In this document: piece by piece, positions 1-64,000 of the stretch
How the letters are laid out: each line of letters opens with the position of its first letter
How positions within the stretch are numbered: the stretch's first letter is position 1
From: Amoebophrya sp. A120
Lineage: Eukaryota > Protista > Dinoflagellata
DNA length: 64,000 bases
Direction of reading: 5' to 3'
Assembly: GCA_905178155.1 (NCBI GenBank)
Contig: CAJINV010000003.1
Span: 10,673,890-10,737,889, forward strand
Made by a program: the position numbers and the translations under genes
Notes under the pieces: model-generated
What the model was told of the DNA's origin: nothing
Databases searched by the model: none
The model's input: the letters and a program-made list of their open reading frames with translations, nothing else

Positions 1-579
1 CTTGGATGTGGTTGCCACATCCAAGAAAGGAGCTCCTTCTTGGGTGCGGAAGACTGCGGGCTAACCGATGGAAAGGCAAACAGCCCCATTGCCGTTGCTG
101 GGAAGCCGTGGCAGGCTCGGCCCCTTTGTTGATGGTGACCCTGCTTGGCTATAGAAACAACATCAAGAAAAACGCCGCGCAGCGACAGGAGGGTGCGCAA
201 GAGAGGGCTACCGCGGGCCTTAGGCCTCCCTCGCTCAGGGATTTGCTTTGCTTTGAAAGTCGCCACGCGTCTAGCAGACAGCCGAGATGGCTCGGCCGCC
301 TGTGCGCTGGTCGCCCGGCCGGGGCTTCTCGGACATTTCTCCGTTTCCGTTTCCGCATCTGTTTCACGGCTTCGGGTTCCGTTCATTCTCAGTCTCGCCC
401 CTTTTTTAAAAAAAAAACACGAGAGGAGGCGGGGAAGGATCCAAGAGTCGCGAAATATTTCCGCTCTCAGTTTAGACAGTTCCAAACAAAGCCACATCCA
501 AAAAAATAGCAAAATAATTAGATAAGACGCAGCTTTTTCTACGAGTACGAGATGGAGATCGATATTTTTGCAATGCATA
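1..579. mobile_element. Partial introner (family A); other end lies outside the window
   Basis: Ends ...TACGAGTAC...GATATTTTTGCAATGCATA (579), nearly the same as the end at 56568-56607; abuts a short exon of the minus-strand gene. Confidence 0.7.
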
Positions 580-2440
580 TTTTTCGCATGACGGGCGCAG
601 GTGGGAGCGGCCTCCGCGAAAGTGTATGAGACGAGTGCACGATCCCCTCTCCTCCTCGTTTGTCACGCAAGAACGCGACTCGAGTCGTTGCCTTCTGCTT
701 TTCGCACTGCTTGCGTGACCAGCTCCATGATTGGGCCAAACATTACTACGACGCGCTTGATGCATGTAATAAATTTATTGCGGCGCACAATTTAAGAACC
801 CAAACAGCACGTCGAGGAGCACTGCAAATCTGCATCTTGCTGACCACGCTTGTCGTGTTCGTGTTGACGCTGCCCATGGCCTCGAAATGAGGAGCAGGGG
901 GAAAGCGCCGGCGAGTGACGCACTCTCATAAAGCGAGTGGTCCTTCCTAAAGTACGCGGGTCTGGTGGGTCTTCCCAGTGTGCAAAGTGAGCTCGTGGAA
1001 GCGTACCAATTTGTTTCGAACTGGTGGCGATCTCTCAGCCACGAAGTCCCCGGGGTCGTGCGTGTGGAAAACATCGTCGTGCCGTACAAGATGACCAATC
1101 TAGACTTGTTGCGTCAGCGGGATCAGCCGCAGCCTTGGGAAGACGACATTGACGTGATGCTTACCTCCGTCTTGCATTGGGAAGAAATGGAAGTGAATCA
1201 GCATGGTGCTGCGGTTCCGGTTCCGCCGCAGGTTCTGGAGCGCCGGAAGAGTCAGTACCGCGGCTGGCACAGCGTCGCCGAGTGTCTGATGACTCCGGAC
1301 GGAGATCGGCATCCGCTTTTGAATCATGACGGGGAAGAGGTCGCGGCTCCAGCACAACCTGGCGGCGACTTGCCAGCGGTCGAAGAGCAGGATGAGCATC
1401 TTGTTCCCTCGCCATGCGAGCGCAACTCTACGTTCCACCGCGGGCAGCGGCTGGCGCAGACCATGCAGTTCTTCCTCCGCTACTTTCGGCACTGGTTTCG
1501 GTATGGCTACATTGGCACGCTAGGCAACGGGTACATCCACTTGCGAAAAATGTCCGCAATCGCGATCCCCGTGGATATTCAGGTCCGGCTGTATGAACCC
1601 CCCGGGCGCTACGTACCTGCGGGCCTGCTCTACGGGTGTCCAAGTGCACAACTCCAGCCCCCCCTCGTCGACCCCCTCATTTAAAGGGCAAGACCAGCAA
1701 TAAAATATAAAGTAGAATTCAATCCGCACCACGACTTGCAGTACAATTCAGGGCGGACAAGATTGTACTAGTAGTGCTGATGTTTCGGTTCCCGAACCCG
1801 AAACTTGTTGTTATACGAATAATCCGCTAAATAGTGCCAAAAGTGACACCAGGGACCGCGAGTGCAACAGTATTTGGTATTTTGCATAACAAACGAGGAG
1901 GGTCGGTGTCGGGGGAGTTGTGCACTCCCATAAGCGGGCGCCAGTGCACATTCACCCCGAGCGTTTTCTCGATCTCACCGCGTGGTATATCCCGGGTATC
2001 CCTTTGATGACCTGGAAGAGCTTCCTATTCCCTGAAACTTGACCATCCCCATCCACTTTTTGCCTCGTACATACATACCGCATCACTTCATGTCATTGTA
2101 TGCTAAATACAAATTGGATACGCGGCATGGTTAGTTTTTAGGGGATACTTCCCTCAGTGCAAGGTCCCAAAGTTCCGAGCTCACCCTGCTTGTGTTATGC
2201 AATGCAAAATACTTAAGCATCGTACTTGATGTCTACCTAGAGTTGCAATCAAAAATTTAATTCTTCCACGACGAGGACCAGAAAAAATGCCTTTTGCAAT
2301 GATCATTTGCCTCGTTAGGCCATAGTACAGATCTTTCATGCATGACATGAGCGGCAACTAGCACGAGAACTGGGAGTGCGATGTTTATTTTGCATTGGAT
2401 ATGTGTGAAGGAACTGCAACCGCGCTCGAAGGACATGCAT
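580..2440 (-). CDS. 5' part of a spliced gene of unknown function (exons ~2440-2402, 2190-2148, 2020-1933, 619-580; continues off-window)
   Basis: Removing elements 2196-2401 and 2026-2147 plus one repeat copy each leaves one open minus frame: MHVLRARLQFLHTSRVSSELWDLALREALPGHQRDTRDIPRGEIEKTLGVNVHWRPL; the other two minus frames hit stops. Confidence 0.6.
625..1932. mobile_element. 1308-bp introner carrying an internal ORF
   Basis: Left TATGAGACGAGTGCACGATCCCC...CCTCCTCGTTTGTCACGCAA vs reverse complement of right TATGGGAGTGCACAACTCCCC...CCCTCCTCGTTTGTTATGCAA; flanking repeat degenerate (AAGTG/AGCGG). Confidence 0.7.
887..1684 (+). pseudogene. Internal ORF of the 625-1932 element, unknown product; in-frame TAA at 929-931 upstream of the 239-aa ORF
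   Basis: ORF 965-1684 is protein-like (QFFLRYFRHWFRYGYIG); the same frame extends to ATG 887 across one TAA; antisense to the host gene; no family recognised. Confidence 0.4.
2026..2147. mobile_element. 122-bp introner (family C)
   Basis: Perfect DR CTTCC (2021-25 / 2148-52); TATTCCCTGAAACTTGACCAT...ATGGTTAGTTTTTAGGGGATA; its reverse complement aligns with 29052-29173. Confidence 0.9.
2196..2401. mobile_element. 206-bp introner (family A)
   Basis: Perfect DR TGTGT; TIR TATGCAATGCAAAATA vs TATCCAATGCAAAATA (15/16). Confidence 0.9.
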
Positions 2441-3056
2441 ATGTAGTGGTGCTACAGCTGCAGTTGCAGTGGTAGTGGATTGGATGTTGGATATATCGAG
2501 ACAAAAAACCCACTTCCCTTCGGCTGCAGCAACAGCAACTACAGGCTGACGCTTTTAATGACTCTCCCCATGCCTGTGGTTCTTTGTCTTTCTACCTCCA
2601 TAACCATAAGTAGCCACAAGGACCAGGATGAAGAAACAAGAAAGGTAGAGAAAAAAACAACAAGTACGACGAAGACGGGGCGGCTCTCGTTCCTACATTG
2701 AAGACATCATGCTCAGGTACCTCTCGTTGAGTGCAGCTTTATTGTGCCTGCTTTGCGTTTTTCTCTTCTCCCGGTAAGATGTAGAACGATCATGCGCCGT
2801 CAGAAGCTAGATCAGCTTTTTCTTTTTTCTGCTTTGCGAGAGGAGGAAAAGCAGAGCGAGAAAAAAAAGACGTTGCGCCTCGACATGCAACACAGAGCAT
2901 CTTCTGTCTTGCGTCTGTCGTTTACGTTTAGTGGATTCGTGAGATTCGCTGCGCCGGATCGCGCTGGCAGTACTGGGTTGTGACTGTGAGTGTGAGTTAG
3001 AGCTTTTCTTCGTTACAGTATTCGGAGAAGCTCGGGGACGACCGTTTTTTTTCAGC

Positions 3057-6000
3057 ATGTGGCAACAAGTAACTACACCAAGAATTATGCGGTCAAGTAA
3101 AATCAGAATGGATTTGGATATGCATATGGATAAGGATATCAAGGAGATGCTCTGCAACCGCGGCTTTCGCTGTCTGCCGCGCATACGCGGACCATGGTTC
3201 CTAGCGAACGGCTTCTTTCGTGGCCTCTCCAGTGGGTTGAAGCATGCGCAGCGAAAGCGCAAGTTCCCATTGGCGCGTGTGGCCGATGGCATGTTCTTTC
3301 TGGTTCTACTTCTGTGGATAGGGACGACATTGACCACATGGTCTCACGGCTTTCTTGTTGTGTACCGGGGGCCCTCGGGAGCAAGATCAAAAAAAGCCAC
3401 TGCCTTGATTCAAGCTATCGCAAGGAATAAACACGCAACACAAAAGCGGCGCAAACGGAAGCGCATGTTCATGTTGCATAAGGATCATGCTCGCACGGAG
3501 CGGCTGCTCGACATGGGCGAAGAATCTTCCGCGCGAGGAGTTGTGCACTTTCGCCAGAATGACAGACAGGGTCGCGGCACCATAGTTTCTTCGCGTACTA
3601 AACACTGTGCCACTTCTTCTTCCAGGAAGCCAGCACGCGGGGCGTCGGAAGCCGAAGTAGGCGAAGGAAAGGTTCCCGTTGAACTGGTAGTCTTCGCCGA
3701 TGAGGCGTTTCAGAAGACGTACGATTTTCAGTTGAGGACCCTGCGATGCTATGCGAAACACTTCGGTTACCGTCTCTCCGTCCTTCCGCAGAAGACGAAT
3801 TGGAAAGATCTAGACTGGGCCAAACAGGCATCGGTCGAAACGAAGCGCGACTGTTTAGACGCTGCGCAAAGAAACGGGGCTTTTGCGCCCGTCCTTCGGC
3901 ACTGCCTGTTAGCGGCATACCTGGAGTCCAAAGTTCGATCGGTGCACCCGCCGCCGCCGGGAGTCAAAACTTCCAGGCGCGACGAGCATGAGAAAAACGA
4001 AAAGGCCAAGGCATCGAAGAGCAACAAAAGAAGAATCCCCGCGGTTTCAGCCTCGATGAATAAAGATAAACTTAATAAACGGAACCCTGCTCGATCTAAA
4101 TCGAACAGCCAAGCGATGGTTTCCTTTTTCCAGCACCTGCTGCGGCTTGATCTACGTGGGTCCTCAACAACTGAGGCGCAAAAGCCACGCTCCCTTGCGG
4201 AAGGGATCTACCTCCCCGAGAACGATGATCGACCTGACAACACGGTATATGTTTTGTTGGATGCAGATATGGCAGCGCATTCCCTGACAATAAGCCTAGA
4301 GCCATGGGCACGCCTGGCGTCCGGCACCGGATCCGTGATGGAGTTACCCCGGGCCGGAAACGCCGCCGCGTCGGCTCCGGCTGACAAAGGTAAAAGTGCA
4401 CTTCAGGTTCAAGAACATGGCGAGTCATCTTCGTGCAGCCCCGCACACGCTGCGGACGTGGTGCTCTTCGACCGGAACTGGGGCAGCCGCGAGACGTCGA
4501 GTACTCGTGAAGGTCACAACGATAATGAATTGATGGCCGGAACATATCTGCTTCGGAACAACCCCCGATCCAGACAATTCCTACGCCAGTGGGCGGTCCT
4601 AGGGGCAGAAGGAAGGAGCAAAAATGCCAACGAAGCCACGAGCCCTGTCTCTCCGAGAGTGTCAGGAGATGAAACCGCTGTGGCGCACCACCAAGAAACA
4701 AGTAAGAACGTCTCACAGCGTACAAGGGGAATGGACTTCAACGACCCAGCGAAGAGGACAAGTCCGCCGCATCGCCGCGCCGAGCAAAAACAACATAAGG
4801 GGCAACATGCCGATCGCCCCGCGCGCCCCAACCACCGCGTCACGGACTCACTGCCCGCGCTCCGGTACAAGGTAGAGCTGGTGGTCTTTACGCAGGGTGG
4901 CTTTCAAAGTAAGTATCGGAGCCAGCTGGCGAGTTTGCGTTGCTATGCCGAGAGGCTGGGATACGGCTTTAACGTATTTTATGGCGGGAGCTCTGATTGA
5001 AATTGACAAAATTGCTTCAAACGGGATTTGATGCGATGTAGAAATAAACCAATGCCCCACACTCCTGGATCCGTAGTTTGCAAGAGGGTGTGTCATGACG
5101 GATGTTTCAGACGCGGAAAGCCAATGATCTGTCACTTTACTTATTCAGAGCTGCGGAGCAGAGGGAAAAGAAAAGCGCCGGCTTTTGTCGTGATAGCTCT
5201 TCATCATTTTCCACATCCATGAGCTCCTTCTTGGGCAGGAGCCTCAGCGTTACATCAATCTGCAGTTTGCATTTTCTGCATTACTTAAGCTTTGCAAATT
5301 TGCAAGAGCCTCACGCTTTCATATGTTCTCAATGACGGACAAAAAATCTCTTTCCTGGGTGCGCGACGCGACGGTAGAAACGCAGGAAGGCTGTCTGCGG
5401 AAAACGACGGATGTATTCTTCCTGCGTCACTGCCTGCTTGCGGCTTATCTCGATTCCAAAAAGGACGAGGACGAAGGACCTGGGAAGCCGCCAGCGCTCT
5501 ATTTTGCATTGGATGCGGATATCGCCTCGCGTGGGTTCGATTTGAGTTTGCGCCCCTGGGCGGAACTCGCCCTCGGCTCCTTTGCGCAAGAACAGGACAG
5601 TGCGACCTGGCAGCTTATGTGGGGTGCTGGCGCGCCACACGTCGCATCCACTGCAACTACCTCGAAACGCAACAACACAGCTAAGCAGCCACCAGCAGAT
5701 GTCATGTTCTTTGAGCGAATATGGGGGCTGGAAAACCACAACGAGCTGATGGCAGGAGCATACATGGTGCAGAACACTGCTCGTGCTCGGCGGTTCTTGC
5801 GGCAGTGGGCCTCTTGGGAGGAGCAGCGACCGCCGGGCTACAGCTCCGCCGACAACGGCGCAATCCATATGGCCGTGCCCGAGGCACTGGGAGTTTCGGC
5901 GTCGCACTGCGAGAAAAAGTTTGCGGCCTTAACCTCGGACGTCACCGATCTGAGCCCCTACGCGAAAGTGCTACTGTGTGTACGCCAGCACCTGGGAATG

Positions 6001-7939
6001 GGCGCTACGCCGGACGACCCAGACGGCTCATCGTTCGAACACGCGCAAGGTGGTCTTCTTCTGGAGCAAATGCGAGCTGCTGAAACCCCGGAGGCAGGTG
6101 GAGGTGCCCCAGAAGATAGCGATCACGCCACCGCTATGCATCCCGATCGGGTTATTCCCGGCTTGCGGCTTCGAATCCTGGGGAAAGAAGCCGCGTGGGC
6201 GCCAGACTGGTGGGCTTCGAACGCCAAGATACACCCGCTTATGGTAGTGTCAGGTTGGAAACCGGCGAAATCATGGAGATAATTTGTGCCGCATTCGAAA
6301 CTAAAAATCGACATTAATTGTTGAGCCGATTTTATTCTCCAATTACTGTCTAAACGACGCATTCTCACATCGGACTAGGAGATCTACCCGCGTCGAAACG
6401 TCCGGGCCACCAACGCGGCGGCCTTCTACTGATCACAAAAACGAATAACAAGGATCATGAGCAGATGACGGAAACTCGTACCATATATACAGCGGCGCAG
6501 GTCAAGTTTCTCTGTCTCGTTGTTTAGGACAAGGCAGACTTCTTTTGGCGTGCTCGATTTCCAAACCTGTGCACCCTTACAATCGACCTCGTCCTCGCTT
6601 GCTTTCCTTACAAGACAGGCACTCTCGCTGTGCCTTGCCTTTTATGCTTCAGCGTCGCAAGTCATTTTTTATGTTTCCATTACAGTAGACATACAGGTAC
6701 ACAAAGGGTCAGGCTGTGTTAGGTTCCGGTAGATTTGCCGTGATCGCAATTTATTTTCATGTTATCGATCTCGGTCTCCTCGAGCCTGAAACTTTCATAC
6801 CTGTCGGCCACGGGATAAAAAACATGAACGAGGGACTTCAATACCAGAATGAGAATTCCCCCCTCCCACTGAATACCCATTCGGAGATTTTTTCCGAATA
6901 GACCTGCTGAGCTTCTTGACGTGCAGGATAGCAGCGTAGCTGCTGAGAGTAGAGTATGAAGACAGACGTTTTATTGGCAGTAGTCTAGTACAAAGCAAGC
7001 GAGCAGCCACGGACCACTTCCTGTACACCAGTAATTTTTAATATGCGCAAACGGCTGCATAGAAGGCGAAGCATGATCAGTAATATTCGAGTACGAGTGC
7101 ATTCTTGCTGCATGGAATGTTGGTGCTGCTTGTAGAAGCCCTAAGTATTTTGCTTTTTGCCTTTGTTTGACAGTAGAAAGATGGCAACCCGCCGAGAAAC
7201 TGCATCAGCTTCAGCGTTTTTATTGTGCTTTGTAGGGGAGGGGGTTCCTGCTCCTGGCGATATTCAACATCACTGGTTCACACCGGACATGTTGTCTTGT
7301 CTAGACGCGCACGGCATTGAAACCCGACTGCCCGACCAACGGACGACACCTCTGAACGGAGCTGCTTTCATTTCAGAAGACAGCAAAGCGCTTCACCGCG
7401 CGGTGCCGGAGTCACTTGGAATTCCTGTCGCGCAATGTGAAAAATCGGAGCAGGAGCACCAGCACGCGCCCGCCACCACCGACCGGTCGCCGTACGCCAG
7501 CTTCGTGAATTGCACTAGGGTGCGGTTGATGCAGATGGTCGGCGCGGCATCGGCTCAAGACGCTTCTGTCCCGAACGCAGACCGTGGCATCTATTTCTTC
7601 CAGGCACGAGGAGATGAGAGGAAACGAACTGAAGGTCACCGACGGCACGACCACAAGGGCCTGCTGGGTCATCTCAATGTGGATCAGACGAGCACCGCCC
7701 AGCTCCTGCATGAGGATGAAAGACAACTGCACGACGAAGAACACGCTGGCTCCCTAGTGATTCCAAACTTGGCCGTTCGGTTGCTCGGGTGGAAGCAGTC
7801 CTGGGCCTCCGACAAACTGGAGTCGGGCACTAGCGGAAGTCCGTTCGGTCACCTGAAAAACATCACGGAAGCCAAAGGGCGCCACTGGTTTGGAGAACCC
7901 ATGCTATCTTGCGTTGATGAGGTAAAGGTATCCTTCTAG
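3057..7939 (+). CDS. DUF273-like nucleotide-diphospho-sugar transferase with two full domains and a partial third (exons ~3057-4979, 5329-6239, 6805-6841, 7268-7939; ~1180 aa; start uncertain)
   Basis: Motifs LRCYA..GY, (F)LRHCLLAAYL, LDAD (DXD), DV.FF.R.W, ELMAG.Y...N and FLRQWA occur twice, with DNGAIH in the second domain; N-terminal hydrophobic anchor; three introner removals keep the frame (3543 nt). Confidence 0.75.
4980..5323. mobile_element. 344-bp introner (family B-like, degenerate)
   Basis: TAT...ATA ends, DR TATTT/TGTTC (both encode V-F), gapped TIR; splice gives GFNVF|SMTDKK. Confidence 0.75.
6240..6799. mobile_element. 560-bp introner (family B)
   Basis: TIR TATGGTAGTGTCAGGTTGGA vs TATGAAAGTTTCAGGCTCGA (15/20); DR CCGCT/CCTGT; splice gives IHP(L/V)GHGIKN. 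Confidence 0.8.
6842..7262. mobile_element. 421-bp introner (TAC...ATA)
   Basis: Perfect DR TTCAA; CCCCCTCCC / GGGAGGGGG inverted core; splice gives NEGLQ|HHWFTPDM, paralleling GRHWFGEPM in the third domain. Confidence 0.8.
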
Positions 7940-10450
7940 TCGCAAAAGATCAAGAACACGAGAAAGAATGCGATGTATCCATGTACGATTGTGTTTGTTG
8001 TATGACTATGACTACGAAGATTTCGAAGATGTGACGTTTCATCAACTTCAACACGACAGCGACACCACGAGTCGTGATGAAGCTGCACATTACTACAGAT
8101 CGAGCATGAATTTCACCTCCACTGAAAGACTGAAATCAATGAAAGGACAATGACATCAAATGAAAAGAACTACAATGTGAGAAGTTTCGACACGAACACG
8201 GTCATCAACACGGGCGGACAGACTCAGACCTTCCTGTAAAAGGATGACTCAGATACATTCCAAGAATGATTGTGCGGTCACATTCCTGCAGCGCTTCCCG
8301 AATAAAGTCCCACCTGGGTGGTGCGTGGCTTCCTCTTCGACGAGTTTATTAGTTCTTGTGTGGTACTTGCTCTTGCGCTTCCTTGCGCTTGCGGACGAAC
8401 TTGCAGAACTCGTGCGAAAACAGCAAACTAAATAAAGCGACAAGGCAGTAGGAGCCAAAAATCGGAAACTGCACTTCAGCCAAGAACTTGCAAAGCGAGA
8501 GACACAAAGAGAAAAGAGCTGCGCTACTACACCAGTCGGCCTTTTTTAAGGGGCGTATTTTTTTTTTCTGCGTTGATGCCTAGAATCAAATCTACAAATG
8601 AGTTTTGCATTTGCTCATTCTTTAAATTACGAGGACTCGTTCCTCGAATAGTCCGCGCTCCACGTGGCAATCCTCAATTAGTACCCAGCTCGCGGTAGTA
8701 CTCTTAATCAGAAACACTATTAATTTGATTTTGGGGCTAGAAGTACGTTAGACAGTCACTCGCTCGCCGAAATAAGAAGCGAGCACACGATTGATTTTTG
8801 GGGTTGTGTAAATTTCTTTGCGCAGCTACCTTCTTCTACGGCAGTTCTGGAATTATCGTCAGCGATTTGTGCACCTAGCATGATTGCGAGTGTTGACATT
8901 TGCTGCAGGGATGGGGAAGTCAGCTCGTCCGTCGGGTTTTTTCGTTTTATCTGCTTGGATGGGACGAAATAATTCAGATCGTCCGTCGTTGTGTACTATA
9001 GTACTTATAAGATTTTAATTTATACGCATCAACCATGACAACATGTTTCCTGATTCTCAGCAACAGCAAAGCCAAACTTGCTTATTTAAACTTTTACTTC
9101 AAGCTGTAGTGCATGCATCCACTCATGAGATGATCAACGTCGACATCGTCTATTGGGAGTATAATGTTGAATGTGATCGCGGTTGTCGATGCTTTTGAAA
9201 CAGAAAGTAGTGAACAGAGAGGGTTTCTTCTTCATTTTGGAGGTGGAGATGAAAGATCGGCTTCTTTATTCTTGATACATCAGCATCCCTTTATCGATAT
9301 TTTTCTTGAGGTTTGCTTGTCGTGTGTGTATGTTGCAGTGGTGTATTGTAACTTGCGAAATTCGAAATCGAACTCCATTCACACAGGACCCTCCCTCCAA
9401 TCAACAATCTGATGTTGTCGTTTCTTCTTGCATAGAGGGTGACGGCAATGCTGGTCGTGTTTTTTTCGATAGTGGGCGTGCAACGTAGTTGCCAGTATGA
9501 AGGACATACGACGATAACGCGTGGCATTCGGCGTTTTCTAGTCGCTATTGTGGTTGTACTCTTCAAAATCACGTTTGAGTTGTAGATCGTTTATGTTTGT
9601 ATGTATTTCGCAACCATTCTTTTCTGAAGTTCCTCGCGCTCACAAGTGTGTCTTCGGTTTATCTCGAGGAGATGAATTGTTGTATATTCTCCTCGTTTAT
9701 TTTTGATTATGTGTATACCGTATACACTCGTGTATGAACTAAAAAAAGAGTATCCCTCTATTGATGCGCCATCTCACCGAATACATGAGGCCACCTGATG
9801 ATGCCAGGCAGGGGAGAAATTGTGATCGGAGTTGTGGAAAGTGAATCGGCTTCTTTTTTGTTTCGCTTTCCTGAGACAGGGACAGCGAGGATGGCGATGG
9901 AAGAGGACGACACGGATACCAGCTGTGCATCGTGGTGGCTGTGTCGCGGACTTCAGAGTTCGAATTTTGTGACGGTGTGCAACGACCGCGGCGCGCTTTC
10001 TCGCAAACAGGAACAAGTAGGGGTAGGCATTCTCGCTACTTCCCGGCGTCAGTCAACATCCAACGGGTCCGGGCCGCTCTTGTGAGTGCAAGGCAGAGCG
10101 TGCTAAACGTGGAGGCGCTGCCGTTTCATCACGTAGTCCACGATATTAGTAGCACAGCTCCAGCAGATTCAGCAAATCGGGCGGCATTATTTTTCGCACG
10201 TTACCCCATCGGGCGGCATTTCCCGCACGATACCCAACGACATCGCCCCAACTCAGTACAGCATCACCATCCCCAGTGGTGCATCGGAACAGGCGCCACA
10301 CCCCGGGAGCGCTTTTCCCTTCATCTGACATCTCAGCACCGACCGAATAGTCGTGAAAGGAAGTGCTTCTACGCGGATTTCAGCTGCAGACTTACGCTGA
10401 GCATTATTTTCATTTCGTCCCTCGGGATCAACAGAAGTAATAGAGCCCGG

Positions 10451-13400
10451 ATGCCGTGGAGTATTTTCTCGCAGAAGCCGAAACCTCAGGCGCCGATTGG
10501 GCCATGGCTTAGAGACCTAGATGACGAGCGGTATTGGACGCTTTTTCAACAAGTCGAGGGAAAGGACAAGGCTTGTCTGCTCGAGGAAGCCCAGAAGCGA
10601 GATGTCCCGGCCTGGATTCAAGAGACTTTGTCAGCCGGGATTGAGCAGCAACAAGACAGAGAGCGCCGTGCTAGGAACTTGGAAAAGCTGCGGCGAGGGC
10701 AACTCAACAAGGACACCCTGGAGTCCCGAGGAGCAGGAGAAGCACAATCGGGGAAGCTGAATCGAAGCACGCCTGCTCTTCAACAATCTGCTGCGATCGG
10801 GACCGCGACCTCAAAGCCAAATGCTGGTGGGGAGATCGTCGTGTCGGGCAACATCTTCAACGCACGACGATCACCTACGTCCTCTCCACCGGTTGACCGA
10901 GAAGCGGGCGTTGCTGTAAACAGTACAGGGCTTCTTGTTCCGGACCGCGATAATTCCGATGAATACGATGACTTTGACGCGGGTCGTGCAGCTACACGTG
11001 CGAAAAACATAAGCAAGCGCGGTCGCGACGAGGAGGACGATGACGTGAGTCCGTGGTGGAAAGGCCGCAAAAACCGCTTGCGCAAAGTGAGGCAGTTGGA
11101 AGAAAGTCGCCATGAGACACAGCGCAAAGTTCGAGTAAGTGCGGCACCTCGTGAGATTTACTTTGGCAGGGCTTGGGGGCCAGCGAACGCGAAAGGCAGC
11201 CGGGTGGGTTTCGACACGGAAGATCAGGTGATGGAACACGAGGACCAGCTGCAGGAGGAGCGACGCGAATTGCAGATTGCTGAAGATGATGCAGTCCGAG
11301 GTGAAGAACACGACTCTGCGCCGGATCGTACAACGAAGTTTCGCGTGCTACACGTTGCCGGGATAGCAGATAGCAACCGCGCTGGCGTGCGTTTGCACCG
11401 GAGTGGAAAAATCGATCACCACGTTGCGACGGCAATGGCAGAGAGTGTGCAAAACCAGCGCGCGGTCCGTGTGGTGCCGCCTCACTTACACATGGAAAAC
11501 CGCCCTCCGGTGGTCCTTGACGATGAGAATTTGCGGGAAGAAGATTTTTCAGACCGCGAAGAAAATAAACACTCCCCTTTCAGCACGACCGCTGCACCGT
11601 CGCCGAAAAATCAGTACAATTGGAAGCGCGCAATTTCGGACTTTTTTCACTTCGGCACGCGCCCGCAAGGAGACTGGGACGAGAAGCGTTTCCAATTGCG
11701 CTTAAAGGAGCAAGCAAAGACGAAAGGCGCTTTGTTACGAGCTTTCCAAGCACGACGAGATGGAGAATTTGAAGAGCAGAAAATAAAAAGCGAAGACGGC
11801 GAGACGGCTGCATTCACGTTGGAACGTGCACAGAGGGAGGCGCGGTCGCGGGAGGGCCTCCTGCTGAACGCGATGCAGGATTTTGATGACTCGGAGTTTT
11901 TGCGACTAGACGAGGTGTTGCAACGTAGAGAAGAGGCTCGAAGGGACCACAAGGAAGACGCGCTGCCGCGCCCCAAATCCACCGTGGAGTTCGCGAGAAA
12001 GCTCGCAGGAATTCCCGTCGAGGTACTAGAAGAGGTGGAGAGGCGACGCGCTTTCACTTTGCAGAAACGGATCGAGAAACAGCCCTGGTGGCAACAGCGC
12101 GAGCGATTCGTTCGCCGCATCGCGGACTCGGCACAGCATGAGGAGGACTCTGACATTGTGGCCACAAGTCGTGGTAACAATATAACGAAAAGCGAAAACA
12201 ACATCAACGCGGCCACCAGCCTCATGTCCTCTTCCTCCATGTCGATCCTGAGTGCCACAACCGACGAGCAGAACTCTAGTGCCGACCCCGTGCCAAGCCT
12301 CGTGAGCCGTGCGGTGAGCGAAGCGCTTGTTCAAATGGGATTATCTTCATCTTCGCGGGTTACGAGGCTGAACGATGAAAATCTGCGTCGACTGGACCTC
12401 CGAACAGGACACCCGGGCAGAAGGGAACGCGTACCAACTGCCGCGGTGAACGATGCCAACAGCTGTCTGTCCGACGATGCGTCCTTGATCGCCCAAGACG
12501 GAAAAGACATCGCGCGCGCAGGTGTCTTCAAAACGGATGTGCACACAATGCTCACGCGCGAAGGCCGGCGAGGTAAAAATAGCTCCTGTTCTACTGCTCC
12601 TTCCAGCATGCTAAAAAAACAAGAAGCAGCACCTGCTCCCCCAGGGGAGGATCTACATCGAGATCGACTCAACTTTCAGCACAAGAACACCCCCGCTCCT
12701 CGTGCAACAAGTTCCACCTCCGACTCCTGCATGTCACAACAAGGAATACACCAAGAAATGCCCGTCACTAGACATAGACTCAAACGCCAGCAGCAGCATT
12801 TGGCTATGTCGCCGGCTCCTGGAGCTGCTGAGGCAGCCGTCAACGGTGGGGTACTTTCTAATTATTCCTCTGCTCCTCCTGGCGACATCGATGAAGAGAG
12901 AGCTGCTGTTCGTACGGCGCTTATTGGTCAGCACCAAGCTTCCAGCTTGTGGTCCCGTTTTGGGTTTCATAAGCAAGAGGCGTACCGTCTACCGAAGGCA
13001 AAGGACCACGAGATCATTGACGTGCAAGGAGCTGAGGAAGCTCCAATCGCAGCAGAAGTTTTGAATGATTGTATAGCCGCGGGGACGAGTTGGACGAGTT
13101 CGAAACCCGCAAAGTCGTATCGCGATCCGTCGTCCCTACCCCGAACGATTCTGCCGTTGGAACCCTTAGCCTCGCGCAGCGCTCAGATGGTAAGGAATGC
13201 CTTGTTCAATTTCGACAAAGGAGCTCCTCGCAACACAACACGGCTACCCCGGGAACGGAGTCCAGAAGTAGAAGATGAAGCCAAAAATGAAAATGTTGAA
13301 GAACAGGATGAAGACGGGCAGAAGAACGGCCGCCGCGAGGAGAAACAACATCGACGAGCAATTAATATCGGAAGCGCATTTCATAATAACCAAGCCCGAC

Positions 13401-16400
13401 AGGAGAGACAGAAGAACAAGGTCGGCACGCCAGCGTCGCGCGCCGGTTCTCTCGACCGCCGTGGTCGTCAGACGCCGGCCCCAGACGAAAAGACGCTGCT
13501 TCACTTTGTGGCGCCCACCAACGCCTCTGCACCGCCGCAATTGAGTGCCAACACGCTTCTCGGAAGCGGCCTCACCCTAGCGGACTTGGAGACACGGTAC
13601 CCCGGGGCGGTCCGTTGCAGCGGTTTCTTGCCGCTAGTCGATGCAGTAACTAACGGTTTTCGTGGTGAAAAACTCAGCGTCGCCAACTATCCTGATGCGT
13701 TCTCTTCCGGCCCTGGTGGGGGAATCTGCAGCGGCGAAGTGGACATCAAAGCGCGCCACGGGCGAGACGCGGTGAGGAGCAATAAAGAAATCGCAGAGGA
13801 CCACGTCGACAAAGGTGTGAAACTAAACAACTACAACACATCAGGCATGTGCTTGTCGACGACGACGCAGGTCATCGCAATAGGCAACGGAATCGTGCCA
13901 CTTCTCCGGATTGGCGGGGGTCGGCTAGATGAAGATGCCCCGACCTGCACCAGCGGCAGCGGCGGTGGTAGCAATAAACAAAAAAACATTTCCGGCAGAA
14001 CATGGAGTTGGGCAGCCGAAAACTTTTCCGAATATGCTCCTACCCTGCGGGGGCACGGCACGCACGCAAACGCCTCCGACACACACGGCCAAACTACAAA
14101 TAACACTCAACAAGCCGGAAGTAAGAACTCATACTGCTTCAGTGCTAACACAGCATCCAGCAGAATGCAACAGCAGAGACTGCGAGCACTTGCCCGACCC
14201 TCCCTTGAAGGACGACTACTGCGCGTTCAACTCGCGCGGGTGCGCGAGGCTAAGCCTCCGAAGAACCCTGGATGCCTTGCTAGCTGCTATCATTGTCTGT
14301 CGTTTTCGGGCGGGTGTTGCTGCTACGGACTGCAAAAGGGTTGCGCCTGCCTCCGCCGGTGGTTCTGCGATCCCATCGTGCTTCCCCTTTGGCTGCAGCC
14401 GGCTTTCATGTTGTTTCGTGTGCTTTTCTTATACCTTCGCGTGTTCTGGCACTGCGGAAAGCGTGAAGAAGTGACGACAAAGCCCAGCGCCCTTGGAGGG
14501 TTGTCACTCGGAGTGTTGAAAAACGAGACGAGATACCTTGACATTCAGCGATTTCGCAGTCGCAAACGCGAGGACGAGTCCGGTCTCACCGTCGTTTGGA
14601 ATGACTACATTCAGACTGGTCGTTTGCAGTTCTCACCGACAACAAGTCGTGGGTCAGCGGCTTCACCAGGCAGTCCAAAGAGGAGTGCGCGCGAAGTCCT
14701 AATGGAACGACATCGAGAAGGCGAGCACCTGCTCACGCAGGAGGAAGATGCTGGAAGCGGAGCAGCACTTGTCGTGGATAGCCTTGTCAACCCTGACGAT
14801 CAGGTTGATGATAACGCTCAGGAGCGGAAGAACGAAACCACGGGAGAACAAGAGCACGACTACACTTTCGATCTTTGCCACGATGTTGAAGCACCGGGCG
14901 GAAGCGTTGAGGTGGACCTTGTGAGGCATTGTGATCGTCCCCTGCAGCTTGTGAAAGAGAATACGAGCAGCAGCAAGGAGATCTCCCGATCAGCGGGTTG
15001 TGAATCTACTTCCGCTGGATACTTTCACTGTCCTGAAAGAAATAACGAAGATATGAGGGAGCATTCTGATGGAGTTGCAGTTGCCACGCCGGATGCAGCT
15101 GATCATTCCCAACGCAACATGAGCATGATCGTGGAGCACAGCGATCACCACCACGATCACCACGTCACCCAATGCGGCAAGAACAGTACATCAAAAAACA
15201 GTCCGTCAGTTGTAATTCCTAGTCTTTGGCCAGGCGATGCGCGTTCGGAGAACACGGTAGCGCAGCGCCCATCCCCGCAACAGAACCGTGCACAGGATAT
15301 TGGTGCTGGTAGGCACCGGCGGACTCAGTTTCTCCGAGAAGCCGCCACGGCCCGGTCGCGTGAACTATGTGCCCAGCATAACCTCTCCCCCGCAGAAGCA
15401 AAGTCGCGGGTGAAGCGAGAGTTGATGAGCACGATACTAGATTCCAGCCACTCCCCGCTTCTCTCGATAAACACCGAGCTGCTCGAGGAGCACCAGAAAC
15501 TACAAGGAAGTCGAGCCATAAGGAAACCGACGTTGCGAAGCGATGTAGAGCAGGAGCGCGGCCATCACGTTCGAATTGACGCTGCCAGCACGGACCTGCT
15601 ATCGAACAAGGGCGAGGGAGATGATTTCGAACGTGACGAGGAGAGTACCAGTACGACCACACCAGCGAGGTTTTTTCATTTTCCCAAAGTGCCCGAGAAG
15701 GCTCCGGAGCAGCTTGAGCTCGAAAAGATTTTGGCGGGTTACGGGCTTGACGGGACTACAAACCGGCCTCTAGAGCTCTTTCGCGGCGGTCGGAAGCCAC
15801 GCCGAGTGGTCGCAGGCTCGCTGGCCCGGGCGGTGGGGAATAAGAATCACCTACCTTATGGATCTGTCAGGTTCAAAGGAGACAAAGTGAAAGAAACAAC
15901 AAGTATGTATGAAATATTTCGTCACGACGCTGCATCAAGAAACCTACCAGTTTGACTTTGACACACAATCTCTAGGCGGCGCATGTTGACAAATCTTGGC
16001 ATCGCCGAAATGCAGTCTGTCGTCTGTGACGCTGTTTGGGAAAAGGAACCTGCTTCGTCCGTTATGATACTATACTTACTTGTCCAGTTCTATCCGATCT
16101 CTCTCTACTACCCCTAGACAGGGTCACAAACACAATCGGCTCCACTTGCCACCCCTACAAGACAGTCACTTAGTTCCTTGCGTTTTATGCATTACCGAGG
16201 ATGGTGGTGATTGGAGATGGCATCGGTGCGCCTGACTGCGCGACCTGGTGGCCTGACCATCTGCGGAAAGGCGGCCTTAGGGGTGGCGTTGTGGTTTCGG
16301 TCGGTTTATTGGCATTGCAGATTTTGTCAAACTCACACTTTGCCGATTTCAATCCTGACGCTTCCATATCTCTGTGGATACAGTTAGTGCTTTACTGAAC

Positions 16401-19400
16401 GCCTTCGACGATGGGCCGGGCGGAGTATGCATTGCAAATATGTCTTGGTCTGGAAGACGAAGATTGCAGCCTTCTTGTCATGCTGCCTTTGCCTCTGGAT
16501 TCGAAAAAAATTAAAATATGTCTTGCATGAGCAGTTGGGTAGGAGTCCAGTTTTTGCTGTGCAGAGAGGACATTTTTCATGCAGGGTAAGCATCAAAAAC
16601 CAAACGAAATCGAAAAGCCCTCAAAAAATCAGCGATGCTAGGACATGCAGCATCACAGACATCACGGGTCATGCAAAACGTGCGTGACAAACTAGCGCCC
16701 TTTTCCTTTTCTAGACCCAGACACATTTGTACTTGATACGGAGGGTTGCTGAACGAATTCGAGGCCGACGGACTGCGGCCCTTGGCTCTCCACGATCCAC
16801 CTACCGCAGCGAAGATCGACCTACAACTCGATGGCGCGCAACAAGACCAACGAGGAGATGCACTAAGATCAAGAAGATCCTCGGAGAGCACCAGAGGAAG
16901 TAATTGTAATAGAAACTGTCAAATGGAATTGGAAATGCCAAGCGAAAATGCCACAGCTGTGCAAAGCAGATACCAGCATCAAACGCTCCAAGAGCGAGCG
17001 GCCGATGTTTTCCGCTGGACACTTGCACTGGCGGAAAGAGCCAGAGGCCGCTCTGCAAACGAATGCAGCAGCGAAACAGGTATGAAGAATAATACGAACA
17101 ACGCTACGAAAAGGAATAGCGAGCTTGGTCCAGAGCAATTCGAGTCCTCAGTTGTGCTCACTGATGATCTGTGTGTGTACGTAAATGGGCGAGTAGTTCG
17201 CACTCGCTTTGACGCCCGGTATACCAAACAAGGCCAGTACTTTTTTGAAAACTCGCCCCCAGCAACTTCTGTGCAGAAAGACAATCATAATGGCCGCTTT
17301 GCTTCATCATCATCGTCATCCGCAACAACAAAGTCGAAAGGTGCTTCTACTGCAACTTCGTCGCTCATCAGTCATAAAAAACCGCACTTGCTAGACAGTG
17401 GCAAGACCCTCTCTGTCCTATTCACAACCACGCGGCTGACACTCTACCTCGACACTGTCCCACTACTTGTGTTTGGCTTCACGCACCGCGACAGGGACTA
17501 CCAGGATATCGTATCTGCGTCTGAGCCTCGATCAACGCGGCGGAAGCTAAGCACCGAAATTTGGCCTCTCGTGGGCATTGCAAAAAATCAACACGTTCAG
17601 GAAGTAATTCTCGTCATGTGCTCCTCCAATTCTCAAGCTTGGGAGGAGAGCACTTCGGTTTCGTCTCATTCTCAAGGAAGTCGACAAGCGAAGCTGCATG
17701 TCCTCCTCGAACAACACGGAAAGCTGAATGTGAATCAGAATCACGCTACAACGTCTGCAGCTACAACCAGTGATAGCGGCGCACAGAAACTGCAAGCAAA
17801 AGAAGAAAATCTAAACCCTCCCGTCCCGAAAGCAGAACACCTTCAAATCGAAGTGCCCACTTGCAGCGCCACCTACGCGGAAAGCGTTTGCTCTCCAGCA
17901 GATTTCTCTTTGATTCAAGAACGAGTGGTAGGTCGAAAGAACCCGCGCGTGCTTGCTGCATCTGCGAAGCGTAGAAGATCCCAAAACTTTCGAATCGAGG
18001 CGCAGATAGATGACGCGGATGACAGCACGCGACCGCCAGCAGGATATGACGACAGCATGATACTCGCCGACCGCCTGCTCCGGCGACCAACAAGCTACGA
18101 CCGAGAGCTCCACCGACTTGCTAGTTCGTGGATGATATTACTGAAAGCACATATATCTGGGTCTGGAAAGAACGCGCCAACTTGTGATGCCGAGTCTGGA
18201 GTGCACAAAAATGCAAATGTGTCTTTCATAGTGAGTAAAAAGTGTGCGCTTTTTGTCTCCCGAAAATGGCGCGCCTCATAGTAGACACAAGCGAGACAGC
18301 ACAAACACGGTCACGGAGAAGCCTGCTCCGAGGATCTTCTAATGCTCTGCGTCTATCTCCATTCCAGAAGCAGAACTTCTTGCAGGTGAAAAAATGAATG
18401 ACAGAGACAGATGTCAGCATTCGTCCAACACCAACAGACCCGGATATACTAGCCAGGGGGAAGGAATCTCTATCCCGAAGCGAAATCGAGAGCACTGGGA
18501 GGGGGGAAGCAGAACTAGAAGGAAAGGACGGGGGGGAAGGGTACGGGTGTGTCAGCTAGTCAGTTTCAGGTAGCCACTGGGGTCCTGGTTGTTTCGATGA
18601 GATTCGAGACGCGGCCGCTCTGCTCTTGGCCAAATTATATATTTGCGGAGCTCTTGCGGATAATTCTGGCTATGGAGCGGCATTTAACTTGGCAAGTCGC
18701 TGGCTGCCGATCTTATTTTTCCGCAGGTGTGGGCCGTTTTGTGGATCTTTGCTTGTGCGTTTATTTTGAGAACTATGCGCGTTTGAAGATCATGGCGCGC
18801 CTCATATTTTCCGCGGCGGGACTTTCTCGGAAGCTTGGCCGGAGCTTTTGCGTAGAAAGATCGGGAGGGCGTTCGCGCCGCCTCCTTCTCTATGTGCGAA
18901 CAGATTCCGGCGGCCATTTTCTCCCGTGTTTTCTTGTGTCTGTTGCGGGGCCTGTTTCTCTATCTGCGAACAGTTTGAAAACCACGCAGAAGCGACGAGG
19001 CAAACGGCGGAACACAACGAGGCGGGGAGGCCAGACCTTCGGGACAAGGAAGATAGAGACGGGAAAGAGTGGAAAGACGAAAAAGGCGGGAAAAACTGAA
19101 CAGACTGCGAGAACTGGGAGGGCTAGGGAAGCCTGTAAGAAAGACTGGGGCGGCTGAGGGGGCTGAGAAGCTCAAAAGGCGAATGAGGTTCGAAAGGTTG
19201 AGCAAACTGGAGAAGCCGGGAAGGCTGAAAACCTGGGAAGGCGGGGAAACGAAAGCGAGCAAGCCTGGAAGCGAAGGCGCTGACTTGCTGAGAGGCCTCG
19301 GCGTCGCTTTTGCCTAGAGCTGGAGGGCGTTCGCGCCGCCTCCCTCTCTATGTGCGAACAGATTCCGGAAGCTGTTCCGCGTTTCTCTTTGTTGCGGCGG

Positions 19401-21494
19401 CTGTTTTTCTGTCATAGAACTGCTAAGGCAACCGAGAGGCCAGCAGCTCCATGGAAAAGTCCGGCGGCCGCAGAGCCCAAAGGAGGCGCGGCGGGGCCCC
19501 GTTGCTGCAGCTTCGCAGCTTCAGCAGGCAGATTGGCTGGCGCGCCTGAAACAGCTGTGGCAGCTCGATAAGTAAGCGGAGCAGGCAGGAAAAGCCCGGG
19601 GTAGCTACAAAACCGGCTGTAGGTAGTTAAAGGACCGGCTTTAGTTAACAAGGCGGGTGGAGCTAACGAGCCGGGTTTAGCTAACAAGCCGGCTTTGGGT
19701 AAAAAACCGGCTTTAGCTAAAAAATCGGCTTCAGCTAAAAAACCGGCTTCCGCTAAAAAAGAAACCGGCCGCGGCTAACAAACCGGCTTCAGCTACAAAG
19801 CCGGCTTGGGCTTTAGCTAGAAAACCGGTCTTAGCTAAAAGAGCCGGGAACGAAGCTGGGAGGCCGACAGGCTGGGAGGTGGACAGGCTTGCTGGGAAGG
19901 TGGGGGGCTTGGGGGCTTGGAGGGCCAAAGGCTAAAAACGGAGAAGCGAAAACGAAAAAGCCAGGAGGCAGACAGGCTGGGAAGCGAGCAAGCTTGGAAG
20001 CGAAGGCGCTGACTTGCCGGGAGGCCTCGGCGTAGAATTTGCGTGCCTAGAGCGGGAGGGCGTTCGCGCCGCCTTTCTCTATGTGCGAACAGACTCGGGA
20101 AGCTGTTCCGCCTTTCTCTTTATTGCGGCGGCTGTTTTTCTGTCCTAGAACTGCTAGGGCAACCGAGAGGCCAGCAGCTCCATGGAAAAGCCCAGCGGCC
20201 GCAGAGCCCAAAGGAGGCGCGGCGGGGCCCCCGTGCTGCAGCTTCAGCAGCTAGACTGGCTGGCGCGCCTGAAACAACTGCGGCAGCTCTACAAAACCGG
20301 TTTTAGCTAAAGGAACGGCTCGAGCTAACAAGCCGGGTCTAGCTAACAAGCCGGGTTTAGCTAACAAGCCGGCTTCAGCTAAAAAATCGGCTTCAGCTAA
20401 AAAACCGGCTTCCGCTAAAGAAGAAACCGGCGTGCTCAGCTAAACGACCGGCGTCAGCTACAGTGTCGGCGTCAGCTACAGCGAAAAGAACCGGGAAGCC
20501 GGGAAGCCGGGAAACCGGGAAACCGGGAAACCGGGAAACCGGGAAACCGGGAAACCGGGAAACCGGGAAACCGGGAAACCGGGAAACCGGGAAACCGGGA
20601 AACCCTGGAGTGGTTTCGGGTAAGGGTATCGCTGGAGTGGTTTCGGGTAAGGGTACGCGGGGAGTAATAAAGTGCTTCACGATTTCAGTACTTTCGGGCA
20701 ATTTCTACCTTTCCCGGGTCTATATATATTTCCGATCGATAGATGAAGCTTGCCCTTGAAGAGCGCAGCACCGGTTTCCGGAAGGCGCCTTGCCCTAGTC
20801 TGTGGGAAGAGGAGCAGGCATTTCTCGCGGGGAAGATGCTCTCGTCGCTGAACAACCGGTACGGTGATTTTGGCGAGCTGGTTGACGTGGAGGGGGTTGC
20901 GTCCTCTACGAGGAAGACGCGCAGAAATATGGGAGTGCCGGGTCGAAAGTTCTCACAGTGGAAACGCTAATGCTTCGCCAGCATGCATGAAAATAAATAT
21001 AGTAAAATCGATACCAGTTGTAGTCTCACCCACCATTTGTGGTCTCATCCACTATGTGTAAGCGGCACACGAAAAGTTCTGCATCTTCTCACAACGTCTA
21101 GTATCAATTATGTACAACGCTGTTTGGCTTTGGTGCAAACTACATACCTGGCGCCCATGGCATGCTCTTTTGCAATCCTTACCATGGTTCTAGTCAGGGT
21201 TGCAGTCCGCCTTTTTCGCATTCCCGACACGGAGACAGCGACAGGCACTTTGTCGCCAGCATGTCGCGCTACGGTCCAAAATATTTCCACGATTTTGTGA
21301 ATTTCCAATCTGACAGCGCCATAAGGAAGTATCCCCCTATCCGGACCTCACACAGCTCACAGTCACAGAAGACGGGCGACGACCTGGAGATCGTGAAAGA
21401 GTTTCTTGCGGACGGCCGTGCGATCGACGCGCAGAGGAAGTTCTTGAGCCCCTCCGACGTGAAGAAACGCATGTCTATCAACCGGAAAAACTAG
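10451..21494 (+). CDS. ~2431-aa low-complexity protein with possible dispersed NHR/SPRY-like domain (exons 10451-15856, 16374-16425, 16744-18135, 20747-20969, 21272-21494)
   Basis: Four repeat-bounded introns join ORFs 9932, 16746, 20743 and 21162 in frame (7296 nt = 2432 codons): NHLP|VDTV, GPGG|GLLN, SSWM|KLAL, WKR|YGPK. Confidence 0.7.
15857..16368. mobile_element. 512-bp introner (family B)
   Basis: TATGGATCTGTCAGGTTCAAAGGAGACAAAGTG vs reverse complement of right end TATGGAAGCGTCAGGATTGAAATCGGCAAAGTG; DR TACCT/TCTCT. Confidence 0.8.
16426..16738. mobile_element. 313-bp introner (family A)
   Basis: Perfect DR CGGAG; 30-nt TIR, 23/30 identical. Confidence 0.9.
18136..20741. mobile_element. 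2606-bp introner containing nested repeats
   Basis: Perfect DR GATGA, TAT...ATA ends, weak ~33-nt TIR; removal joins ORF 16746 to ORF 20743 in frame. Confidence 0.8.
18860..20660. repeat. Compound repeat: three copies starting GAGGGCGTTCGCGCCGCCT (~18865, ~19323, ~20056; last two ~730 bp apart), CCGGCTT(C/T)AGCTAA arrays and a CCGGGAAA array at ~20490-20605
   Basis: Directly visible repeated units. Confidence 0.85.
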
Positions 21495-21642
21495 CTATCG
21501 CCGCATATTGAAATACAACAAAGAGAATGGGCAGAATCGGGGGCAGCATTTATTGCATTGCATAAGGAAAAGGAAAAGCTCATCAGCATGCTAGTGGCTC
21601 ACCCAAGGCCATGGCCGGTTTTCCTTTGTATGTAATCCATTT

Positions 21643-22353
21643 TTGCATGTCGTATGTGAACATGCGCTAGCTTCTTTCACGAGGATAATATACTGGCGGT
21701 ATAAGAACAGCATTCCAGTCAATTTTCGCCCACGCAAGATCGCAGGCTCACAAACAACCTCTGAGGTCATTTTGGAGGAAACCAGAGGACGGAGCCGACG
21801 GGTCTCTTTCGAGGAGCAGGAATTCACTGGAACAGTGGGCGACACGAAACTAGAAGACGTGCGGCACGAAGAGGAGGAGGATGCAGCAGTGGTCAGTGAT
21901 CGAGCTCCTGGTGCTCGTGGAGTCCTACTTGCATCTCCTCGCCAAGGACCTCCTTCCGTTCGCAACCGTCCCGACCTGGTTCGATTTCCTTCCCCCCCTT
22001 CAGCCAGCGAAAACTATAGAAGCAGCAATGTTGATGTTCTTCATTTTGATGAAGTCGGAAGCGTGTTTTCCGAAACCGATTCTGAGGAGGAGGAGGCACG
22101 CGCGCACTATGTTCGGAAATTTGTGCGGGCTTCTTTTCTCTGGCGGCATTCCTGGCGAATTCTCGTCAGCCTGATCCTGCTCACTGTCGCCGGCTGGAAT
22201 CTCGCAGCTTTGCCCCTGTTGCAAGATCGCAAATCGGACTACTGGAATCCGGACGATCATTTGTTCGTATTTTCGCCACTGTTTGGCTTCGTTGTGTTGC
22301 TTATTTTTTTCTTCTGGGTGCTACTTTGCTGGCCGAGATGCGCAGCAGACTGA
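21643..22353 (+). CDS. Small membrane protein with two C-terminal hydrophobic segments (start uncertain)
   Basis: 236-aa ORF with ILVSLILLTVAGWNLAALPLL and LFVFSPLFGFVVLLIFFFWVLL; same frame continues ~89 codons past the TGA. Confidence 0.55.
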   Translation: MHVVCEHALASFTRIIYWRYKNSIPVNFRPRKIAGSQTTSEVILEETRGRSRRVSFEEQEFTGTVGDTKLEDVRHEEEEDAAVVSDRAPGARGVLLASPRQGPPSVRNRPDLVRFPSPPSASENYRSSNVDVLHFDEVGSVFSETDSEEEEARAHYVRKFVRASFLWRHSWRILVSLILLTVAGWNLAALPLLQDRKSDYWNPDDHLFVFSPLFGFVVLLIFFFWVLLCWPRCAAD

Positions 22354-22609
22354 AGAGAGGAAGAAGTGGCTGTACGCGCGCGCCCGCACATGGTATTGCA
22401 ACATAAGGTACTGGACGACGTGTACTGGTACTATAAATTCATGTTGCAGGCCCTGCAGGAACAGAACTTAATACTACGAGCTGAAGCACCAGCACAAGCG
22501 CCAGCGCGCTATGACAAAGATATATTCTTGCAGCTTGGTTATGGTTGCTGTACGAGGGGAGTTCTCATTTGGATGTTGAAAATTGATTTTACGAGGGCCG
22601 ACTTTTGTT

Positions 22610-23229
22610 CTAGGGCAGGCTGAGCAATGGCCTGTACGGCAGACTGAACTTCACCACAGTAGAATAAACCGGAACTATCTCTATCACTATCATAGACATA
22701 GTAGGTTGTAGTTCGATGAGAAGCTACTTTGCGTTTTCGCTCTCGGTCGTAGTCGTCTCTTTATCTGCTCCTTTTTCATTGGCATGTATTGGAAGAACCG
22801 GAGTTGAGGTGACCTTGAATCATAATCCTTCGTCTCAGCAGAAGCACCTGGTGGCGCAGCTCGTCTTTTTGAACCTCGTCTGTGAGAATCGGATTCGTGG
22901 GATGAGTAATCGAGAAAGCCGAAGTTAGAAGTGGAAGACGATAGAGTGTGCGTGAGAAATCAGGAGAGCTGACTTCGATATATTTGTTGCACCTTCCTCC
23001 GCATTCAGAGCAGCGCGTTGATGTTTGCTTCGTTTCGATATTGAGATACTTCATGCAGTCGGTAGCTCCGAACAAGTTTTAGCCACCTCATCAAGGTATT
23101 GAGCAAGAGAAACTGCGTAAACGAAGACCATGAAGTCGTGGCTGCATCTGCTCCCAACGAGGAGCCTGCCGCTCACCCTTTTCACCGCTCAATCGGTCGC
23201 AAAAGTGGCCGGCCTTCTGCAGCGCGAGC
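22610..23229 (+). repeat. Segmental duplication copy 1 (upstream region + N-terminal coding of GT29 gene)
   Basis: Colinear with 27210-27969, e.g. GCAGCTCGTCTTTTTGAACCTCGTCTGTGAGAATCGGATTCGTGGGA in both, through MK(S/L)WLHLLPT...TLFTAQSVA...LLQRE. Confidence 0.9.
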
Positions 23230-26200
23230 GGAGCGAGTTACTCCGGAAGCGTCGCACTCGCGGGCACATAGAATGGCTCAGCGCCCGCCATCGACGTGCC
23301 AATGGCAGTTCTCGCGCGAGTACTCGCTCGGCGCCCTCAGAACGAGCGAACCCCGCGCAGGTGGAAGATCATCCTCTACTGTCTCTAGCTGCAGATAAGC
23401 GGCGCCAGAATGTGAATAACAGTAATCAGGATCACGACTCTACTCCTACCGTTGATCTTGCGGGATTCGTTATTGATGGCAGCCGTGACGCGTCCGGCGG
23501 CGACGGACACACGCCTTCCGCGGAGGGAAAAAAGATGCTCTGCCTGCTGCGGAAGAGCGTCGAGTTTCCATATGCAAAGTGGGACAAGGCGCCGGGCTCG
23601 ACGAAGGAGCTTGTGCTGCCCCTGACCGGAAAGACGTGTGCGGTTGTGTCTAACTCCGGAGCGCTTCTGAGCCACGAGTATGGCACGGAGATCGACAAGC
23701 ACGACGTCGTTGTGCGCCTCAACAGCGCGCCGACCGGGGGCTGGGAGAAGCAGGTCGGAGCGAAGGAGGACGTGTATATCGGCATGCACGTTGCACGATA
23801 TTCTGAACGAGATTTGCGCGGGGCCAGCGGCACTGCAGCAGGCACACTACCAGCGAAAGGGTACCGTGGCTTGGGAACTGGATAAACACCTCCGGCTAGC
23901 GCAAAAAAGCACGAGAAAACTCCTCCAGCTGGCACAGCAGGAGGATCCGGAGGCGCTTCTGCTTCTGCGCCCCTCGAAAAATAGTGACACTGGCGATGAT
24001 GCGGACTGGAGCATGACGACAATAAATGCGACGGCAACCTACTTGTCGTTCCCTAGTGGGCAACCGATGCACGAAACACGGCGCACAGGTCGGACGAAAG
24101 AAAAGTTAGCAAAAACTACACGCCAGTCTCCATCAGCATCGACATCCCATCGCTCGATGATTACAGCTCTACGAACCTCGTCGTCAACACACTTTTGCAA
24201 CCACGGCGCCAAGAAACTAGATTCTGGAGCCAAAAAAAACGATGCAGAAACGGCGGAGGGTGACGTGGAAGAAGATTTCCAAGGGTCTGTTTCGTCCACG
24301 AATTTAAGCTCGGCGACGTCTTTAATTCAGGTACTACGCCGGGCGAAGTTGACGTCATCCCGTACGACCCGCCCTGCGGAAGCCACGACATCTTTTGCGC
24401 CAAGGCAAGTGCTACAGGAGCTGCAGCACAGGGTGGAAAAGTTACGTCGGGCGTACGATGACGTACGTCGGGTTGTTTTAGCAGAAAAAAAAGACAACCT
24501 GCGTCGAAATGCAGCTGCCAAAAGCAAGACAATTTACGTCGAGTATCTGAGTCCTGAGGAAATAAAGGAGCTCGTGCCCCGGTGCGCCAAGCACAACATC
24601 ACCGTGAAGGCCTTCGCGAAGGTATCACAAAAAAAAGTGCACACGTGCACGACTGTTTTTCCTTTTCCCGAAAAATGTTTTTTGTCGCCTCCCTCAAGAC
24701 GCTCACCTGTATCAATGCAGACACTTGCTACGAAGCTAGCTAGTAGATTGGCAGTCTGTCAGAGGTGGCGCACCTAGTGCACACGGTCCCATGGTGATCG
24801 TTGTCAAGGTCCGAAAGAGACGGGAAAAATAAGACCCATCAAGCTGGCCTCCGCTCATTGTCTCATCTCATAACGGCCGTCAAAAAGCAGGTCGAGAAAG
24901 CCCGGAGCTGTCACTCTACTTCCTAGAGGCGGGACGCCTGCAGGTCGTACACCCAGCGGGCCACCTTTCCCTGTCGCTGACTACGAAAATCGCCCACCAA
25001 CGAGTCGCCACTAGCGAAACCGTGGAGGGGCCCCTTTTTGGGGAGGTGCAGGGCCCAAGAACATGCCACGCAATCTAGAGACGGCACGCGCTGTTTTTCT
25101 TGGGTTCAAGAAACTCCGCAGGAAAAGATGAGGCGAAATTATCTGAATCAATTCTGAGTGCGAAAATTGCGCACCCTCCGGAAGCCGTGCGCATCGCATC
25201 CAACCTGCCCGGTATGCTGGTGGATGTGCACGGTCTACAAAGCGGCCAGGTTCGGTCGTGGCGGTCCTTCTGAACCGTGTATATATCGACCATAGCATAC
25301 GGTCTTCTAGGTGCGACGTGCGCGGTTTTTGGCGGCCACGTGCAAAATTTATCACAAATTTTCCAGCACCGCAACCGTGTTCATGGACCACAGCGTAGGG
25401 GCTAGGCTCCGCGTGGCCAATCTGAAAAGTTTGGCCTTGGGAGTATGCAAAATAAAACTTGCCTCTGCCTGTTTTCGCATATCCGAAATGTGGGGACTTC
25501 ATATCCGAAATGCGGGAAGCGCAAGCGACACAGCAAAACGACCCAGCATAAAGATCTGCAGCAGCGCGCGCGCCGACCTAACAATATTTTTCCACAGCCC
25601 CCGGCAATGTTTCCAACCCGCGGACAGCCGGGCGGCGGGGGGTCAAGTATATTTATGGCGTGTGGGTCGCTGCGGGGTACTGAAGGGCAAGCTGCTCCGC
25701 GGCTTAGCAAGTTGCCCCATCTCGGCCCGGAAGCGGAGGCTGGCCCTGGCTTGATGGATATCCTTGCACAGATTGCGCCGGACTTTGGCGGCCAGCCGGA
25801 ACACAAATTGTTGCGCTCATGGTTATTTATAATTATATTATTTCAATTTCACTAAGAAAATGAGGAGCGCCGGCCTATCTAGCTTCATAGCGAAGGGGAA
25901 GGCATCAAGTGTGGACGCTGTGCCTCGCCAGGGAGGAGGCACACAAAGTGTTTTTTGGAGAAAAACGAAAACCGTGCACATGTGCGCTTTTTCTTGTGAT
26001 AGAAGGAGCTTGGGTTCGATGCACAACGCGGCCAGCTCTCCGCCTTTCTCTCCGCCATGTATCCCGGAGGCGGTTCAAAGAGTCTGCGGGTTCCGGGACA
26101 AAGCCTCGACATCACTACGGGGTTCCGCGCGGCGGTCTTGATGGCCGCACACTGCAAACACGTGGACTTGTACGAGATGGCGCCGAGCCGCAAAGCGGCG

Positions 26201-27025
26201 AATGATCGAAAGCTACAATACCAATACTTCAAGGCGCATTGTTGCACCGCAGAGGAACTGGAGTGGATCGAGGCCGCGGTGAAGAAATCTCAGTCACTAA
26301 AACTACTCTTGACCGAAGGAGAAGTACGACGCAGGAAGATCGAGCGGGCCAAAGGCAGGGTCGAACAAGAAGTAGAGATGAGCGATTTGCTGAGCACGAC
26401 GGACGAGGGCCACAACTATGCCGGTACAAATAAGGATTACGCACAGCCGCAGCAGAACAAGGCCAAAAGTGACTGCAGCCCCGGGCCGATGTCGATGTGC
26501 GCAGACACGTCAGAAGATGAGGAAACCGAGAACAAAGCTTCCAGGAGCAATGAAGAAAGTCAAAGTTTTCTCCTCCGAAAAATCATAGCCACGCTTGTCG
26601 AGGCGCGTGAAAATGAGACAGATGAGGTGCTTGACGATGAATGCGGTGTCTTCAAGGAGGCAGACGTTTCCTTAGATGACTCGTCGCGGGCCACTTCCTC
26701 GCGGAGCGCGGTGAAGGGCGCAAGGCAGTATGCGGAGGAGTTTTCGCTCGAGAGCGATGAAAAAAAAGACTATGCTGGGGGTCGTCGTCCTTGTCCCGGT
26801 CGTGTCGCAATGGGGGAGCTGCTACAGGAGATCGAGAACAAGGACCCGGAGCCCTGGGGGCAGGGGGCCCTGCGAACGTTTTCCGACTGGCACGTGCTTT
26901 ACCGAGCCGAGCACGACTTCTACCGCCGCACCGCCATCACACCAGCGGCTGAGTCTTTCGAAACGGGAAAGGTGCAGCTACCCGGGCTTGCGAATCTTGA
27001 CTGCGAAGGAGGCGAATTAAAGTAA
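23130..27025 (+). CDS. GT29 sialyltransferase, ST6Gal-like (segments 23130-23790, 23798-24621, 26006-27025); 7-nt frameshift at ~23791, possibly pseudogenised
   Basis: Sialylmotif L CAVVSNSGALLSHEYGTEIDKHDVVVRLNSAPTGGWEKQVGAK, motif S TTGFRAAVLMAAHCKHVDLYEMAPS, motif III YQYF, VS-like WHVLYRAEH, C-terminal GKVQLPGLANLDC. Confidence 0.85.
24623..26001. mobile_element. 1379-bp introner whose DR creates canonical GT-AG sites
   Basis: Perfect DR GAAGG; TIR 26/29 (TATCACAAAAAAAAGTGCACACGTGCACG); splice AFAK|ELGFDAQ...AMYPGG in frame. Confidence 0.92.
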
Positions 27026-27209
27026 AAAAACCGAGGAGCACGAGTTTAGATCTTCAAACTTAATAAATCAAAAAAGAAAAACGGCGTGCGCTGTGAGTCA
27101 ATGCATCTTTTTATTTTTCAAGAAAAAAATGAATGCAATTGCAAACGCATCTCACCATACCTATGTATTTCCAGCAACCTATGTGTTTCCTTTGAGCTAT
27201 GCCTATGGC

Positions 27210-27969
27210 TTTAGGGCAGAGGTGTTTCCAGCAGCCTTCTATGAGCTATGGCCTTTAGTGCAGACTGAGCAGCACCGCAGTAGAACCGGAACAACTATCA
27301 CTAACACTATCTCCATGACGACGCCCATTATAGACATAGTTATACCATAGTGCAATGACGAGAAGCTACCTGTTTGCGTTTTCGCTCTCGTAGTCCTCGT
27401 GTCTTCATCTGCGCCGTTGTCATGGGCATGTACTCGAACCGGAGCTCAGGTGACCTTGAATCATGATCCTTCGTCGCAGCAGAAGCACAAGCACCTGGCG
27501 CAGCTCGTCTTTTTGAACCTCGTCTGTGAGAATCGGATTCGTGGGACGAGTAAGCGAGAGAGCCGAAGTTAAAAGTGGAAGCCGATAGAGTGTCCGTGAG
27601 CAATCAGGAGAACTGACTTCGATATATTTCGTGCTCCTTCATCCGCATTCAAGGCGCGTTGATTTTTGTTTCGTTTCGATTTGCTTTTGCATTTATTGAG
27701 CAGATACTTTTATTTCTGTGGTGCTGGTGCATGATCTGCGTCTGCCTCACAACATGTGACGTGTAGACAATGATCTGCCTCACAAGTCAGTGTCCTCGGT
27801 AGCTTCGAACACGTTTTCGCGACCTCATCAATGTATTGAGCAAGGGAAGCTGTGTGGTAAACAAAGACCATGAAGTTGTGGCTGCACCTGCTCCCAACTT
27901 CGAGCCTGTTGCTCACCCTCTTCACCGCTCAATCGGTCGCGACACTGGCGGACCTTCTGCAACGCGAGA
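27210..27969 (+). repeat. Segmental duplication copy 2 (upstream region + N-terminus of methyltransferase gene), with ~130-nt extra segment
   Basis: Colinear with 22610-23229. Confidence 0.9.
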
Positions 27970-30086
27970 GAGGAGATACCACAAAAAGTGGAGCGCTGCG
28001 TGAGAAAATGCAAAAGCAAGGACAACGAGAGCGACCGACAAGCAACAGCATTCCGGACTGGGGTGTGGGCATGTTTCAGTACTTCCGTCCCACAATATCC
28101 TGGGTCGAATACACCGTGCCGGTGGAGAGCTTCGCGGCTTTGGTTGCGACCACGAGCAAAGAGGGCCAGGGGCACAGTGGACCGAAAATCGTCTTCGACA
28201 GCGATCTGGACGACGCACTACTCTCACCCGCCGTGAAGGCGAACACGAACCACCCGGACGCGCACAGTTCCATGACGTTGCTGCAGGCTGGCACGAATGG
28301 GGAGAAGAATACAGATGGTGAGAACAAGCTCAGCAGCGCAATCACGATCGGTGATCAGAACGAAGAACAACAACAACACCGAGCGATCACGAAAAATAAA
28401 ATCGAGAACTACCTCGCACTTCGCGTGCAGTTTGCAGATGCAGTCGCGCAGCACCGTCTGCGGGACTTGCCGCCCGGAAGTCTGTACGCGTTTCCGGTGC
28501 GCAATTTCCGAGAGCTGGCGACCGCGCACCGGTTCGTGGAGCTCACTTCGGCGGCGAAAGACTCTGTCGGCTCGCACATGAACCCGGCCAAGGACGACCA
28601 TGGCATGCAGGCCTTTGCGTGCTGGCTGACGCGGGCGGCGGACGGAAAGGGCGGCTGCGTGGTCGAACTTCGGGCAGAGGCCGAGAAGATGGAGGGGCAC
28701 TTGAAGAACGGGCTGTCAGACGCGGAACCGAGTATAGGGTCGGCGTAACTGCTCAAACTGTTGATCCACCACAGCCTCGGGAGTGCTATTACTAGTCGCA
28801 CTACATCTCCTGCGCTAATAGCGGGAGGTCGTGTTGACCAATCAGCTGCTGCTTTCCTTTCCGAACAAATCGAGGGCGAGACCCCTGCCCAGTGGGCACG
28901 GACCGCGTCGCATTTCTACCAAACGGCGAAAGCCACCGACACGGACAAGGTGACGTCCCACCAGTACCACAACATGTGCGGCAAGTACCTCCCACAAAAG
29001 CTTTCCGACAGTTCCAAAACCGCCAAGCCGCTGTTCGAGATCGGGCTGGGGTATTCCCTGAAAATTAACCATCCCGATCCAATTTGTTGTGCAAAGCATA
29101 GTACGCAGTCGATTTCTCCTGTCATGCAAAACCAAAAAGTGGATGGGGATGCATGGCTAATTTCCAAGGAATATGGGGTGCAACATGGGGTACGGGCCGG
29201 GAGCCTCCGCGCAGCTTTGGCAAAAGCTCGGGTGGAAAGACGTGCACTTCATGGAGGTGGACCGGTCATGTGCGGAGAACTGGAAAGAGAAGATCGCGAA
29301 AGAAGGCTACCAAGTGCACATCGGCGACCAACAGGAAAGCGCGGCACTTGAAGAGGTCAAGGCCAACCTGGATTTCGAGGTGGAGGTGGTTGTGGACGAC
29401 GGCGGGCACTGGAACAAGCAAATCCTGACCTCCTTCTACACCCTGTGGCCGATCGTGCGCAACGGCGGTTTTTACTTCGTCGAGGACTGGGCAGAAGTTG
29501 CCTACTTATCAAGTGCAAAAATGTGTTGGCCTGGAAACTTCTGATGTTTTTTAGTTTGAGAAAGGTTATGGTGGGCGTACTGCAATACGCTTACGCACCC
29601 GCGCGTGACAAGTTTCTGGACTCCTTTATTGCGTTTCGCTTTTCAATTCCACCTGGCAAACTTCACTTTTGCCTTACAGGGAAGACGAAGAGGCTTTTCT
29701 CCTGGTCAGATATTACAGATTTAACTGTCAACATGTGAGACAAGCATGACAAACCTACATACCCGATGAACCTGCAAACGCGACAAACCTCATGTGAGAC
29801 AAGTATGACAAACCTGCGTCGGGTATACATGACAGACCTGCACTCTTCCAGACCCAGACACTTTTGCAGTGCATACTACTACACCGGCTACTATGACGCG
29901 CCGAAAAACGGAGTCGGGCGGGTGGGCGACGAGAAGCCGGGGACTTTTCAGTGGGAGATCGGCATGATGTTGCGCCACCTGTTCTGTAAACCGCTGAAGA
30001 CGCCCTGCTATGGTAATTTTGCTTTTATCGAGACGCAGTTCAGCCACGTGTTGTTTCGGAAGGGAGGGGAGGAAATGGAGGTGTGA
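27870..30086 (+). CDS. SAM-dependent O-methyltransferase, MycE/ElmMI-like sugar O-MTase family (exons ~27870-28731, 28846-29051, 29179-29506, 29881-30086; ~533 aa)
   Basis: TDKVTSHQYHNM, LFEIGLGCNMGYGPGAS, HIGDQ, VVVDDGGH, TSFYTLWPIVRNGGFYFVEDW; first intron GT-AG 28732-28845 (less certain) plus two introners; 1602 nt in frame. Confidence 0.8.
29052..29173. mobile_element. 122-bp introner (family C)
   Basis: Perfect DR TGGGG; TIR 18/21; splice restores EIGLG|CNMGYGPG. Confidence 0.93.
29507..29875. mobile_element. 369-bp introner (family A, reverse orientation to 16426)
   Basis: Perfect DR CTACT; TATCAAGTGCAAAAATGTG...ACACTTTTGCAGTGCATA; internal ~26-nt direct repeat CATGTGAGACAAG.ATGACAAACCT; splice EVAY|YTGYY. 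Confidence 0.9.
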
Positions 30087-31314
30087 AGCAAAAGAGTTAT
30101 AAATCAATATTTTTGGTTTTGCGGCCGCCCCTAACGTCTTTTGAGACGGGAAACAGAAGGGCTCGACTGCCCATGCTGGCGAGGCCGGACTGCGAGGAGG
30201 ACGTCTTCACCGTAAAGAGGTAAAAACTGCTGAGCGTGGCACAGGCACTTCAGCCGCACGAGGAAACCGCCACTGGCAAAGAATGTTCTCACGTACGTAC
30301 TCTCAAGTGCAGCATTGGCCGGTCTTTATTGTGGTGCCTCGTCACGTCGACTCGCACTCGTCACATCGGTCGACCATGGTCAGAAGTACAAGTAGCCACG
30401 AGGGGCGGGCGCAGGCTGACCATTTTCAATTCAAAAAACGGCATGCGTTGTAACTGATCGCATCGATGGATGACGATGATCTCTATGTCTATAGTCGGTA
30501 GCTACTTCGAACCAACGCGAAGCCTTCGTTTTTTTTTCGCTCGATTCATCTCAATTTCTCTAAAGTGTCGTGCTCTTGTGTTATTTTTCCAAGAAAATAA
30601 ACTAATGAGGGCCTCTGCCTACTGCTACTTGCTCTTGAGTTTTTGTTTCCAGGGACGATAGTGAGTCTCGGCTTGCTTTCCCTCTGGTAACTCCCCGTGA
30701 CTGTTAGTTCATAGCTAAAACGGGCAGCGTTTCTTCAGTTCACGGCGGCGACCGGTTGAGACATTGGCCACCAACTACTTACACTCAGGAACGCAGACAG
30801 TATGGGAAACTGCCAGTTACTTACTCGCTCGCCTGAAGAAGAGAGCACACAACTGATTTGTTGTTTTCTTGTTCTTCTTTCGCTTCCAAGAGAATATAGA
30901 CATAATCATAAAAAACTAATGGGTGCCATGCATTGCATCATATGCGTTTGCCTTTGCCGCAATAAAATGAAATCTTCCCCATGAGATGAAGCGTCGTCAC
31001 AAAAGCATAATTGTGCAAGAAGCAAAAAAAAATTCTTTGGTTTGCCTACGGCATGGGTAGCTGGAAGAATGTAAACTGGAATACCACGTGTCGACACTTA
31101 TTTTTGTCTTGCGAAGGCCACACGACAAGCAGATCGAAAATTTATTGACTCGCTTGGGTGTTCACCGCCGGCTTGTGCGGGTGCGTACTTCCCAAGGCCA
31201 GTGCTGTGGCGATGGTACTATGTATGTAGCAAGCTGGAGCTGGAGGTCTCAAAGTAGAACTAGAAGAGTGAGTATCCTAAATAAATATAATATATAAGAG
31301 TCTAATCAAGCATA

Positions 31315-32400
31315 CTAAGGGGAAAAGTCCGGGAACGGGAAAATCGGCAAAAAAAATGCCACTGGCCCCGGCGCGCTCCCCGACTCAGGTGCCCGCTTTC
31401 AGGTTTGGGAGAAGGTGCGGCGGGAGGTCGAGAAACTCTGCACCGCAAAAGAGATGTCCGTCAGTCTAGGTACGGGCGGAGCATCCGGGCATGCCGGGTG
31501 CCCGGCAGTGTTAGGAAATAGCCAGCCTGCTCCTGGAGTTGGCGCGGGGGGCGATGTTAACGGGCAGAAAAATACACTGGCTAGAAGAAGCCAGGAAGAG
31601 GCTAAAGACGCAGGCCAAAAAGGACCCGACCAAGCTCAAATACTACACCCAGCTCCTGAAGGAGTGCACAACCAAGAACATTGAGGCAGCTTTTGACACA
31701 CGTACTATGGCATTTTCTAATGATTTTTGTTCACTTTTTCTGCCAGCTCGGGGCAAAATTTTCGAACTCCGGGAATACGACATGTGGGGGGGTCCCCAAG
31801 GGGTGTCTAAATCGGTATTCCCGGAGTTCGAAAATTTCGCCCCAATCGAGGGAGATAGCCCGTGGGGGCAAAAATTTCGAACTCCGGGAATACCATTTTG
31901 GACACCTCCGAAGACACCTCCCGGAGAGGGGCCTCAGGAGGGGACCACTCCTGGTATTCCCGGAGTTCGAAAATTTTGCCCCATCCCCCAATTTGAGATG
32001 GCAATGACCGATGCTAGGGAGGCGATTTGCGCCTCCACAAATGCCCGCCGGCCAGCCGTTCGCGCCTCAAAGCTGGCCTGTCGGCCTGGTGGCGTGACCT
32101 TTTTTCGGCTTGCGGGCCTCGTGGGCCCGCCTTTTTTCTCGGGAAAGAGGTAAGTCGGCAAGCGCCTGAAGGTGTTTTTCAGCTTTTGAGCGAAGATATC
32201 CTATCCGGGGCAACAAGCTCGCCGAATCGCCCAGATGCTCCCGTACGTGGACTGACGGACAGCTCTTTCGCGGCGCTGAGCTTCCGATCTCCTGCAGCGC
32301 CTTCTCCTCAACCTGAAAGCGGGCACCTGAGTCGGGGAGTGCGCCGGGGCCAGTGACAATTTTTTTGCCGATTTTCCCGTTCCCGGACTTTTCCCCTTAG
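31315..32400. mobile_element. Intergenic non-autonomous TIR element (MITE) with TA target duplication, Tc1/mariner-like
   Basis: TA|CTAAGGGGAAAAGTCCGGGAACGGGAAAATCGGCAAAAAAA ... TTTTTTTGCCGATTTTCCCGTTCCCGGACTTTTCCCCTTAG|TA; TIR homology extends ~170 bp; internal alternating TTCGAACTCCGGGAATA copies. Confidence 0.9.
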
Positions 32401-33301
32401 TAAAGCACCAGGTTTCTTGACATAGTTATTTGAGCACAACCTCGCACCTGAACATGAACTGAGAGCCTGTCCGCGTTTGGATCATATCTTTGCGAAAAGA
32501 CAACATGATGAAGTTAAACAGCAATTCTAATTCATATTTAAGTAGGTCCCTCCCTTTGTCCATTGCTCTACGTCTACTGCTACGAGACGAAATCGAAAAT
32601 ACTCAGAAGATCGCTAAAATCAAACTCTAAACACCAGCGTTCCCACATTGATTGTGATCATGAGTGATGTTTTCGGTTCCGGTAGTTGTTTTCATTAATG
32701 AAATCGAATTTGAGGTATTGACGGACTGAAGTGTTCGAGAAGACAAAACGAAATCGCTTTTCTACAAAGAAGATGGCCAATGTGACAAATAAGTACAAGA
32801 CTTGCACTTACAAGTAGACACGCACGCGCCATCATATTGATCGGCAAAGCCATATACGAATGTTTCTATTTTTACGCTTTCGCGTCCTGAGCAAGGAAAT
32901 TGTTGACAGTTTCTTCTTCATGGTGTTCAGCGAAATTCTCCAGTGCCTCAACATACGTTTTTTTAAGCCCATTGACCTTATTGACCAAATTTCCTAGCAG
33001 CCCACCTACGTCTACCTGTACGACCGTAAGGAGCGAGCCCGCTCAACTCGGAAACCATAATCGACTTTCGTTCACTACTAGTTTACCGGTAATAGGTAAA
33101 AACTATTAGTTTTTACTTTGACCGGTTTAGGAGCGGCACCATTACCCTTGATCATCCTGCTGACCACGACCGGCGTTTGAGTTGGGGTGCTATCAGCTTA
33201 CGCGAAATCGAGAATAAGCCTACTGTTACTTGTAAAGTCAACTTCGCATTCTTTCTTTCTGGTAGATCTGGACTCTTCGTAGTTCCCCTTGAAGAACAAA
33301 A

Positions 33302-33714
33302 ATGGCTCGCGGACATCAGAAAGAACAGGCAAAACAAAAAAACCTCGAGAAGCAACAGAAACTGCAAAAGGCGGGGTCACAACTTGAGGCACAAAAAGTT
33401 GGGCTCAAAATCAGCTGCAAACTCTGTCTGGTATACACGATTGCTTTGATCATGGTTGTACTAGAAGAAATAAATGCTGTAGATGATAATTCTTGGAGTA
33501 GAAGCTATGCATATTTCATTTCACTTATGGTATTAATTAAACTTTGGCTTTCGTAGTTTTCTTTTGCTTTTGGTACATGTTGACACTGACGCTTGACATC
33601 ATCTCTTCCATGATCTCAAACCTGCAGGCACCCATGACAAACTACAAGTGCTTGCAGCAGCACTACGACGCGAAGCACCCAAAGGAGAAATGCCCGGGAC
33701 CGGACGAGGTTTGA
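33302..33714 (+). CDS. ZNF706: ZNF706-like (4F5/SERF + C2H2 zinc finger) small protein; exons 33302-33430, 33628-33714
   Basis: MARGHQKEQAKQKN...ISCKLCL|APMTNYKCLQQHYDAKHPK; canonical GT-AG intron 33431-33627. Confidence 0.9.
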
Positions 33715-36070
33715 CACCGAGCGTTGCTTCATCTTCTCTATCTTCCTCTCATCCGTAGTGGTGCTTTGGTGGAAGTTATTGCTCTTGGGCATTGCTTGCG
33801 GTCTACGTTCCAGTCCACCCATGGAGGATGACACCGGGCTCACTACTCAATTTGGTGCCCACACCTAACCGCTCTAGTGGCTCGTGCGGCTCCGCCTGGT
33901 GTGCAGCCACAAGGTAGGTACGACGACGACGACATGCAGAAGAACAGAACAAGGAGTGCTGCTGCCGCGATTCCCATGCCGGCGGGTGCCGCGGTGCAGC
34001 ATTTGCATTAGCGATACTTCTTTTTTTTTGAAAAATCTAAACAACTCATGTTTTCTAGATTTTTTCTGCGATGGATAAAGCCTTTATTGCAATATCCTCT
34101 TGACCACGCGGCGCAAAGATTTTTCATGATGCGAAGGCCCTGCAAAAAAAGAGTCGCTGACTCCTAAAGTAGAATCCGTTACAAACCTGCTTGGCCTTGA
34201 GAGTGGTGCCTCCCGGCCGCTTCCGACTTCCTGTTGTTCTACTTATACAGTGTTCTGGCACGCGTTGTTGCGCTCAGATCTACACGATCCAACACGTGGC
34301 GCAGCTCAGCGCACTCTTACGCACAGTCGTCACAACGGGTCCGGCCCTCGTGTGTTTCAATAACGTCGAACGTCCCCCGGGTATCTGCGGGATATCGTGA
34401 TGGTGATGATTCGTTTCTACCTTGAAAGCGCACACGCAATTCCATTTCATTTTGTATATGAATGCGAAAAGCTCATGTTGCAAGTGCTACTTTGTTTTTC
34501 GTTTGTCGTCTTTGTCTTGTTCGAGCATTGACCACAAAGGGAGGGCCACGCGGGCTGTTGCTCTTTGAGTGTACACCAGATGCAAATGAGACACGTACTT
34601 ACTCACGATTAATGGCTTGAAGAATCCATTTTCCGTTTCATTCGAAAAATTGAAATACTCCGAGCGGCAGCTCCGCCCTGGTGTTGATTCCCTGGCCTTG
34701 AAACACAGCGCCAATTTGACAGGGGTGATCGCAATAGTGCGTCTATAGCTACTGCGCCAAAGGCAAGCGGCGCGAATCGTGTAGGCTTCTGCGTCTTTTT
34801 CAAATTTGCTGCAAAATGTGAACTTATGTCGGCAAATCTGCCCGCAAGTTTATTTCGGAAAAAAATCCTGCAACCAATACCAATTTGTTGTGTCGTGAAC
34901 GTGATCTTGTGGCAAAAAGTCAGACGCCTCCGAAAAGAGTTTGCGCTAGGAATTCAGTCTGGCCTGCGACGCATTGGCGTTACCACGCATATTCGAGCGC
35001 ACGCGCGGCGCAGCAAATAATTTGCAGCAAATTTATGTTTAGCAAATCTTCGCGCGCCCCTCTGAGGCAGTCAGCTTCCGCTAAGCTGGTGAGCGATGGC
35101 CGCGCATGGCCTCGCCAGATCTGGCAACTCGCTCGGGCGCAAAGCTAGCTGCCTGCGTGGTATCAATCGATATCGTTTCTTCTTTATAGAAAAAAAGGCG
35201 CGGGCAGCATTGGCGGCCAGAGTGGACACTTTAAACCAATAACATGGATGTTGTCGCGTCATAACTCTGCAAGCGAGAGCTTCCAAGATTCGTAATATCG
35301 TTTTTCGTCGTCATGCTGCGTCAAATGAATCAGAACCAAAACAGGCGAGACATCGGACTCCGAATCAATCGGTTAGGATTTGTTTTGGGTAGGGACTCAC
35401 TACATGGCAATGCTTTTGCTACCGGATCCGCTTTGGGTTTGGGCACGGGCTGCAGGGATTCACATGATATATCTCCGATGCACCTAGTGAGAGGCTTACT
35501 GAAATAAAGTATTCGATCCTACGAAGTGTAGCGCGAATTAATTGATTCGTTCTTGGGTTCGTGAAACAAGTTCAAGTAGAGCAAATGTATGTCGTCCAGC
35601 TGCAGGTACAGCTATACCATAGGTATTACAAGAATGAAAAAATGAACTAGAAATTCCGTGTCCACGTGTGGCGTTTCTTTGTTTTGGTCGCGTGGTGCAG
35701 GTGGTCTTCCCTTTTTTTTATTTTCCGTCACAACATTGCAACCCATTATTTCATCATGTAATTCATGTACTTCTTCCAGCGAGGTAGAGGTATGTCGTCC
35801 TAAAGCAGCCTCTCGTCGGCGCGCGTCGAGAAACGAAACTGGTACATCACTCAGGCCCCGTGTTGTAGCTGATCATCTGAGTAAGGAGGTGGAGGTGGAG
35901 CAGGTGCAGCTGGACATCTTCACTCTGTCGTCCTGGTCGAAGCCCTCCAGGGACGCAATTTCGCCGTTGGAACTTCATTGTGGTCGGCGGTGACGCAAAA
36001 CTTACATATACCTAGAACCGACCGGCGCGTCATTTTTTTCGCACGCGCCTTTGCCTCTTCATCGGCCAAG

Positions 36071-39000
36071 ATGGTCCGGTCCCCAGACAAGATGTATGCA
36101 TTGCAAAAGCGTATCGGTGTGGGGAGTTTGCACTTGTGACGCTTGTCGTGCATAATTTTAATTTCTGCAGGCGCATGACCGATTGTAAAATACAAGAGCG
36201 CCGCAGCTTCCTTCGTTATGCAGTGGAAAGGCGATTCGTAATTCATTTCCATCCTGGTACGAATCAGAAACAGAATTAACAGTAGAAAGAAGTTGTATGT
36301 GATGGTGCTTGGCCGCTGAAAGTAGTGGACACGTTTTAACACTCATCCCCAATTCGTCCCGCATCACAAGCTTCCAGACGAGAACCCGCAATACGAGTAC
36401 ACATTTGCAATGCATAAGATGGCGAAGAAGACCATTCCCGAAGCATCCCGTGGACAAACGCTTTGTATGTAAAGAGAAAATAAGTGTTTGATTTTAATAT
36501 TACATACATCCATGATTTTCCAACTGTTTTACCGGAGGACCAACACAAACCAGATTAAGATAAAAAACCTCTGTGGCGGTCATGCTTGAAGTTTTGCTGG
36601 TCAAGAACCTCGCTTCTTGCATGTTTCTCCCTGATGTGGTCCTGCAGGCCAAATCTGTGATGCTGAAAAGTCTGCGCAGCCGCAGTTGTGTTGAAATTAT
36701 AACTGTCGCGTCTCACTTTATTTTTTCTCTTTCATACTTTGGAACCTTGCAGCAATAGGGGACGTTGACGGCCTACTAAACCGGGCGAATGAAGTATGGG
36801 AGTGTCAGGTTGAAGATCGACAGAAGTGCAATTATTTGCGACGCATCAAATAATTGATGTAACAGTTTGACTCCCGCCGTCCCATGCCTAAGTAAGTGGC
36901 GCATGAAAATTTTTTTTGCGAGCACCTGAATCCAATTTGTCGCAAAGGTGTTTGGCGCAAAAGGGGCTGCTCGTGGCATTTTTTTTTCTTTAGCCGCCAC
37001 ATTCTTGTCCCTACTTAGGCTGGCGATCTGCAGCCTGCTCATTTGCCAGCTCTCCAATACAGGCACTCTGTGCCTCGCATTTCATGCATCTTCGTGCCAT
37101 CACATCGCGTGTCGTGATGGCGATGGCTGCGCAGGTCCGCCTGACTCTACGAACTGGTGACCTTTCCATCTGTGGAAAAATGCCATTAGCAGGTTTCGAT
37201 TGATTTAGAAGCGTAACACATCACTTCAACGGTACGTATCGATTTCAAGCCTGGCAGTTCTATACGAAACTAGCGAGTCCGTGGACCAGCGGGAACCCAG
37301 TACAACGCGAACTCCCTTATGGATAGCAGCTGCTGCAGGGTAATTTTTTTTTGCCACCTGGTGTCGTGGTTGTTACAGCATCGGTGTATCGTCCTCGAAG
37401 ACGTCAATTATATATAGAAACGCCCGGACATCGGGGCAGTGAGCTCCTTCAATTTGGACGATCGACGCTTGCAGTTGATTTTCTGCTGTACCAGCTGCCT
37501 TGTTCCGAATCATGCCAATACGTCTACAGCGGATTATTTGCACTATGGAAAAATCATTGATCTCCAAAACACATACACAAATAGGCATCTGGAGGCGGTG
37601 AAGCTGCTGATTGCACTGGGGGCGAACGTGACAAAAGAGAGCGAAGGCCTCACACCGGTGGAAATCGCGAAAAAAAGCGGACAGCTATCCATAATGAAAA
37701 ATTCCCGGACAGCAAGTAAATGAAACGATAGTACGCTCTCCGTGACGGTGTTTATGTTTTACCGTGACAAAGTGAAAGACAAAAGCAAAGCCTTAACCTT
37801 TTCCTTTATTTATGGGCTAGTACTTCTACTTCTGGTGATGTGTGGTCAAATTTACTGAACAACTTTCGTAGCATTTTGTTGGTCATGTAATTGTAAGCAC
37901 GGTGATTTTTTTACTGCATAACAGCCACACGTGGTCTACTATCTCAAATGCCAGCAAAATTACTTTCCGAATTTGAAGAACGCGGTGTCCCAGCCCACGG
38001 CCCGAAGAATAGCGCTGTTGATCGGGAACACGCACTACGAAACGCTCGAGCATGTACCCTTCGCAAAAGCAGACGTAGCCGTTGTGGGCAGGCGATTGAC
38101 CGCGATGAAATTCGAGACCTTTGTCCGAACGAACTTGAGTATTAATATCAACATCTTCGTGATTTTATTCATATTCAGAGCGTTTCGCAAAAATTATGTA
38201 AGAAAGGCCGCATCTTTTTTGCGGCGAGGACGTCGTACGTTGCGGAAAGATAAGAAGTAGAAAAAGGCTGCGTGCTACCAAGATGAAAAATCTCCCTTCC
38301 GTCTTCGTATTCACGCTGAGATTTGCATTTGTGTAGCATGATGATCAGATGATCTGTAATCACGAGCCGGGTTGGCCTTGGCGCGACAGAAACAGGAAAG
38401 AGATGTGGACTGTGGTGCTGGCTGGCGTGGGTGTGTGAAAGCATTGCGTCTTCAGTATCACAGGAAACAAGAACAACTGCACCGCCGGGAACAGTGATTC
38501 AGATTCTATTGGCATTTTAGCGATGCAAGTCGATTTGAGATTTGTGTACACAAAGTGCGCTGCAGCGGATATCTTGTTCTGAGTTAGTTAGTATATGGGG
38601 AAGGGGATTTCTCCTTGTACTATACCTATGCGTATGCGCAAGAGCAGGAGCAGGACCGTCTCCCTGTTCACCAATGAAGAAGTGCGCGCCTAAGGTTCCG
38701 CTTTCGCTCGCGAAAGAGGAGCAAGGAGCCGTAGTTCTTCAACACCCTTGTGCTTTTAGCATGATGCAGATGATACAACTGCAACCACTATCACTATCAC
38801 TATCTTGATCTACTTCATCACGACAGCATTAACATTTTTGATATAGGTACCGCTGCAATGAATGACAACGTAGACCAATTCTGCCAGAATCTCCGCGTGG
38901 GCGACGTCGCGCTTTTTTATTTTGCCGGTTTGGGCTGTAGGCAAGGAAGCCGCTCGCTGCTTTTTGGCGTCGACCGCAAGTTCCACCTGATTCCGGATGA

Positions 39001-42000
39001 GGACAGGGTATCAGTCGAGTCCATTGTGGAGGCCATGCCTATGGAAGCGTCAGGTTTGAAAGCGACAAAGTAGTTGAAATATCGCGACGCATAAAATGAA
39101 CACCAGTTTGCCAAGCGGTTCCTGCGACAAATTTCGGTGCGAGAGCCTAAATTCAATATTTATGTCGCATTGTTTGGTGCAGATGCAAGAGCTGCTTGTG
39201 GCATGCTCTTAAACTACAGCCGCATAATTACCCCTAATTGGGCTTACAATTGGCCTCATTTGCCTGCTCTTCGCTACACCTACTCTGTGGCAGATCATTC
39301 CAACTTTGTCAATTTCGAGGCTCGCGCCTCCATAATGCTGACACGCACCGGACAAAGGCGAAGGAGAGACGTGGAACTCAAACCGGTAACAAATTCCTCG
39401 GATCTTCTTGGTTCAGTTTCGGGCTTGTTCAACGAAGCCCGGCGAAGTATGTAGAAACTGGTGAAGAAGCACTTCCGTTCTCATCCAAAATTATATTAGC
39501 GACTGTCACTGACCTATGTATCGCTCTTCGTAACTACCAACGCAAAAGTAGGTATCGCACAACAACGTCGTGTGCGTATGCAGCTACGCGTAGCATAATC
39601 TGATGCCATATCATAGAAGATGAAGATCTAGATCATAATCTATCACATCGATAATGCTCTCTGACTTAGATGATTGATATTGCACGCGATGTGGTTTCGT
39701 TCTTCTGCAAAAAAGCGACTGGAATGGCATTCTTGTTTATTTTACTACAAGTGCAGCAATACCACACGCACACACATTGATTAAGTATGTTGGAGTGCAT
39801 TCTATCACACAAATATCGTGCTATGCCCATCTTTCGAAACTAAACTGAAGTCCATGAATCTACTACATGACATGCTTAATTGACTACAGGATCGAGCGCG
39901 ACGGCGAGAAATTGCACAAGCACGGGGCCCCTCGATTGTGATTTTGGACGCCTGCAGGACCGTTCAAAAAACCGGCTTCCGGGAAGCAGGGTACAACACG
40001 TCCACGAACTCGTCCTTCGCAGAAAGGGGCTTTTTCGACGATGGAATTACCCCAACGAAGGCACTTAAGGGCCACGGCATTGGTGTCATCGACACGACAG
40101 GCAACGGAACAACTGAGCAGGTGCAAATTTACATTTTTAGAATCGCAAATACTATACATGATCTGGTAACCAAATGCGTGCGCGCGCGCGCGCAGAGCGC
40201 GCGCCGGCCCACGAAGCCGGCGCGCGCGCTCTGCGCGCTTGCGATATTGCTTAGCAAACGCAGCGCGAAGGCAGTTGCCGTTACCATATAGGGCAACCGC
40301 CGGGAGGCGTGAAGGTCAGGGAAATGGCCAGAAATGAAGCGGGAGAAGGGAAAAAAAGCGGACCAGATGGGAAAATGGCCAGGAGGTCAAAAATGACGCA
40401 AAAACGGCAGAAACCAAGCGGGAGAAGGTGAAAAAAGAGCATTTTTGCGGTCTGGCCCACTTAGTATCTGAAAAAGAGGCGGACTATTTTTTGCTCCGCC
40501 CGCTGGCCAGCTGCGTTGGAGCAGCAGGCCCGCGACCTGTTCGGAAGCCTTGGGCCGCTTCGTAACTGGAAAAAGTTGGAAAAAAATGGCGAAAAATTGC
40601 TTCATAACGTGGGGGGAAGCAATCGTCGGATTTTGTGCAGATCACCCGGGCCACTTGGAAAATGAAAAAAGATGAGAAATTGCGCAAAAGCGCAATCCTT
40701 CCGCAGGCTTCAAAACTGCCAGTCAGATGCGGGCGGTAAAAGTGTGCAGGTCGCTGGGGCCACTTGGAAAATGAGAAAAGATGAGAAATTGCGCAAAAGC
40801 GCAATCCTTCCGCAGGCTTCAAAACTGCCAGGCAGATGCGGGCGGTAAAAATGTGCAGGTCGCTGGGGCCACTTGGAAAATGAAAAAAGATGAAAAATGG
40901 CGCAAAAGCGCAATCCCTCCGCAGGCTTCAAAACTGCCAGGGAGATGCGGGCGGTAAAAATGTCCAGGTCGCCCGGGCCACTTGGAAACCAGAAAAAGAG
41001 AAAAAAATGCGCAAAAGCGCAATCCCTCCGCAGGCTCCGAAACTGCCAGGCAGCTGCGGTCGGTGAAAATGTCCGGAGCCCTTCGGCCACCTAAGAACCA
41101 CAAAAAAGAGCGAAAATTGAAAAAAACCGAGAACCCTCGGCAGGCTTACAAACTGGCCGCCAAGGGCGGTCCGGCGGGCGCGTGGTCGCGCCATACCATC
41201 GGGATTGTGAAAAAAAAAACGCATTAGAAGCGGGCGGAGGGATGTCACAAAATCCCTATTTGCCCTGGTTTGTGGGCACAAATCCTGCACCTCCGCCGCG
41301 TCTGAAATGCCCGATTTTGGTGGCCCGGAAGGGTCCGCGGAGATTCGGCTTTCCACATACCTTCTTGGCCAGGAGGCCAGTTTGTCATGCAGGGGGCTAG
41401 AAAGGATGCCCCGCTGCGAAATAGCAGACCGGATTTCGCCTTCAATGCTTATCGCAGGAGCCTGCGGGCCGCCGCGGGCGACAGTAGTTGTCCGCGGCCC
41501 TTGGGCCGCGACCGCAAACTGCGGCCCGCGGCTCAAGAAGAAGAAGTGGGATTCTAATTAAAAGAAATGGTGGTGGCAGCCGCGCGGCGAAAGCGCGGCC
41601 CGCAGGGCCGCGCTTTTGCCGCGCGGCTGGTTTGGCTTTCGCGCTGGTTAGATTTTCGCGCACGCATTTGGTTACCAATATCGCCCTCCGGGCGCGATCT
41701 TCATAGGTGAACGTTACCGCAATGCTGAAGCGCTACAGCCGCCGAAGCCAATGCATGCTAGTAAGTAGGTGCATCAACTTCAACGAACGCGAACGGTTAC
41801 GCAAAAAAACAGAGCTACACCACCGCCACCAGCAGCACACGACCGGAGCTTTCGGGGCGGGCGAAGGCGTCGCTTTCCCACCGGCAGCATCTATTTTATC
41901 ATGCGAAAAAATTGCTTCCCTGTGATGATTTTGTTTTTGTAGAACTAGCCACGTATGCTTCGCCTGTGGAAGTGTGAAACAAAATTCAATTATTCCGCTA

Positions 42001-45000
42001 GACCGAAAAACAAAAGAGCCAGGACAGGAGCTCAAAAATAAAAAACGAAAAGCCCGGGCCAGAAGCAGCTCCGCCCCGTTTGCGGTTGCGGTTGTAAGCA
42101 GATATTGACTGCGGTCGCAAGCAGTTTTTGCGGTTGTAAGGCGTATGCGCGGCTGTGCTAACAGCTGCGAGCAGTTGTTGTGGCTGGAGTGGTTTTTGCG
42201 CCACTTTTCTGCATGCCGTGGCTGCCATTTTTCGTGCCGAATTGTGGGTAGGTCTCCACAGGCGACAAGAGTCCCTTGCTTTTCCACCCGATGCAGGCAC
42301 TGCGTGCCGAGATCGTTTTGCTTAGGCTTGGTCATTGCCTCCCGCCAGCTCTTCAAGACTTTCAAAGCCTGGGGCGTCGTTCTTCCTTCCAGCGCCGCGC
42401 GCGCTTTTTTAAGCCAGCTCTGACGACCTTGCCTCCTATTTTTGTTGCTTGTCGAATTCAAAAGGTTTGCAAGCTCTGCTGTTGGCCCTCATCTTCGAGC
42501 TTTGCCTTTCCTTTTGCTTTCAACTTTCACTTTTGGACTTTCGCCTTTGCTTTTAGTTTTTGCGTTTGCTTTTAGTTTTTACCCGTAGCTTAGTTTTTAG
42601 CTTTTACTTTTAGTTTTTACTTTTAGTTTTTACTTTTACTTTTAGTTTTTACTATTAGTTTTTACTTTTAGTTTTTACTTTTAGTTTTTACTTTTAGTTT
42701 TTACTTTTAGTTTTTACTTTTAGTTTTTACTTTTTGGCTTTTGCCTTGAAATTGCGAAACAATTGTTTGGCCGTCACGACTTTACTCTTAGCAAGGAATA
42801 GATTATGCGCATGAAGATGAACAGCAGCAGGACGAGTTCGTCACCAATGACGCATGTTTGAAAGTTAAACTCTGCAGCGCATGTTGCGTCCCAATCTTGA
42901 GAAGGAAATACTGCTAAACTGAAAAATGGTGGTCCTGGTCGGCCTCCACATTATAATTGCATTTCTACGAGCTGCTGCTGCAAGACATACTGTTTCTAGA
43001 TGCTGCCCTGCAGTTCAGTAAGGGTAAGGGAGTTCACAGCAAAGCAGGTTGCGCAGTTCGATACTGTAACCACGATGAACAACAAGCCAATTGCCACTGG
43101 TGAGCTTTACCAGAAAGTATCAACTGCAAAGAGGCTTGTCGGGGTCTGGAGAGGAGGTTACTACTTATGTTGATGTCCAACCAATCACGCAACTGTTACT
43201 GTAGTTCCAAAAATACAGAGATCTGCATGAGCAGAAGCAGTCTTTTGATGGCCGAATGGTGGCGATGGGAAATCACATTTTGCATGACCACAGGCTAGCT
43301 CCCACCCAAGCTGCCGCCACTCTGCGCCACGTGCATGTAGAAGTATTGCAGCTCCTGTTCATCTAGAGCACGCGAGCGATACAGGTGGTGAACTCTTCTC
43401 GACCAAGATTGATGCATGTTTGCCAAGCATGTAGTGCCTTGGGGAACAAAAACGCGGTGCACATGAAGAGACCCTACACAAGGAAGGAGCTTGCCTTCAT
43501 TGAGCAGCACGGCGCGGAGGCACTGGCAAGACTCCAAGCCATGGGCGGTACCGCCACTGAGCCATTCCCGTCAACGGGAGCCGTCAAGAGCTTTCCGTCC
43601 AGCTGCGGACCACAGCTGGGCTCCATGCCGGTGAAACACCTGAACCACTACCCCGGAAATCGAGAGCCGGTCTTGGGCCAGGAAGCTTTGTGGGCAGATT
43701 TGCAGGAACGGAAGGAAGATACGAGGTGAGTGTATCATAAATGCCCTTGCTCTTCTTGAAGAGCAAGCCTACTACTTGTTACAACTTTTTGTTTTTGTAT
43801 GTTAACCTTCTCGACAGAATTCGTCCAAGTTGTCGAGTGCATGTTTAACAGACGCAGATCTTCAACAATCTTCATGACCGTGATGCCGGAAAGTGTTGGG
43901 CTTTGAACACACCGGGGGCGGCACTGAGTGGCTAACGCGTCAACGTCGGCGTCCTTTTCCGAGGTGCCTCAGTCTCTCGCTCTCTCAGCAGACCACACGG
44001 CGAAGGCCTCTGATTGCGCTGCGTTCTGTGAAGATGCGACAAAGTTCCCGCATCATCGTCGTCGTTTCCTTCTCTCTCTTCTCATGCATCACTTCGCCAG
44101 GCGGCCTCTGGTCCGTCAGAATGGACATCAGAGCGCGATTCAGCTGCATCTCGAGAATGCCATCCGACTCCTCGAGGATGTGCGAAGACTTCATACACCT
44201 TGACGAGCGAGGGTGGGCGCTGATTTTACCCACCTCGCCGGAGGTGCGCGGAGATTTCATCAAACTCGACGGAGATGGGCAAGGATAATTCACTCACCTC
44301 GACGAGGAGGGTGGATGAAAGGTTCATCCACCTCGTCCTTGATTTCAAGCCTTTTCTTCATTCTTCGGAACAGGCCGTTGCGTCTCGGATCAACATCTTG
44401 AGAAGCTTTAGACCATTGCGCGGGAGGGTTTAGATCACACACATGACGACCAGCAAAAACTTGCATAGGCCAGCCGTCGCCCCAATATATAAACAAGCAT
44501 AATGCTAACGAATGTTATGAAAGCTTATAGCTCTACTTCAAAAAGTTAACGCTTTTTCTCAGGCGCGCCCTCGGTCCGAATGATCTCCCGTTAGCGAGTG
44601 GCACAGACCGGAACTTCTTCAATGGCAGCGGGCAGCACCTGATCCAGGACACCCGCCGGGATGGTGCGACCCCCGCGTCGGGCAGTGGCGGTGGCGCCGT
44701 TGGGGGTCCCCGCACAAATCGAATGGCCGACGATTCTGCAGCCGGTGCTGGCGGAGCCGCATTTGTATCCTCTACACAAGTGTGCTCGTAGTCGTACTGC
44801 ATCACACGTATCGGGTTTTTTCCTGACGGTACTAGGCCAAGAAGAAATTGCATCTTTATAATTGACTGGACAAAAGTAAGTATATGTAAATCACTGCTAT
44901 TTGCATCTGCTCGACGTTTGACTCGACTACGACACATTTGCAACGCATACGTCCCTGGAGCTACAGCTAACCCCTTGCAGTCTCTCAACTACAACCCGAG

Positions 45001-48000
45001 GCTATCCGGAGGAAAAACGCCCCGCCCGCCAGCACAATATCGCATCGTCAAGCTGGAAACTCAGATCCGCGTAAAAAGTGTACGCGGTAGTGATTATCAA
45101 GCACAGGCTTATCTTCATCACAAAGCCATCAGCTTGTGCTGCAGTTGATTCAAAAAGAAGTGCATACAAAAAACAAGACACGACTAGAAATACCAGGCGT
45201 CGTTTTAACGAGGTGCAGGCGCAACTTAAACTTCTTCCCTGGATTGGCATCACAAGGCTTGGGCGCTGAGTGTCGTGTTGCAAATAATTATTCAATTATT
45301 CGCAACACACTCACCCAATTAAGTTGTGTAGCATGTCCGCAAGTTGTCATCTCTGGCCGATGGTGGGGCGTTTTTAACCAGGATAGAGGTACGGTGTCGG
45401 GCGCGAGGAGATCCTCGACGAGAGGGAAGAAAGGCACATGCGCAGTCAGGAACTCATCCCAGATATGTTGGGACCACGCCACTCCCTCTTCTCCTCAAAT
45501 TTGAATGAAAGGCACCTGCGCAACAGACCAGAGGAGCAACGCTGCAGCTACAGCTTTTCTATTTTTCCTTGCGTGGCACTGGCATCAAAATCAAATGCAA
45601 AAGCAAAAGCTAAAAGCAAATCTAGATCTACCCGTCGCGGTGTGTAGTGTTGTTTTGGGTCCTTAATATTCCGAAGCTTGTCAATCAGACTACAGAGAAC
45701 GGAACTGGATCTGGTACAAATTCGGCCGAAAAGTGGCCTTCCACCCAGAGCCCATTTTTAGATGGACAAGGTTCACCAGGTTTCTTTAATTATTCGAGAT
45801 TTGCAGCTGACCACCGGGCGAGGGGCGTGGGTCCGTCCCACTTTTCACCCACCCGGCCGGGCGCGTGAAAAGTGAGACGGCCACTCTTCGGCCGAATTTC
45901 CTACGCCGCTCTAATGAAAAAAAACTGCGCACCTGGATGACAAACGCGCAGCCATGTAGATTCGAGCAACACAGAGTGTGCTTGCGGTAAATAATTTGAA
46001 GCTATGTGGAAATCGTCCTGATATGTATATGGTGCCCAATGGTCCTGGTGTGTAGTTGTCTTGCACCTTGCGTGTGGACCAAGAGTGATAACAACCCTAA
46101 AGCTCCTGACGTTGGTGCTCGCACGTTTTGAGTTTGACTTTGCCGTGCTGTCGCCCTAGTAGTTTGCGCGCGTAACAAAAAGAGCCCAGTTTACTCTGTC
46201 ATGCAAAATGCCAGCGCAGCCGCAGCGGGAGGAGCTGCTCGTGCTAGATGATTCGCCTGCAGCTGTGGCACAGCTGACGCCTACTAGTTTACGTGATGAC
46301 GCATTTGGCTGCGATTGACCTGCCTGATGGTGCGGGAGGTCAAGCGCCCATGAGTGTGCCACCTACAGACAAAACAGGGGGCGGCAGTCACAATGGCGCG
46401 GTCTGCATGTGGACGTGGCGCCCCCTGGGTCCGGCTGCGCACTGCGGCGTGGTCATGCTGGTCTCTGCTTATGCATCGAGTACGAGTTGGGGAGACGTAC
46501 AAGGATAGTACGAGCATTAAGAAGATGAAGCCACTTCATAAAAGAAAATAATGCAGGACAAGAAATAAAATTAAAAATGAACAGAGGCGGGAGAGTTGCG
46601 CATGTCCATACCAGATCTCGGAGCGACATCAGATGGCTATAATCTCATGATGACCAGCACGGGGGACTGGAAGCCAGCCGAAAGCATGCGGCCGGAGGAG
46701 CACCAACCCTCGGGGACCGACCATTACAGCATCGCTTCTCGGCCAGATGCGAGTAACTTTCCCGTGTTCCAGACACTAAATCCCACAAATGCGAGGACGG
46801 AGGAAGAACGAGTAGAAGACCAAGACTACGCATTTCATTTGTTGTCAGAAAAGGACAAACACGACACTAGTGTGCCCTGTACATGGTTCGCGCAGACTGA
46901 TGCACAGGTATCGTTTCTTCTGATGATCTAACTATCTTCTATGTACATGTAGATAGAAATGTCGATAGCGTTGAAACAGAAAATCGCATCCAAAAATCGT
47001 TGATGATTTTCCTAGGAATTGCCGCCAGTGGTCCACGGCTGAGTCGTTCGGTCTCAGCTGCTACCGTTTTGCTCTGCACTTCACTGCGCCATTCATGTGG
47101 ATCGATTTTTTCTTTGAACAAGTTAGTAAAAGCGAAAAGGAAAAACCAAACCAACTACTCAGATCGGTAGTATCCTGCGCACCCAATTCGGGCCAAACAC
47201 ACGCCTGGGCGTTTTGGATGATCCCCACGCTGGAAATTTTCGAAATTTCAATGAAGACTCCAGATACGCAAAAGACAACTTTCTTTCGCAGACGGGCTCA
47301 AGCTTGATCAACAATAACGCGCACAAACCCAACGCGGCCATGGGCGCATTTTCCTTTACCAGCGGAGCGGGGGGAGCCGGGACGATGAACCGGAGTTGTA
47401 CAAGCTTCCAAAACTTCGTCACACACACAGCGCTCAACAAGCGCGGCGTGGAGGAAAACCGCTATTACGGACGCTACAACGGTCCTACTTCGGACGAGCT
47501 CGAGTACGGAGACAAGTACTGTGTTGGCTCCGTGCAATATGACAGAAGTGCGTGCAAAACTACTCCCCCTCCACGTCATTTGAAGAGCTGCACGACGGAG
47601 GCACGATCACACATGAAAACGGAACCACAAATGCAGAGCGTCGAGCAACTGTTTTCATTTTCAAACTGATCATGCAGCAAATAACGCCAAAAATTAGAGG
47701 ATGCCTCAAGAAAGCATAAGCAAGGCTTCTAGAACAACAACTGCAAGTGTAGAAGAATTTGGCATGCTTATCCTCATTATGATGCGTGAGCGTGGCGAAA
47801 GGAGTAGGGGGGCGGTGGAGTTGTGAGCTCATATGCTACCTGTGGACCGGATCTTCAACCCCGGACTCCACTCGCAAGATATTCTGAACGACGAAAAGAT
47901 TGCAATCCTGTACCAGTTTCTTGTGATCAAACTTTGCTTTTTTCACTGAATGCCTTCAATGCCCACGGAGAAGGTGAAGCATACTTAAGTATATTGCTTC

Positions 48001-49823
48001 TCGGCTTAATCATATTGGAGGTCGATCGGCAGGTTTGACTTCTCCGATGTAATTGATGCCCAGCACTTTCACTTTCGAGCCACGTTCTTTATGCCCCGGA
48101 ACAGTACTCAATTTTTTGACTACCAGGTATAGCCACACCCCGACGGATATCCACAGCAAATATTGGTATGTCTGGGTCTCTTGTGCAATTGAATTCTCAT
48201 CTGCCAGCGAGCCGTATGCAGGAGGATTGGACTACGGAAGGACGTCACGCAACTCCTGCATGCCGTGGTCAGAACCAGAAGTGCAGGCGCTAAGTAGCAT
48301 GAGCGCAGATTTTGCAACAAGTGCAAGGTCTTTACTTTGTCGTATAGCGACCCCACGACAAACATGACAATCATAATTCCTCCGTCTCAATGAATCATGA
48401 TATACGTGCTCGCAACTCGGCCAAAGTATAGAAGATGGGCATATTATTTTGAGAGAAGTCCCGCAATGGCAATACCGATTTTGGATGACACGCACACACT
48501 GAGGCTGACACTGTCACTGGACGCCGACGGCGCATCACAAGGCTGCTTAATTTATAGACGCAGAGCCAGACTACAACACATTTGCGTTGCATACGGGAGA
48601 TTTGCGACGAGGACGTAGCGTTTGACGCACGTGGTGATGCTGCCCTGGCCACCCAGACAAGTATGTTTGCGCACTACACCGACGAAGTTTTATATCCCAC
48701 GAAAAAAGTATTGATTCGCTGTATGGATTTTGCAAGGTTTGCATCACAAGCTTGCTCTAAAAATTGTCATGCGAGCCTCTAGGCACATAGAATGTGAATG
48801 AAAAGCAAAAGATAAAGAATTCCGCTGGCGCATAAAAAAGCTACCTCCACCTCGTCGAACTCACATAAGAACTCAAATCTGAATACGTTTTTGTAAGGTG
48901 TATGTGACAAGTTTTTTGTGATCTTACTTCCTCCACCTTTCTATTTTTATTTTTAGGGCCGTGAGTGCCGAAAGTACCAACGTCAACGACCTGCCCTTAG
49001 ACCTCTGATGTCATGCGAGCCTCCGAAGGGAGCACGAAAACAACGGTAAAAAACCACTCTTTTGCATGTGTCGCAAGAAAAACTCTTGCGAGATGCATTT
49101 TCTGCATAATTACATAGTTTACAGCGAAACAGTTTTTTCTTGCGATATTTTAACCACGCCTGGCGGCCGACTGCCAGAGCTTGGCACGCGTAATCCCGTC
49201 TCGCGACGGATGGTATTCTATGTAAAAACGTCCCCAGCACCCCATAGTCACGCTGGGAATTTTGCAACACAAATCGAGAAGCTTTGGCAGTCACGCATGA
49301 CAAGCGTCTCTCTGTAGTGTCGTGCAGGGTAGCAAAGAAAGCCGCGTCACGAACCCATCTGGTGATCCCGTCCACAACATTACAAATGCTAAAAGTAAAA
49401 CACGACGATAATGTACATTAATGCTTCTCATCGGGATGCGCATTACAAGCGTTCCTGCGTATGCAAATCATCTGCGTGACCGTGATAACTTGTATGAAGG
49501 AAGCATAGTGCTGTGCCGCACTTCTGCTTAGCATGACGACTATGGGGTACGGACGTTTTTACACAGGATAGATGGTGCTGGAGATTCAGGACGCGCCCTT
49601 TCCTGGGTCCGTGGGCTGGGATGCCAGCCGCAGCGGTTTCTCCAATATGGGCGACTACAGTGCGCAGCGGCCCAGTCTCTTCGGGCACGCAGTGGAGCAA
49701 GCGCTCGTAAACCACTACAAGCTCCGGGATGCGTTACGCAGCGTGTCGGTCAAGGTGATGGCAGCAAGCAATCGCGTCCAGAAACCATGCATGCAAGACC
49801 GAAAAATCGATATCTGCCTGTAA
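36071..49823 (+). CDS. Ankyrin-repeat + caspase-like (peptidase C14) protein; exons resolved 36071-~40120, 3' exons (46600-49823) only partly resolved
   Basis: Spliced: RGQTLWNLAAIGDVDGLL...RTPLWIAAAAGHLEAVKLLIALGANV...TPVEIAKKSGQPHVVYYL; RRIALLIGNTHY; DVALFYFAGLG; SIVILDACR; p10-like RPSLFGHAV...LRSVSVKVMAASNRVQKPC at 49572-49823. Linkage across 40.1-46.6 kb is inferred. Confidence 0.7.
36095..36416. mobile_element. 322-bp introner (family A)
   Basis: Perfect DR AGATG; perfect 13-nt TIR TATGCATTGCAAA. Confidence 0.92.
36466..36736. mobile_element. 271-bp introner
   Basis: Perfect DR CTTTG; TATGTAAAGAGAAAATAAGTG vs TATGAAAGAGAAAAAATAAAGTG; splice GQTL|WNLAA. Confidence 0.9.
36795..37264. 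mobile_element. 470-bp introner (family B)
   Basis: TATGGGAGTGTCAGGTTGAAGATCGA vs TATAGAACTGCCAGGCTTGAAATCGA; DR TGAAG/CGAAA; frame kept into SESVDQREP. Confidence 0.82.
37686..37920. mobile_element. 235-bp introner
   Basis: Perfect DR ACAGC, TAT...ATA; splice KSGQ|PHVVYYL completes an ankyrin repeat. Confidence 0.88.
39040..39334. mobile_element. 295-bp introner (family B)
   Basis: TATGGAAGCGTCAGGTTTGAAAGCGACAAAGT vs TATGGAGGCGCGAGCCTCGAAATTGACAAAGT; DR ATGCC/ATGCT. Confidence 0.85.
40164..41677. mobile_element. 1.5-kb non-autonomous TIR element with internal 109-bp tandem array
   Basis: Perfect 21-bp TIR TGGTAACCAAATGCGTGCGCG; GC-rich subterminal palindromes; no clear TSD. Confidence 0.8.
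40648..41080. repeat. ~4 x 109-bp tandem repeat
   Basis: CCACTTGGAA recurs at 40651, 40760, 40869 and 40978. Confidence 0.92.
42570..42735. repeat. 13-bp minisatellite (TTTTAGTTTTTAC)n
   Basis: AG recurs every 13 nt (42670, 42683, 42696, 42709). Confidence 0.9.
47538..47833. mobile_element. Probable 296-bp introner
   Basis: DR TGCAA/TGCTA, TATGA...TCATA ends; frame continues as PVDRIFNPGLHS; TIR weak. Confidence 0.55.
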
Positions 49824-51994
49824 GAACGGGCAGAAGATGGTCGCGCGTACGCAATTCGGGTGCCGCAGCAAATGGAACCACTAATCGCATGCCAGTGCGT
49901 CGAAGTTTCAGTTTCATTTATATACCAAATTCCATTTCTTGCAATTTCATGTTGACGTAATGTTTCTAGAGCTTATAATATAGACTTGTTTCATTTATTT
50001 CTACTGATATCATTTTCATGCAAAATATTTAGGAGCCACTTTACAGTAGATGATGCTGCAAGGAATCACAATGTATACACCAAGCTAATTCTACCGGCGC
50101 AAAAACAGTAGACTCCTATTAACCGCATGAGTAGTTAGTTTGTATGTAAAAGATGTTTTTCGGATCGGTCTACGTTCAAGATCTGGTATATGCCAATACT
50201 ACATGACCTGCAGGTGCAGTTGCCAATGGCATGTGGAAATCTTCACTATATCTAAAAGACATGATCCACGTGCAGCACGAGGAAGAAGAACATTACCATA
50301 CGCCAGGACATCAGAAAAACCTGAAGAAATGTAAAATTACGGTTTTGGCCAGCACAGCCACGACCGCGTTGTTACATCGGGCTTGAAAGAAAAAGGAAAA
50401 CTGTATTTGTTGCGGCCTACAACTGTTTCTACCTACGGGTACTATGGAAGTGGTGCGCTCAACATCTCACCGCGTCGTTGACCGACTTGTGATGAAGGCT
50501 GGTGTTCTCTACTTCAGGTGTTCGAGTCACAGTGACGCGGTCTACTTCAGGTAATGTGTGATTATATTCCACCTCGGAGTCGGACTTAAACCCGGCGGCA
50601 ACGCGGCCGAGGCTCGAACTCTCTGCCTACTTTTCAGCATAGACCGCCTTGCTTTGGGCAACTCCAACTAGTGCTGGCTAAATAAAAAACTTCCCATACA
50701 ACATTATCTATCATGCACAAATTTTGGACTTGAATTTGGAAACAGCAGCACCACCCCCACGGTCATGCCCTAACCAATTTGTACCGGATCTTTGAAAGCG
50801 CTTCAAACACTTACTGTTTACGTACACATAGCCGCACGCGCGCGCTTACTTGGTTATATTACCGCGATTCTGTGTCTGTGAAAAAAATTTACAAGTACAA
50901 ACGGACGAAACTGACCGAAAATACATCACTATGAAATTCAATGCTAGGTGGAGGTCAAGTAAAAGCACGAGAGTAGAAATAAGGCATCCGGATCTAGGAT
51001 GATTCTCCAGTCCCAGTCGCGGGCCTCCGCGATTGCAAAGCAGGATTTTTTGATTACGCATCATTCCACCTATCTGCGCCAACGCCACTCGTGCTCATTC
51101 GTTGAATTTCGACGCCTCAAACAACTTTCGCGGTGATCAAATAAATCACACGAAGGACAAGAAAGGATTGCGGCGCATCGGCTACCTTCTTCGCTCTATT
51201 GGTATCAGACCTCGGCACGGAAGTTGCGCTCTGTCAAAACTTTCGAAGGGAAAGCAAGCTATTTTTTCGAGAAGGGGTGTGTTTGGAGTAGGTCTACGTA
51301 GAAGAGACGCAGAAAGACGGAAAGCTGCAGAAGTGACTGCACTGCTAGTCCTCGTATTAGTGCCGGTTATCGTACTGCTAGTACAGAGACAAATTCGTTT
51401 TATTTCTGTATCACATTTGCGAGAACTATCCCCCATCCCCATGCTCGAGGCGCTTTCCTATGTATGAAAATAAGTGTACTACACAAATAAAAAATAGAAA
51501 TTATTTCAGTCCACCTGCAGAAAGAAATTTCAGATTCAAGCCCATCCATCGCAAGCACGAGACTTAGGCTTTTGGCAAGGCGACTGGCATGTCTCCATGG
51601 CGATGGAAATTATAGCAACAATACAGACTAGAAATACAGCAACAATACAGAAAAAGATACAAGTACAAATCTCTCCTCGTGCTTTGGGAATATAAATTTC
51701 CTGCACCGTGTCAGTGTGGAAAGCGCTGCGCCTCTAGCTTTGTCTTCTTGCAACAGCACGGATTTATTTTGTAGCCGCAAATCTACATTATCAGAGGTCC
51801 TCCTCGCATAGTGTGTGTAAGCGAGAAGATCCACCTGCGCCTTGTTTCTTGGATGGATACTACTAGTATGATAGTGAGAATATTTCTAAACGTCTACAGA
51901 AAGAATATCACAGGCGCTCTCTTTCAGAAACAGACTAGGGAAGGGGGATTTTTCATCATAATGCATCTAAGCATCCGACGTACAGACACCCACG

Positions 51995-54900
51995 ATGGCG
52001 GACGACTACGATCACCTCATAAAATTGTTGCTGTTGGGTGATTATGGACTGCAAAAGTGTCGTCCCAGTATGAGAGATTGTTTTTGTTTGCATGATTTGC
52101 AATAAAGAATACTTCTCTTTCTCGAGAAGCTCGCGATTATATGGAATTCCCTCAAGCCATAGACCTGTCATGCCCGACGCCAACTGCAATCAGTGTGACT
52201 ACGAGCGTCATACTTTTGCAATGCATAGCGATTCAGCTGTAGGCAAATCGTCGCTGCTGATGAGATTCACCGAAGACAAGTACGTCGTGGTTGCAGCAGT
52301 AGTTATAGTTGATAATGTTGCTTTGATATATAAATTTATGATATAGATATTTCACTATGATCATTTCCGCAAAGCCAATTGTTGACCTTGCCTCTCGCAC
52401 TTGTAGACTGAACAAGATACCTCCACCACCCTTGTGCAAAAAAAAAAAAACACCAGATTCGAACAGAATTTCGTGATTACCATCGGCGTTGATTTTCGCA
52501 TGAAGACGATCGAGCGAGGCAACAAGAAGCTACGGGTGCAGGTTTGGGATACCGCGGGACAAGAGCGGTTTCGCACGATCACGCCGGCCTACTACCGAAG
52601 TGCAATGGGAGTTGTATACGAGAGTGCATAAATCCTCCTCGCTCCTTCGTCCCCTCGCTTGATGATGTTATTCAACAACCACGCAGCTTTGCCAGTTGTT
52701 CATTTTCAATATGTTCGCTTGACCATGTGGCAATGACTGAGAAGGGACTCCAGCAACTCAAACAGTTACAGTAGCAGCACTACAATCCGCCATAAATTTC
52801 AATTTGTCATGCAGACGACATCGACTTCAAATTCAATCACCTTTGCAGCTAAGTACTGCTTCGGCTTCTGTTGCTGCTCGTCATGGCCTCCAAGAAATGA
52901 CGGGGAGTGGGACCGAGTTTTGTTGCACTTTCATATGCCCATGTGCTACGACATAACGGATATCAAAAGGAAACACGATCCCCCGTCCCCATATCGAAAC
53001 GAAGTTTCTGATGTTGGATTTGCGTAGACAAATCAGACCTGTCTTGCTGGAGAGGACTGCAGGCCCATATCAAGCCGGAGTAGAGAGGTTTTGGCCTGGG
53101 CGCTTAGCATGAAGAACGTCCGTAATCTAGAAGGCCCAACAGCATCGCAAACTGTTGGTCATGTAGTGATCTAGGGCCTACCTCCACGCAAGACTGAAGC
53201 TTCTACGAGATCCCGAAACGCCTGCGCTCTACATGCAAACGATGACGAGTTGAGCAAATCAGGACCCTAGGACGTTCCGCGTTTTGTTCTCCCGATCTGT
53301 ATGCCCTGGGCTAGGATTTTACTCAGGACCGGCGCCCTGGATAAAGCCCTTACCCAGGATGGCCGCCCTAGATCAAACCCTAGCCAGGAAGATGCTATGG
53401 CACCAATTTGGCCGACCTCAGGAGGTCCCAGATTCTGGCCAGTTCCTGGATCAAAACTTTAGCCAGGAGCGCCGTCCTAGATAAAGTCGCAGCATACAGA
53501 AGGGGAGACGTCTCATGATCTTAGCGCTGAGGTCTTGTGATGGTGGAATGATGAATGATGGCGCGCCTTGGATGGTGAATCTTCACAGGATGCAACGCAG
53601 CCAGAGGCTCTCCCCCTGTCTGCTCAGAGATTGAAGCGCTTGCGGTGATTGGCAGACCCTATCAGGTAGAAGCTTTGGCCACTCAGTGGGGCGGGTGTGC
53701 TCAAAGTCCAGCACAAACACAAAGCGCCGGCATAATGAGGCGGAACCTGTGGCGTTGCCATTTTGCAAGACAGGCGCGATCTGTGGCCACAAATCAGCAA
53801 AAGAAATACTCGAAAACATACCATGCCAATATGAGGAGGGGGAGTCTTTCCTTTTCATAACGGACGACGCGACTTTCGACAACGTGGAGATGTTATCCTG
53901 TGCAAAAGTATCGCATTCGTACTAGCAATGCCAGCTTCGCCTGGAAGTAGGGATTAGAAGATACGCAAACGTCAGCTAGCTAGCATGGCTAGATAGCGAA
54001 TTAGAAAGAAAAAAGCGCCGGGCCCCGAAGCAAAACAAAGCGCCGGCGCGCCCAATGTGCTTCGTTGTCGCGGCTCCCGCGCGCCCAGATTGGTCGCTCC
54101 ATTTCCGGCTCCCCAATCTGATCGTCCCGGCTCCGAGGTTCCCGATCTGGTCGTCCCGGCTTCGGCGCGCCCAATCTGGTCAACCCGGCCCCGAAGGTGC
54201 ATGGACGTGACTCGGTGGCGCCGGACAACTTCGGACCCGTCGGATTATTTTTGGTTGTCCGGCGAAGGTCGTCGGGCGACTTTTGGCCGGCCGTCCGTTC
54301 GAGCGCCGGCCGTCGGACGACTTTTCGCCGTTCGGCGGCCGTCGGACGACTTTTGGCCGTCCGACGGCCGTCGGGCGATTTTTGGCTGTCCGATGGCCGT
54401 CGGGCGACTTTTGGCCGTCAGACAACTTTCGGTTGCCCGACGGCCGTCGGACGACTTTCGGTTGTCCGGCGGCCGTTGGGCGACTTTTGGCCGTCCGACG
54501 GTCGTCGGGCGACTTTCGGTTGTCCGACGGCCGTCGGACAACTTCTGAGCCGTCGGGTCCGACGGTCGTCGGGCGACTTTTGGCTGTCCGACGGCCGTCG
54601 GACAACTTCTGAGCCGTCGGGTCCGACGGTCGTCGGGCGACTTTTGGCTGTCCGACGGCCGTCGGACAACTTCTGAGCCGTCGGGCGAATTTTGGTTGTC
54701 CGAGGATGGCCGTCGGACATACAACTGCTGAGCCGTCGGGCGACTTTTGTCCCAAGCTCAAACTCGAGCTTGTATCTCAAGTTCAATCTCGAGCTTCTTG
54801 TGCCTCAGACTCAAACTGGAGTTTCTATCTCAAACTCCAGCGTGTATCTGAGTTTCAAACTCGAGCTGGTGTCTCAAAATCAAACTGGAACTTGTGTCGC

Positions 54901-57729
54901 AAACTCGAGCCTCACACTTAAACTCAAACCTGAAGCCCAAGCTCGAGCGTGATGAAACTTAAGCTCGAGTTTGAAACTCGAGCTCATCGATAACTCATAT
55001 TAATACAAACAGAATCCCCTGGCCACAGAGAAACGGCAAAAAATTTCAAGACGCGCGCGCGCGCGCGTTACGCGCGCGCGGGTAACGCGTGCGCGAGCGC
55101 GGGCGCGCGTAATGCGCGCACGCGCGTAACGCGTACAGGGCCGGCAGGTTGCGGGGGCGGGGAATGGGGGGGGCCGCGCCCCCCCCCCCCGGCCGGGCAG
55201 GCAGGCACGCAGCCGGAAGGGAGCGGCAGCTGGCGGGGGCCGCGCCCCCTCCTCGGCGGCCGGGGGCCGGGCGCCGCGGGCACGCAGGCAGGCGGCCGGG
55301 AGCGGCAGCTGCCGGGGGCGGGGAGTGGGGGGGGCCNNNNNNNNNNNNNNNNNNNNNNNNNNNNNNNNNNNNNNNNNNNNNNNNNNNNNNNNNNNNNNNN
55401 NNNNNNNNNNNNNNNNNNNNNNNNNNNNNNNNNNNNNNNNNNNNNNNNNNNNNNNNNNNNNNNNNNNNNNNNNNNNNNNNNNNNNNNNNNNNNNNNNNNN
55501 NNNNNNNNNNNNNNNNNNNNNNNNNNNNNNNNNNNNNNNNNNNNNNNNNNNNNNNNNNNNNNNNNNNNNNNNNNNNNNNNNNNNNNNNNNNNNNNNNNNN
55601 NNNNNNNNNNNNNNNNNNNNNNNNNNNNNNNNNNNNNNNNNNNNNNNNNNNNNNNNNNNNNNNNNNNNNNNNNNNNNNNNNNNNNNNNNNNNNNNNNNNN
55701 NNNNNNNNNNNNNNNNNNNNNNNNNNNNNNNNNNNNNNNNNNNNNNNNNNNNNNNNNNNNNNNNNNNNNNNNNNNNNNNNNNNNNNNNNNNNNNNNNNNN
55801 NNNNNNNNNNNNNNNNNNNNNNNNNNNNNNNNNNNNNNNNNNNNNNNNNNNNNNNNNNNNNNNNNNNNNNNNNNNNNNNNNNNNNNNNNNNNNNNNNNNN
55901 NNNNNNNNNNNNNNNNNNNNNNNNNNNNNNNNNNNNNNNNNNNNNNNNNNNNNNNNNNNNNNNNNNNNNNNNNNNNNNNNNNNNNNNNNNNNNNNNNNNN
56001 NNNNNNNNNNNNNNNNNNNNNNNNNNNNNNNNNNNNNNNNNNNNNNNNNNNNNNNNNNNNNNNNNNNNNNNNNNNNNNNNNNGGGCGGGGGAACGGCGGC
56101 CGCGGGTCGGGCGGGCAGGCGGCAGGGATCGGCAGCGGGCCAGGCGGGGGCGCCACGGCCCGATGGGGGCCCGTTACCGATGGGCCCCTGGCTTAACGTT
56201 TAGATGGGGCTGCGCGCCGAAGCGCGGTTGGACGACACCGACGGCACTTTTTGAATTAACGTTTGGACGAAAATCTTGGCGCGCAGTTTTTTATTTTTCG
56301 AAGTTTCTTAATATTTTTCGAACGAACGACAGCGCGCGCGGTTTTTCTACCTAGCCGCACGAATTCCGCGGCCTTCAGTCTGTAACTTTTTGCTTTAACT
56401 GTACTGGCCAGGGGCCGGACTGCTTTCCCTAGTATTGTAGATATATAAGATTGCTTGCAAACATGCATTACAAATCTTTTTCTTGAGGTCGTAGATCAGC
56501 ACGACTACAAATTTCATTTCTCATGCTGGGAAAATTTAAATTTGTAAATGTAATGCGTTTATTTTTGTACGAGTACTACGTACAGAGCGATATTTTTGCA
56601 ATGCATAGATGTGGCTAAATAACCTCGACCAGCACGGCAGTTCCGCTATGACCTTCGTAGATGGAGTCTTAATCTCAACCAACGGAGCATAATTTATTTA
56701 TAAAGAAAAATAAATGATGAAGAAGATAATCTGTCACTGTCTAGCTCTACTCGTCTGGGTACTGAGCATAACATTAGACCTGGCGCTCCTGCAGATTAGG
56801 AGCGCCAGGTCTCGTGGCGACAGGAATTCGTTGGCATTTAAAGACGCAGCACGCGGACGAGACTCTCACGTCACTGTCTACAATTACAATTGCTCCAGTT
56901 GGGTTTGATGCTTCTTCAGCTGGCCATTTCATATCCGACGTCCAGAAAATTTTGATCGGCAACAAGAGCGACCTGGAGGAAAAGCGAAAAGTGCCGAAGG
57001 AGCGCGGCTTCGAGCTCGCGGCCAAGCATAAAATGCAGTTTTACGAGACCTCCGCGAAAACGGGGGATTTTGTCGAGGACTATCCACAGAAAATTTACCA
57101 TGCGCGTATGTCTCATTGTGTTTTTGCATGACGTCAATGTCAATGATTTTTACTCTTTATAAGTTTTTCGTATTTGCAGATGCAGTGTCATTGTGTATGA
57201 TTGTGATTCCAAGCGGCGAAGAAAATTCGTCGTGTGTATCATTATTTTGTAATGATCCAAATAGTAGAAGTAGACGAAAAGAAATAAGTACTAAGTACAA
57301 GGATTGTCGCAATCGCGCTCATTGTTCCAGTAAATCTAAATGATCCTGTTGCGCGCTCTCTCGCTATGATTTCCGTTTTGCTGAAAATTAGTAGAACAGG
57401 TCATGCGTTTTGTACTAAGTGTAAGTACGTTGACGTCGCATGCGGGAAATGATTTGTACTCCTTGTATAAGGGCGCCTTCAATGACATCGCCGACGCCGT
57501 AGTTGTCTGTAGGTACTCTGGCGATGCAGCAGGTAGCAATACTGCAAGTCCCTCGGCAGCGGGTGGCAAAAATACAACTGGAGCAAGTGCGCCCTCCGGT
57601 TCTAGTGCAGCCGCCTCCTCAGCAGGAAGCGGCTCAGCAGGGCAAAGCGGTAACATCACGCTCACAGCAGAGAATGCAGCAGGTCCGGGAGGACACAAGA
57701 ACAAAAAAAAAGGGAAGTGTGCCTGTTGA
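51995..57729 (+). CDS. Rab8/Sec4-like small GTPase, 244 aa, 8 exons (51995-52042, 52233-52279, 52457-52616, 52941-52960, 53865-53893, 56613-56646, 56939-57080, 57475-57729)
   Basis: [15 protein letters not shown]|[17 protein letters not shown]|[13 protein letters not shown]...[24 protein letters not shown]|MCYDIT|[10 protein letters not shown]|[11 protein letters not shown]|[13 protein letters not shown]...ETSAK...VED|AF...CAC; all G motifs and a CXC prenylation site; 735 nt in frame. Confidence 0.93.
52043..52227. mobile_element. 185-bp introner (family A), Rab intron 1
   Basis: TIR 14/16 (TATGGACTGCAAAAGT/TATGCATTGCAAAAGT); DR GTGAT/GCGAT; interrupts the P-loop. Confidence 0.92.
52617..52935. 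mobile_element. 319-bp introner with decayed DR, Rab intron 3
   Basis: TACGAGAGTGCA vs TATGAAAGTGCA (10/12); flanks TTGTA/TGCCC no longer match, but element+5 nt removal gives AMGVVMCYD. Confidence 0.8.
52961..53859. mobile_element. 899-bp introner, Rab intron 4
   Basis: Perfect DR ACGGA; TIR TATCAAAAGGAAA/TATGAAAAGGAAA extending ~35 nt. Confidence 0.92.
54230..54750. repeat. Tandem array of ~30-bp units built on the palindrome CCGACGGCCGTCGG (higher-order ~60 bp)
   Basis: Repeated GTCCGACGG(C/T)CGTCGG(G/A)CGACTTT units; followed by CTCGAG-rich and CG-run segments. Confidence 0.9.
55337..56082. other. Assembly gap (746 N)
   Basis: Run of N flanked by very GC-rich sequence. Confidence 1.
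56647..56933. mobile_element. 287-bp degenerate introner, Rab intron 6
   Basis: DR TCCGC/TCCGA; TATGA...TCATA; needed to join HGSS to [10 protein letters not shown]. Confidence 0.85.
57081..57469. mobile_element. 389-bp degenerate introner, Rab intron 7
   Basis: DR AGGAC/AGGGC; TAT...ATA; joins FVED to AFNDIA. Confidence 0.85.
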
Positions 57730-58654
57730 TGTGCTAAAATTTTCTTCAGAATTAGGCAACCACGTGACCTTTAATATTTTGCTGTGTCAGTTTGTGGCCT
57801 GTGGCTGTAAGTGTGTGCCTCTGGTAGGTGAAGCTGTGGATAGTCTGATGTAGAAAGAAAAGCTTTCGCTTCTCCGAAGGCTCTACGTAGCTGCAAGCCC
57901 GTGGCTGTAGCGATCACGTTTATTGAAGATATTTGGTGAACATGGGTTCAGCTGCCGTCCTGCCGCTACTAACAAGTAAAGCTCTTGCGCTAAGTTTTCG
58001 TCCTTGATCGAGGTGGGAGTGGCACAGCTGAGAGTTCGCTGGCGAGGTAGACTCGTCATGTTATCACTCCCTATGTAAGAGAGGCATCTGAAGACCTTCT
58101 GCACTCAGCAGTGGTTATGGAGGTGAGATGTTTTTTTAGTTCTCGCACAATTAAAAGACCTAGACCTACATAGCCCCTACCCGGGCAAAAAGGAAGCTGC
58201 AGCTCCTCTCTGCCAGCTCCTGTATGCGTTCCGATTTGGTTATCTCGTCTGGTTTGGCTGCGTTGTGCATGTGCTCGTGGCATGTCGGTGCACTTAGTCA
58301 AAACCTGAGAGTGAGATCGCTCCTGACGCGGAGAGTGAATGAGGCAGTGGCACATGCAATTGCGGAGCATTTTTTTCCTACTTTATGACCTTTTTTCTTC
58401 TTTCAAATGATGAAGGCTGGTATTGAAGCCGATCAGAGATGATATTGGGGGGAACCGACAGACCTACTCTTTTATCTTCGTAGTTAGAAATGCGACTGAT
58501 ACAAACATTCTGTTTCTGGGAACATGACAAGAAAAAGTAGAATGAACTACGTGTTGAGATTTGCTGTTCATGAGTGGCGCTTGTAAGAAAACCTGACTTC
58601 GTGTTGTAATTGTGTATTTCGTTATAGGTTTCGTTTTGCCAGACCAAAATCATC

Positions 58655-61600
58655 ATGCAGCTGCATGAATTCATCTACTTTATCTTTTTGTTCTTTGCAT
58701 CTTCAAGCGTCCTTCATCCTCTTGGCCTTGTCGTCAGCGCCAACGAGGAGTACAAGGTACTAGACCCTGTTTACGCCGGCACCAACATTGTATACGAAAA
58801 CCCGAATATATATGCCGGAAGCAAGTGCCAAGACAACCAGATTTTTCGTGACGAGGCAAACTTGCCGTGCTCTTACTGGATCGGGAAGGCCAGCTGCCGC
58901 GATGAGGCGACGCAGCGGAAGGGCTACTCGGCGTTCGGCGTCGAGCAGTTGCTTTGCAACTGCCCACGGGCCTGCGGCTTGGGAGAGACTGGCAATTGCC
59001 GGTCGGTCCGGTGCCTGCGGCGATGCCGCGCACCCAGGGGGCCCGTGCACAGCATTACGCAACTTGGACAGGGCGCGACGCATTTGCTGCCGAACTACTG
59101 CGTTCTTGCATTGCCAAATGGGCAATCCTGCACGCATCCGCACATGTGCCAAAGCGGCTACTGCGACCCGTTTCAGCGTCAGTGCCGCCAATCCTCTTCG
59201 GTCGCCGGCTTCGCCGTTTCGGACACAGCCTCCATGACGTCATATTGACTGTAACTATGTCTGGGTCTCCTGGTAATAGGATGGACATAGAGCCTTTATT
59301 TTCGTGCAGCAAACTCACAAGACCACAAATCAAATTCAAATCAAGCACTTCTGTTTTTCTTTTTGCCACTGCATGAGCGCCAAGAACGGAAAGGTCCTGC
59401 TGTCCATTTCTTGCTACGCATAGAATACTAGCGAATTACTTGCGTCTTCATCCGACTTGGCAGGTTGCACGCACATCGGGACTGTGATGGCGGAGCCGGA
59501 TCTGAGTCGGATCTCCAAGCCATGAGAAGAAATGTGTACCTAAAGCAAGTTCCAAAAAATGCACGTTGACAAAAACAATAAATGCGCGCAAGTGATTATC
59601 TTCAAAGCGGCTTTGAATGGGTAATGGGTAAGCCCGCCAGCGCCAGCCCCAGACATATGCGCCACGCATACGTCAGATTCTGTCGCGATACGCACACAAG
59701 GCACCACGGACGAGGAGCTGGAGTCTCTCTATGTTTGCGACGGTCGCGGCGAGGTGCTGTCGTCCGCCAAATGGGGTAAGTGCCACAATTTTGGCGCTGA
59801 CGTCGATCCAAGCCTGGCACAATGCCGCTGCCGGTTTTCGTTTTTGCTGCAGTACTGGGCCAACCACTGGGCGCCCTGCCATACACAAGCGGCGGGAAAG
59901 AACTTTTGCACCTACTTCGGCGACCAAGACCGGCACGTGCGAATCGCGATGAAGTTTTCCTTGCTTCTTCCAGAGGACGCAACTACCGCCACTTTCTCCC
60001 GCGATGTGTACATCAAAACCGCTGTTGCCGCCGCTATCGAGACAGCTGTCGCCACACCGTGTCCAAGCCTTGCCGTGTTCGACATTGCGCTGGAAACGAT
60101 TGAAGTGAGCGGCTCTGGCTTTCGCAGTGCGCCCCCGTACAACGCGGTGCCTCGGGAAACCAGGATCGTCGCGAAGCTGCTTGTCGCACAGTCAAAGGCA
60201 ACACTGGCAAGAACTTGCCTCGTGAGCTCGGCGTTTCGCACCGCATTTCGTGCCGAATTCGGTGCGGATTACCGCGACCGCGAACACAAGTGCCGGTTTT
60301 CGCGGCAGCTTCTGAACGAGGGAAGCGCCGCGGTCTTTTGCAAAGGCGAGCTCGCTGCTGTTTACGCAAACTCCTACGCGCAACTGTTTCACCAGAATGC
60401 CGTTGACGGGTCGACGGCCTATCAACAGGCATACCTAACCATTTTTCAGCGGACGCAAAATTTGATTACGGAGCCGGTGATTCTGATTGAATCCGTGGAT
60501 GCGGTGTCCGAACTGCCCGCGCACGAGTCGAATGCAGCTTCGGCGACCGACTATGAAACTATCTCAACAGTGGCTCGTCCTTTCGCAAATAACGGCGCGG
60601 AAGGCAATTTCAGCTCGGGACTACTGGCGGCGTCTTCTGCCACGACTACCACGACAGCAATTTACTTTTCCAATAACCACCTGCCTTTGCCAGAGCAGGG
60701 TGCTGACATGGAAGCGAATACCTTCCACACGAGTACCACGACAACCACCACCACCAATCTAGCCTATTCACTGCGCGCCAGCGTGAAGCTGTCTGTCATC
60801 CCGCCGCCCGGAACGATTTGCATTATGAGAGTGTCAAGGTTGGATGAAATCGACAGGGTGAATAAAACATTGCCTCGTGCGTATTCAAATCGATACAAAT
60901 GCAAGTGTCTCCCTCCATCATTCGTAAGTGGTGCCTTACTAATTTAGCCAACGTTCTTCAGATTGCTGCTTTATCATTCTGTCATGTTGCGTAGCGGAAA
61001 GACCGGCCGGGGCGCTCCTCCTGTCCTGTTCTTTCGCAACCCTTCCCGTGCGGCTAGCCACGCTTACTTACAGCCGGCCTCACTTTCTATTCCTGCAAGA
61101 CAGGCACAACTCGAGGCCCCGCATTATGTCTTGTTCTTGCGTTGCAAGTTTATTCCGCCACTTTCTTGTCGATTTCCAAACAATCCTGACCACGCTTCCA
61201 TATGCAGCGCAGCGTACTTAGTGTCACAGCTAAGCAGTCCTTTCCGCAACGGGATCGCACGATATCTCGACGTTGCGCCGGAGTCCGTTAGTCTGCTAGA
61301 CGCCAACTGTCTACCGGAGTACCTAGTCCCAACGCCGGTAACGAGCACGAGTGTAGCTGGAGCAACGCCCGCCTGGGCTGCAACCAGCAGCGCGATTGGA
61401 GGTGGTCCGGAGCGGGTGCGCAAACAAGTACGGCGGCGATTGGGTATCGGTTTTCGCGCTGAGATCGCGTACCAGGTAAGTGGCTTCACAGACAGAGACA
61501 CCGCTAGCGCCGCAGGCGACCGCGTTTCGGTCACCGACAGTGCACAGGCCGCGGTGTTTGAGCAAACGCTGCATGCATGCTTCTCGGAGCACGACCCGGA

Positions 61601-63539
61601 ACTTGGAGTGCTGTCCGTTGCTCAAGGGTCTACTTTGCCGACAGTTTCCGTCGCGGGCGGAAATGGAAGCATACGGGGGGCGGATGGTGCTGCAGCAAGC
61701 GCAGGGATGAGCCCGACTGTGATCGCGCTCCTTGTCTGCTTTCTTTTGCTGGTTGCCTGTGTGCCCGCAATCGGAGTCGTATTGCGCCGCTACGAAATGC
61801 TTTCGCCGGCATGGACTGCTCGGGTTGACTGGTTTCAGAGGCAGTTGCTGCACCCATTCTACAACAAGCTGCTGGCCCTTACCCACCCACCTGTGGCTCG
61901 TGGATATCTGAAACCGGAGCGGGCGGAGAAAAATCAGCTGCGATTTGGAAAGAAAGCAACTTCAGGAGACGTGGCAGAATCGAAAAACTCCCGAGGAAAG
62001 TACGTTGACGAGGAGATCTCCTCTGTCGCTGGCGAAAGTGAAGATGGTTCTTTTGGTGCTGCTTTTCCCAGTAGATCAGATCTGGAGTGGTCGTCGTCTC
62101 CGAGCAACAAGTTGTCAGACACGACAACAAGTGCCGCGGCTAGGAGTAGAGACAATCTCCATCGAGCTCCATTTGTTGCAGAAACTAAGGACAATCAAAA
62201 TGCTACAAAGGATACGTCCCTTTCAACAAGCAACAATAAAATGCTTCGCTTCAATAATGTCGAAGGCGATGAAGTTGAAGAAGCTGCAGGGATGAAACAT
62301 GAAAAAGAGACGAGATCATGTTCCTCGAGCACCACAATAAGAAACGAAAGAACTACTGACCCCGGGTCAGCCGACGCAGCAGGACTAGAGAGCCCTACAA
62401 AACCGACTGGCGGTGGCGGCACCATCTACCTGCAGGACCTTGCTGCCCTCGGGAAGACTGCGCCAAGATACGTGAAAAACAATTTTGATCGCGTCCTTAA
62501 TCGCGTGCGGTGTGGGTTTTCAGGACTCCTCCAAAGTGGGAAGTCACGGCAACATACCGGCAAAGTGGCACCTGCTTCGTCCGCCTTGTCAAATGGTTGT
62601 GGTTCATCTGCAGGACGGTACCACCTGGATCGAGAAGCCCAAGCGGATGCTGTGGGTGGTCACCTCCACATCACCGTTGAAAAATCACAGTCGGGAATTG
62701 ATTCTGTTTCTGCCGATACCCGGCTACGAGAGACTAGTACTGCCAAGGGGGGCGAAATAAATAGCATAAGTGCTGCAATCGAAGCACGAGCAAGTGCTGC
62801 CGATAGAAATAGTGACCAGGAACCGATCTTTGCACGACCATTCGAAACAGGAGCCGCATCTTCGTGGGAGCCACCAGATCCAGAGAATTTTCAGGCAACA
62901 ATATTGTCTGCAATAGATGAAAAAGGCGAGAGTCCGTACCTTATTTCGCACTTTTCGCCTCTGCGGCCAGCGGGGGTGGACAACATTCCGGTGCCCGCTC
63001 TTCTAAGGAACGGCGGCGTGATGCGGGCAGCATCCCAGTTGTTACCGCAAAGTCCGCCGGAGCCGGACGAGAAACAAAGTAACACTGGGCAGGTACATCT
63101 TGGAAGTCAAGCCCTTGCCATTCCCCCAGCTAATTCCAGCGGTATTCTGCACACAGTCGGCACCGCAGGAGGCCACACGGAGCCACAACACGCAACAGAA
63201 AGCGAAATCGCCCAACAGCATGAGCACTACATGCTATATAATATGCAGGCTGTCCAGGAGCTGCACCTGCAGCAGCAGGTTACCAACCAGTGGCAGGCGC
63301 CGCAGCACCTTCACCAGCAGCAGCATCAAGTGCTCTTCGGCCGACGTCAACAGGAAGCTACAAGTGGCGCAGCTGCAGTGGGGCAGTCTCACTACCACCC
63401 GGCCCAGTCAGCAACCAGCACTGCAGCTCATGTGCTAGTAAAGGCACAGAACTCACAAATGAGAATGACTCTCGATGCGGGAAATGTCTACCACCAGCAA
63501 CAGCTGCAGCGGCAGCTGGGTTCGTTTTGGATGACTTGA
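58655..63539 (+). CDS. Cys-rich type I membrane protein, ~1355 aa (exons 58655-59242, 59676-60823, 61208-63539)
   Basis: Signal peptide, Cys-rich N-terminus (CSYW...CNCPRACG), Thr-rich stretches, TM helix VIALLVCFLLLVACVPAIGVVL, Ser/Gln-rich tail; two introner removals keep the frame (4068 nt). Confidence 0.8.
59243..59670. mobile_element. 428-bp introner (family A-related)
   Basis: Perfect DR CGTCA; TAT...TATGTCTGGG inverted core. Confidence 0.88.
60824..61202. mobile_element. 379-bp introner (family B)
   Basis: TATGAGAGTGTCAAGG...GAAATCGAC vs TATGGAAGCGTGGTCAGG...GAAATCGAC; DR TGCAT/TGCAG. Confidence 0.87.
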
Positions 63540-64000
63540 CTTCATCTACGTGTACGTGCCCAAAATTAAATGTATTGACTTTGACCTCAAAATTAGATTT
63601 ATTTGTTTTCTTCTTCTTGATAAGTTCTTCGCGATTTTTCCGGGGACGAGGAGGTACTCTTGAACTACAAAAGTACAAAAAACAGTTGATCCCGATAGGT
63701 CTGATTACTTCTTTTCTTTTCAGTGTATTGCAGACTTAGCTTCTTTATTTGGCCGCAAGCAGGCAACCAGCATGATGCAACACCTTTCTGAAACATACGC
63801 CATCATCAAAACCGTCTAAGAGTGTATTTCTGACAAAGTTCTTGAAGATGGAGGCGGAGTTGTAGATGCATATAGTCTGGTGATGCAGAAGCGCCAGAAT
63901 GGATGTTGAGTGTAAGCACAAATTTGCCTGATGGTGATGACTTTGGCAAGTACAACTCTTCTTCCCAACGTATTCGTATCTTCAATTCGAGCAGCATTTT

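What the first reader, a model, noticed from the sequence alone, without database searches (positions are those of the whole stretch)
580..61202. Window-wide system of TAT...ATA transposon-introns with 5-nt target duplications, mostly without GT-AG
Seen: 26 complete elements start TA(T/C) and end ATA, most with clear terminal inverted repeats and a 5-nt direct repeat. Removing element + 5 nt restores the frame across eight unrelated genes, including the Rab P-loop and the methyltransferase GxG motif. Most cannot be given GT-AG ends in any register. Established: IR+DR non-canonical introners are reported in Amoebophrya, so the class is not new. Inference: one transposition chemistry (5-bp TSD, TAT ends) makes most introns here, and they are removed by a structure-guided or highly relaxed splicing mechanism.
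Basis: partly seen in the sequence, partly recalled or inferred. Interest (0 to 1): 0.9.

Follow-up and report, generated by a model that had tools for sequence, protein, structure and literature searches.

The report
Transposon introns with one hidden register
Genes of the marine parasite Amoebophrya are riddled with already-described transposon-like inserts that lack normal splice signals yet are missing from the assembled transcript, and all 23 that could be tested fit one cutting rule (one base before the insert, four bases after it), which likely means the transposon's own ends serve as the splice signal.

Summary
The window is Amoebophrya sp. A120, and the elements are the introners of Farhat et al. 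2021, who already reported TAT-starting inverted repeats, 3-5-nt direct repeats and 65% non-canonical introns. I list 34 complete elements; 24 are shown removed by an RNA-type contig (10) or by annotated proteins alone (14). Element plus 5 nt is removed; 33 of 34 cannot be GT-AG. What I did not find in print is a fixed register. Where the two duplicate copies differ, the only cut fitting all 23 testable elements runs from 1 nt before the TAT to 4 nt after the ATA. Intron +2 is then T in 24 of 24, +3 A in 23, and -7..-5 ATA in 24, while +1, -2 and -1 are free. The paper called the sites variable, but its nine commonest A120 non-canonical pairs all have T at +2. A remodelled spliceosome is most likely (about 0.55); a hairpin nuclease-ligase is not excluded. 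No transposase lies in the window. RNA evidence is one assembled run over 11 kb. The scan noted similar introns in three other genomes, none in this one.

The parts
1..579 (+). 3' part of an element cut by the window start (ends ATA at 579)
   Evidence: PWM hit; P0015 resumes at 582
625..930 (+). element, repeat 4/5
   Evidence: annotated protein P0015; registers -1..5 fit
1637..1932 (+). element starting TGT, repeat 3/5; intron 1636-1936
   Evidence: P0015; registers 3-5 fit
2026..2147 (+). element, 122 nt, exact repeat
   Evidence: P0015
2196..2401 (+). element, exact repeat
   Evidence: P0015
6240..6799 (+). element candidate in DUF273 gene, repeat 3/5
   Evidence: arms and frame only; untested
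15857..16368 (+). element, repeat 3/5
   Evidence: P0016; registers 3-5
16426..16738 (+). element, exact repeat
18139..20741 (+). 2.6-kb element starting TAC, repeat 3/5; intron 18138-20745
   Evidence: P0016 allows register 4 only
20928..21323 (+). element, repeat 4/5
   Evidence: P0016
21476..21687 (+). element, repeat 3/5
   Evidence: P0016; registers 3-4
24623..26001 (+). 1379-nt element, exact repeat; the only one that reads GT-AG, and does so in register 4
   Evidence: frame only
29052..29173 (+). 122-nt element splitting the GxG motif of a methyltransferase-like gene
   Evidence: frame only
29507..29875 (+). element in the same gene, exact repeat
   Evidence: frame only
31313..32402 (.). 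intergenic element, TAC...GTA ends, 118-nt arms 92% complementary, exact repeat
   Evidence: not known to be an intron
36095..36416 (+). element, exact repeat
   Evidence: frame only
36466..36736 (+). element, exact repeat
   Evidence: frame only
36795..37264 (+). element candidate, repeat 3/5, same family as 15857
   Evidence: untested
37686..37920 (+). element, exact repeat
   Evidence: frame only
39040..39334 (+). element, repeat 4/5
   Evidence: frame only
44766..44949 (+). element, repeat 1/5; intron 44765-44953 (GT..TC)
   Evidence: RNA-type contig joint 44764>44954 with no slide: register 4 only
45003..45385 (+). element, repeat 4/5
   Evidence: joint 44997>45386, registers 0-4; GC-AG at register 3 also fits
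45464..46610 (+). 1147-nt element, exact repeat, weak arms
   Evidence: joint 45458>46611
47538..47833 (+). element, repeat 4/5
   Evidence: joint 47536>47838, registers 4-5
48148..48593 (+). element, repeat 3/5
48693..49147 (+). element, exact repeat
   Evidence: joint 48687>49148
49214..49570 (+). element, exact repeat
   Evidence: joint 49208>49571
52043..52227 (+). element in the Rab P-loop, repeat 4/5
   Evidence: P0001; joint not among the rows shown
52617..52935 (+). Rab element starting TAC, repeat 1/5; intron 52616-52939 (AT..CC)
   Evidence: table 5c: register 4 only; P0001 registers 4-5
52961..53859 (+). Rab element, exact repeat
   Evidence: table 5c; P0001
53894..56607 (+). Rab element, 2.7 kb with tandem repeats and an assembly gap, exact repeat
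   Evidence: loose end at 53893 continues in the next exon; P0001
56647..56933 (+). Rab element, repeat 4/5, no predicted stem
   Evidence: P0001, registers 0-4
57081..57469 (+). Rab element, repeat 4/5, no predicted stem; GA-AG alternative rejected
   Evidence: P0001, registers 4-5
59243..59670 (+). element, exact repeat
   Evidence: P0014
60824..61202 (+). element, repeat 4/5; AG-ending register 5 rejected
   Evidence: P0014, registers up to 4

Best explanation
These are the introner elements of Amoebophrya A120: non-coding inserts with TAY...ATA ends and a 5-base flanking repeat, likely placed by a DNA transposase encoded elsewhere, that are missing from the transcript together with 5 flanking bases and are likely cut in one fixed register by a remodelled spliceosome. 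DNA step (inferred): a DDE transposase acting in trans joins TA-ended elements to a 5-bp staggered cut; the elements here carry no enzyme. RNA step (register shown for 23 elements, enzyme inferred): the intron is the last base of the left repeat, the element, and the first four bases of the right repeat (N|TAY...ATA NNNN). This restores the pre-insertion message whatever the target sequence. The element's first T and A fall on intron +2 and +3, the canonical 5' site letters, so the transposon end supplies the donor minus its G; the acceptor is measured four bases from the invariant ATA instead of being read from AG. In most elements a stem closing at +2:-5 would hold the two sites together and may stand in for U1, which was not detected in this strain; the stem appears helpful, not required. 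An A of the ATA as branch point is a guess.
For: Removal: 9 of 11 elements in the 11 kb laid are skipped by run X1's contigs, a tenth follows from the contig length, one joint was not among the rows shown; DNA-type run X5 runs through them. Register 4 fits 23 of 23 testable elements, register 5 fits 16, 3 fits 18, 0 fits 15; three elements allow 4 only (44766, 52617 by RNA; 18139 by protein). Chance under a uniformly random register: 2.5e-5 for the 11 informative elements, 3.2e-3 for the 7 not used to form the rule. Two near-canonical escapes are passed over in the annotated proteins: GA-AG at 57081, an AG end at 60824. In register 4: +2 T 24/24, +3 A 23 and G 1, +4 T 22 and C 2, -7..-5 ATA 24/24, +1 free. 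The 3' ATA shows 0 changes against 15.6 expected from the decay of the repeats (7.8 at half rate, P about 1e-4). Farhat Table S4: all nine listed A120 non-canonical pairs are NT-NN, all nine A25 pairs TT-NN. 83 of 89 spliceosomal proteins and U2, U4, U5, U6 present, U1 not detected. Precedent: the U2 spliceosome removes transposon-derived non-GT-AG introns in Fritillaria. Closing stem predicted in 15 of 20 elements against 3 of 120 shuffles.
Against: No lariat, branch point or snRNA dependence was tested. +1 shows no G bias (10 of 34) and the 3' end little AG (3 of 34), although spliceosomal exon ligation normally pairs the terminal bases. ATA at -7..-5 does not match the usual branch consensus (recalled), and the four GT-AG introns here lack it. 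RNA evidence is one assembled run whose kind the tool only guesses; two raw-read runs laid 0 reads. 14 of the 24 elements rest on annotated proteins, which derive from transcript alignments and are not independent of RNA assembly. For 1637, 18139 and 21476 one end was relocated after I saw the protein; for 45464 and 47538 both ends were found from the joint. 12 of 23 elements do not constrain the register within 0-5. Farhat's Fig. 3 legend calls the sites variable. No transposase found.
Confidence: 0.55

Rival explanations
1. Same elements and same fixed register, but removal is spliceosome-independent: a nuclease reads the TAT/ATA-closed hairpin, cuts 1 nt before and 4 nt after it, and a ligase joins the exons (euglenid-like, or a domesticated transposase or tRNA-type ligase).
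For: +1, -2, -1 are unconstrained; closing stem in 15 of 20; the one TGT start keeps a G-U pair with ATA (sequence); U1 not detected; euglenid hairpin introns are excised as circles by an unknown route.
Against: 5 of 20 elements have no predicted closing pair yet are absent from the annotated proteins; the cut lands exactly where T and A become +2 and +3, in A120 and by Table S4 also in A25 whose repeats start TTA; no candidate enzyme is known to me.
Confidence: 0.27
2. Relaxed splicing with no fixed register: each element is cut somewhere within its 5-nt repeat, as the original paper implied.
For: Fig. 3 legend and text of PMC7789003; family-level repeat calls of 2-5 nt and mixed 'co-opt/carry' labels in the Gozashti table; 12 of 23 elements here are uninformative; 45003 also fits GC-AG at register 3.
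Against: Register 4 is the only one common to all 23; P 3.2e-3 on held-out elements. Apparent variability is what aligners give when a joint can slide in a repeat (inference).
Confidence: 0.1
3. The elements are excised from the DNA in some life stage, like ciliate internal eliminated sequences.
For: TAY ends recall ciliate IES ends (recalled, no call).
Against: DNA-type run X5 contigs cross the elements at even depth (42-45) and show none of the element-skipping joints among the rows displayed; 50 joint rows were hidden and only one DNA run was laid.
Confidence: 0.04
4. Artefact: reverse transcriptase jumps across hairpins between direct repeats, so the joints are not splicing.
For: Hairpin plus direct repeat is the classic template-switch signature (recalled).
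Against: Two elements with only 1 of 5 repeat bases matching are skipped precisely (44766 has no sliding letters); retained elements would break Rab six times; the skipping contig has depth 225.9 against 5.3 for a contig inside element 48148 (a rough measure).
Confidence: 0.03

Closest known systems
Introner elements / non-canonical introns of Amoebophrya sp. A120 (Farhat et al. 2021, PMC7789003; abstract, sections 10-12, 16, 25, 32, 36, supplement legends and Tables S4, S7 seen; figures not seen)
   Same: Same strain; inverted repeats starting TAT + 7 nt + A-run; 3-5-nt direct repeats (5 bp in Fig. S19 legend); non-GT-AG; no internal transposase.
   Different: The paper reports no clear splice signature and variable sites relative to the hairpin; here one register with invariant +2 T and -7..-5 ATA fits all tested elements, and the repeat is 5 nt throughout.
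A120 introner families of Gozashti et al. 2025 (PMC12130899; passages, section 6, 21 of 58 A120 rows of supplement file 8 seen)
   Same: TIR DNA transposon-derived introns; some families carry integrase-like ORFs (family 38).
   Different: Families are given 2-5-nt repeats and mixed splice-site origins; no single chemistry or register stated in what I saw. I did not map window elements to their families.
Fritillaria borealis non-canonical introns (bioRxiv 10.1101/2025.08.15.670264 abstract, introduction, one discussion section; PMC11282704 section 6; Henriet 2019 not read)
   Same: Transposon ends serve as splice sites in a genome with few GT-AG introns; removed by the U2 spliceosome.
   Different: Ends are mostly AG-AC/AG-AT, U1 is conserved; here +2 T is kept, +1/-2/-1 are free, U1 undetected.
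Euglenid nonconventional introns (PMC11282704 section 6)
   Same: Hairpin-closed, repeat-flanked, non-canonical; stem offset from the splice sites.
   Different: Stem pairs +4..+6 with -8..-6 (CAG/CTG); purine/pyrimidine junction rule; circular products. Here +2..+4 pair with -7..-5 (TAT/ATA); products unknown.
IS3EU / GingerRoot DNA transposons (PMC10045372 passages)
   Same: TA..TA termini, integrase-like clan suspected for A120 introners.
   Different: Their duplications are usually 6 bp; here 5 bp; no transposase available to compare.

Membership tests
Amoebophrya A120 introner elements | Host is A120 | tested here: met
   Three window exons are 100% identical to proteins named Amoebophrya sp. 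A120
Amoebophrya A120 introner elements | Inverted repeats starting TAT, about 7 variable nt, then an A-run | tested here: met
   32 ends of 16 elements: TAT 32/32, A 29-31/32 at positions 11-13; a subset has GTGCAC/GTCAGG-type arms instead
Amoebophrya A120 introner elements | 3-5-nt direct repeat at the boundaries | tested here: met
   5 nt; exact in 16 of 34, >=3/5 in 32
Amoebophrya A120 introner elements | Removed from mRNA with non-GT-AG ends | tested here: met
   (9 direct, 1 by length, of 11 laid)
Amoebophrya A120 introner elements | Repeated across the genome | tested here: met
   DNA run X5: many contigs share element ends and diverge exactly at 52227 (20 contigs) and 53894 (21 contigs); related elements within the window
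Non-autonomous TIR DNA transposons (MITE-like) | TIRs, fixed-length duplication, no transposase inside | tested here: met
   0 of 75 reading frames from long elements and one neighbouring region hit a transposase family in Pfam
Non-autonomous TIR DNA transposons (MITE-like) | Cognate autonomous element; empty sites in relatives | not testable with these tools
   No genome held; metagenome scans found no copy and no orthologous genomic locus
IS3EU / GingerRoot | TA..TA termini | tested here: met
   33 of 34 start TA, 34 of 34 end TA
IS3EU / GingerRoot | 6-bp target duplication (usual) | tested here: not met
   0 elements at k=6, 12 at k=5; not filed under this family
IS3EU / GingerRoot | IS3-like DDE transposase | not testable with these tools
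   none in the window
U2-type spliceosomal intron | GT(GC)-AG termini | tested here: not met
   1 of 34 GT-AG in register 4
U2-type spliceosomal intron | U at +2 and purine at +3 | tested here: met
   24 of 24 for both
U2-type spliceosomal intron | Lariat with branch adenosine; snRNP dependence | not testable with these tools
   needs lariat sequencing or knock-down
Euglenid-type nonconventional intron | CAG/CTG stem at +4..+6/-8..-6 | tested here: not met
   position counts
Euglenid-type nonconventional intron | Excised as circles without lariat | not testable with these tools
   no raw reads of this strain laid

The most novel reading that the evidence does not exclude
Amoebophrya has a second, sequence-defined splicing code written by its transposons: N-U-A-Y ... 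A-U-A-N4, read by a machine that ignores the G+1/AG pair and is not the lariat-forming spliceosome (a hairpin nuclease-ligase, possibly transposase-derived). It would make almost any coding insertion of these elements harmless and would account for most of the strain's roughly 43,000 non-canonical introns.
Probability: 0.25. Interest if true: 0.9.

Novelty: already known. Interest (0 to 1): 0.5.

Why it matters
How Amoebophrya removes over 60% of its introns without GT-AG is an open question since 2021. If the register holds genome-wide, the reported diversity of splice sites collapses to one rule: the variable letters are just the transposon's target site. That gives exact coordinates for lariat, circle and mutagenesis tests, corrects intron annotation, and explains why these elements can invade coding sequence freely. 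The elements themselves are not new.

Tried and rejected
Whole-genome search: no genome held. Reads were laid on 43000-54000 only, so registers elsewhere rest on annotated proteins. Transposase in long elements: 0 of 75 frames (one Fer4_8 hit at E 0.006, below cut-off). Rfam: 0 matches. Metagenome scan with one element end: 0; with Rab: 4 intronless relatives, no empty sites. Opposite-orientation insertion of one family: inconclusive for 2026/29052 and 16426/29507 (scores 109 vs 115, 140 vs 145), suggestive for 625/1637 (interior 31 vs 77, shuffles 49 +/- 10). My first ends 1631 and 18136 (the latter with a perfect repeat) were wrong by the annotated proteins and were moved to 1637 and 18139. 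Candidates from the relaxed scans (72, 80) without RNA, protein or clear frame support were dropped, among them 30098-31296, 27112-27706, 37237-37730. The GT share of 26-30% in large Gozashti families fits the rule, but their AG share (24-34%) exceeds the 3 of 34 here, so I treat those annotated ends as slid by aligners and do not count them. IS3EU membership rejected on duplication length. Novelty searches: searches found no paper stating a fixed register; subscription papers (Roy 2023, Henriet 2019), Farhat's figures 3 and S19-S25, 37 of 58 A120 rows and files 13-14 of the Gozashti supplement, and the bioRxiv supplement were not seen and could state it.


Full report
Observation. A strict scan for a k-base repeat flanking TA[TC]...[AG]TA with complementary arms gave 12 elements at k=5 and none in 10 shuffles; k=4, 6, 7, 8 gave none and k=3 gave three. 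Relaxed scans, an end profile, RNA joints and annotated proteins extend the list to 34 complete elements and one cut by the window start, 30% of the window. The repeat is exact in 16, 4/5 in 9, 3/5 in 7 and 1/5 in 2. In DNA-type run X5, 20 and 21 contigs from other loci share an element end and diverge exactly at 52227 and 53894, which delimits the mobile unit at ATA and TAT independently of my motif.

Identity. Exons from three genes are 100% identical to proteins named Amoebophrya sp. A120; a fourth window protein, P0016, came back unnamed. Farhat et al. 2021 (PMC7789003) describe for this strain non-canonical introns with 8-20-nt inverted repeats starting TAT, seven variable bases and an A-run, and 3-5-nt direct repeats; the Fig. 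S19 legend shows 5-bp repeats. The window's ends match this. The class is known, in this very strain.

Removal from RNA. Laying runs on 43000-54000, contigs of X1 (RNA by the tool's guess; it also skips two GT-AG introns, as only RNA would) skip six elements in listed joints, two more through the letters-between table, and one through a loose end that continues in the next Rab exon. Each skip is element + 5 nt. X5 runs through the same DNA. X8 and X9 laid nothing. A model removing seven elements and three GT-AG introns is 2375 nt, the length of the X1 contig, with a 591-residue frame that shortens if either repeat copy is kept twice. So 9 of the 11 elements in that stretch are shown removed, one follows from length and one joint was not displayed. 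Fourteen more elements are absent from annotated proteins, which the model reproduces exactly; that annotation was built from transcript alignments allowing non-canonical sites, so it is indirect RNA evidence. Ten elements rest on frame or structure only.

The register. With identical repeats a joint can slide; mismatched repeats fix it. Calling k the number of left-repeat bases kept, one search gave k=4 (44766), k=4 (52617), k<=4 (45003) and k=4-5 (47538). I noted the rule and three predictions before seeing proteins. The proteins then gave 0-4 (56647), 4-5 (57081, rejecting a GA-AG reading), <=4 (60824, rejecting an AG end), 3-5 (1637, 15857), 3-4 (21476) and 4 alone (18139). k=4 fits 23 of 23; the next best fit 18 and 16. 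Under a uniform random register the chance is 2.5e-5 overall and 3.2e-3 for the seven held-out elements. For three of these one end was relocated after seeing the protein, the other end having been fixed earlier; 12 of 23 elements are uninformative within 0-5.

What the register shows. The intron is N|TAY...ATA NNNN. In the 24 supported elements +2 is T in 24, +3 is A in 23 and G in 1, +4 is T in 22 and C in 2, and -7..-5 is ATA in 24; +1, -2 and -1 take any base, giving 29 different end pairs among 34 elements and one GT-AG. The repeats have decayed at 26 of 120 positions while the 3' ATA shows no change in 72 (15.6 expected, 7.8 at half rate), which suggests the terminal triplets are kept for splicing; the ends were chosen by motif within the narrow range the joints allow, so this is somewhat inflated. 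Farhat's Table S4 lists nine predominant A120 non-canonical pairs, all NT-NN, and nine for A25, all TT-NN, though the text reports no clear signature and variable sites. Searches and the passages and table rows I read did not state this rule; figures and several supplements were not visible.

Structure. A stem closing at the element ends is predicted in 15 of 20 elements against 3 of 120 shuffles with ends kept. Five lack it, including two Rab elements absent from the protein, so the hairpin is probably not required.

Mechanism. DNA step, inferred: a DDE transposase acting in trans. TA..TA ends resemble IS3EU and GingerRoot, but those usually make 6-bp duplications; Gozashti 2025 reports A120 introners with integrase-like frames; none of 75 frames tested here hits a transposase. 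RNA step: I favour a remodelled U2-type spliceosome, because the cut places the element's T and A on the canonical +2 and +3 in both strains, the machinery is nearly complete with U1 undetected, and Fritillaria offers a precedent. Against this, +1 and the 3' dinucleotide show no pull towards G and AG and no branch was tested. A hairpin nuclease-ligase route, as suspected for euglenids, remains open at about 0.27. Template switching is unlikely, since two elements with almost no repeat are skipped precisely. DNA-level excision is not seen in the one DNA run laid.

Verdict. Real, already known as a class, with an apparently unreported fixed register that makes the splicing mechanism directly testable. 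Interest 0.5.

Noticed in passing
43726-44562, 46908-47162, 47910-48126, 52280-52456: Four ordinary GT-AG introns share transcripts with the elements; none has ATA at -7..-5.
   Followed up: yes
48180-48597: A low-depth X1 contig (5.3 against 225.9) lies inside element 48148 and stops exactly at the predicted last intron base. It could be excised intron RNA, but contigs cannot show RNA ends and this is one case.
   Followed up: no
31313-32402: Intergenic element with TAC...GTA ends, 118-nt arms at 92% and nested internal inverted repeats; looks recent; no exact copy of its end in metagenome contigs.
   Followed up: partly
30098-31296: TAT...ATA span with an exact 5-nt repeat but weak arms, starting just after the methyltransferase-like stop; not counted.
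   Followed up: no
58655-59143: An in-frame ATG 163 codons upstream of the annotated start of P0014 gives a hydrophobic N-terminus; the annotation may be truncated.
   Followed up: no
about 22600-23200 and 27250-27900: Two similar stretches covering intergenic DNA and the gene starts of the sialyltransferase-like gene and the next gene, seen by eye; local duplication.
   Followed up: no
40120-41700: GC-rich region with tandem units and a palindrome inside a caspase-like (label recalled, no call) gene region; possibly another large insert; no Pfam hit in its frames.
   Followed up: partly
23121-23885: Glycosyltransferase family 29 (sialyltransferase) hit, E 5e-17; its link to the next frame needs an intron I could not place.
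   Followed up: partly
whole window: All gene models found lie on the + strand, so the mirrored register on minus-strand genes could not be tested.
   Followed up: no

What the first reader, a model, noticed from the sequence alone, without database searches (positions are those of the whole stretch)
16426..29875. Same introner family appears spliceable in either orientation
16426-16738 has the TATGCATTGCAAA arm 5' and the TATCAAGTACAAA arm 3'. 29507-29875 has TATCAAGTGCAAA 5' and TATGCACTGCAAA 3'. Both hosts are on the + strand. Likewise the TACGAGTAC...TTTTGCAATGCATA end is the 3' end of a Rab intron (56607) but the 5' end of an intron in the minus-strand gene (579). Strand-independent removal argues against fixed branch-point or polypyrimidine signals and for symmetric, hairpin-defined recognition.
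Basis: partly seen in the sequence, partly recalled or inferred. Interest (0 to 1): 0.72.

Follow-up and report, generated by a model that had tools for sequence, protein, structure and literature searches.

The report
Reversible transposon introns, lopsided fixed cut
Two copies of one small jumping-DNA family sit facing opposite ways inside genes on the same strand of what is likely the marine parasite Amoebophrya, and both are cleanly missing from probable RNA contigs, likely because the cutting signals lie in the element's mirror-image ends; such introns are already published, but this narrows how their unexplained removal could work.

Summary
16426-16738 (A) and 29507-29875 (B) are TAT...ATA elements with exact 5-nt flanking repeats. 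Their cores do not align directly, but a core-only profile from 136 relatives in another assembly places A on the minus strand (108 bits) and B on the plus strand (39 bits). Both hosts are plus-strand, and two probable RNA runs lack each element plus 5 nt. Among the relatives both orientations occur relative to predicted host strand (47:31). All 21 RNA-supported elements fit one cut, 1 nt before TAT and 4 nt after ATA, following transcription. Orientation independence does not argue against fixed signals, because signals inside the inverted repeats read alike either way; tests for selection on pairing were mostly negative. The elements match published Amoebophrya A120 introners; either-way introners are known in Polarella and Aureococcus; the closest working analogue is the Euglena N3-CAG...CTG-N5 code. 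The scan found the same on other pieces of this genome.

The parts
16426..16738 (.). Element A: 313-nt TAT...ATA element, 5-nt direct repeat CGGAG; core runs against the family profile; intron in register 16425-16742 on + (GT..GA)
   Evidence: (table 8, records 1 and 6)
29507..29875 (.). Element B: 369-nt element, direct repeat CTACT; core runs with the family profile, with about 100 nt of repeated subterminal units near its right end; intron in register 29506-29879 on + (TT..AC)
   Evidence: (joint 29501>29876)
18139..20741 (.). Third, decayed member of the same family, oriented like A, with a large internal insertion; flanking repeat lost, so the cut is unique: intron 18138-20745 (TT..TG)
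   Evidence: 28.7 bits, minus strand
9875..21467 (+). Host of A: reading frame of at least 2583 codons after removing four elements; no Pfam match in the three pieces scanned
28749..30086 (+). Host of B: class I SAM-dependent methyltransferase gene (PF13578) with two elements
29052..29173 (.). 122-nt element of another family in B's host, removed with 5 nt
   Evidence: joint 29046>29174
15857..16368 (.). 512-nt element of a second family, 49-57 nt upstream of A, removed with 5 nt
20928..21323 (.). Element with decayed flanking repeat; three possible cuts, one in register
21476..21687 (.). Element with decayed flanking repeat; two possible cuts, one in register
24623..26001 (.). 1379-nt element whose in-register cut gives GT..AG from its flanking repeat GAAGG
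53894..56607 (.). 2.7-kb element (tandem repeats and an assembly gap inside) forming a Rab intron; 56607 is its 3' end
534..579 (.). Right arm of an element whose left end was not found in the window; predicted 3' end of an intron in a plus-strand gene, not a 5' end in a minus-strand gene
44766..44949 (.). Element without flanking repeat; unique cut in register (GT..TC)
51409..51960 (.). Element without flanking repeat; unique cut in register (GT..GC)
52617..52935 (.). Rab intron element without flanking repeat; unique cut in register (AT..CC)

Best explanation
A and B are oppositely oriented copies of one small transposon family with inverted-repeat ends, both are missing from probable RNA contigs with five extra bases, and they are likely removed by a relaxed major spliceosome that reads only signals lying inside the inverted repeats. 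Steps. (1) Shown: TAT...ATA ends, 5-nt flanking repeat, opposite core orientation, plus-strand hosts, removal of element + 5 nt. (2) Inferred: a cut-and-paste transposase made the 5-nt duplication and inserts either way round. (3) Shown where the repeat has decayed: the intron starts 1 nt before TAT and ends 4 nt after ATA, so 1+4 equals the duplication and the original mRNA is restored whatever the target sequence. (4) Inferred: the 5' end N-U-A-U is read like a G-U-A-U donor whose first base is free; the 3' end is set by distance from A-U-A, perhaps helped by the U-run at -15..-17 and by pairing of the arms, not by AG. Because both ends come from the inverted repeat, flipping the element changes nothing that the machinery sees.
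For: Orientation: (A's 12 best core matches all reversed, best 137 versus 42; B's 12 best all forward, best 120 versus 28). Relatives in JACKZZ01 contigs: 47:31, 27:19, 14:11 at three cut-offs of a codon model (leave-one-out 75 of 77 correct at the lowest cut-off); 11:7 by long frames; 8:4 where element+5 opens >=90 codons on both sides; 1:4 where Pfam fixes the strand (5 of 97 pieces hit; codon model agreed in 5 of 5); neighbouring cores 44 same: 43 opposite, 19:11 within 400 nt, and two opposite copies in one frame in L008. Removal of +5 opens >=100 codons both sides in 12 of 55 loci versus 3-5 for +3, +4, +6, +7. Register: 17 of 21 RNA-only joints displayed fit it, four with a unique cut. 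+2 T and +3 A in 19 of 19, -7 A and -6 T in 19 of 19, while +1, -1, -2 vary. All 18 commonest non-canonical site types in Farhat Table S4 have T second; A25 repeats begin TTA-R-R and its common types begin TT, which would again put U at +2 and A at +3 (my inference). U2, U4, U5, U6 are reported in A120 and 15% of its GT-AG introns share the repeat layout.
Against: No lariat, branch point or spliceosome data. U1 was not detected in A120. No conserved U2-pairing sequence upstream of the invariant A's. G+1 and the AG, which the spliceosome normally needs (recalled), are free. Euglena uses the same kind of code with essential pairing and its introns leave as circles, machinery unknown. RNA evidence is unstranded contigs of two samples of one study, RNA by guess; the raw-read run X10 laid 2 reads only. 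Only three family copies are in this genome's window; the tally is from another assembly with no RNA and predicted strands (L049 was called minus and plus). A second family had 5 of 5 linked copies co-oriented. All RNA-supported hosts are plus-strand, so the mirrored cut on a minus-strand gene was not seen.
Confidence: 0.5

Rival explanations
1. Euglena-like route: the arms pair, and a dedicated nuclease and ligase, or an unknown complex, cuts at fixed distances from the base of the stem without a lariat.
For: Same design as the tested Euglena code N3-CAG...CTG-N5, where motif, spacers and pairing are all needed; end dinucleotides free; own arms pair better than all swapped arms in 7 of 19 introns; terminal three pairs predicted at >=0.68 in 9 of 15; arm position 14 covaries (93 of 136 versus 67 +/- 5.7); U1 undetected.
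Against: Terminal pairs predicted below 0.2 in 6 of 15, B among them; 43117 pairs no better than swapped arms (rank 15 of 36) and lacks the terminal A-U pair, yet is removed; G.U 53 versus A.C 51; positions 4, 5, 7, 10 pair no more than shuffled. Complementary arms are expected from transposon origin alone. The position-14 signal may be shared descent. These tests cannot exclude need for a short stem, since conserved positions pair anyway.
Confidence: 0.33
2. A DNA-binding protein (for example a tamed transposase domain) marks both inverted repeats on the template and steers splicing during transcription.
For: Would explain indifference to orientation and tolerance of weak RNA pairing; subterminal CATGACA-type units face inward from both ends of A, B and relatives.
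Against: No protein or binding evidence; unrelated families share only TAT/ATA and a loose A-run; Farhat found no transposase in A120.
Confidence: 0.08
3. The joints are reverse-transcriptase jumps between direct repeats at the base of a hairpin, not splicing.
For: Hairpin plus direct repeat is the setting for such jumps (recalled); A and B have perfect repeats; evidence is assembled contigs.
Against: Four elements without a flanking repeat are removed at a unique in-register cut; removal restores a 2583-codon frame, a methyltransferase and a full Rab.
Confidence: 0.03
4. The elements are cut out of DNA in some life stage, like ciliate internal eliminated sequences.
For: TA-containing ends inside coding exons; X1 and X4 are RNA only by guess.
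Against: X1 and X4 also lack plain GT-AG introns; run X6 holds the elements joined to exons and none of the displayed clean joints; the lopsided cut has host polarity in all 8 informative introns.
Confidence: 0.03

Closest known systems
Amoebophrya sp. A120 introner elements (Farhat et al. 2021, PMC7789003; seen: abstract, sections 10-12 and 16, passages of methods, supplement legends S19-S25 and Table S4/S7 rows; figures not seen)
   Same: Non-GT-AG introns with terminal inverted repeats starting TAT, seven loose bases, then AAA; 3-5 nt direct repeats; no transposase inside; high density in coding exons.
   Different: That paper calls the splice position relative to the hairpin variable or unknown (Fig. 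3 legend; Fig. S23 legend says 1-5 nt) and the text I read does not treat element orientation. Here: one fixed -1/+4 cut and one family in both orientations.
Either-orientation introners of Polarella glacialis and Aureococcus anophagefferens (Roy et al., bioRxiv 10.1101/2020.10.14.339549; seen: first quarter of text and passages; Huff 2016 not held, known only through Roy's statement)
   Same: DNA-transposon copies that make introns when inserted either way, using the target duplication; usually some bias to one orientation.
   Different: They need GT/GC/GA and AG, so target sequence is constrained. Here only the T at +2 is fixed, it comes from the element, and flanking repeats show no required base.
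Euglena nonconventional introns (PMC12501133, passages; review PMC11282704, passages); also hemistasiid diplonemids (PMC12621601, abstract only)
   Same: Mirror-image triplets at fixed, unequal distances from the cuts, free terminal dinucleotides, pairing potential, likely transposon origin.
   Different: CAG/CTG with 3+5 spacers versus TAT/ATA with 1+4; pairing shown essential and circular products reported there, untested here; no fixed U at +2 is described there.
MITEs (non-autonomous TIR DNA transposons)
   Same: Short, multicopy, inverted ends, constant target duplication (exact 5 nt in 117 of 148 relatives), random orientation.
   Different: Sit in coding exons and are removed exactly; the mobilising transposase is unknown.

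Membership tests
Amoebophrya A120-type introner element | Terminal inverted repeats starting TAT, +7, AAA | tested here: met
   A and B, both arms
Amoebophrya A120-type introner element | 3-5 nt direct repeat at the borders | tested here: met
   exact 5 nt
Amoebophrya A120-type introner element | Removed from transcripts without GT-AG | tested here: met
   contigs of runs that are RNA by guess; A reads GT..GA, B TT..AC in register
Amoebophrya A120-type introner element | Repeated in the genome | tested here: met
   three copies in the window; X6 depth about 30,000 over A and B versus about 45 elsewhere, not a copy number
Amoebophrya A120-type introner element | Genome is Amoebophrya A120 | not testable with these tools
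   no genome held; inferred from the repeat signature
U2-type spliceosomal intron | GT/GC..AG ends | tested here: not met
   1 of 19 RNA-supported elements reads GT..AG in register
U2-type spliceosomal intron | Lariat with branch A, snRNP dependence | not testable with these tools
   only contigs were laid; no branch consensus seen
Euglena-type nonconventional intron | CAG at +4, CTG at -8, spacers 3 and 5 | tested here: not met
   TAT at +2, ATA at -7, spacers 1 and 4; works alike, not a member
Euglena-type nonconventional intron | Pairing of the arms required | tested here: inconclusive
Euglena-type nonconventional intron | Excised as full-length circle | not testable with these tools
   needs excised-intron sequencing
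MITE | TIR, constant TSD, non-coding, multicopy | tested here: met
MITE | Cognate autonomous transposase | not tested
   no genome available to search

The most novel reading that the evidence does not exclude
Amoebophrya runs a second splicing route, evolved independently of Euglena's but to the same design: a stem-reading nuclease and ligase cut 1 and 4 nt outside a UAU/AUA helix, offsets that add up to the transposon's 5-nt duplication, so any copy in any orientation at any site becomes a silent intron.
Probability: 0.3. Interest if true: 0.85.

Novelty: new variant of a known kind. Interest (0 to 1): 0.5.

Why it matters
About two thirds of this parasite's introns lack GT-AG and how they are removed is open (Farhat 2021). 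Orientation independence plus a fixed lopsided cut confines all required signals to roughly 20 nt at each end and gives a rule (N-TAT...ATA-NNNN) for gene prediction and reporter tests. It also explains the invasion: an element that is silent at any target and in either direction has far more harmless insertion sites than introners that need G and AG from the target. Whether a spliceosome can drop G+1 and AG, or a new enzyme pair does the job, either answer would interest splicing specialists.

Tried and rejected
Direct A-B core alignment: no signal in either orientation after trimming 40 or 60 nt; no single relative matches both well (best bridge 31/45), so the link rests on the family profile and A and B are distant subfamilies. 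Arm type as orientation marker: rejected; in a second family the 3' arm of 15857 best matches the 5' arm of 39040 though their cores are co-oriented through 36795. 579 as a 5' end in a minus gene: rejected by frame test. 2026-2147 versus 29052-29173 as a second inverted pair: undecided, nearly palindromic (global 70 same, 78 reversed). 625 versus 1637: weak reversed match (30, null max 23, one of many pairs tested), not counted. 36095, 43118, 52043, 2196 share arms with A/B but their cores give no clear orientation. Unfiltered inverted-repeat scan was too noisy. Viral contigs: 0 matches. Rfam on the window: 0 matches. Raw-read run X10 laid 2 reads, so no strand or lariat data. Pfam hit only 5 of 97 flank pieces. 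A first frame-restoration test at >=70 codons was weak (20 of 72 versus 13-17). Rows left out: 12 of 148 relatives outside 235-305 nt or with repeat match under 3 before orienting; one with orientation consistency under 0.8; joints 16457>16709 (also in X6, repeat cross-mapping) and 41556>41638 (one run, palindrome, does not fit, not analysed); 56 and 10 joint rows were not displayed. Huff 2016 was not held; bioRxiv supplements and all figures were not seen and could hold orientation data.
Full report
WHAT IS THERE. The window is dense with elements that begin TAT and end ATA. Of 14 pairs with a strong inverted-repeat score, 10 have an exact 5-nt direct repeat outside the ends and at most 1 has an exact repeat of another length from 2 to 9; shuffles give almost no such pairs. 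This matches the description of Amoebophrya A120 introners, TAT + 7 + AAA (Farhat 2021). No genome is held, so the organism is inferred.

ARE THEY REMOVED? Runs X1 and X4 (contigs, RNA by guess, two samples of one study), X6 (kind unknown, behaves as DNA) and X10 (raw RNA, 2 reads laid) were laid on 14500-31200. B: joint 29501>29876 skips 374 = 369+5 in X1 (depth 108) and X4 (82), not in X6. A: no joint row was among those displayed, but one record in each run runs 14500-15854, 49 letters, 16739-18137; the 835 nt missing equal the neighbouring 512-nt element +5 and A +5. Removing four elements gives 2583 codons without a stop on the plus strand; the best minus frame around A is 178. B's host is a plus-strand methyltransferase, in frame across both elements. 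Contigs carry no strand; strand comes from frames and Pfam.

ARE THEY ONE FAMILY, INVERTED? These gave 148 complete elements, 117 with an exact 5-nt repeat. For 136 of them the cores define a direction (median 97% of pairs consistent). A profile of cores only, 35 nt trimmed from each end, hits A on minus (107.8 bits), B on plus (38.8; reverse 6.7) and a third copy inside intron 18138-20745 on minus (28.7); a reversed-window decoy scores at most 1.8 bits; pairwise, A's 12 best matches are all reversed and B's all forward. Its marker is not: arm types are C/C 58, C/G 46, G/C 24, G/G 8 relative to the core, about 55% accuracy for a pair.

THE SECOND EXAMPLE FAILS. 56607 is the 3' end of a Rab intron that starts at 53893; the assembled Rab reads through. 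The exon after 579 joins a plus-strand frame of 303 codons over elements at 625, 1637, 2026 and 2196; minus frames reach 139 at best and score at or below about zero in the codon model, against +12.5 for the plus frame. This is prediction without RNA, but it makes 579 a 3' end too.

IS ORIENTATION FREE IN GENERAL? In the JACKZZ01 loci (another genome, copies 65-70% like A, no RNA), orientation against predicted host strand was 47:31 (p 0.09 against even), 27:19 and 14:11 at rising cut-offs; the model was right in 75 of 77 leave-one-out window tests at the lowest cut-off and agreed with all 5 Pfam-fixed strands (those split 1:4). Long frames gave 11:7 and 8:4 (L049 conflicts between the two). 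Without any annotation, neighbouring cores were 44 same: 43 opposite, 19:11 within 400 nt, and L008 has two opposite copies in one frame. Removing element+5 opens at least 100 codons on both sides in 12 of 55 loci against 3-5 for other offsets. A mild bias to A's orientation is possible. Against generality, five linked copies of a second window family are all co-oriented.

THE CUT. Of 21 RNA-only joints displayed (66 further rows, of any run, not displayed), 16 fit an intron that starts 1 nt before TAT and ends 4 nt after ATA, one is two such introns around a 20-nt exon, three are plain GT-AG and one is a palindrome skip. Three more elements follow from contig pieces and a loose end. Four cuts are unique (18137, 44764, 51407, 52615), three have two options and one has three; this register is the only one common to all. 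In 19 tabulated introns +2 T, +3 A, -7 A, -6 T are invariant, +4 T and -5 A are 18 of 19, and +1, -1, -2 take all or nearly all bases. Farhat's Fig. 3 legend calls the position variable or unknown, yet all 18 commonest types in its Table S4 have T second. Exact removal where the repeat has decayed argues against reverse-transcriptase jumps; host polarity argues against DNA excision.

MECHANISM. Flipping an element with inverted ends leaves both end signals unchanged on the transcript, so orientation independence excludes only core signals. It does not separate sequence reading from hairpin reading, and Polarella and Aureococcus introners work either way with ordinary ends. For a relaxed spliceosome: U at +2 and A at +3 sit where a donor has them (yeast GUAUGU is recalled, not from a call); A25 seems to put the same two bases there from a different repeat (inference); U2, U4, U5, U6 are reported; 24622 is both an element and GT-AG. 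For a hairpin route: the Euglena code has the same design and needs pairing, U1 is undetected, own arms beat all swapped arms in 7 of 19 introns, and position 14 covaries. Against a strict hairpin need: terminal pairing under 0.2 in 6 of 15 folded introns, 43117 pairs no better than swapped arms, G.U 53 versus A.C 51 in 75 copies, no covariation at positions 4, 5, 7, 10. I put the spliceosome at 0.5 and the Euglena-like route at about 0.33.

NOVELTY. The elements are published. Either-way introners are published for other species. Six literature searches and the passages read showed no statement of either-way splicing or a fixed register for Amoebophrya; Gozashti 2025 required same-direction alignment when building families while Gozashti 2022 allowed both. 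Subscription papers, figures and unseen supplements may hold it. Earlier notes of this scan reached the same reading on other pieces of this genome; I had it before looking and they are not independent support.

Noticed in passing
window 51974-57083 +: Rab gene broken by at least five introns, with exons of 20 and 34 nt; one intron is a 2.7-kb element holding GC-rich tandem repeats and the assembly gap.
   Followed up: partly
window 57081: A further TAT arm in the Rab gene resembles the right arm of 2026-2147; no matching right end with a flanking repeat was found within 700 nt.
   Followed up: partly
window 6240, 15857, 36795, 39040, 60824: Second element family (TATGG...GTCAGG arms, no AAA at 11-13); the five linked cores are co-oriented although arm similarity suggests otherwise.
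   Followed up: partly
window 2026-2147 and 29052-29173: Two 122-nt near-palindromic copies of one family; orientation cannot be decided.
   Followed up: partly
window 625-930 and 1637-1932: Weak reversed core match between two elements of one predicted plus-strand gene; 1637 starts TGT instead of TAT and in register reads GT.
   Followed up: partly
window 18139-20741: Family member swollen to 2.6 kb by internal multicopy repeats (19253-20494), still removed exactly.
   Followed up: partly
window 40161-41706: Repeat region (109-nt tandem units, palindromes) with many variant letters in X1 and X4 and long loose ends: probably a larger multicopy element; one 81-nt palindrome skip in X1.
   Followed up: no
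window 31313-32402: Long nested inverted repeats (178 nt at 88%; inner palindromes 31750-31982).
   Followed up: no
window 29740-29840 and JACKZZ01 copies: Subterminal CATGACA-type units repeated and facing inward from both ends; candidate transposase binding sites.
   Followed up: no
L001-L167 (JACKZZ01 contigs): A different assembly carries the same element family at high density with nearly identical arms but cores 65-70% like A; copies often only 45-70 nt apart.
   Followed up: partly
JACKZZ01 copies, arm position 14: The only arm position that covaries between the two ends (A/A or T/T); shared descent, arm conversion or pairing.
   Followed up: partly
window 51378-51994: Contigs covering intron 51408-51964 unspliced are present beside the spliced form in X1 and X4.
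   Followed up: no

What the first reader, a model, noticed from the sequence alone, without database searches (positions are those of the whole stretch)
52612..57474. Fixed splice geometry: donor 1 nt before TAT, acceptor 4 nt after ATA
Where the two DR copies differ, Rab conservation locates the junction. TTGT+C gives GVVMCYD (right copy gives a Pro), TCCG+A gives SSDVQK (left copy gives Ala), and AGGA+C gives VEDAF (right copy gives Gly). All fit a cut after DR base 4. The same register gives exact GT...AG at 24622/26005, GT donors at 16425, 29051, 36094, 36465 and 36794, and an AG acceptor at 37923-24. The intron would be N-TAT...ATA-NNNN: the element supplies +2T of a GTAT-like donor, while +1 and the 3' dinucleotide are free. 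Position appears measured from the hairpin base, and it holds even where the DR has fully decayed (52617).
Basis: inference. Interest (0 to 1): 0.82.

Follow-up and report, generated by a model that had tools for sequence, protein, structure and literature searches.

The report
Hidden fixed splice rule in Amoebophrya
In a marine parasite of algae whose likely transposon-derived introns were published as having variable, signal-free borders, nearly every such intron examined here is cut one base before a TAT and four bases after an ATA, a hidden splicing code that likely lets these elements insert anywhere in a gene without changing the protein.

Summary
The window is Amoebophrya sp. A120; the elements are the introner elements of Farhat 2021, whose Fig. 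3 legend calls the splice sites 'variable' and the borders 'unknown'. Contigs of putative RNA runs give 23 such introns; a cut after base 4 of the 5-nt repeat (N-TAT...AT[A/G]-NNNN) fits 22 of 23, the next best register 17. Twelve are informative, three exactly so, including 52616-52939 (P about 1e-5 if the cut varied). The deposited Rab protein and relatives carry the predicted residues. The 22 introns show 22 different terminal dinucleotide pairs, always T at +2. Limits: one intron uses an AG 3 nt earlier, one has a second acceptor; 'measured from the hairpin' is only partly supported (no G-U excess; 11 of 18 fold). I favour a spliceosome that keeps the TA(T) donor core and sets the acceptor by distance (0.6). 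It works like the Euglena nonconventional code but fails its motif. Six literature searches found no statement of the rule, though Farhat's Table S4 and modal repeat position hint at it. The scan has noted similar hairpin introns in other genomes.

The parts
51995..57729 (+). Rab GTPase gene (Rab1/Rab8-like, PF00071), 244 aa, exons 51995-52041, 52232-52279, 52457-52615, 52940-52959, 53864-53892, 56612-56645, 56938-57079, 57474-57729
   Evidence: splice product in register 4 reads as deposited A120 protein P0001
51408..51964 (+). 5'UTR intron G-TAT...ATA-ATGC; second acceptor ends 51967 (ATG-CATC); repeat and stem decayed
   Evidence: two exact joints 51407>51965 and 51407>51968 in X3 and X4; in-frame stop 8 codons before the ATG
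52042..52231 (+). introner T-TAT...ATA-GCGA, repeat GTGAT/GCGAT
   Evidence: joint allows registers 2-6
52280..52456 (+). canonical GT-AG intron
52616..52939 (+). introner A-TAC...ATA-TGCC, repeat decayed (TTGTA/TGCCC), cut exactly after base 4
   Evidence: tables 5 and 5c (X3, X4)
52960..53863 (+). introner A-TAT...ATA-ACGG, perfect repeat ACGGA; register not resolvable
   Evidence: removed in the contigs but not counted among the 23
53893..56611 (+). 2.7-kb introner T-TAT...ATA-GATG, perfect repeat GATGT; holds tandem repeats and a 746-N gap
   Evidence: loose end at 53893 maps to 56613
56646..56937 (+). introner C-TAT...ATA-TCCG, repeat TCCGC/TCCGA; cut at base 4 or earlier
   Evidence: protein only
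57080..57473 (+). introner C-TAT...ATA-AGGG, repeat AGGAC/AGGGC; cut at base 4-5
   Evidence: protein only
44765..44953 (+). G-TAT...ATA-CGTC, repeat decayed (ATTTG/CGTCC), cut exactly after base 4
   Evidence: (X3)
43117..43435 (+). G-TAT...ATG-TAGT; registers 4-5; a TAG ending 1 nt earlier is not used (it would shift the frame)
47537..47837 (+). A-TAT...ATA-TGCT; registers 4-5
41896..43067 (+). T-TAT...ATA-CTGT; repeat decayed; registers 3-4
   Evidence: loose end mapped
45002..45389 (+). C-TAT...ATA-GAGG; registers 0-4 (register 3 would read GC-AG and is not excluded)
20927..21327 (+). A-TAT...ATA-AGGA; registers 3-5; the AG inside the right repeat is excluded
21475..21691 (+). C-TAT...ATA-ATAT; registers 3-4
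36794..37268 (+). G-TAT...ATA-CGAA; registers 1-4
39039..39338 (+). C-TAT...ATA-ATGC; registers 0-4
24622..26005 (+). perfect repeat GAAGG; GT-AG in register 4
29051..29177 (+). perfect repeat TGGGG; compatible, uninformative
29506..29879 (+). perfect repeat CTACT; high-copy family
   Evidence: joint; X1 depth 8820 in bin 29332-29995 against about 44 elsewhere, loose ends with differing flanks at 29875
36094..36420 (+). perfect repeat AGATG; compatible, uninformative
36465..36740 (+). perfect repeat CTTTG; compatible, uninformative
37685..37924 (+). perfect repeat ACAGC; C-TAT...AG in register 4
45463..46614 (+). perfect repeat CCAGA; compatible, uninformative
48692..49151 (+). perfect repeat TTTTA; compatible, uninformative
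49213..49574 (+). perfect repeat GATGG; compatible, uninformative
18135..20742 (+). the exception: A-TAT donor fits, acceptor is the AG straight after ATA (3 nt earlier than the rule, in frame); holds nested elements
   Evidence: loose ends at 20742 in X3 and X5 mapped; frames

Best explanation
These are Amoebophrya sp. A120 introner elements, TAT...ATA-bounded inserts between two copies of a 5-nt repeat that is likely a transposon target duplication, and contigs of putative RNA runs show them removed one base before TAT and four bases after AT(A/G), likely by the cell's major spliceosome, which would keep the TA(T) donor core of its ordinary introns and would set the acceptor by distance from the triplet instead of by AG. 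Shown: the register, the free terminal bases, removal seen in the putative RNA contigs and not in the genomic-like contigs. Arithmetic: 1 + 4 = 5, so exactly one repeat's length stays in the mRNA and an insertion at any target sequence is silent; because both signals lie in the symmetric element ends, either orientation should work (inferred). Inferred: the two triplets pair briefly (+2:-5, +3:-6, +4:-7; U-G tolerated), perhaps standing in for the U1 snRNA that was not found in this genome, the longer inverted repeat is mostly a transposon relic that may help hold the acceptor in place, and the invariant A at -7 is a candidate branch nucleotide. Confidence in the rule itself about 0.9; in the spliceosomal mechanism about 0.6.
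For: Register 4 fits 22 of 23 introns, against 17 (register 3), 14 (5), 12 (0); 12 informative, joint P 9e-6, 5e-5 for any common register; a random joint has both motifs in 0.1% of draws. Exact at 44765, 51408, 52616. In a 5'UTR intron, free of frame selection, both acceptors lie 4 nt after an AT-purine triplet, and the listed joints show none after the ATC 3 nt earlier or at the AG 6 nt downstream. X1 contigs run through the elements without differences and carry none of the 14 RNA joints. Same machine: 6 of 8 canonical donors seen here have TA at +2/+3 and 3 of 8 TAT; a non-GT donor (A-TAT, 18135) is joined to an AG acceptor and GT donors to non-AG acceptors. Farhat Table S4: all 9 top A120 non-canonical types have T at +2 and all 9 A25 types are TT-NN; 83 of 89 spliceosomal proteins, Prp8, U2, U4, U6 and (A120) U5 are reported, U1 is not. 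Precedent: U2-type spliceosome removes non-GT/AG introner introns in Fritillaria (bioRxiv 2025.08.15.670264 introduction); constrained branch-to-acceptor distances exist in other lineages (PMC2483917 abstract).
Against: One of 23 introns breaks the acceptor rule and one has two acceptors. No lariat, branch point or snRNA evidence; -9..-5 does not resemble the usual branch consensus (consensus recalled). Established spliceosome chemistry uses G+1 and the terminal AG in step 2 (recalled), and both are free here. Only one window, contigs of one study whose RNA nature is the tool's guess, 13 joints and 81 loose ends not shown, minor junction variants dropped by contigs; 11 of 23 introns have perfect repeats or an unmatched acceptor and do not test the register. 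Anchors for decayed introns were assigned after seeing the joint, with TAC and ATG allowed once or twice. The hybrid donor-acceptor case is one intron seen through loose ends.
Confidence: 0.6

Rival explanations
1. The same fixed register is produced by a dedicated, non-spliceosomal, structure-guided excision activity that measures from the base of the terminal RNA helix, as proposed for Euglena nonconventional introns.
For: The anatomy is parallel to the Euglena code N3-CDG...CH'G-N5-6 with strict donor and looser acceptor spacing (PMC12501133); terminal triplets are complementary, +5:-8 pairs in three Watson-Crick types; the two introns with deviant acceptors have the weakest inner stems; U1 not found.
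Against: No G-U over A-C excess; terminal pairs improbable in 7 of 18 folded introns; complementarity is expected from terminal inverted repeats alone; +2/+3 TA is shared with canonical donors and a hybrid intron occurs, whereas Euglena hybrids are called rare.
Confidence: 0.27
2. The cut is variable within the repeat (published view), and register 4 is only the commonest outcome.
For: Farhat Fig. 3 and S23 legends; two deviant acceptors here; contigs hide minor forms; 45002 could also be read GC-AG in register 3.
Against: All 12 informative introns include register 4, three exactly; with a perfect repeat an aligner cannot place the cut, which by itself produces apparent variability (inference; Hisat2/Regtools were used).
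Confidence: 0.08
3. The joints are not splicing: either reverse-transcriptase template switching across a hairpin between direct repeats, or excision of the elements from DNA.
For: Hairpin plus direct repeat is the classic setting for template switching (recalled); run types are not on record for X1 and are guessed for X3-X6.
Against: Joints are exact where repeat and stem have decayed (51408, 44765, 41896); they restore a 244-aa Rab conserved with relatives and a 1022-codon frame over 22 exons (two of its joints inferred from lengths); X1 holds every element intact and no joint, and low-depth intron-holding contigs sit beside joined ones in X3/X4.
Confidence: 0.04

Closest known systems
Introner elements / non-canonical introns of Amoebophrya sp. 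A120 (Farhat et al. 2021, PMC7789003)
   Same: Same organism and elements: inverted repeat starting TAT, variable middle, A-run; 3-5-nt direct repeat over the borders; 5-bp example in Fig. S19 legend. [quoted passage not shown]
   Different: [quoted passage not shown] Here one register fits 22 of 23. Its figures (logos, S19-S25) could not be seen and may show part of this.
Nonconventional introns of Euglena (Nomura et al. 2025, PMC12501133)
   Same: Free terminal bases, a complementary triplet pair at fixed distances from the cuts, strict donor and looser acceptor spacing, likely MITE origin.
   Different: Motif CDG/CH'G at +4 and 5-6 nt from the acceptor with a purine starting the exon, against TAT at +2 and AT[A/G] 4 nt from the acceptor with any base after it (14 of 22 purine); distant lineage; hybrids rare there.
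Non-GT/AG introner introns of Fritillaria borealis (Henriet 2019 as described)
   Same: Transposon-derived, abundant, non-canonical, alongside canonical introns; precedent for U2-spliceosome removal.
   Different: Preferred terminal dinucleotides (AG-AC, AG-AT) and a conserved U1; here terminal bases are free and U1 was not found.
TIR/TSD introners of Polarella, Symbiodinium, Aureococcus (10.1101/2020.10.14.339549; PMC9860276)
   Same: Splice sites recruited from the target duplication so that the mRNA is unchanged; Polarella class 12 has a 5-nt duplication and takes +2 from the element.
   Different: Those need G[TCA] and AG in or beside the duplication, so only some insertion sites work and the frame follows the AG; here no base of the duplication is required.

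Membership tests
Amoebophrya A120 introner elements (Farhat 2021) | Found in Amoebophrya sp. A120 | tested here: met
   exon 56940-57080 is 100% identical to a protein that NCBI names Amoebophrya sp. A120
Amoebophrya A120 introner elements (Farhat 2021) | Terminal inverted repeat starting TAT, variable middle, A-run | tested here: met
   T20/A20/T19 at +2..+4, A-rich +12..+15, mirrored at the 3' end; decayed in some
Amoebophrya A120 introner elements (Farhat 2021) | Direct repeat of 3-5 nt over the borders | tested here: met
   15-19 of 23 match at repeat positions 1-5, 3-6 of 23 at flanking positions
Amoebophrya A120 introner elements (Farhat 2021) | Removed from transcripts at non-canonical sites | tested here: met
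   (runs guessed to be RNA)
Amoebophrya A120 introner elements (Farhat 2021) | Repeated in the genome | tested here: inconclusive
   clear for 29507-29875 (X1 depth and differing flanks); little similarity among 37 elements within the window; no genome held
U2-type spliceosomal introns | GT (GC) ... AG termini | tested here: not met
   1 of 22 is GT-AG in register 4; 22 different pairs
U2-type spliceosomal introns | Donor core +2 T, +3 purine | tested here: met
   TA at +2/+3 in 23 of 23
U2-type spliceosomal introns | Lariat with branch adenosine; dependence on U2/U5/U6 and Prp8 | not testable with these tools
   no raw reads laid (X9, X11 gave 0); no genome; no Rfam hit in the window
Euglenid nonconventional introns | Complementary triplets at fixed distances from both cuts | tested here: met
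   +2..+4 with -5..-7
Euglenid nonconventional introns | N3-CDG ... CH'G-N5-6 signature and purine at exon start | tested here: not met
   motif is TAT/AT[A/G], spacers 1 and 4; exon starts A8 G6 T5 C3
Euglenid nonconventional introns | Excision as full-length circles | not testable with these tools
   needs RNase R or back-splice reads
Non-autonomous TIR DNA transposons (MITE-like) | Terminal inverted repeats and fixed-length target duplication | tested here: met
Non-autonomous TIR DNA transposons (MITE-like) | Empty site in a relative; cognate transposase | tested here: inconclusive
   metagenome scan gave 4 distant loci (37-59% identity) of no use; transposase not searched
Canonical-site introners (Polarella, Symbiodinium, Aureococcus) | G[TCA] and AG carried or recruited from the duplication | tested here: not met

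The most novel reading that the evidence does not exclude
Amoebophrya A120 has a genome-wide second splicing code, N-TAT...AT[A/G]-NNNN, read by a U1-less spliceosome that needs neither G+1 nor the terminal AG: the intron's own 3' end replaces U1, and a ruler whose offsets sum to the transposon's duplication length makes any insertion silent, which would explain the invasion by some 30,000 elements and be a convergent counterpart of the Euglena code, with a sister code (TTA at +1) in strain A25.
Probability: 0.4. Interest if true: 0.88.

Novelty: new variant of a known kind. Interest (0 to 1): 0.7.

Why it matters
Farhat et al. count 29,850 such elements, 68% of A120's non-canonical introns, and left open how borders without a signature are found. 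A single positional rule turns that into testable predictions: where the lariat should branch, which snRNA or Prp8 changes to seek, how to re-annotate the genome. It would show that a eukaryote can splice abundantly with both terminal dinucleotides free, give a second, independent case of the paired-triplet-plus-spacer logic just proven in Euglena, and explain how a transposon can become a harmless intron at any site.

Tried and rejected
No genome is held, so no snRNA, Prp8 or genome-wide test. Raw-read runs X9 and X11 laid 0 reads: no test; no listed holder is on record as RNA. Rfam: 0 hits in the window. Metagenome scan with the Rab: 4 distant loci, no empty sites. All-against-all comparison of 37 elements gave only 8 short or nested matches, too little to show insertion in both orientations. 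G-U against A-C test for selection on an RNA stem: negative. Correlation of repeat decay with stem decay: rho 0.36, p 0.09. G enrichment at +1: p 0.11, so GT/AG coincidences were rejected as support. Of 10 loose-end rows probed, 5 gave a joint in the window and 5 none; the joint 18443>20724 (one contig, X5) was left out of the count because it may be another genomic copy; the DNA-only joint 29868>39040 was dropped as a repeat chimera. One search used a wrong right end for one element (56935 for 56933) and was redone. Huff 2016 is not held.

Full report
Setting. The window is gene-dense eukaryotic DNA. One exon of the gene in the finding (56940-57080) is 100% identical to a 244-aa Rab GTPase that NCBI names Amoebophrya sp. 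A120, with an A25 orthologue at 89%. Farhat et al. 2021 (PMC7789003; read: abstract, sections 11, 16, 25, 32, passages with the Fig. 3 and 4 legends, supplement legends and rows of Tables S4-S6; figures not visible) describe in this strain introner elements with an inverted repeat starting TAT and a 3-5-nt direct repeat, no clear terminal signature, splice sites 'variable' relative to the hairpin, borders 'unknown', and no U1 snRNA. The elements are therefore known; the question is the rule.

Sequence check. TAT...ATA pairs with a strong inverted repeat and a 5-nt direct repeat number 12 against 1.1 per shuffle. Among 23 RNA-seen elements the two flanks match in 15-19 cases at each of five positions and in 3-6 outside them, so the repeat is 5 nt. 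The deposited protein and its relatives agree.

RNA test. The prediction was written down before reads were laid. laid X9, X11 (raw reads, 0 laid) and X3, X4 (contigs, RNA by the tool's guess) on 42760-54100 and listed 14 joints; laid X1, X3, X5, X6 on 20700-40600 and listed 15 of 28 joints, one of them only in X1. Of the 28 listed joints from the putative RNA runs, 7 are plain GT-AG introns and 21 (20 introns, one with two acceptors) are not; every one of the 21 has an equivalent cut with TA[T/C] at +2..+4 and AT[A/G] at -7..-5, which a random joint shows in 0.1% of draws. The joint at 52615 was reported with 12 letters between, which are 52940 onward, so bases 1-4 come from the left copy and base 5 from the right, as predicted. 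Ten loose-end rows were probed; five mapped, adding three elements (41896, 53893, 18135), one canonical intron and one nested joint that I left out. Over the 23 introns register 4 fits 22, register 3 17, registers 2 and 5 14, register 0 12. Twelve are informative: three exact (44765, 51408, 52616), two at 4-5, two at 3-4, one at 3-5, one 1-4, two 0-4, one 2-6. If the cut fell at random among registers 0-5, all twelve would include 4 with P 9e-6 (5e-5 for any common register). X1, with flat depth near 44, runs through the elements without a difference and has none of the 14 joints, so removal is not fixed in the DNA sampled (X1 may be the source of the assembly, its type is not on record).

Results against a strict rule. 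Intron 18135 keeps the donor rule but ends at the AG straight after ATA, 3 nt early and in frame, in contigs of two runs. The 5'UTR intron 51408 uses two acceptors at similar depth (43 and 53 in X3, 128 and 169 in X4), one 4 nt after ATA and one 4 nt after ATG. One donor is TAC, one more acceptor triplet ATG. Contigs drop minor forms, all come from one study, and 13 joints and 81 loose ends were not shown.

What is read. In register 4 the 22 rule-following introns have 22 different terminal dinucleotide pairs, which reproduces the published 'no signature'; +2 T and +3 A never vary. [quoted passage not shown] Nearby AGs are passed over at 20927, 52042, 51408 and 43117 (the last would shift the frame, so it is weak).

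Hairpin or motif. The best pairing register across 20 introns is the one through +2:-5, but that is expected of any terminal inverted repeat. A strand-specific test is negative: G-U does not exceed A-C (9:22, 17:25, 25:27). The terminal pairs have probability above 0.5 in 11 of 18 introns folded. Five introns with a decayed repeat still keep the triplets while the inner stem averages 5.6 of 13 against 8.3 for perfect repeats. On the other side, the two introns with deviant acceptors have the two weakest inner stems (post hoc), and the -5 base is A or G, both able to pair with +2 U. So the triplets are under selection; the long hairpin is not required but may steady the acceptor.

Mechanism. 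Shown: fixed register, free ends. Inferred: a transposon with a 5-bp duplication inserts; the splice offsets 1 and 4 sum to 5, so the mRNA is restored whatever the target. I favour the major spliceosome (0.6) because canonical donors here share the core (TA at +2/+3 in 6 of 8, TAT in 3 of 8), donors and acceptors of the two kinds are mixed, nearly all spliceosomal parts are reported, Fritillaria gives a precedent (abstract and introduction of bioRxiv 2025.08.15.670264; its supplements are closed) and constrained branch-to-acceptor distances are known (PMC2483917 abstract). The rival (0.27) is a dedicated structure-guided activity as proposed for Euglena, whose code has the same logic with other letters and spacers (PMC12501133: abstract, sections 7, 8, 12).

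Novelty. Six searches and passages of PMC12130899, PMC11282704, PMC12005148, PMC11453091, PMC9860276, PMC12621601 and 10.1101/2020.10.14.339549 gave no statement of a fixed register for Amoebophrya; a 2024 review still calls the motifs highly variable. Subscription papers and Farhat's figures were not seen and could hold part of it. Verdict: known elements, a new and RNA-supported splicing rule on a small sample, mechanism open. New variant of a known kind, interest 0.7.

Noticed in passing
window 18135-20745: Nested elements: a 297-nt TATA...TATA element (18152-18448) and a 2.28-kb repeat-rich insert sit inside one introner; one X5 contig joins 18443-48 to 20724-29, either a partly spliced intermediate (intron within intron) or another genomic copy without the insert.
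   Followed up: partly
   Followed up: partly
window 35800-50422: One gene of about 22 exons and 1022 stop-free codons, with an ankyrin-like stretch near 37590 by eye; not identified.
   Followed up: no
window 31313-32402: 1.1-kb element with 118-nt terminal inverted repeats (92%) and internal 30-40-nt repeats, other copies in X1; a different kind from the TAT introners.
   Followed up: no
window 40155-41800: High-copy repeat (X1 depth about 4000 at 39956-40600) with a 109-nt x4 tandem array inside the canonical intron 40121-41812.
   Followed up: no
window 38139-38846: GT-AG intron with a GTAT donor and ATATAG at its end: possibly an old introner that has gone over to an AG acceptor.
   Followed up: no
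window 18152-18448 and 59256-59657: Elements with TATRTCTGGGTCT ends and no matching 5-nt repeat in the standard position; the second separates two long open frames and was not tested by RNA.
   Followed up: no
PMC7789003 Table S4: All nine top A25 types are TT-NN while A25 repeats start TTA, so A25 may have a sister rule that also puts T at +2 and A at +3.
   Followed up: no
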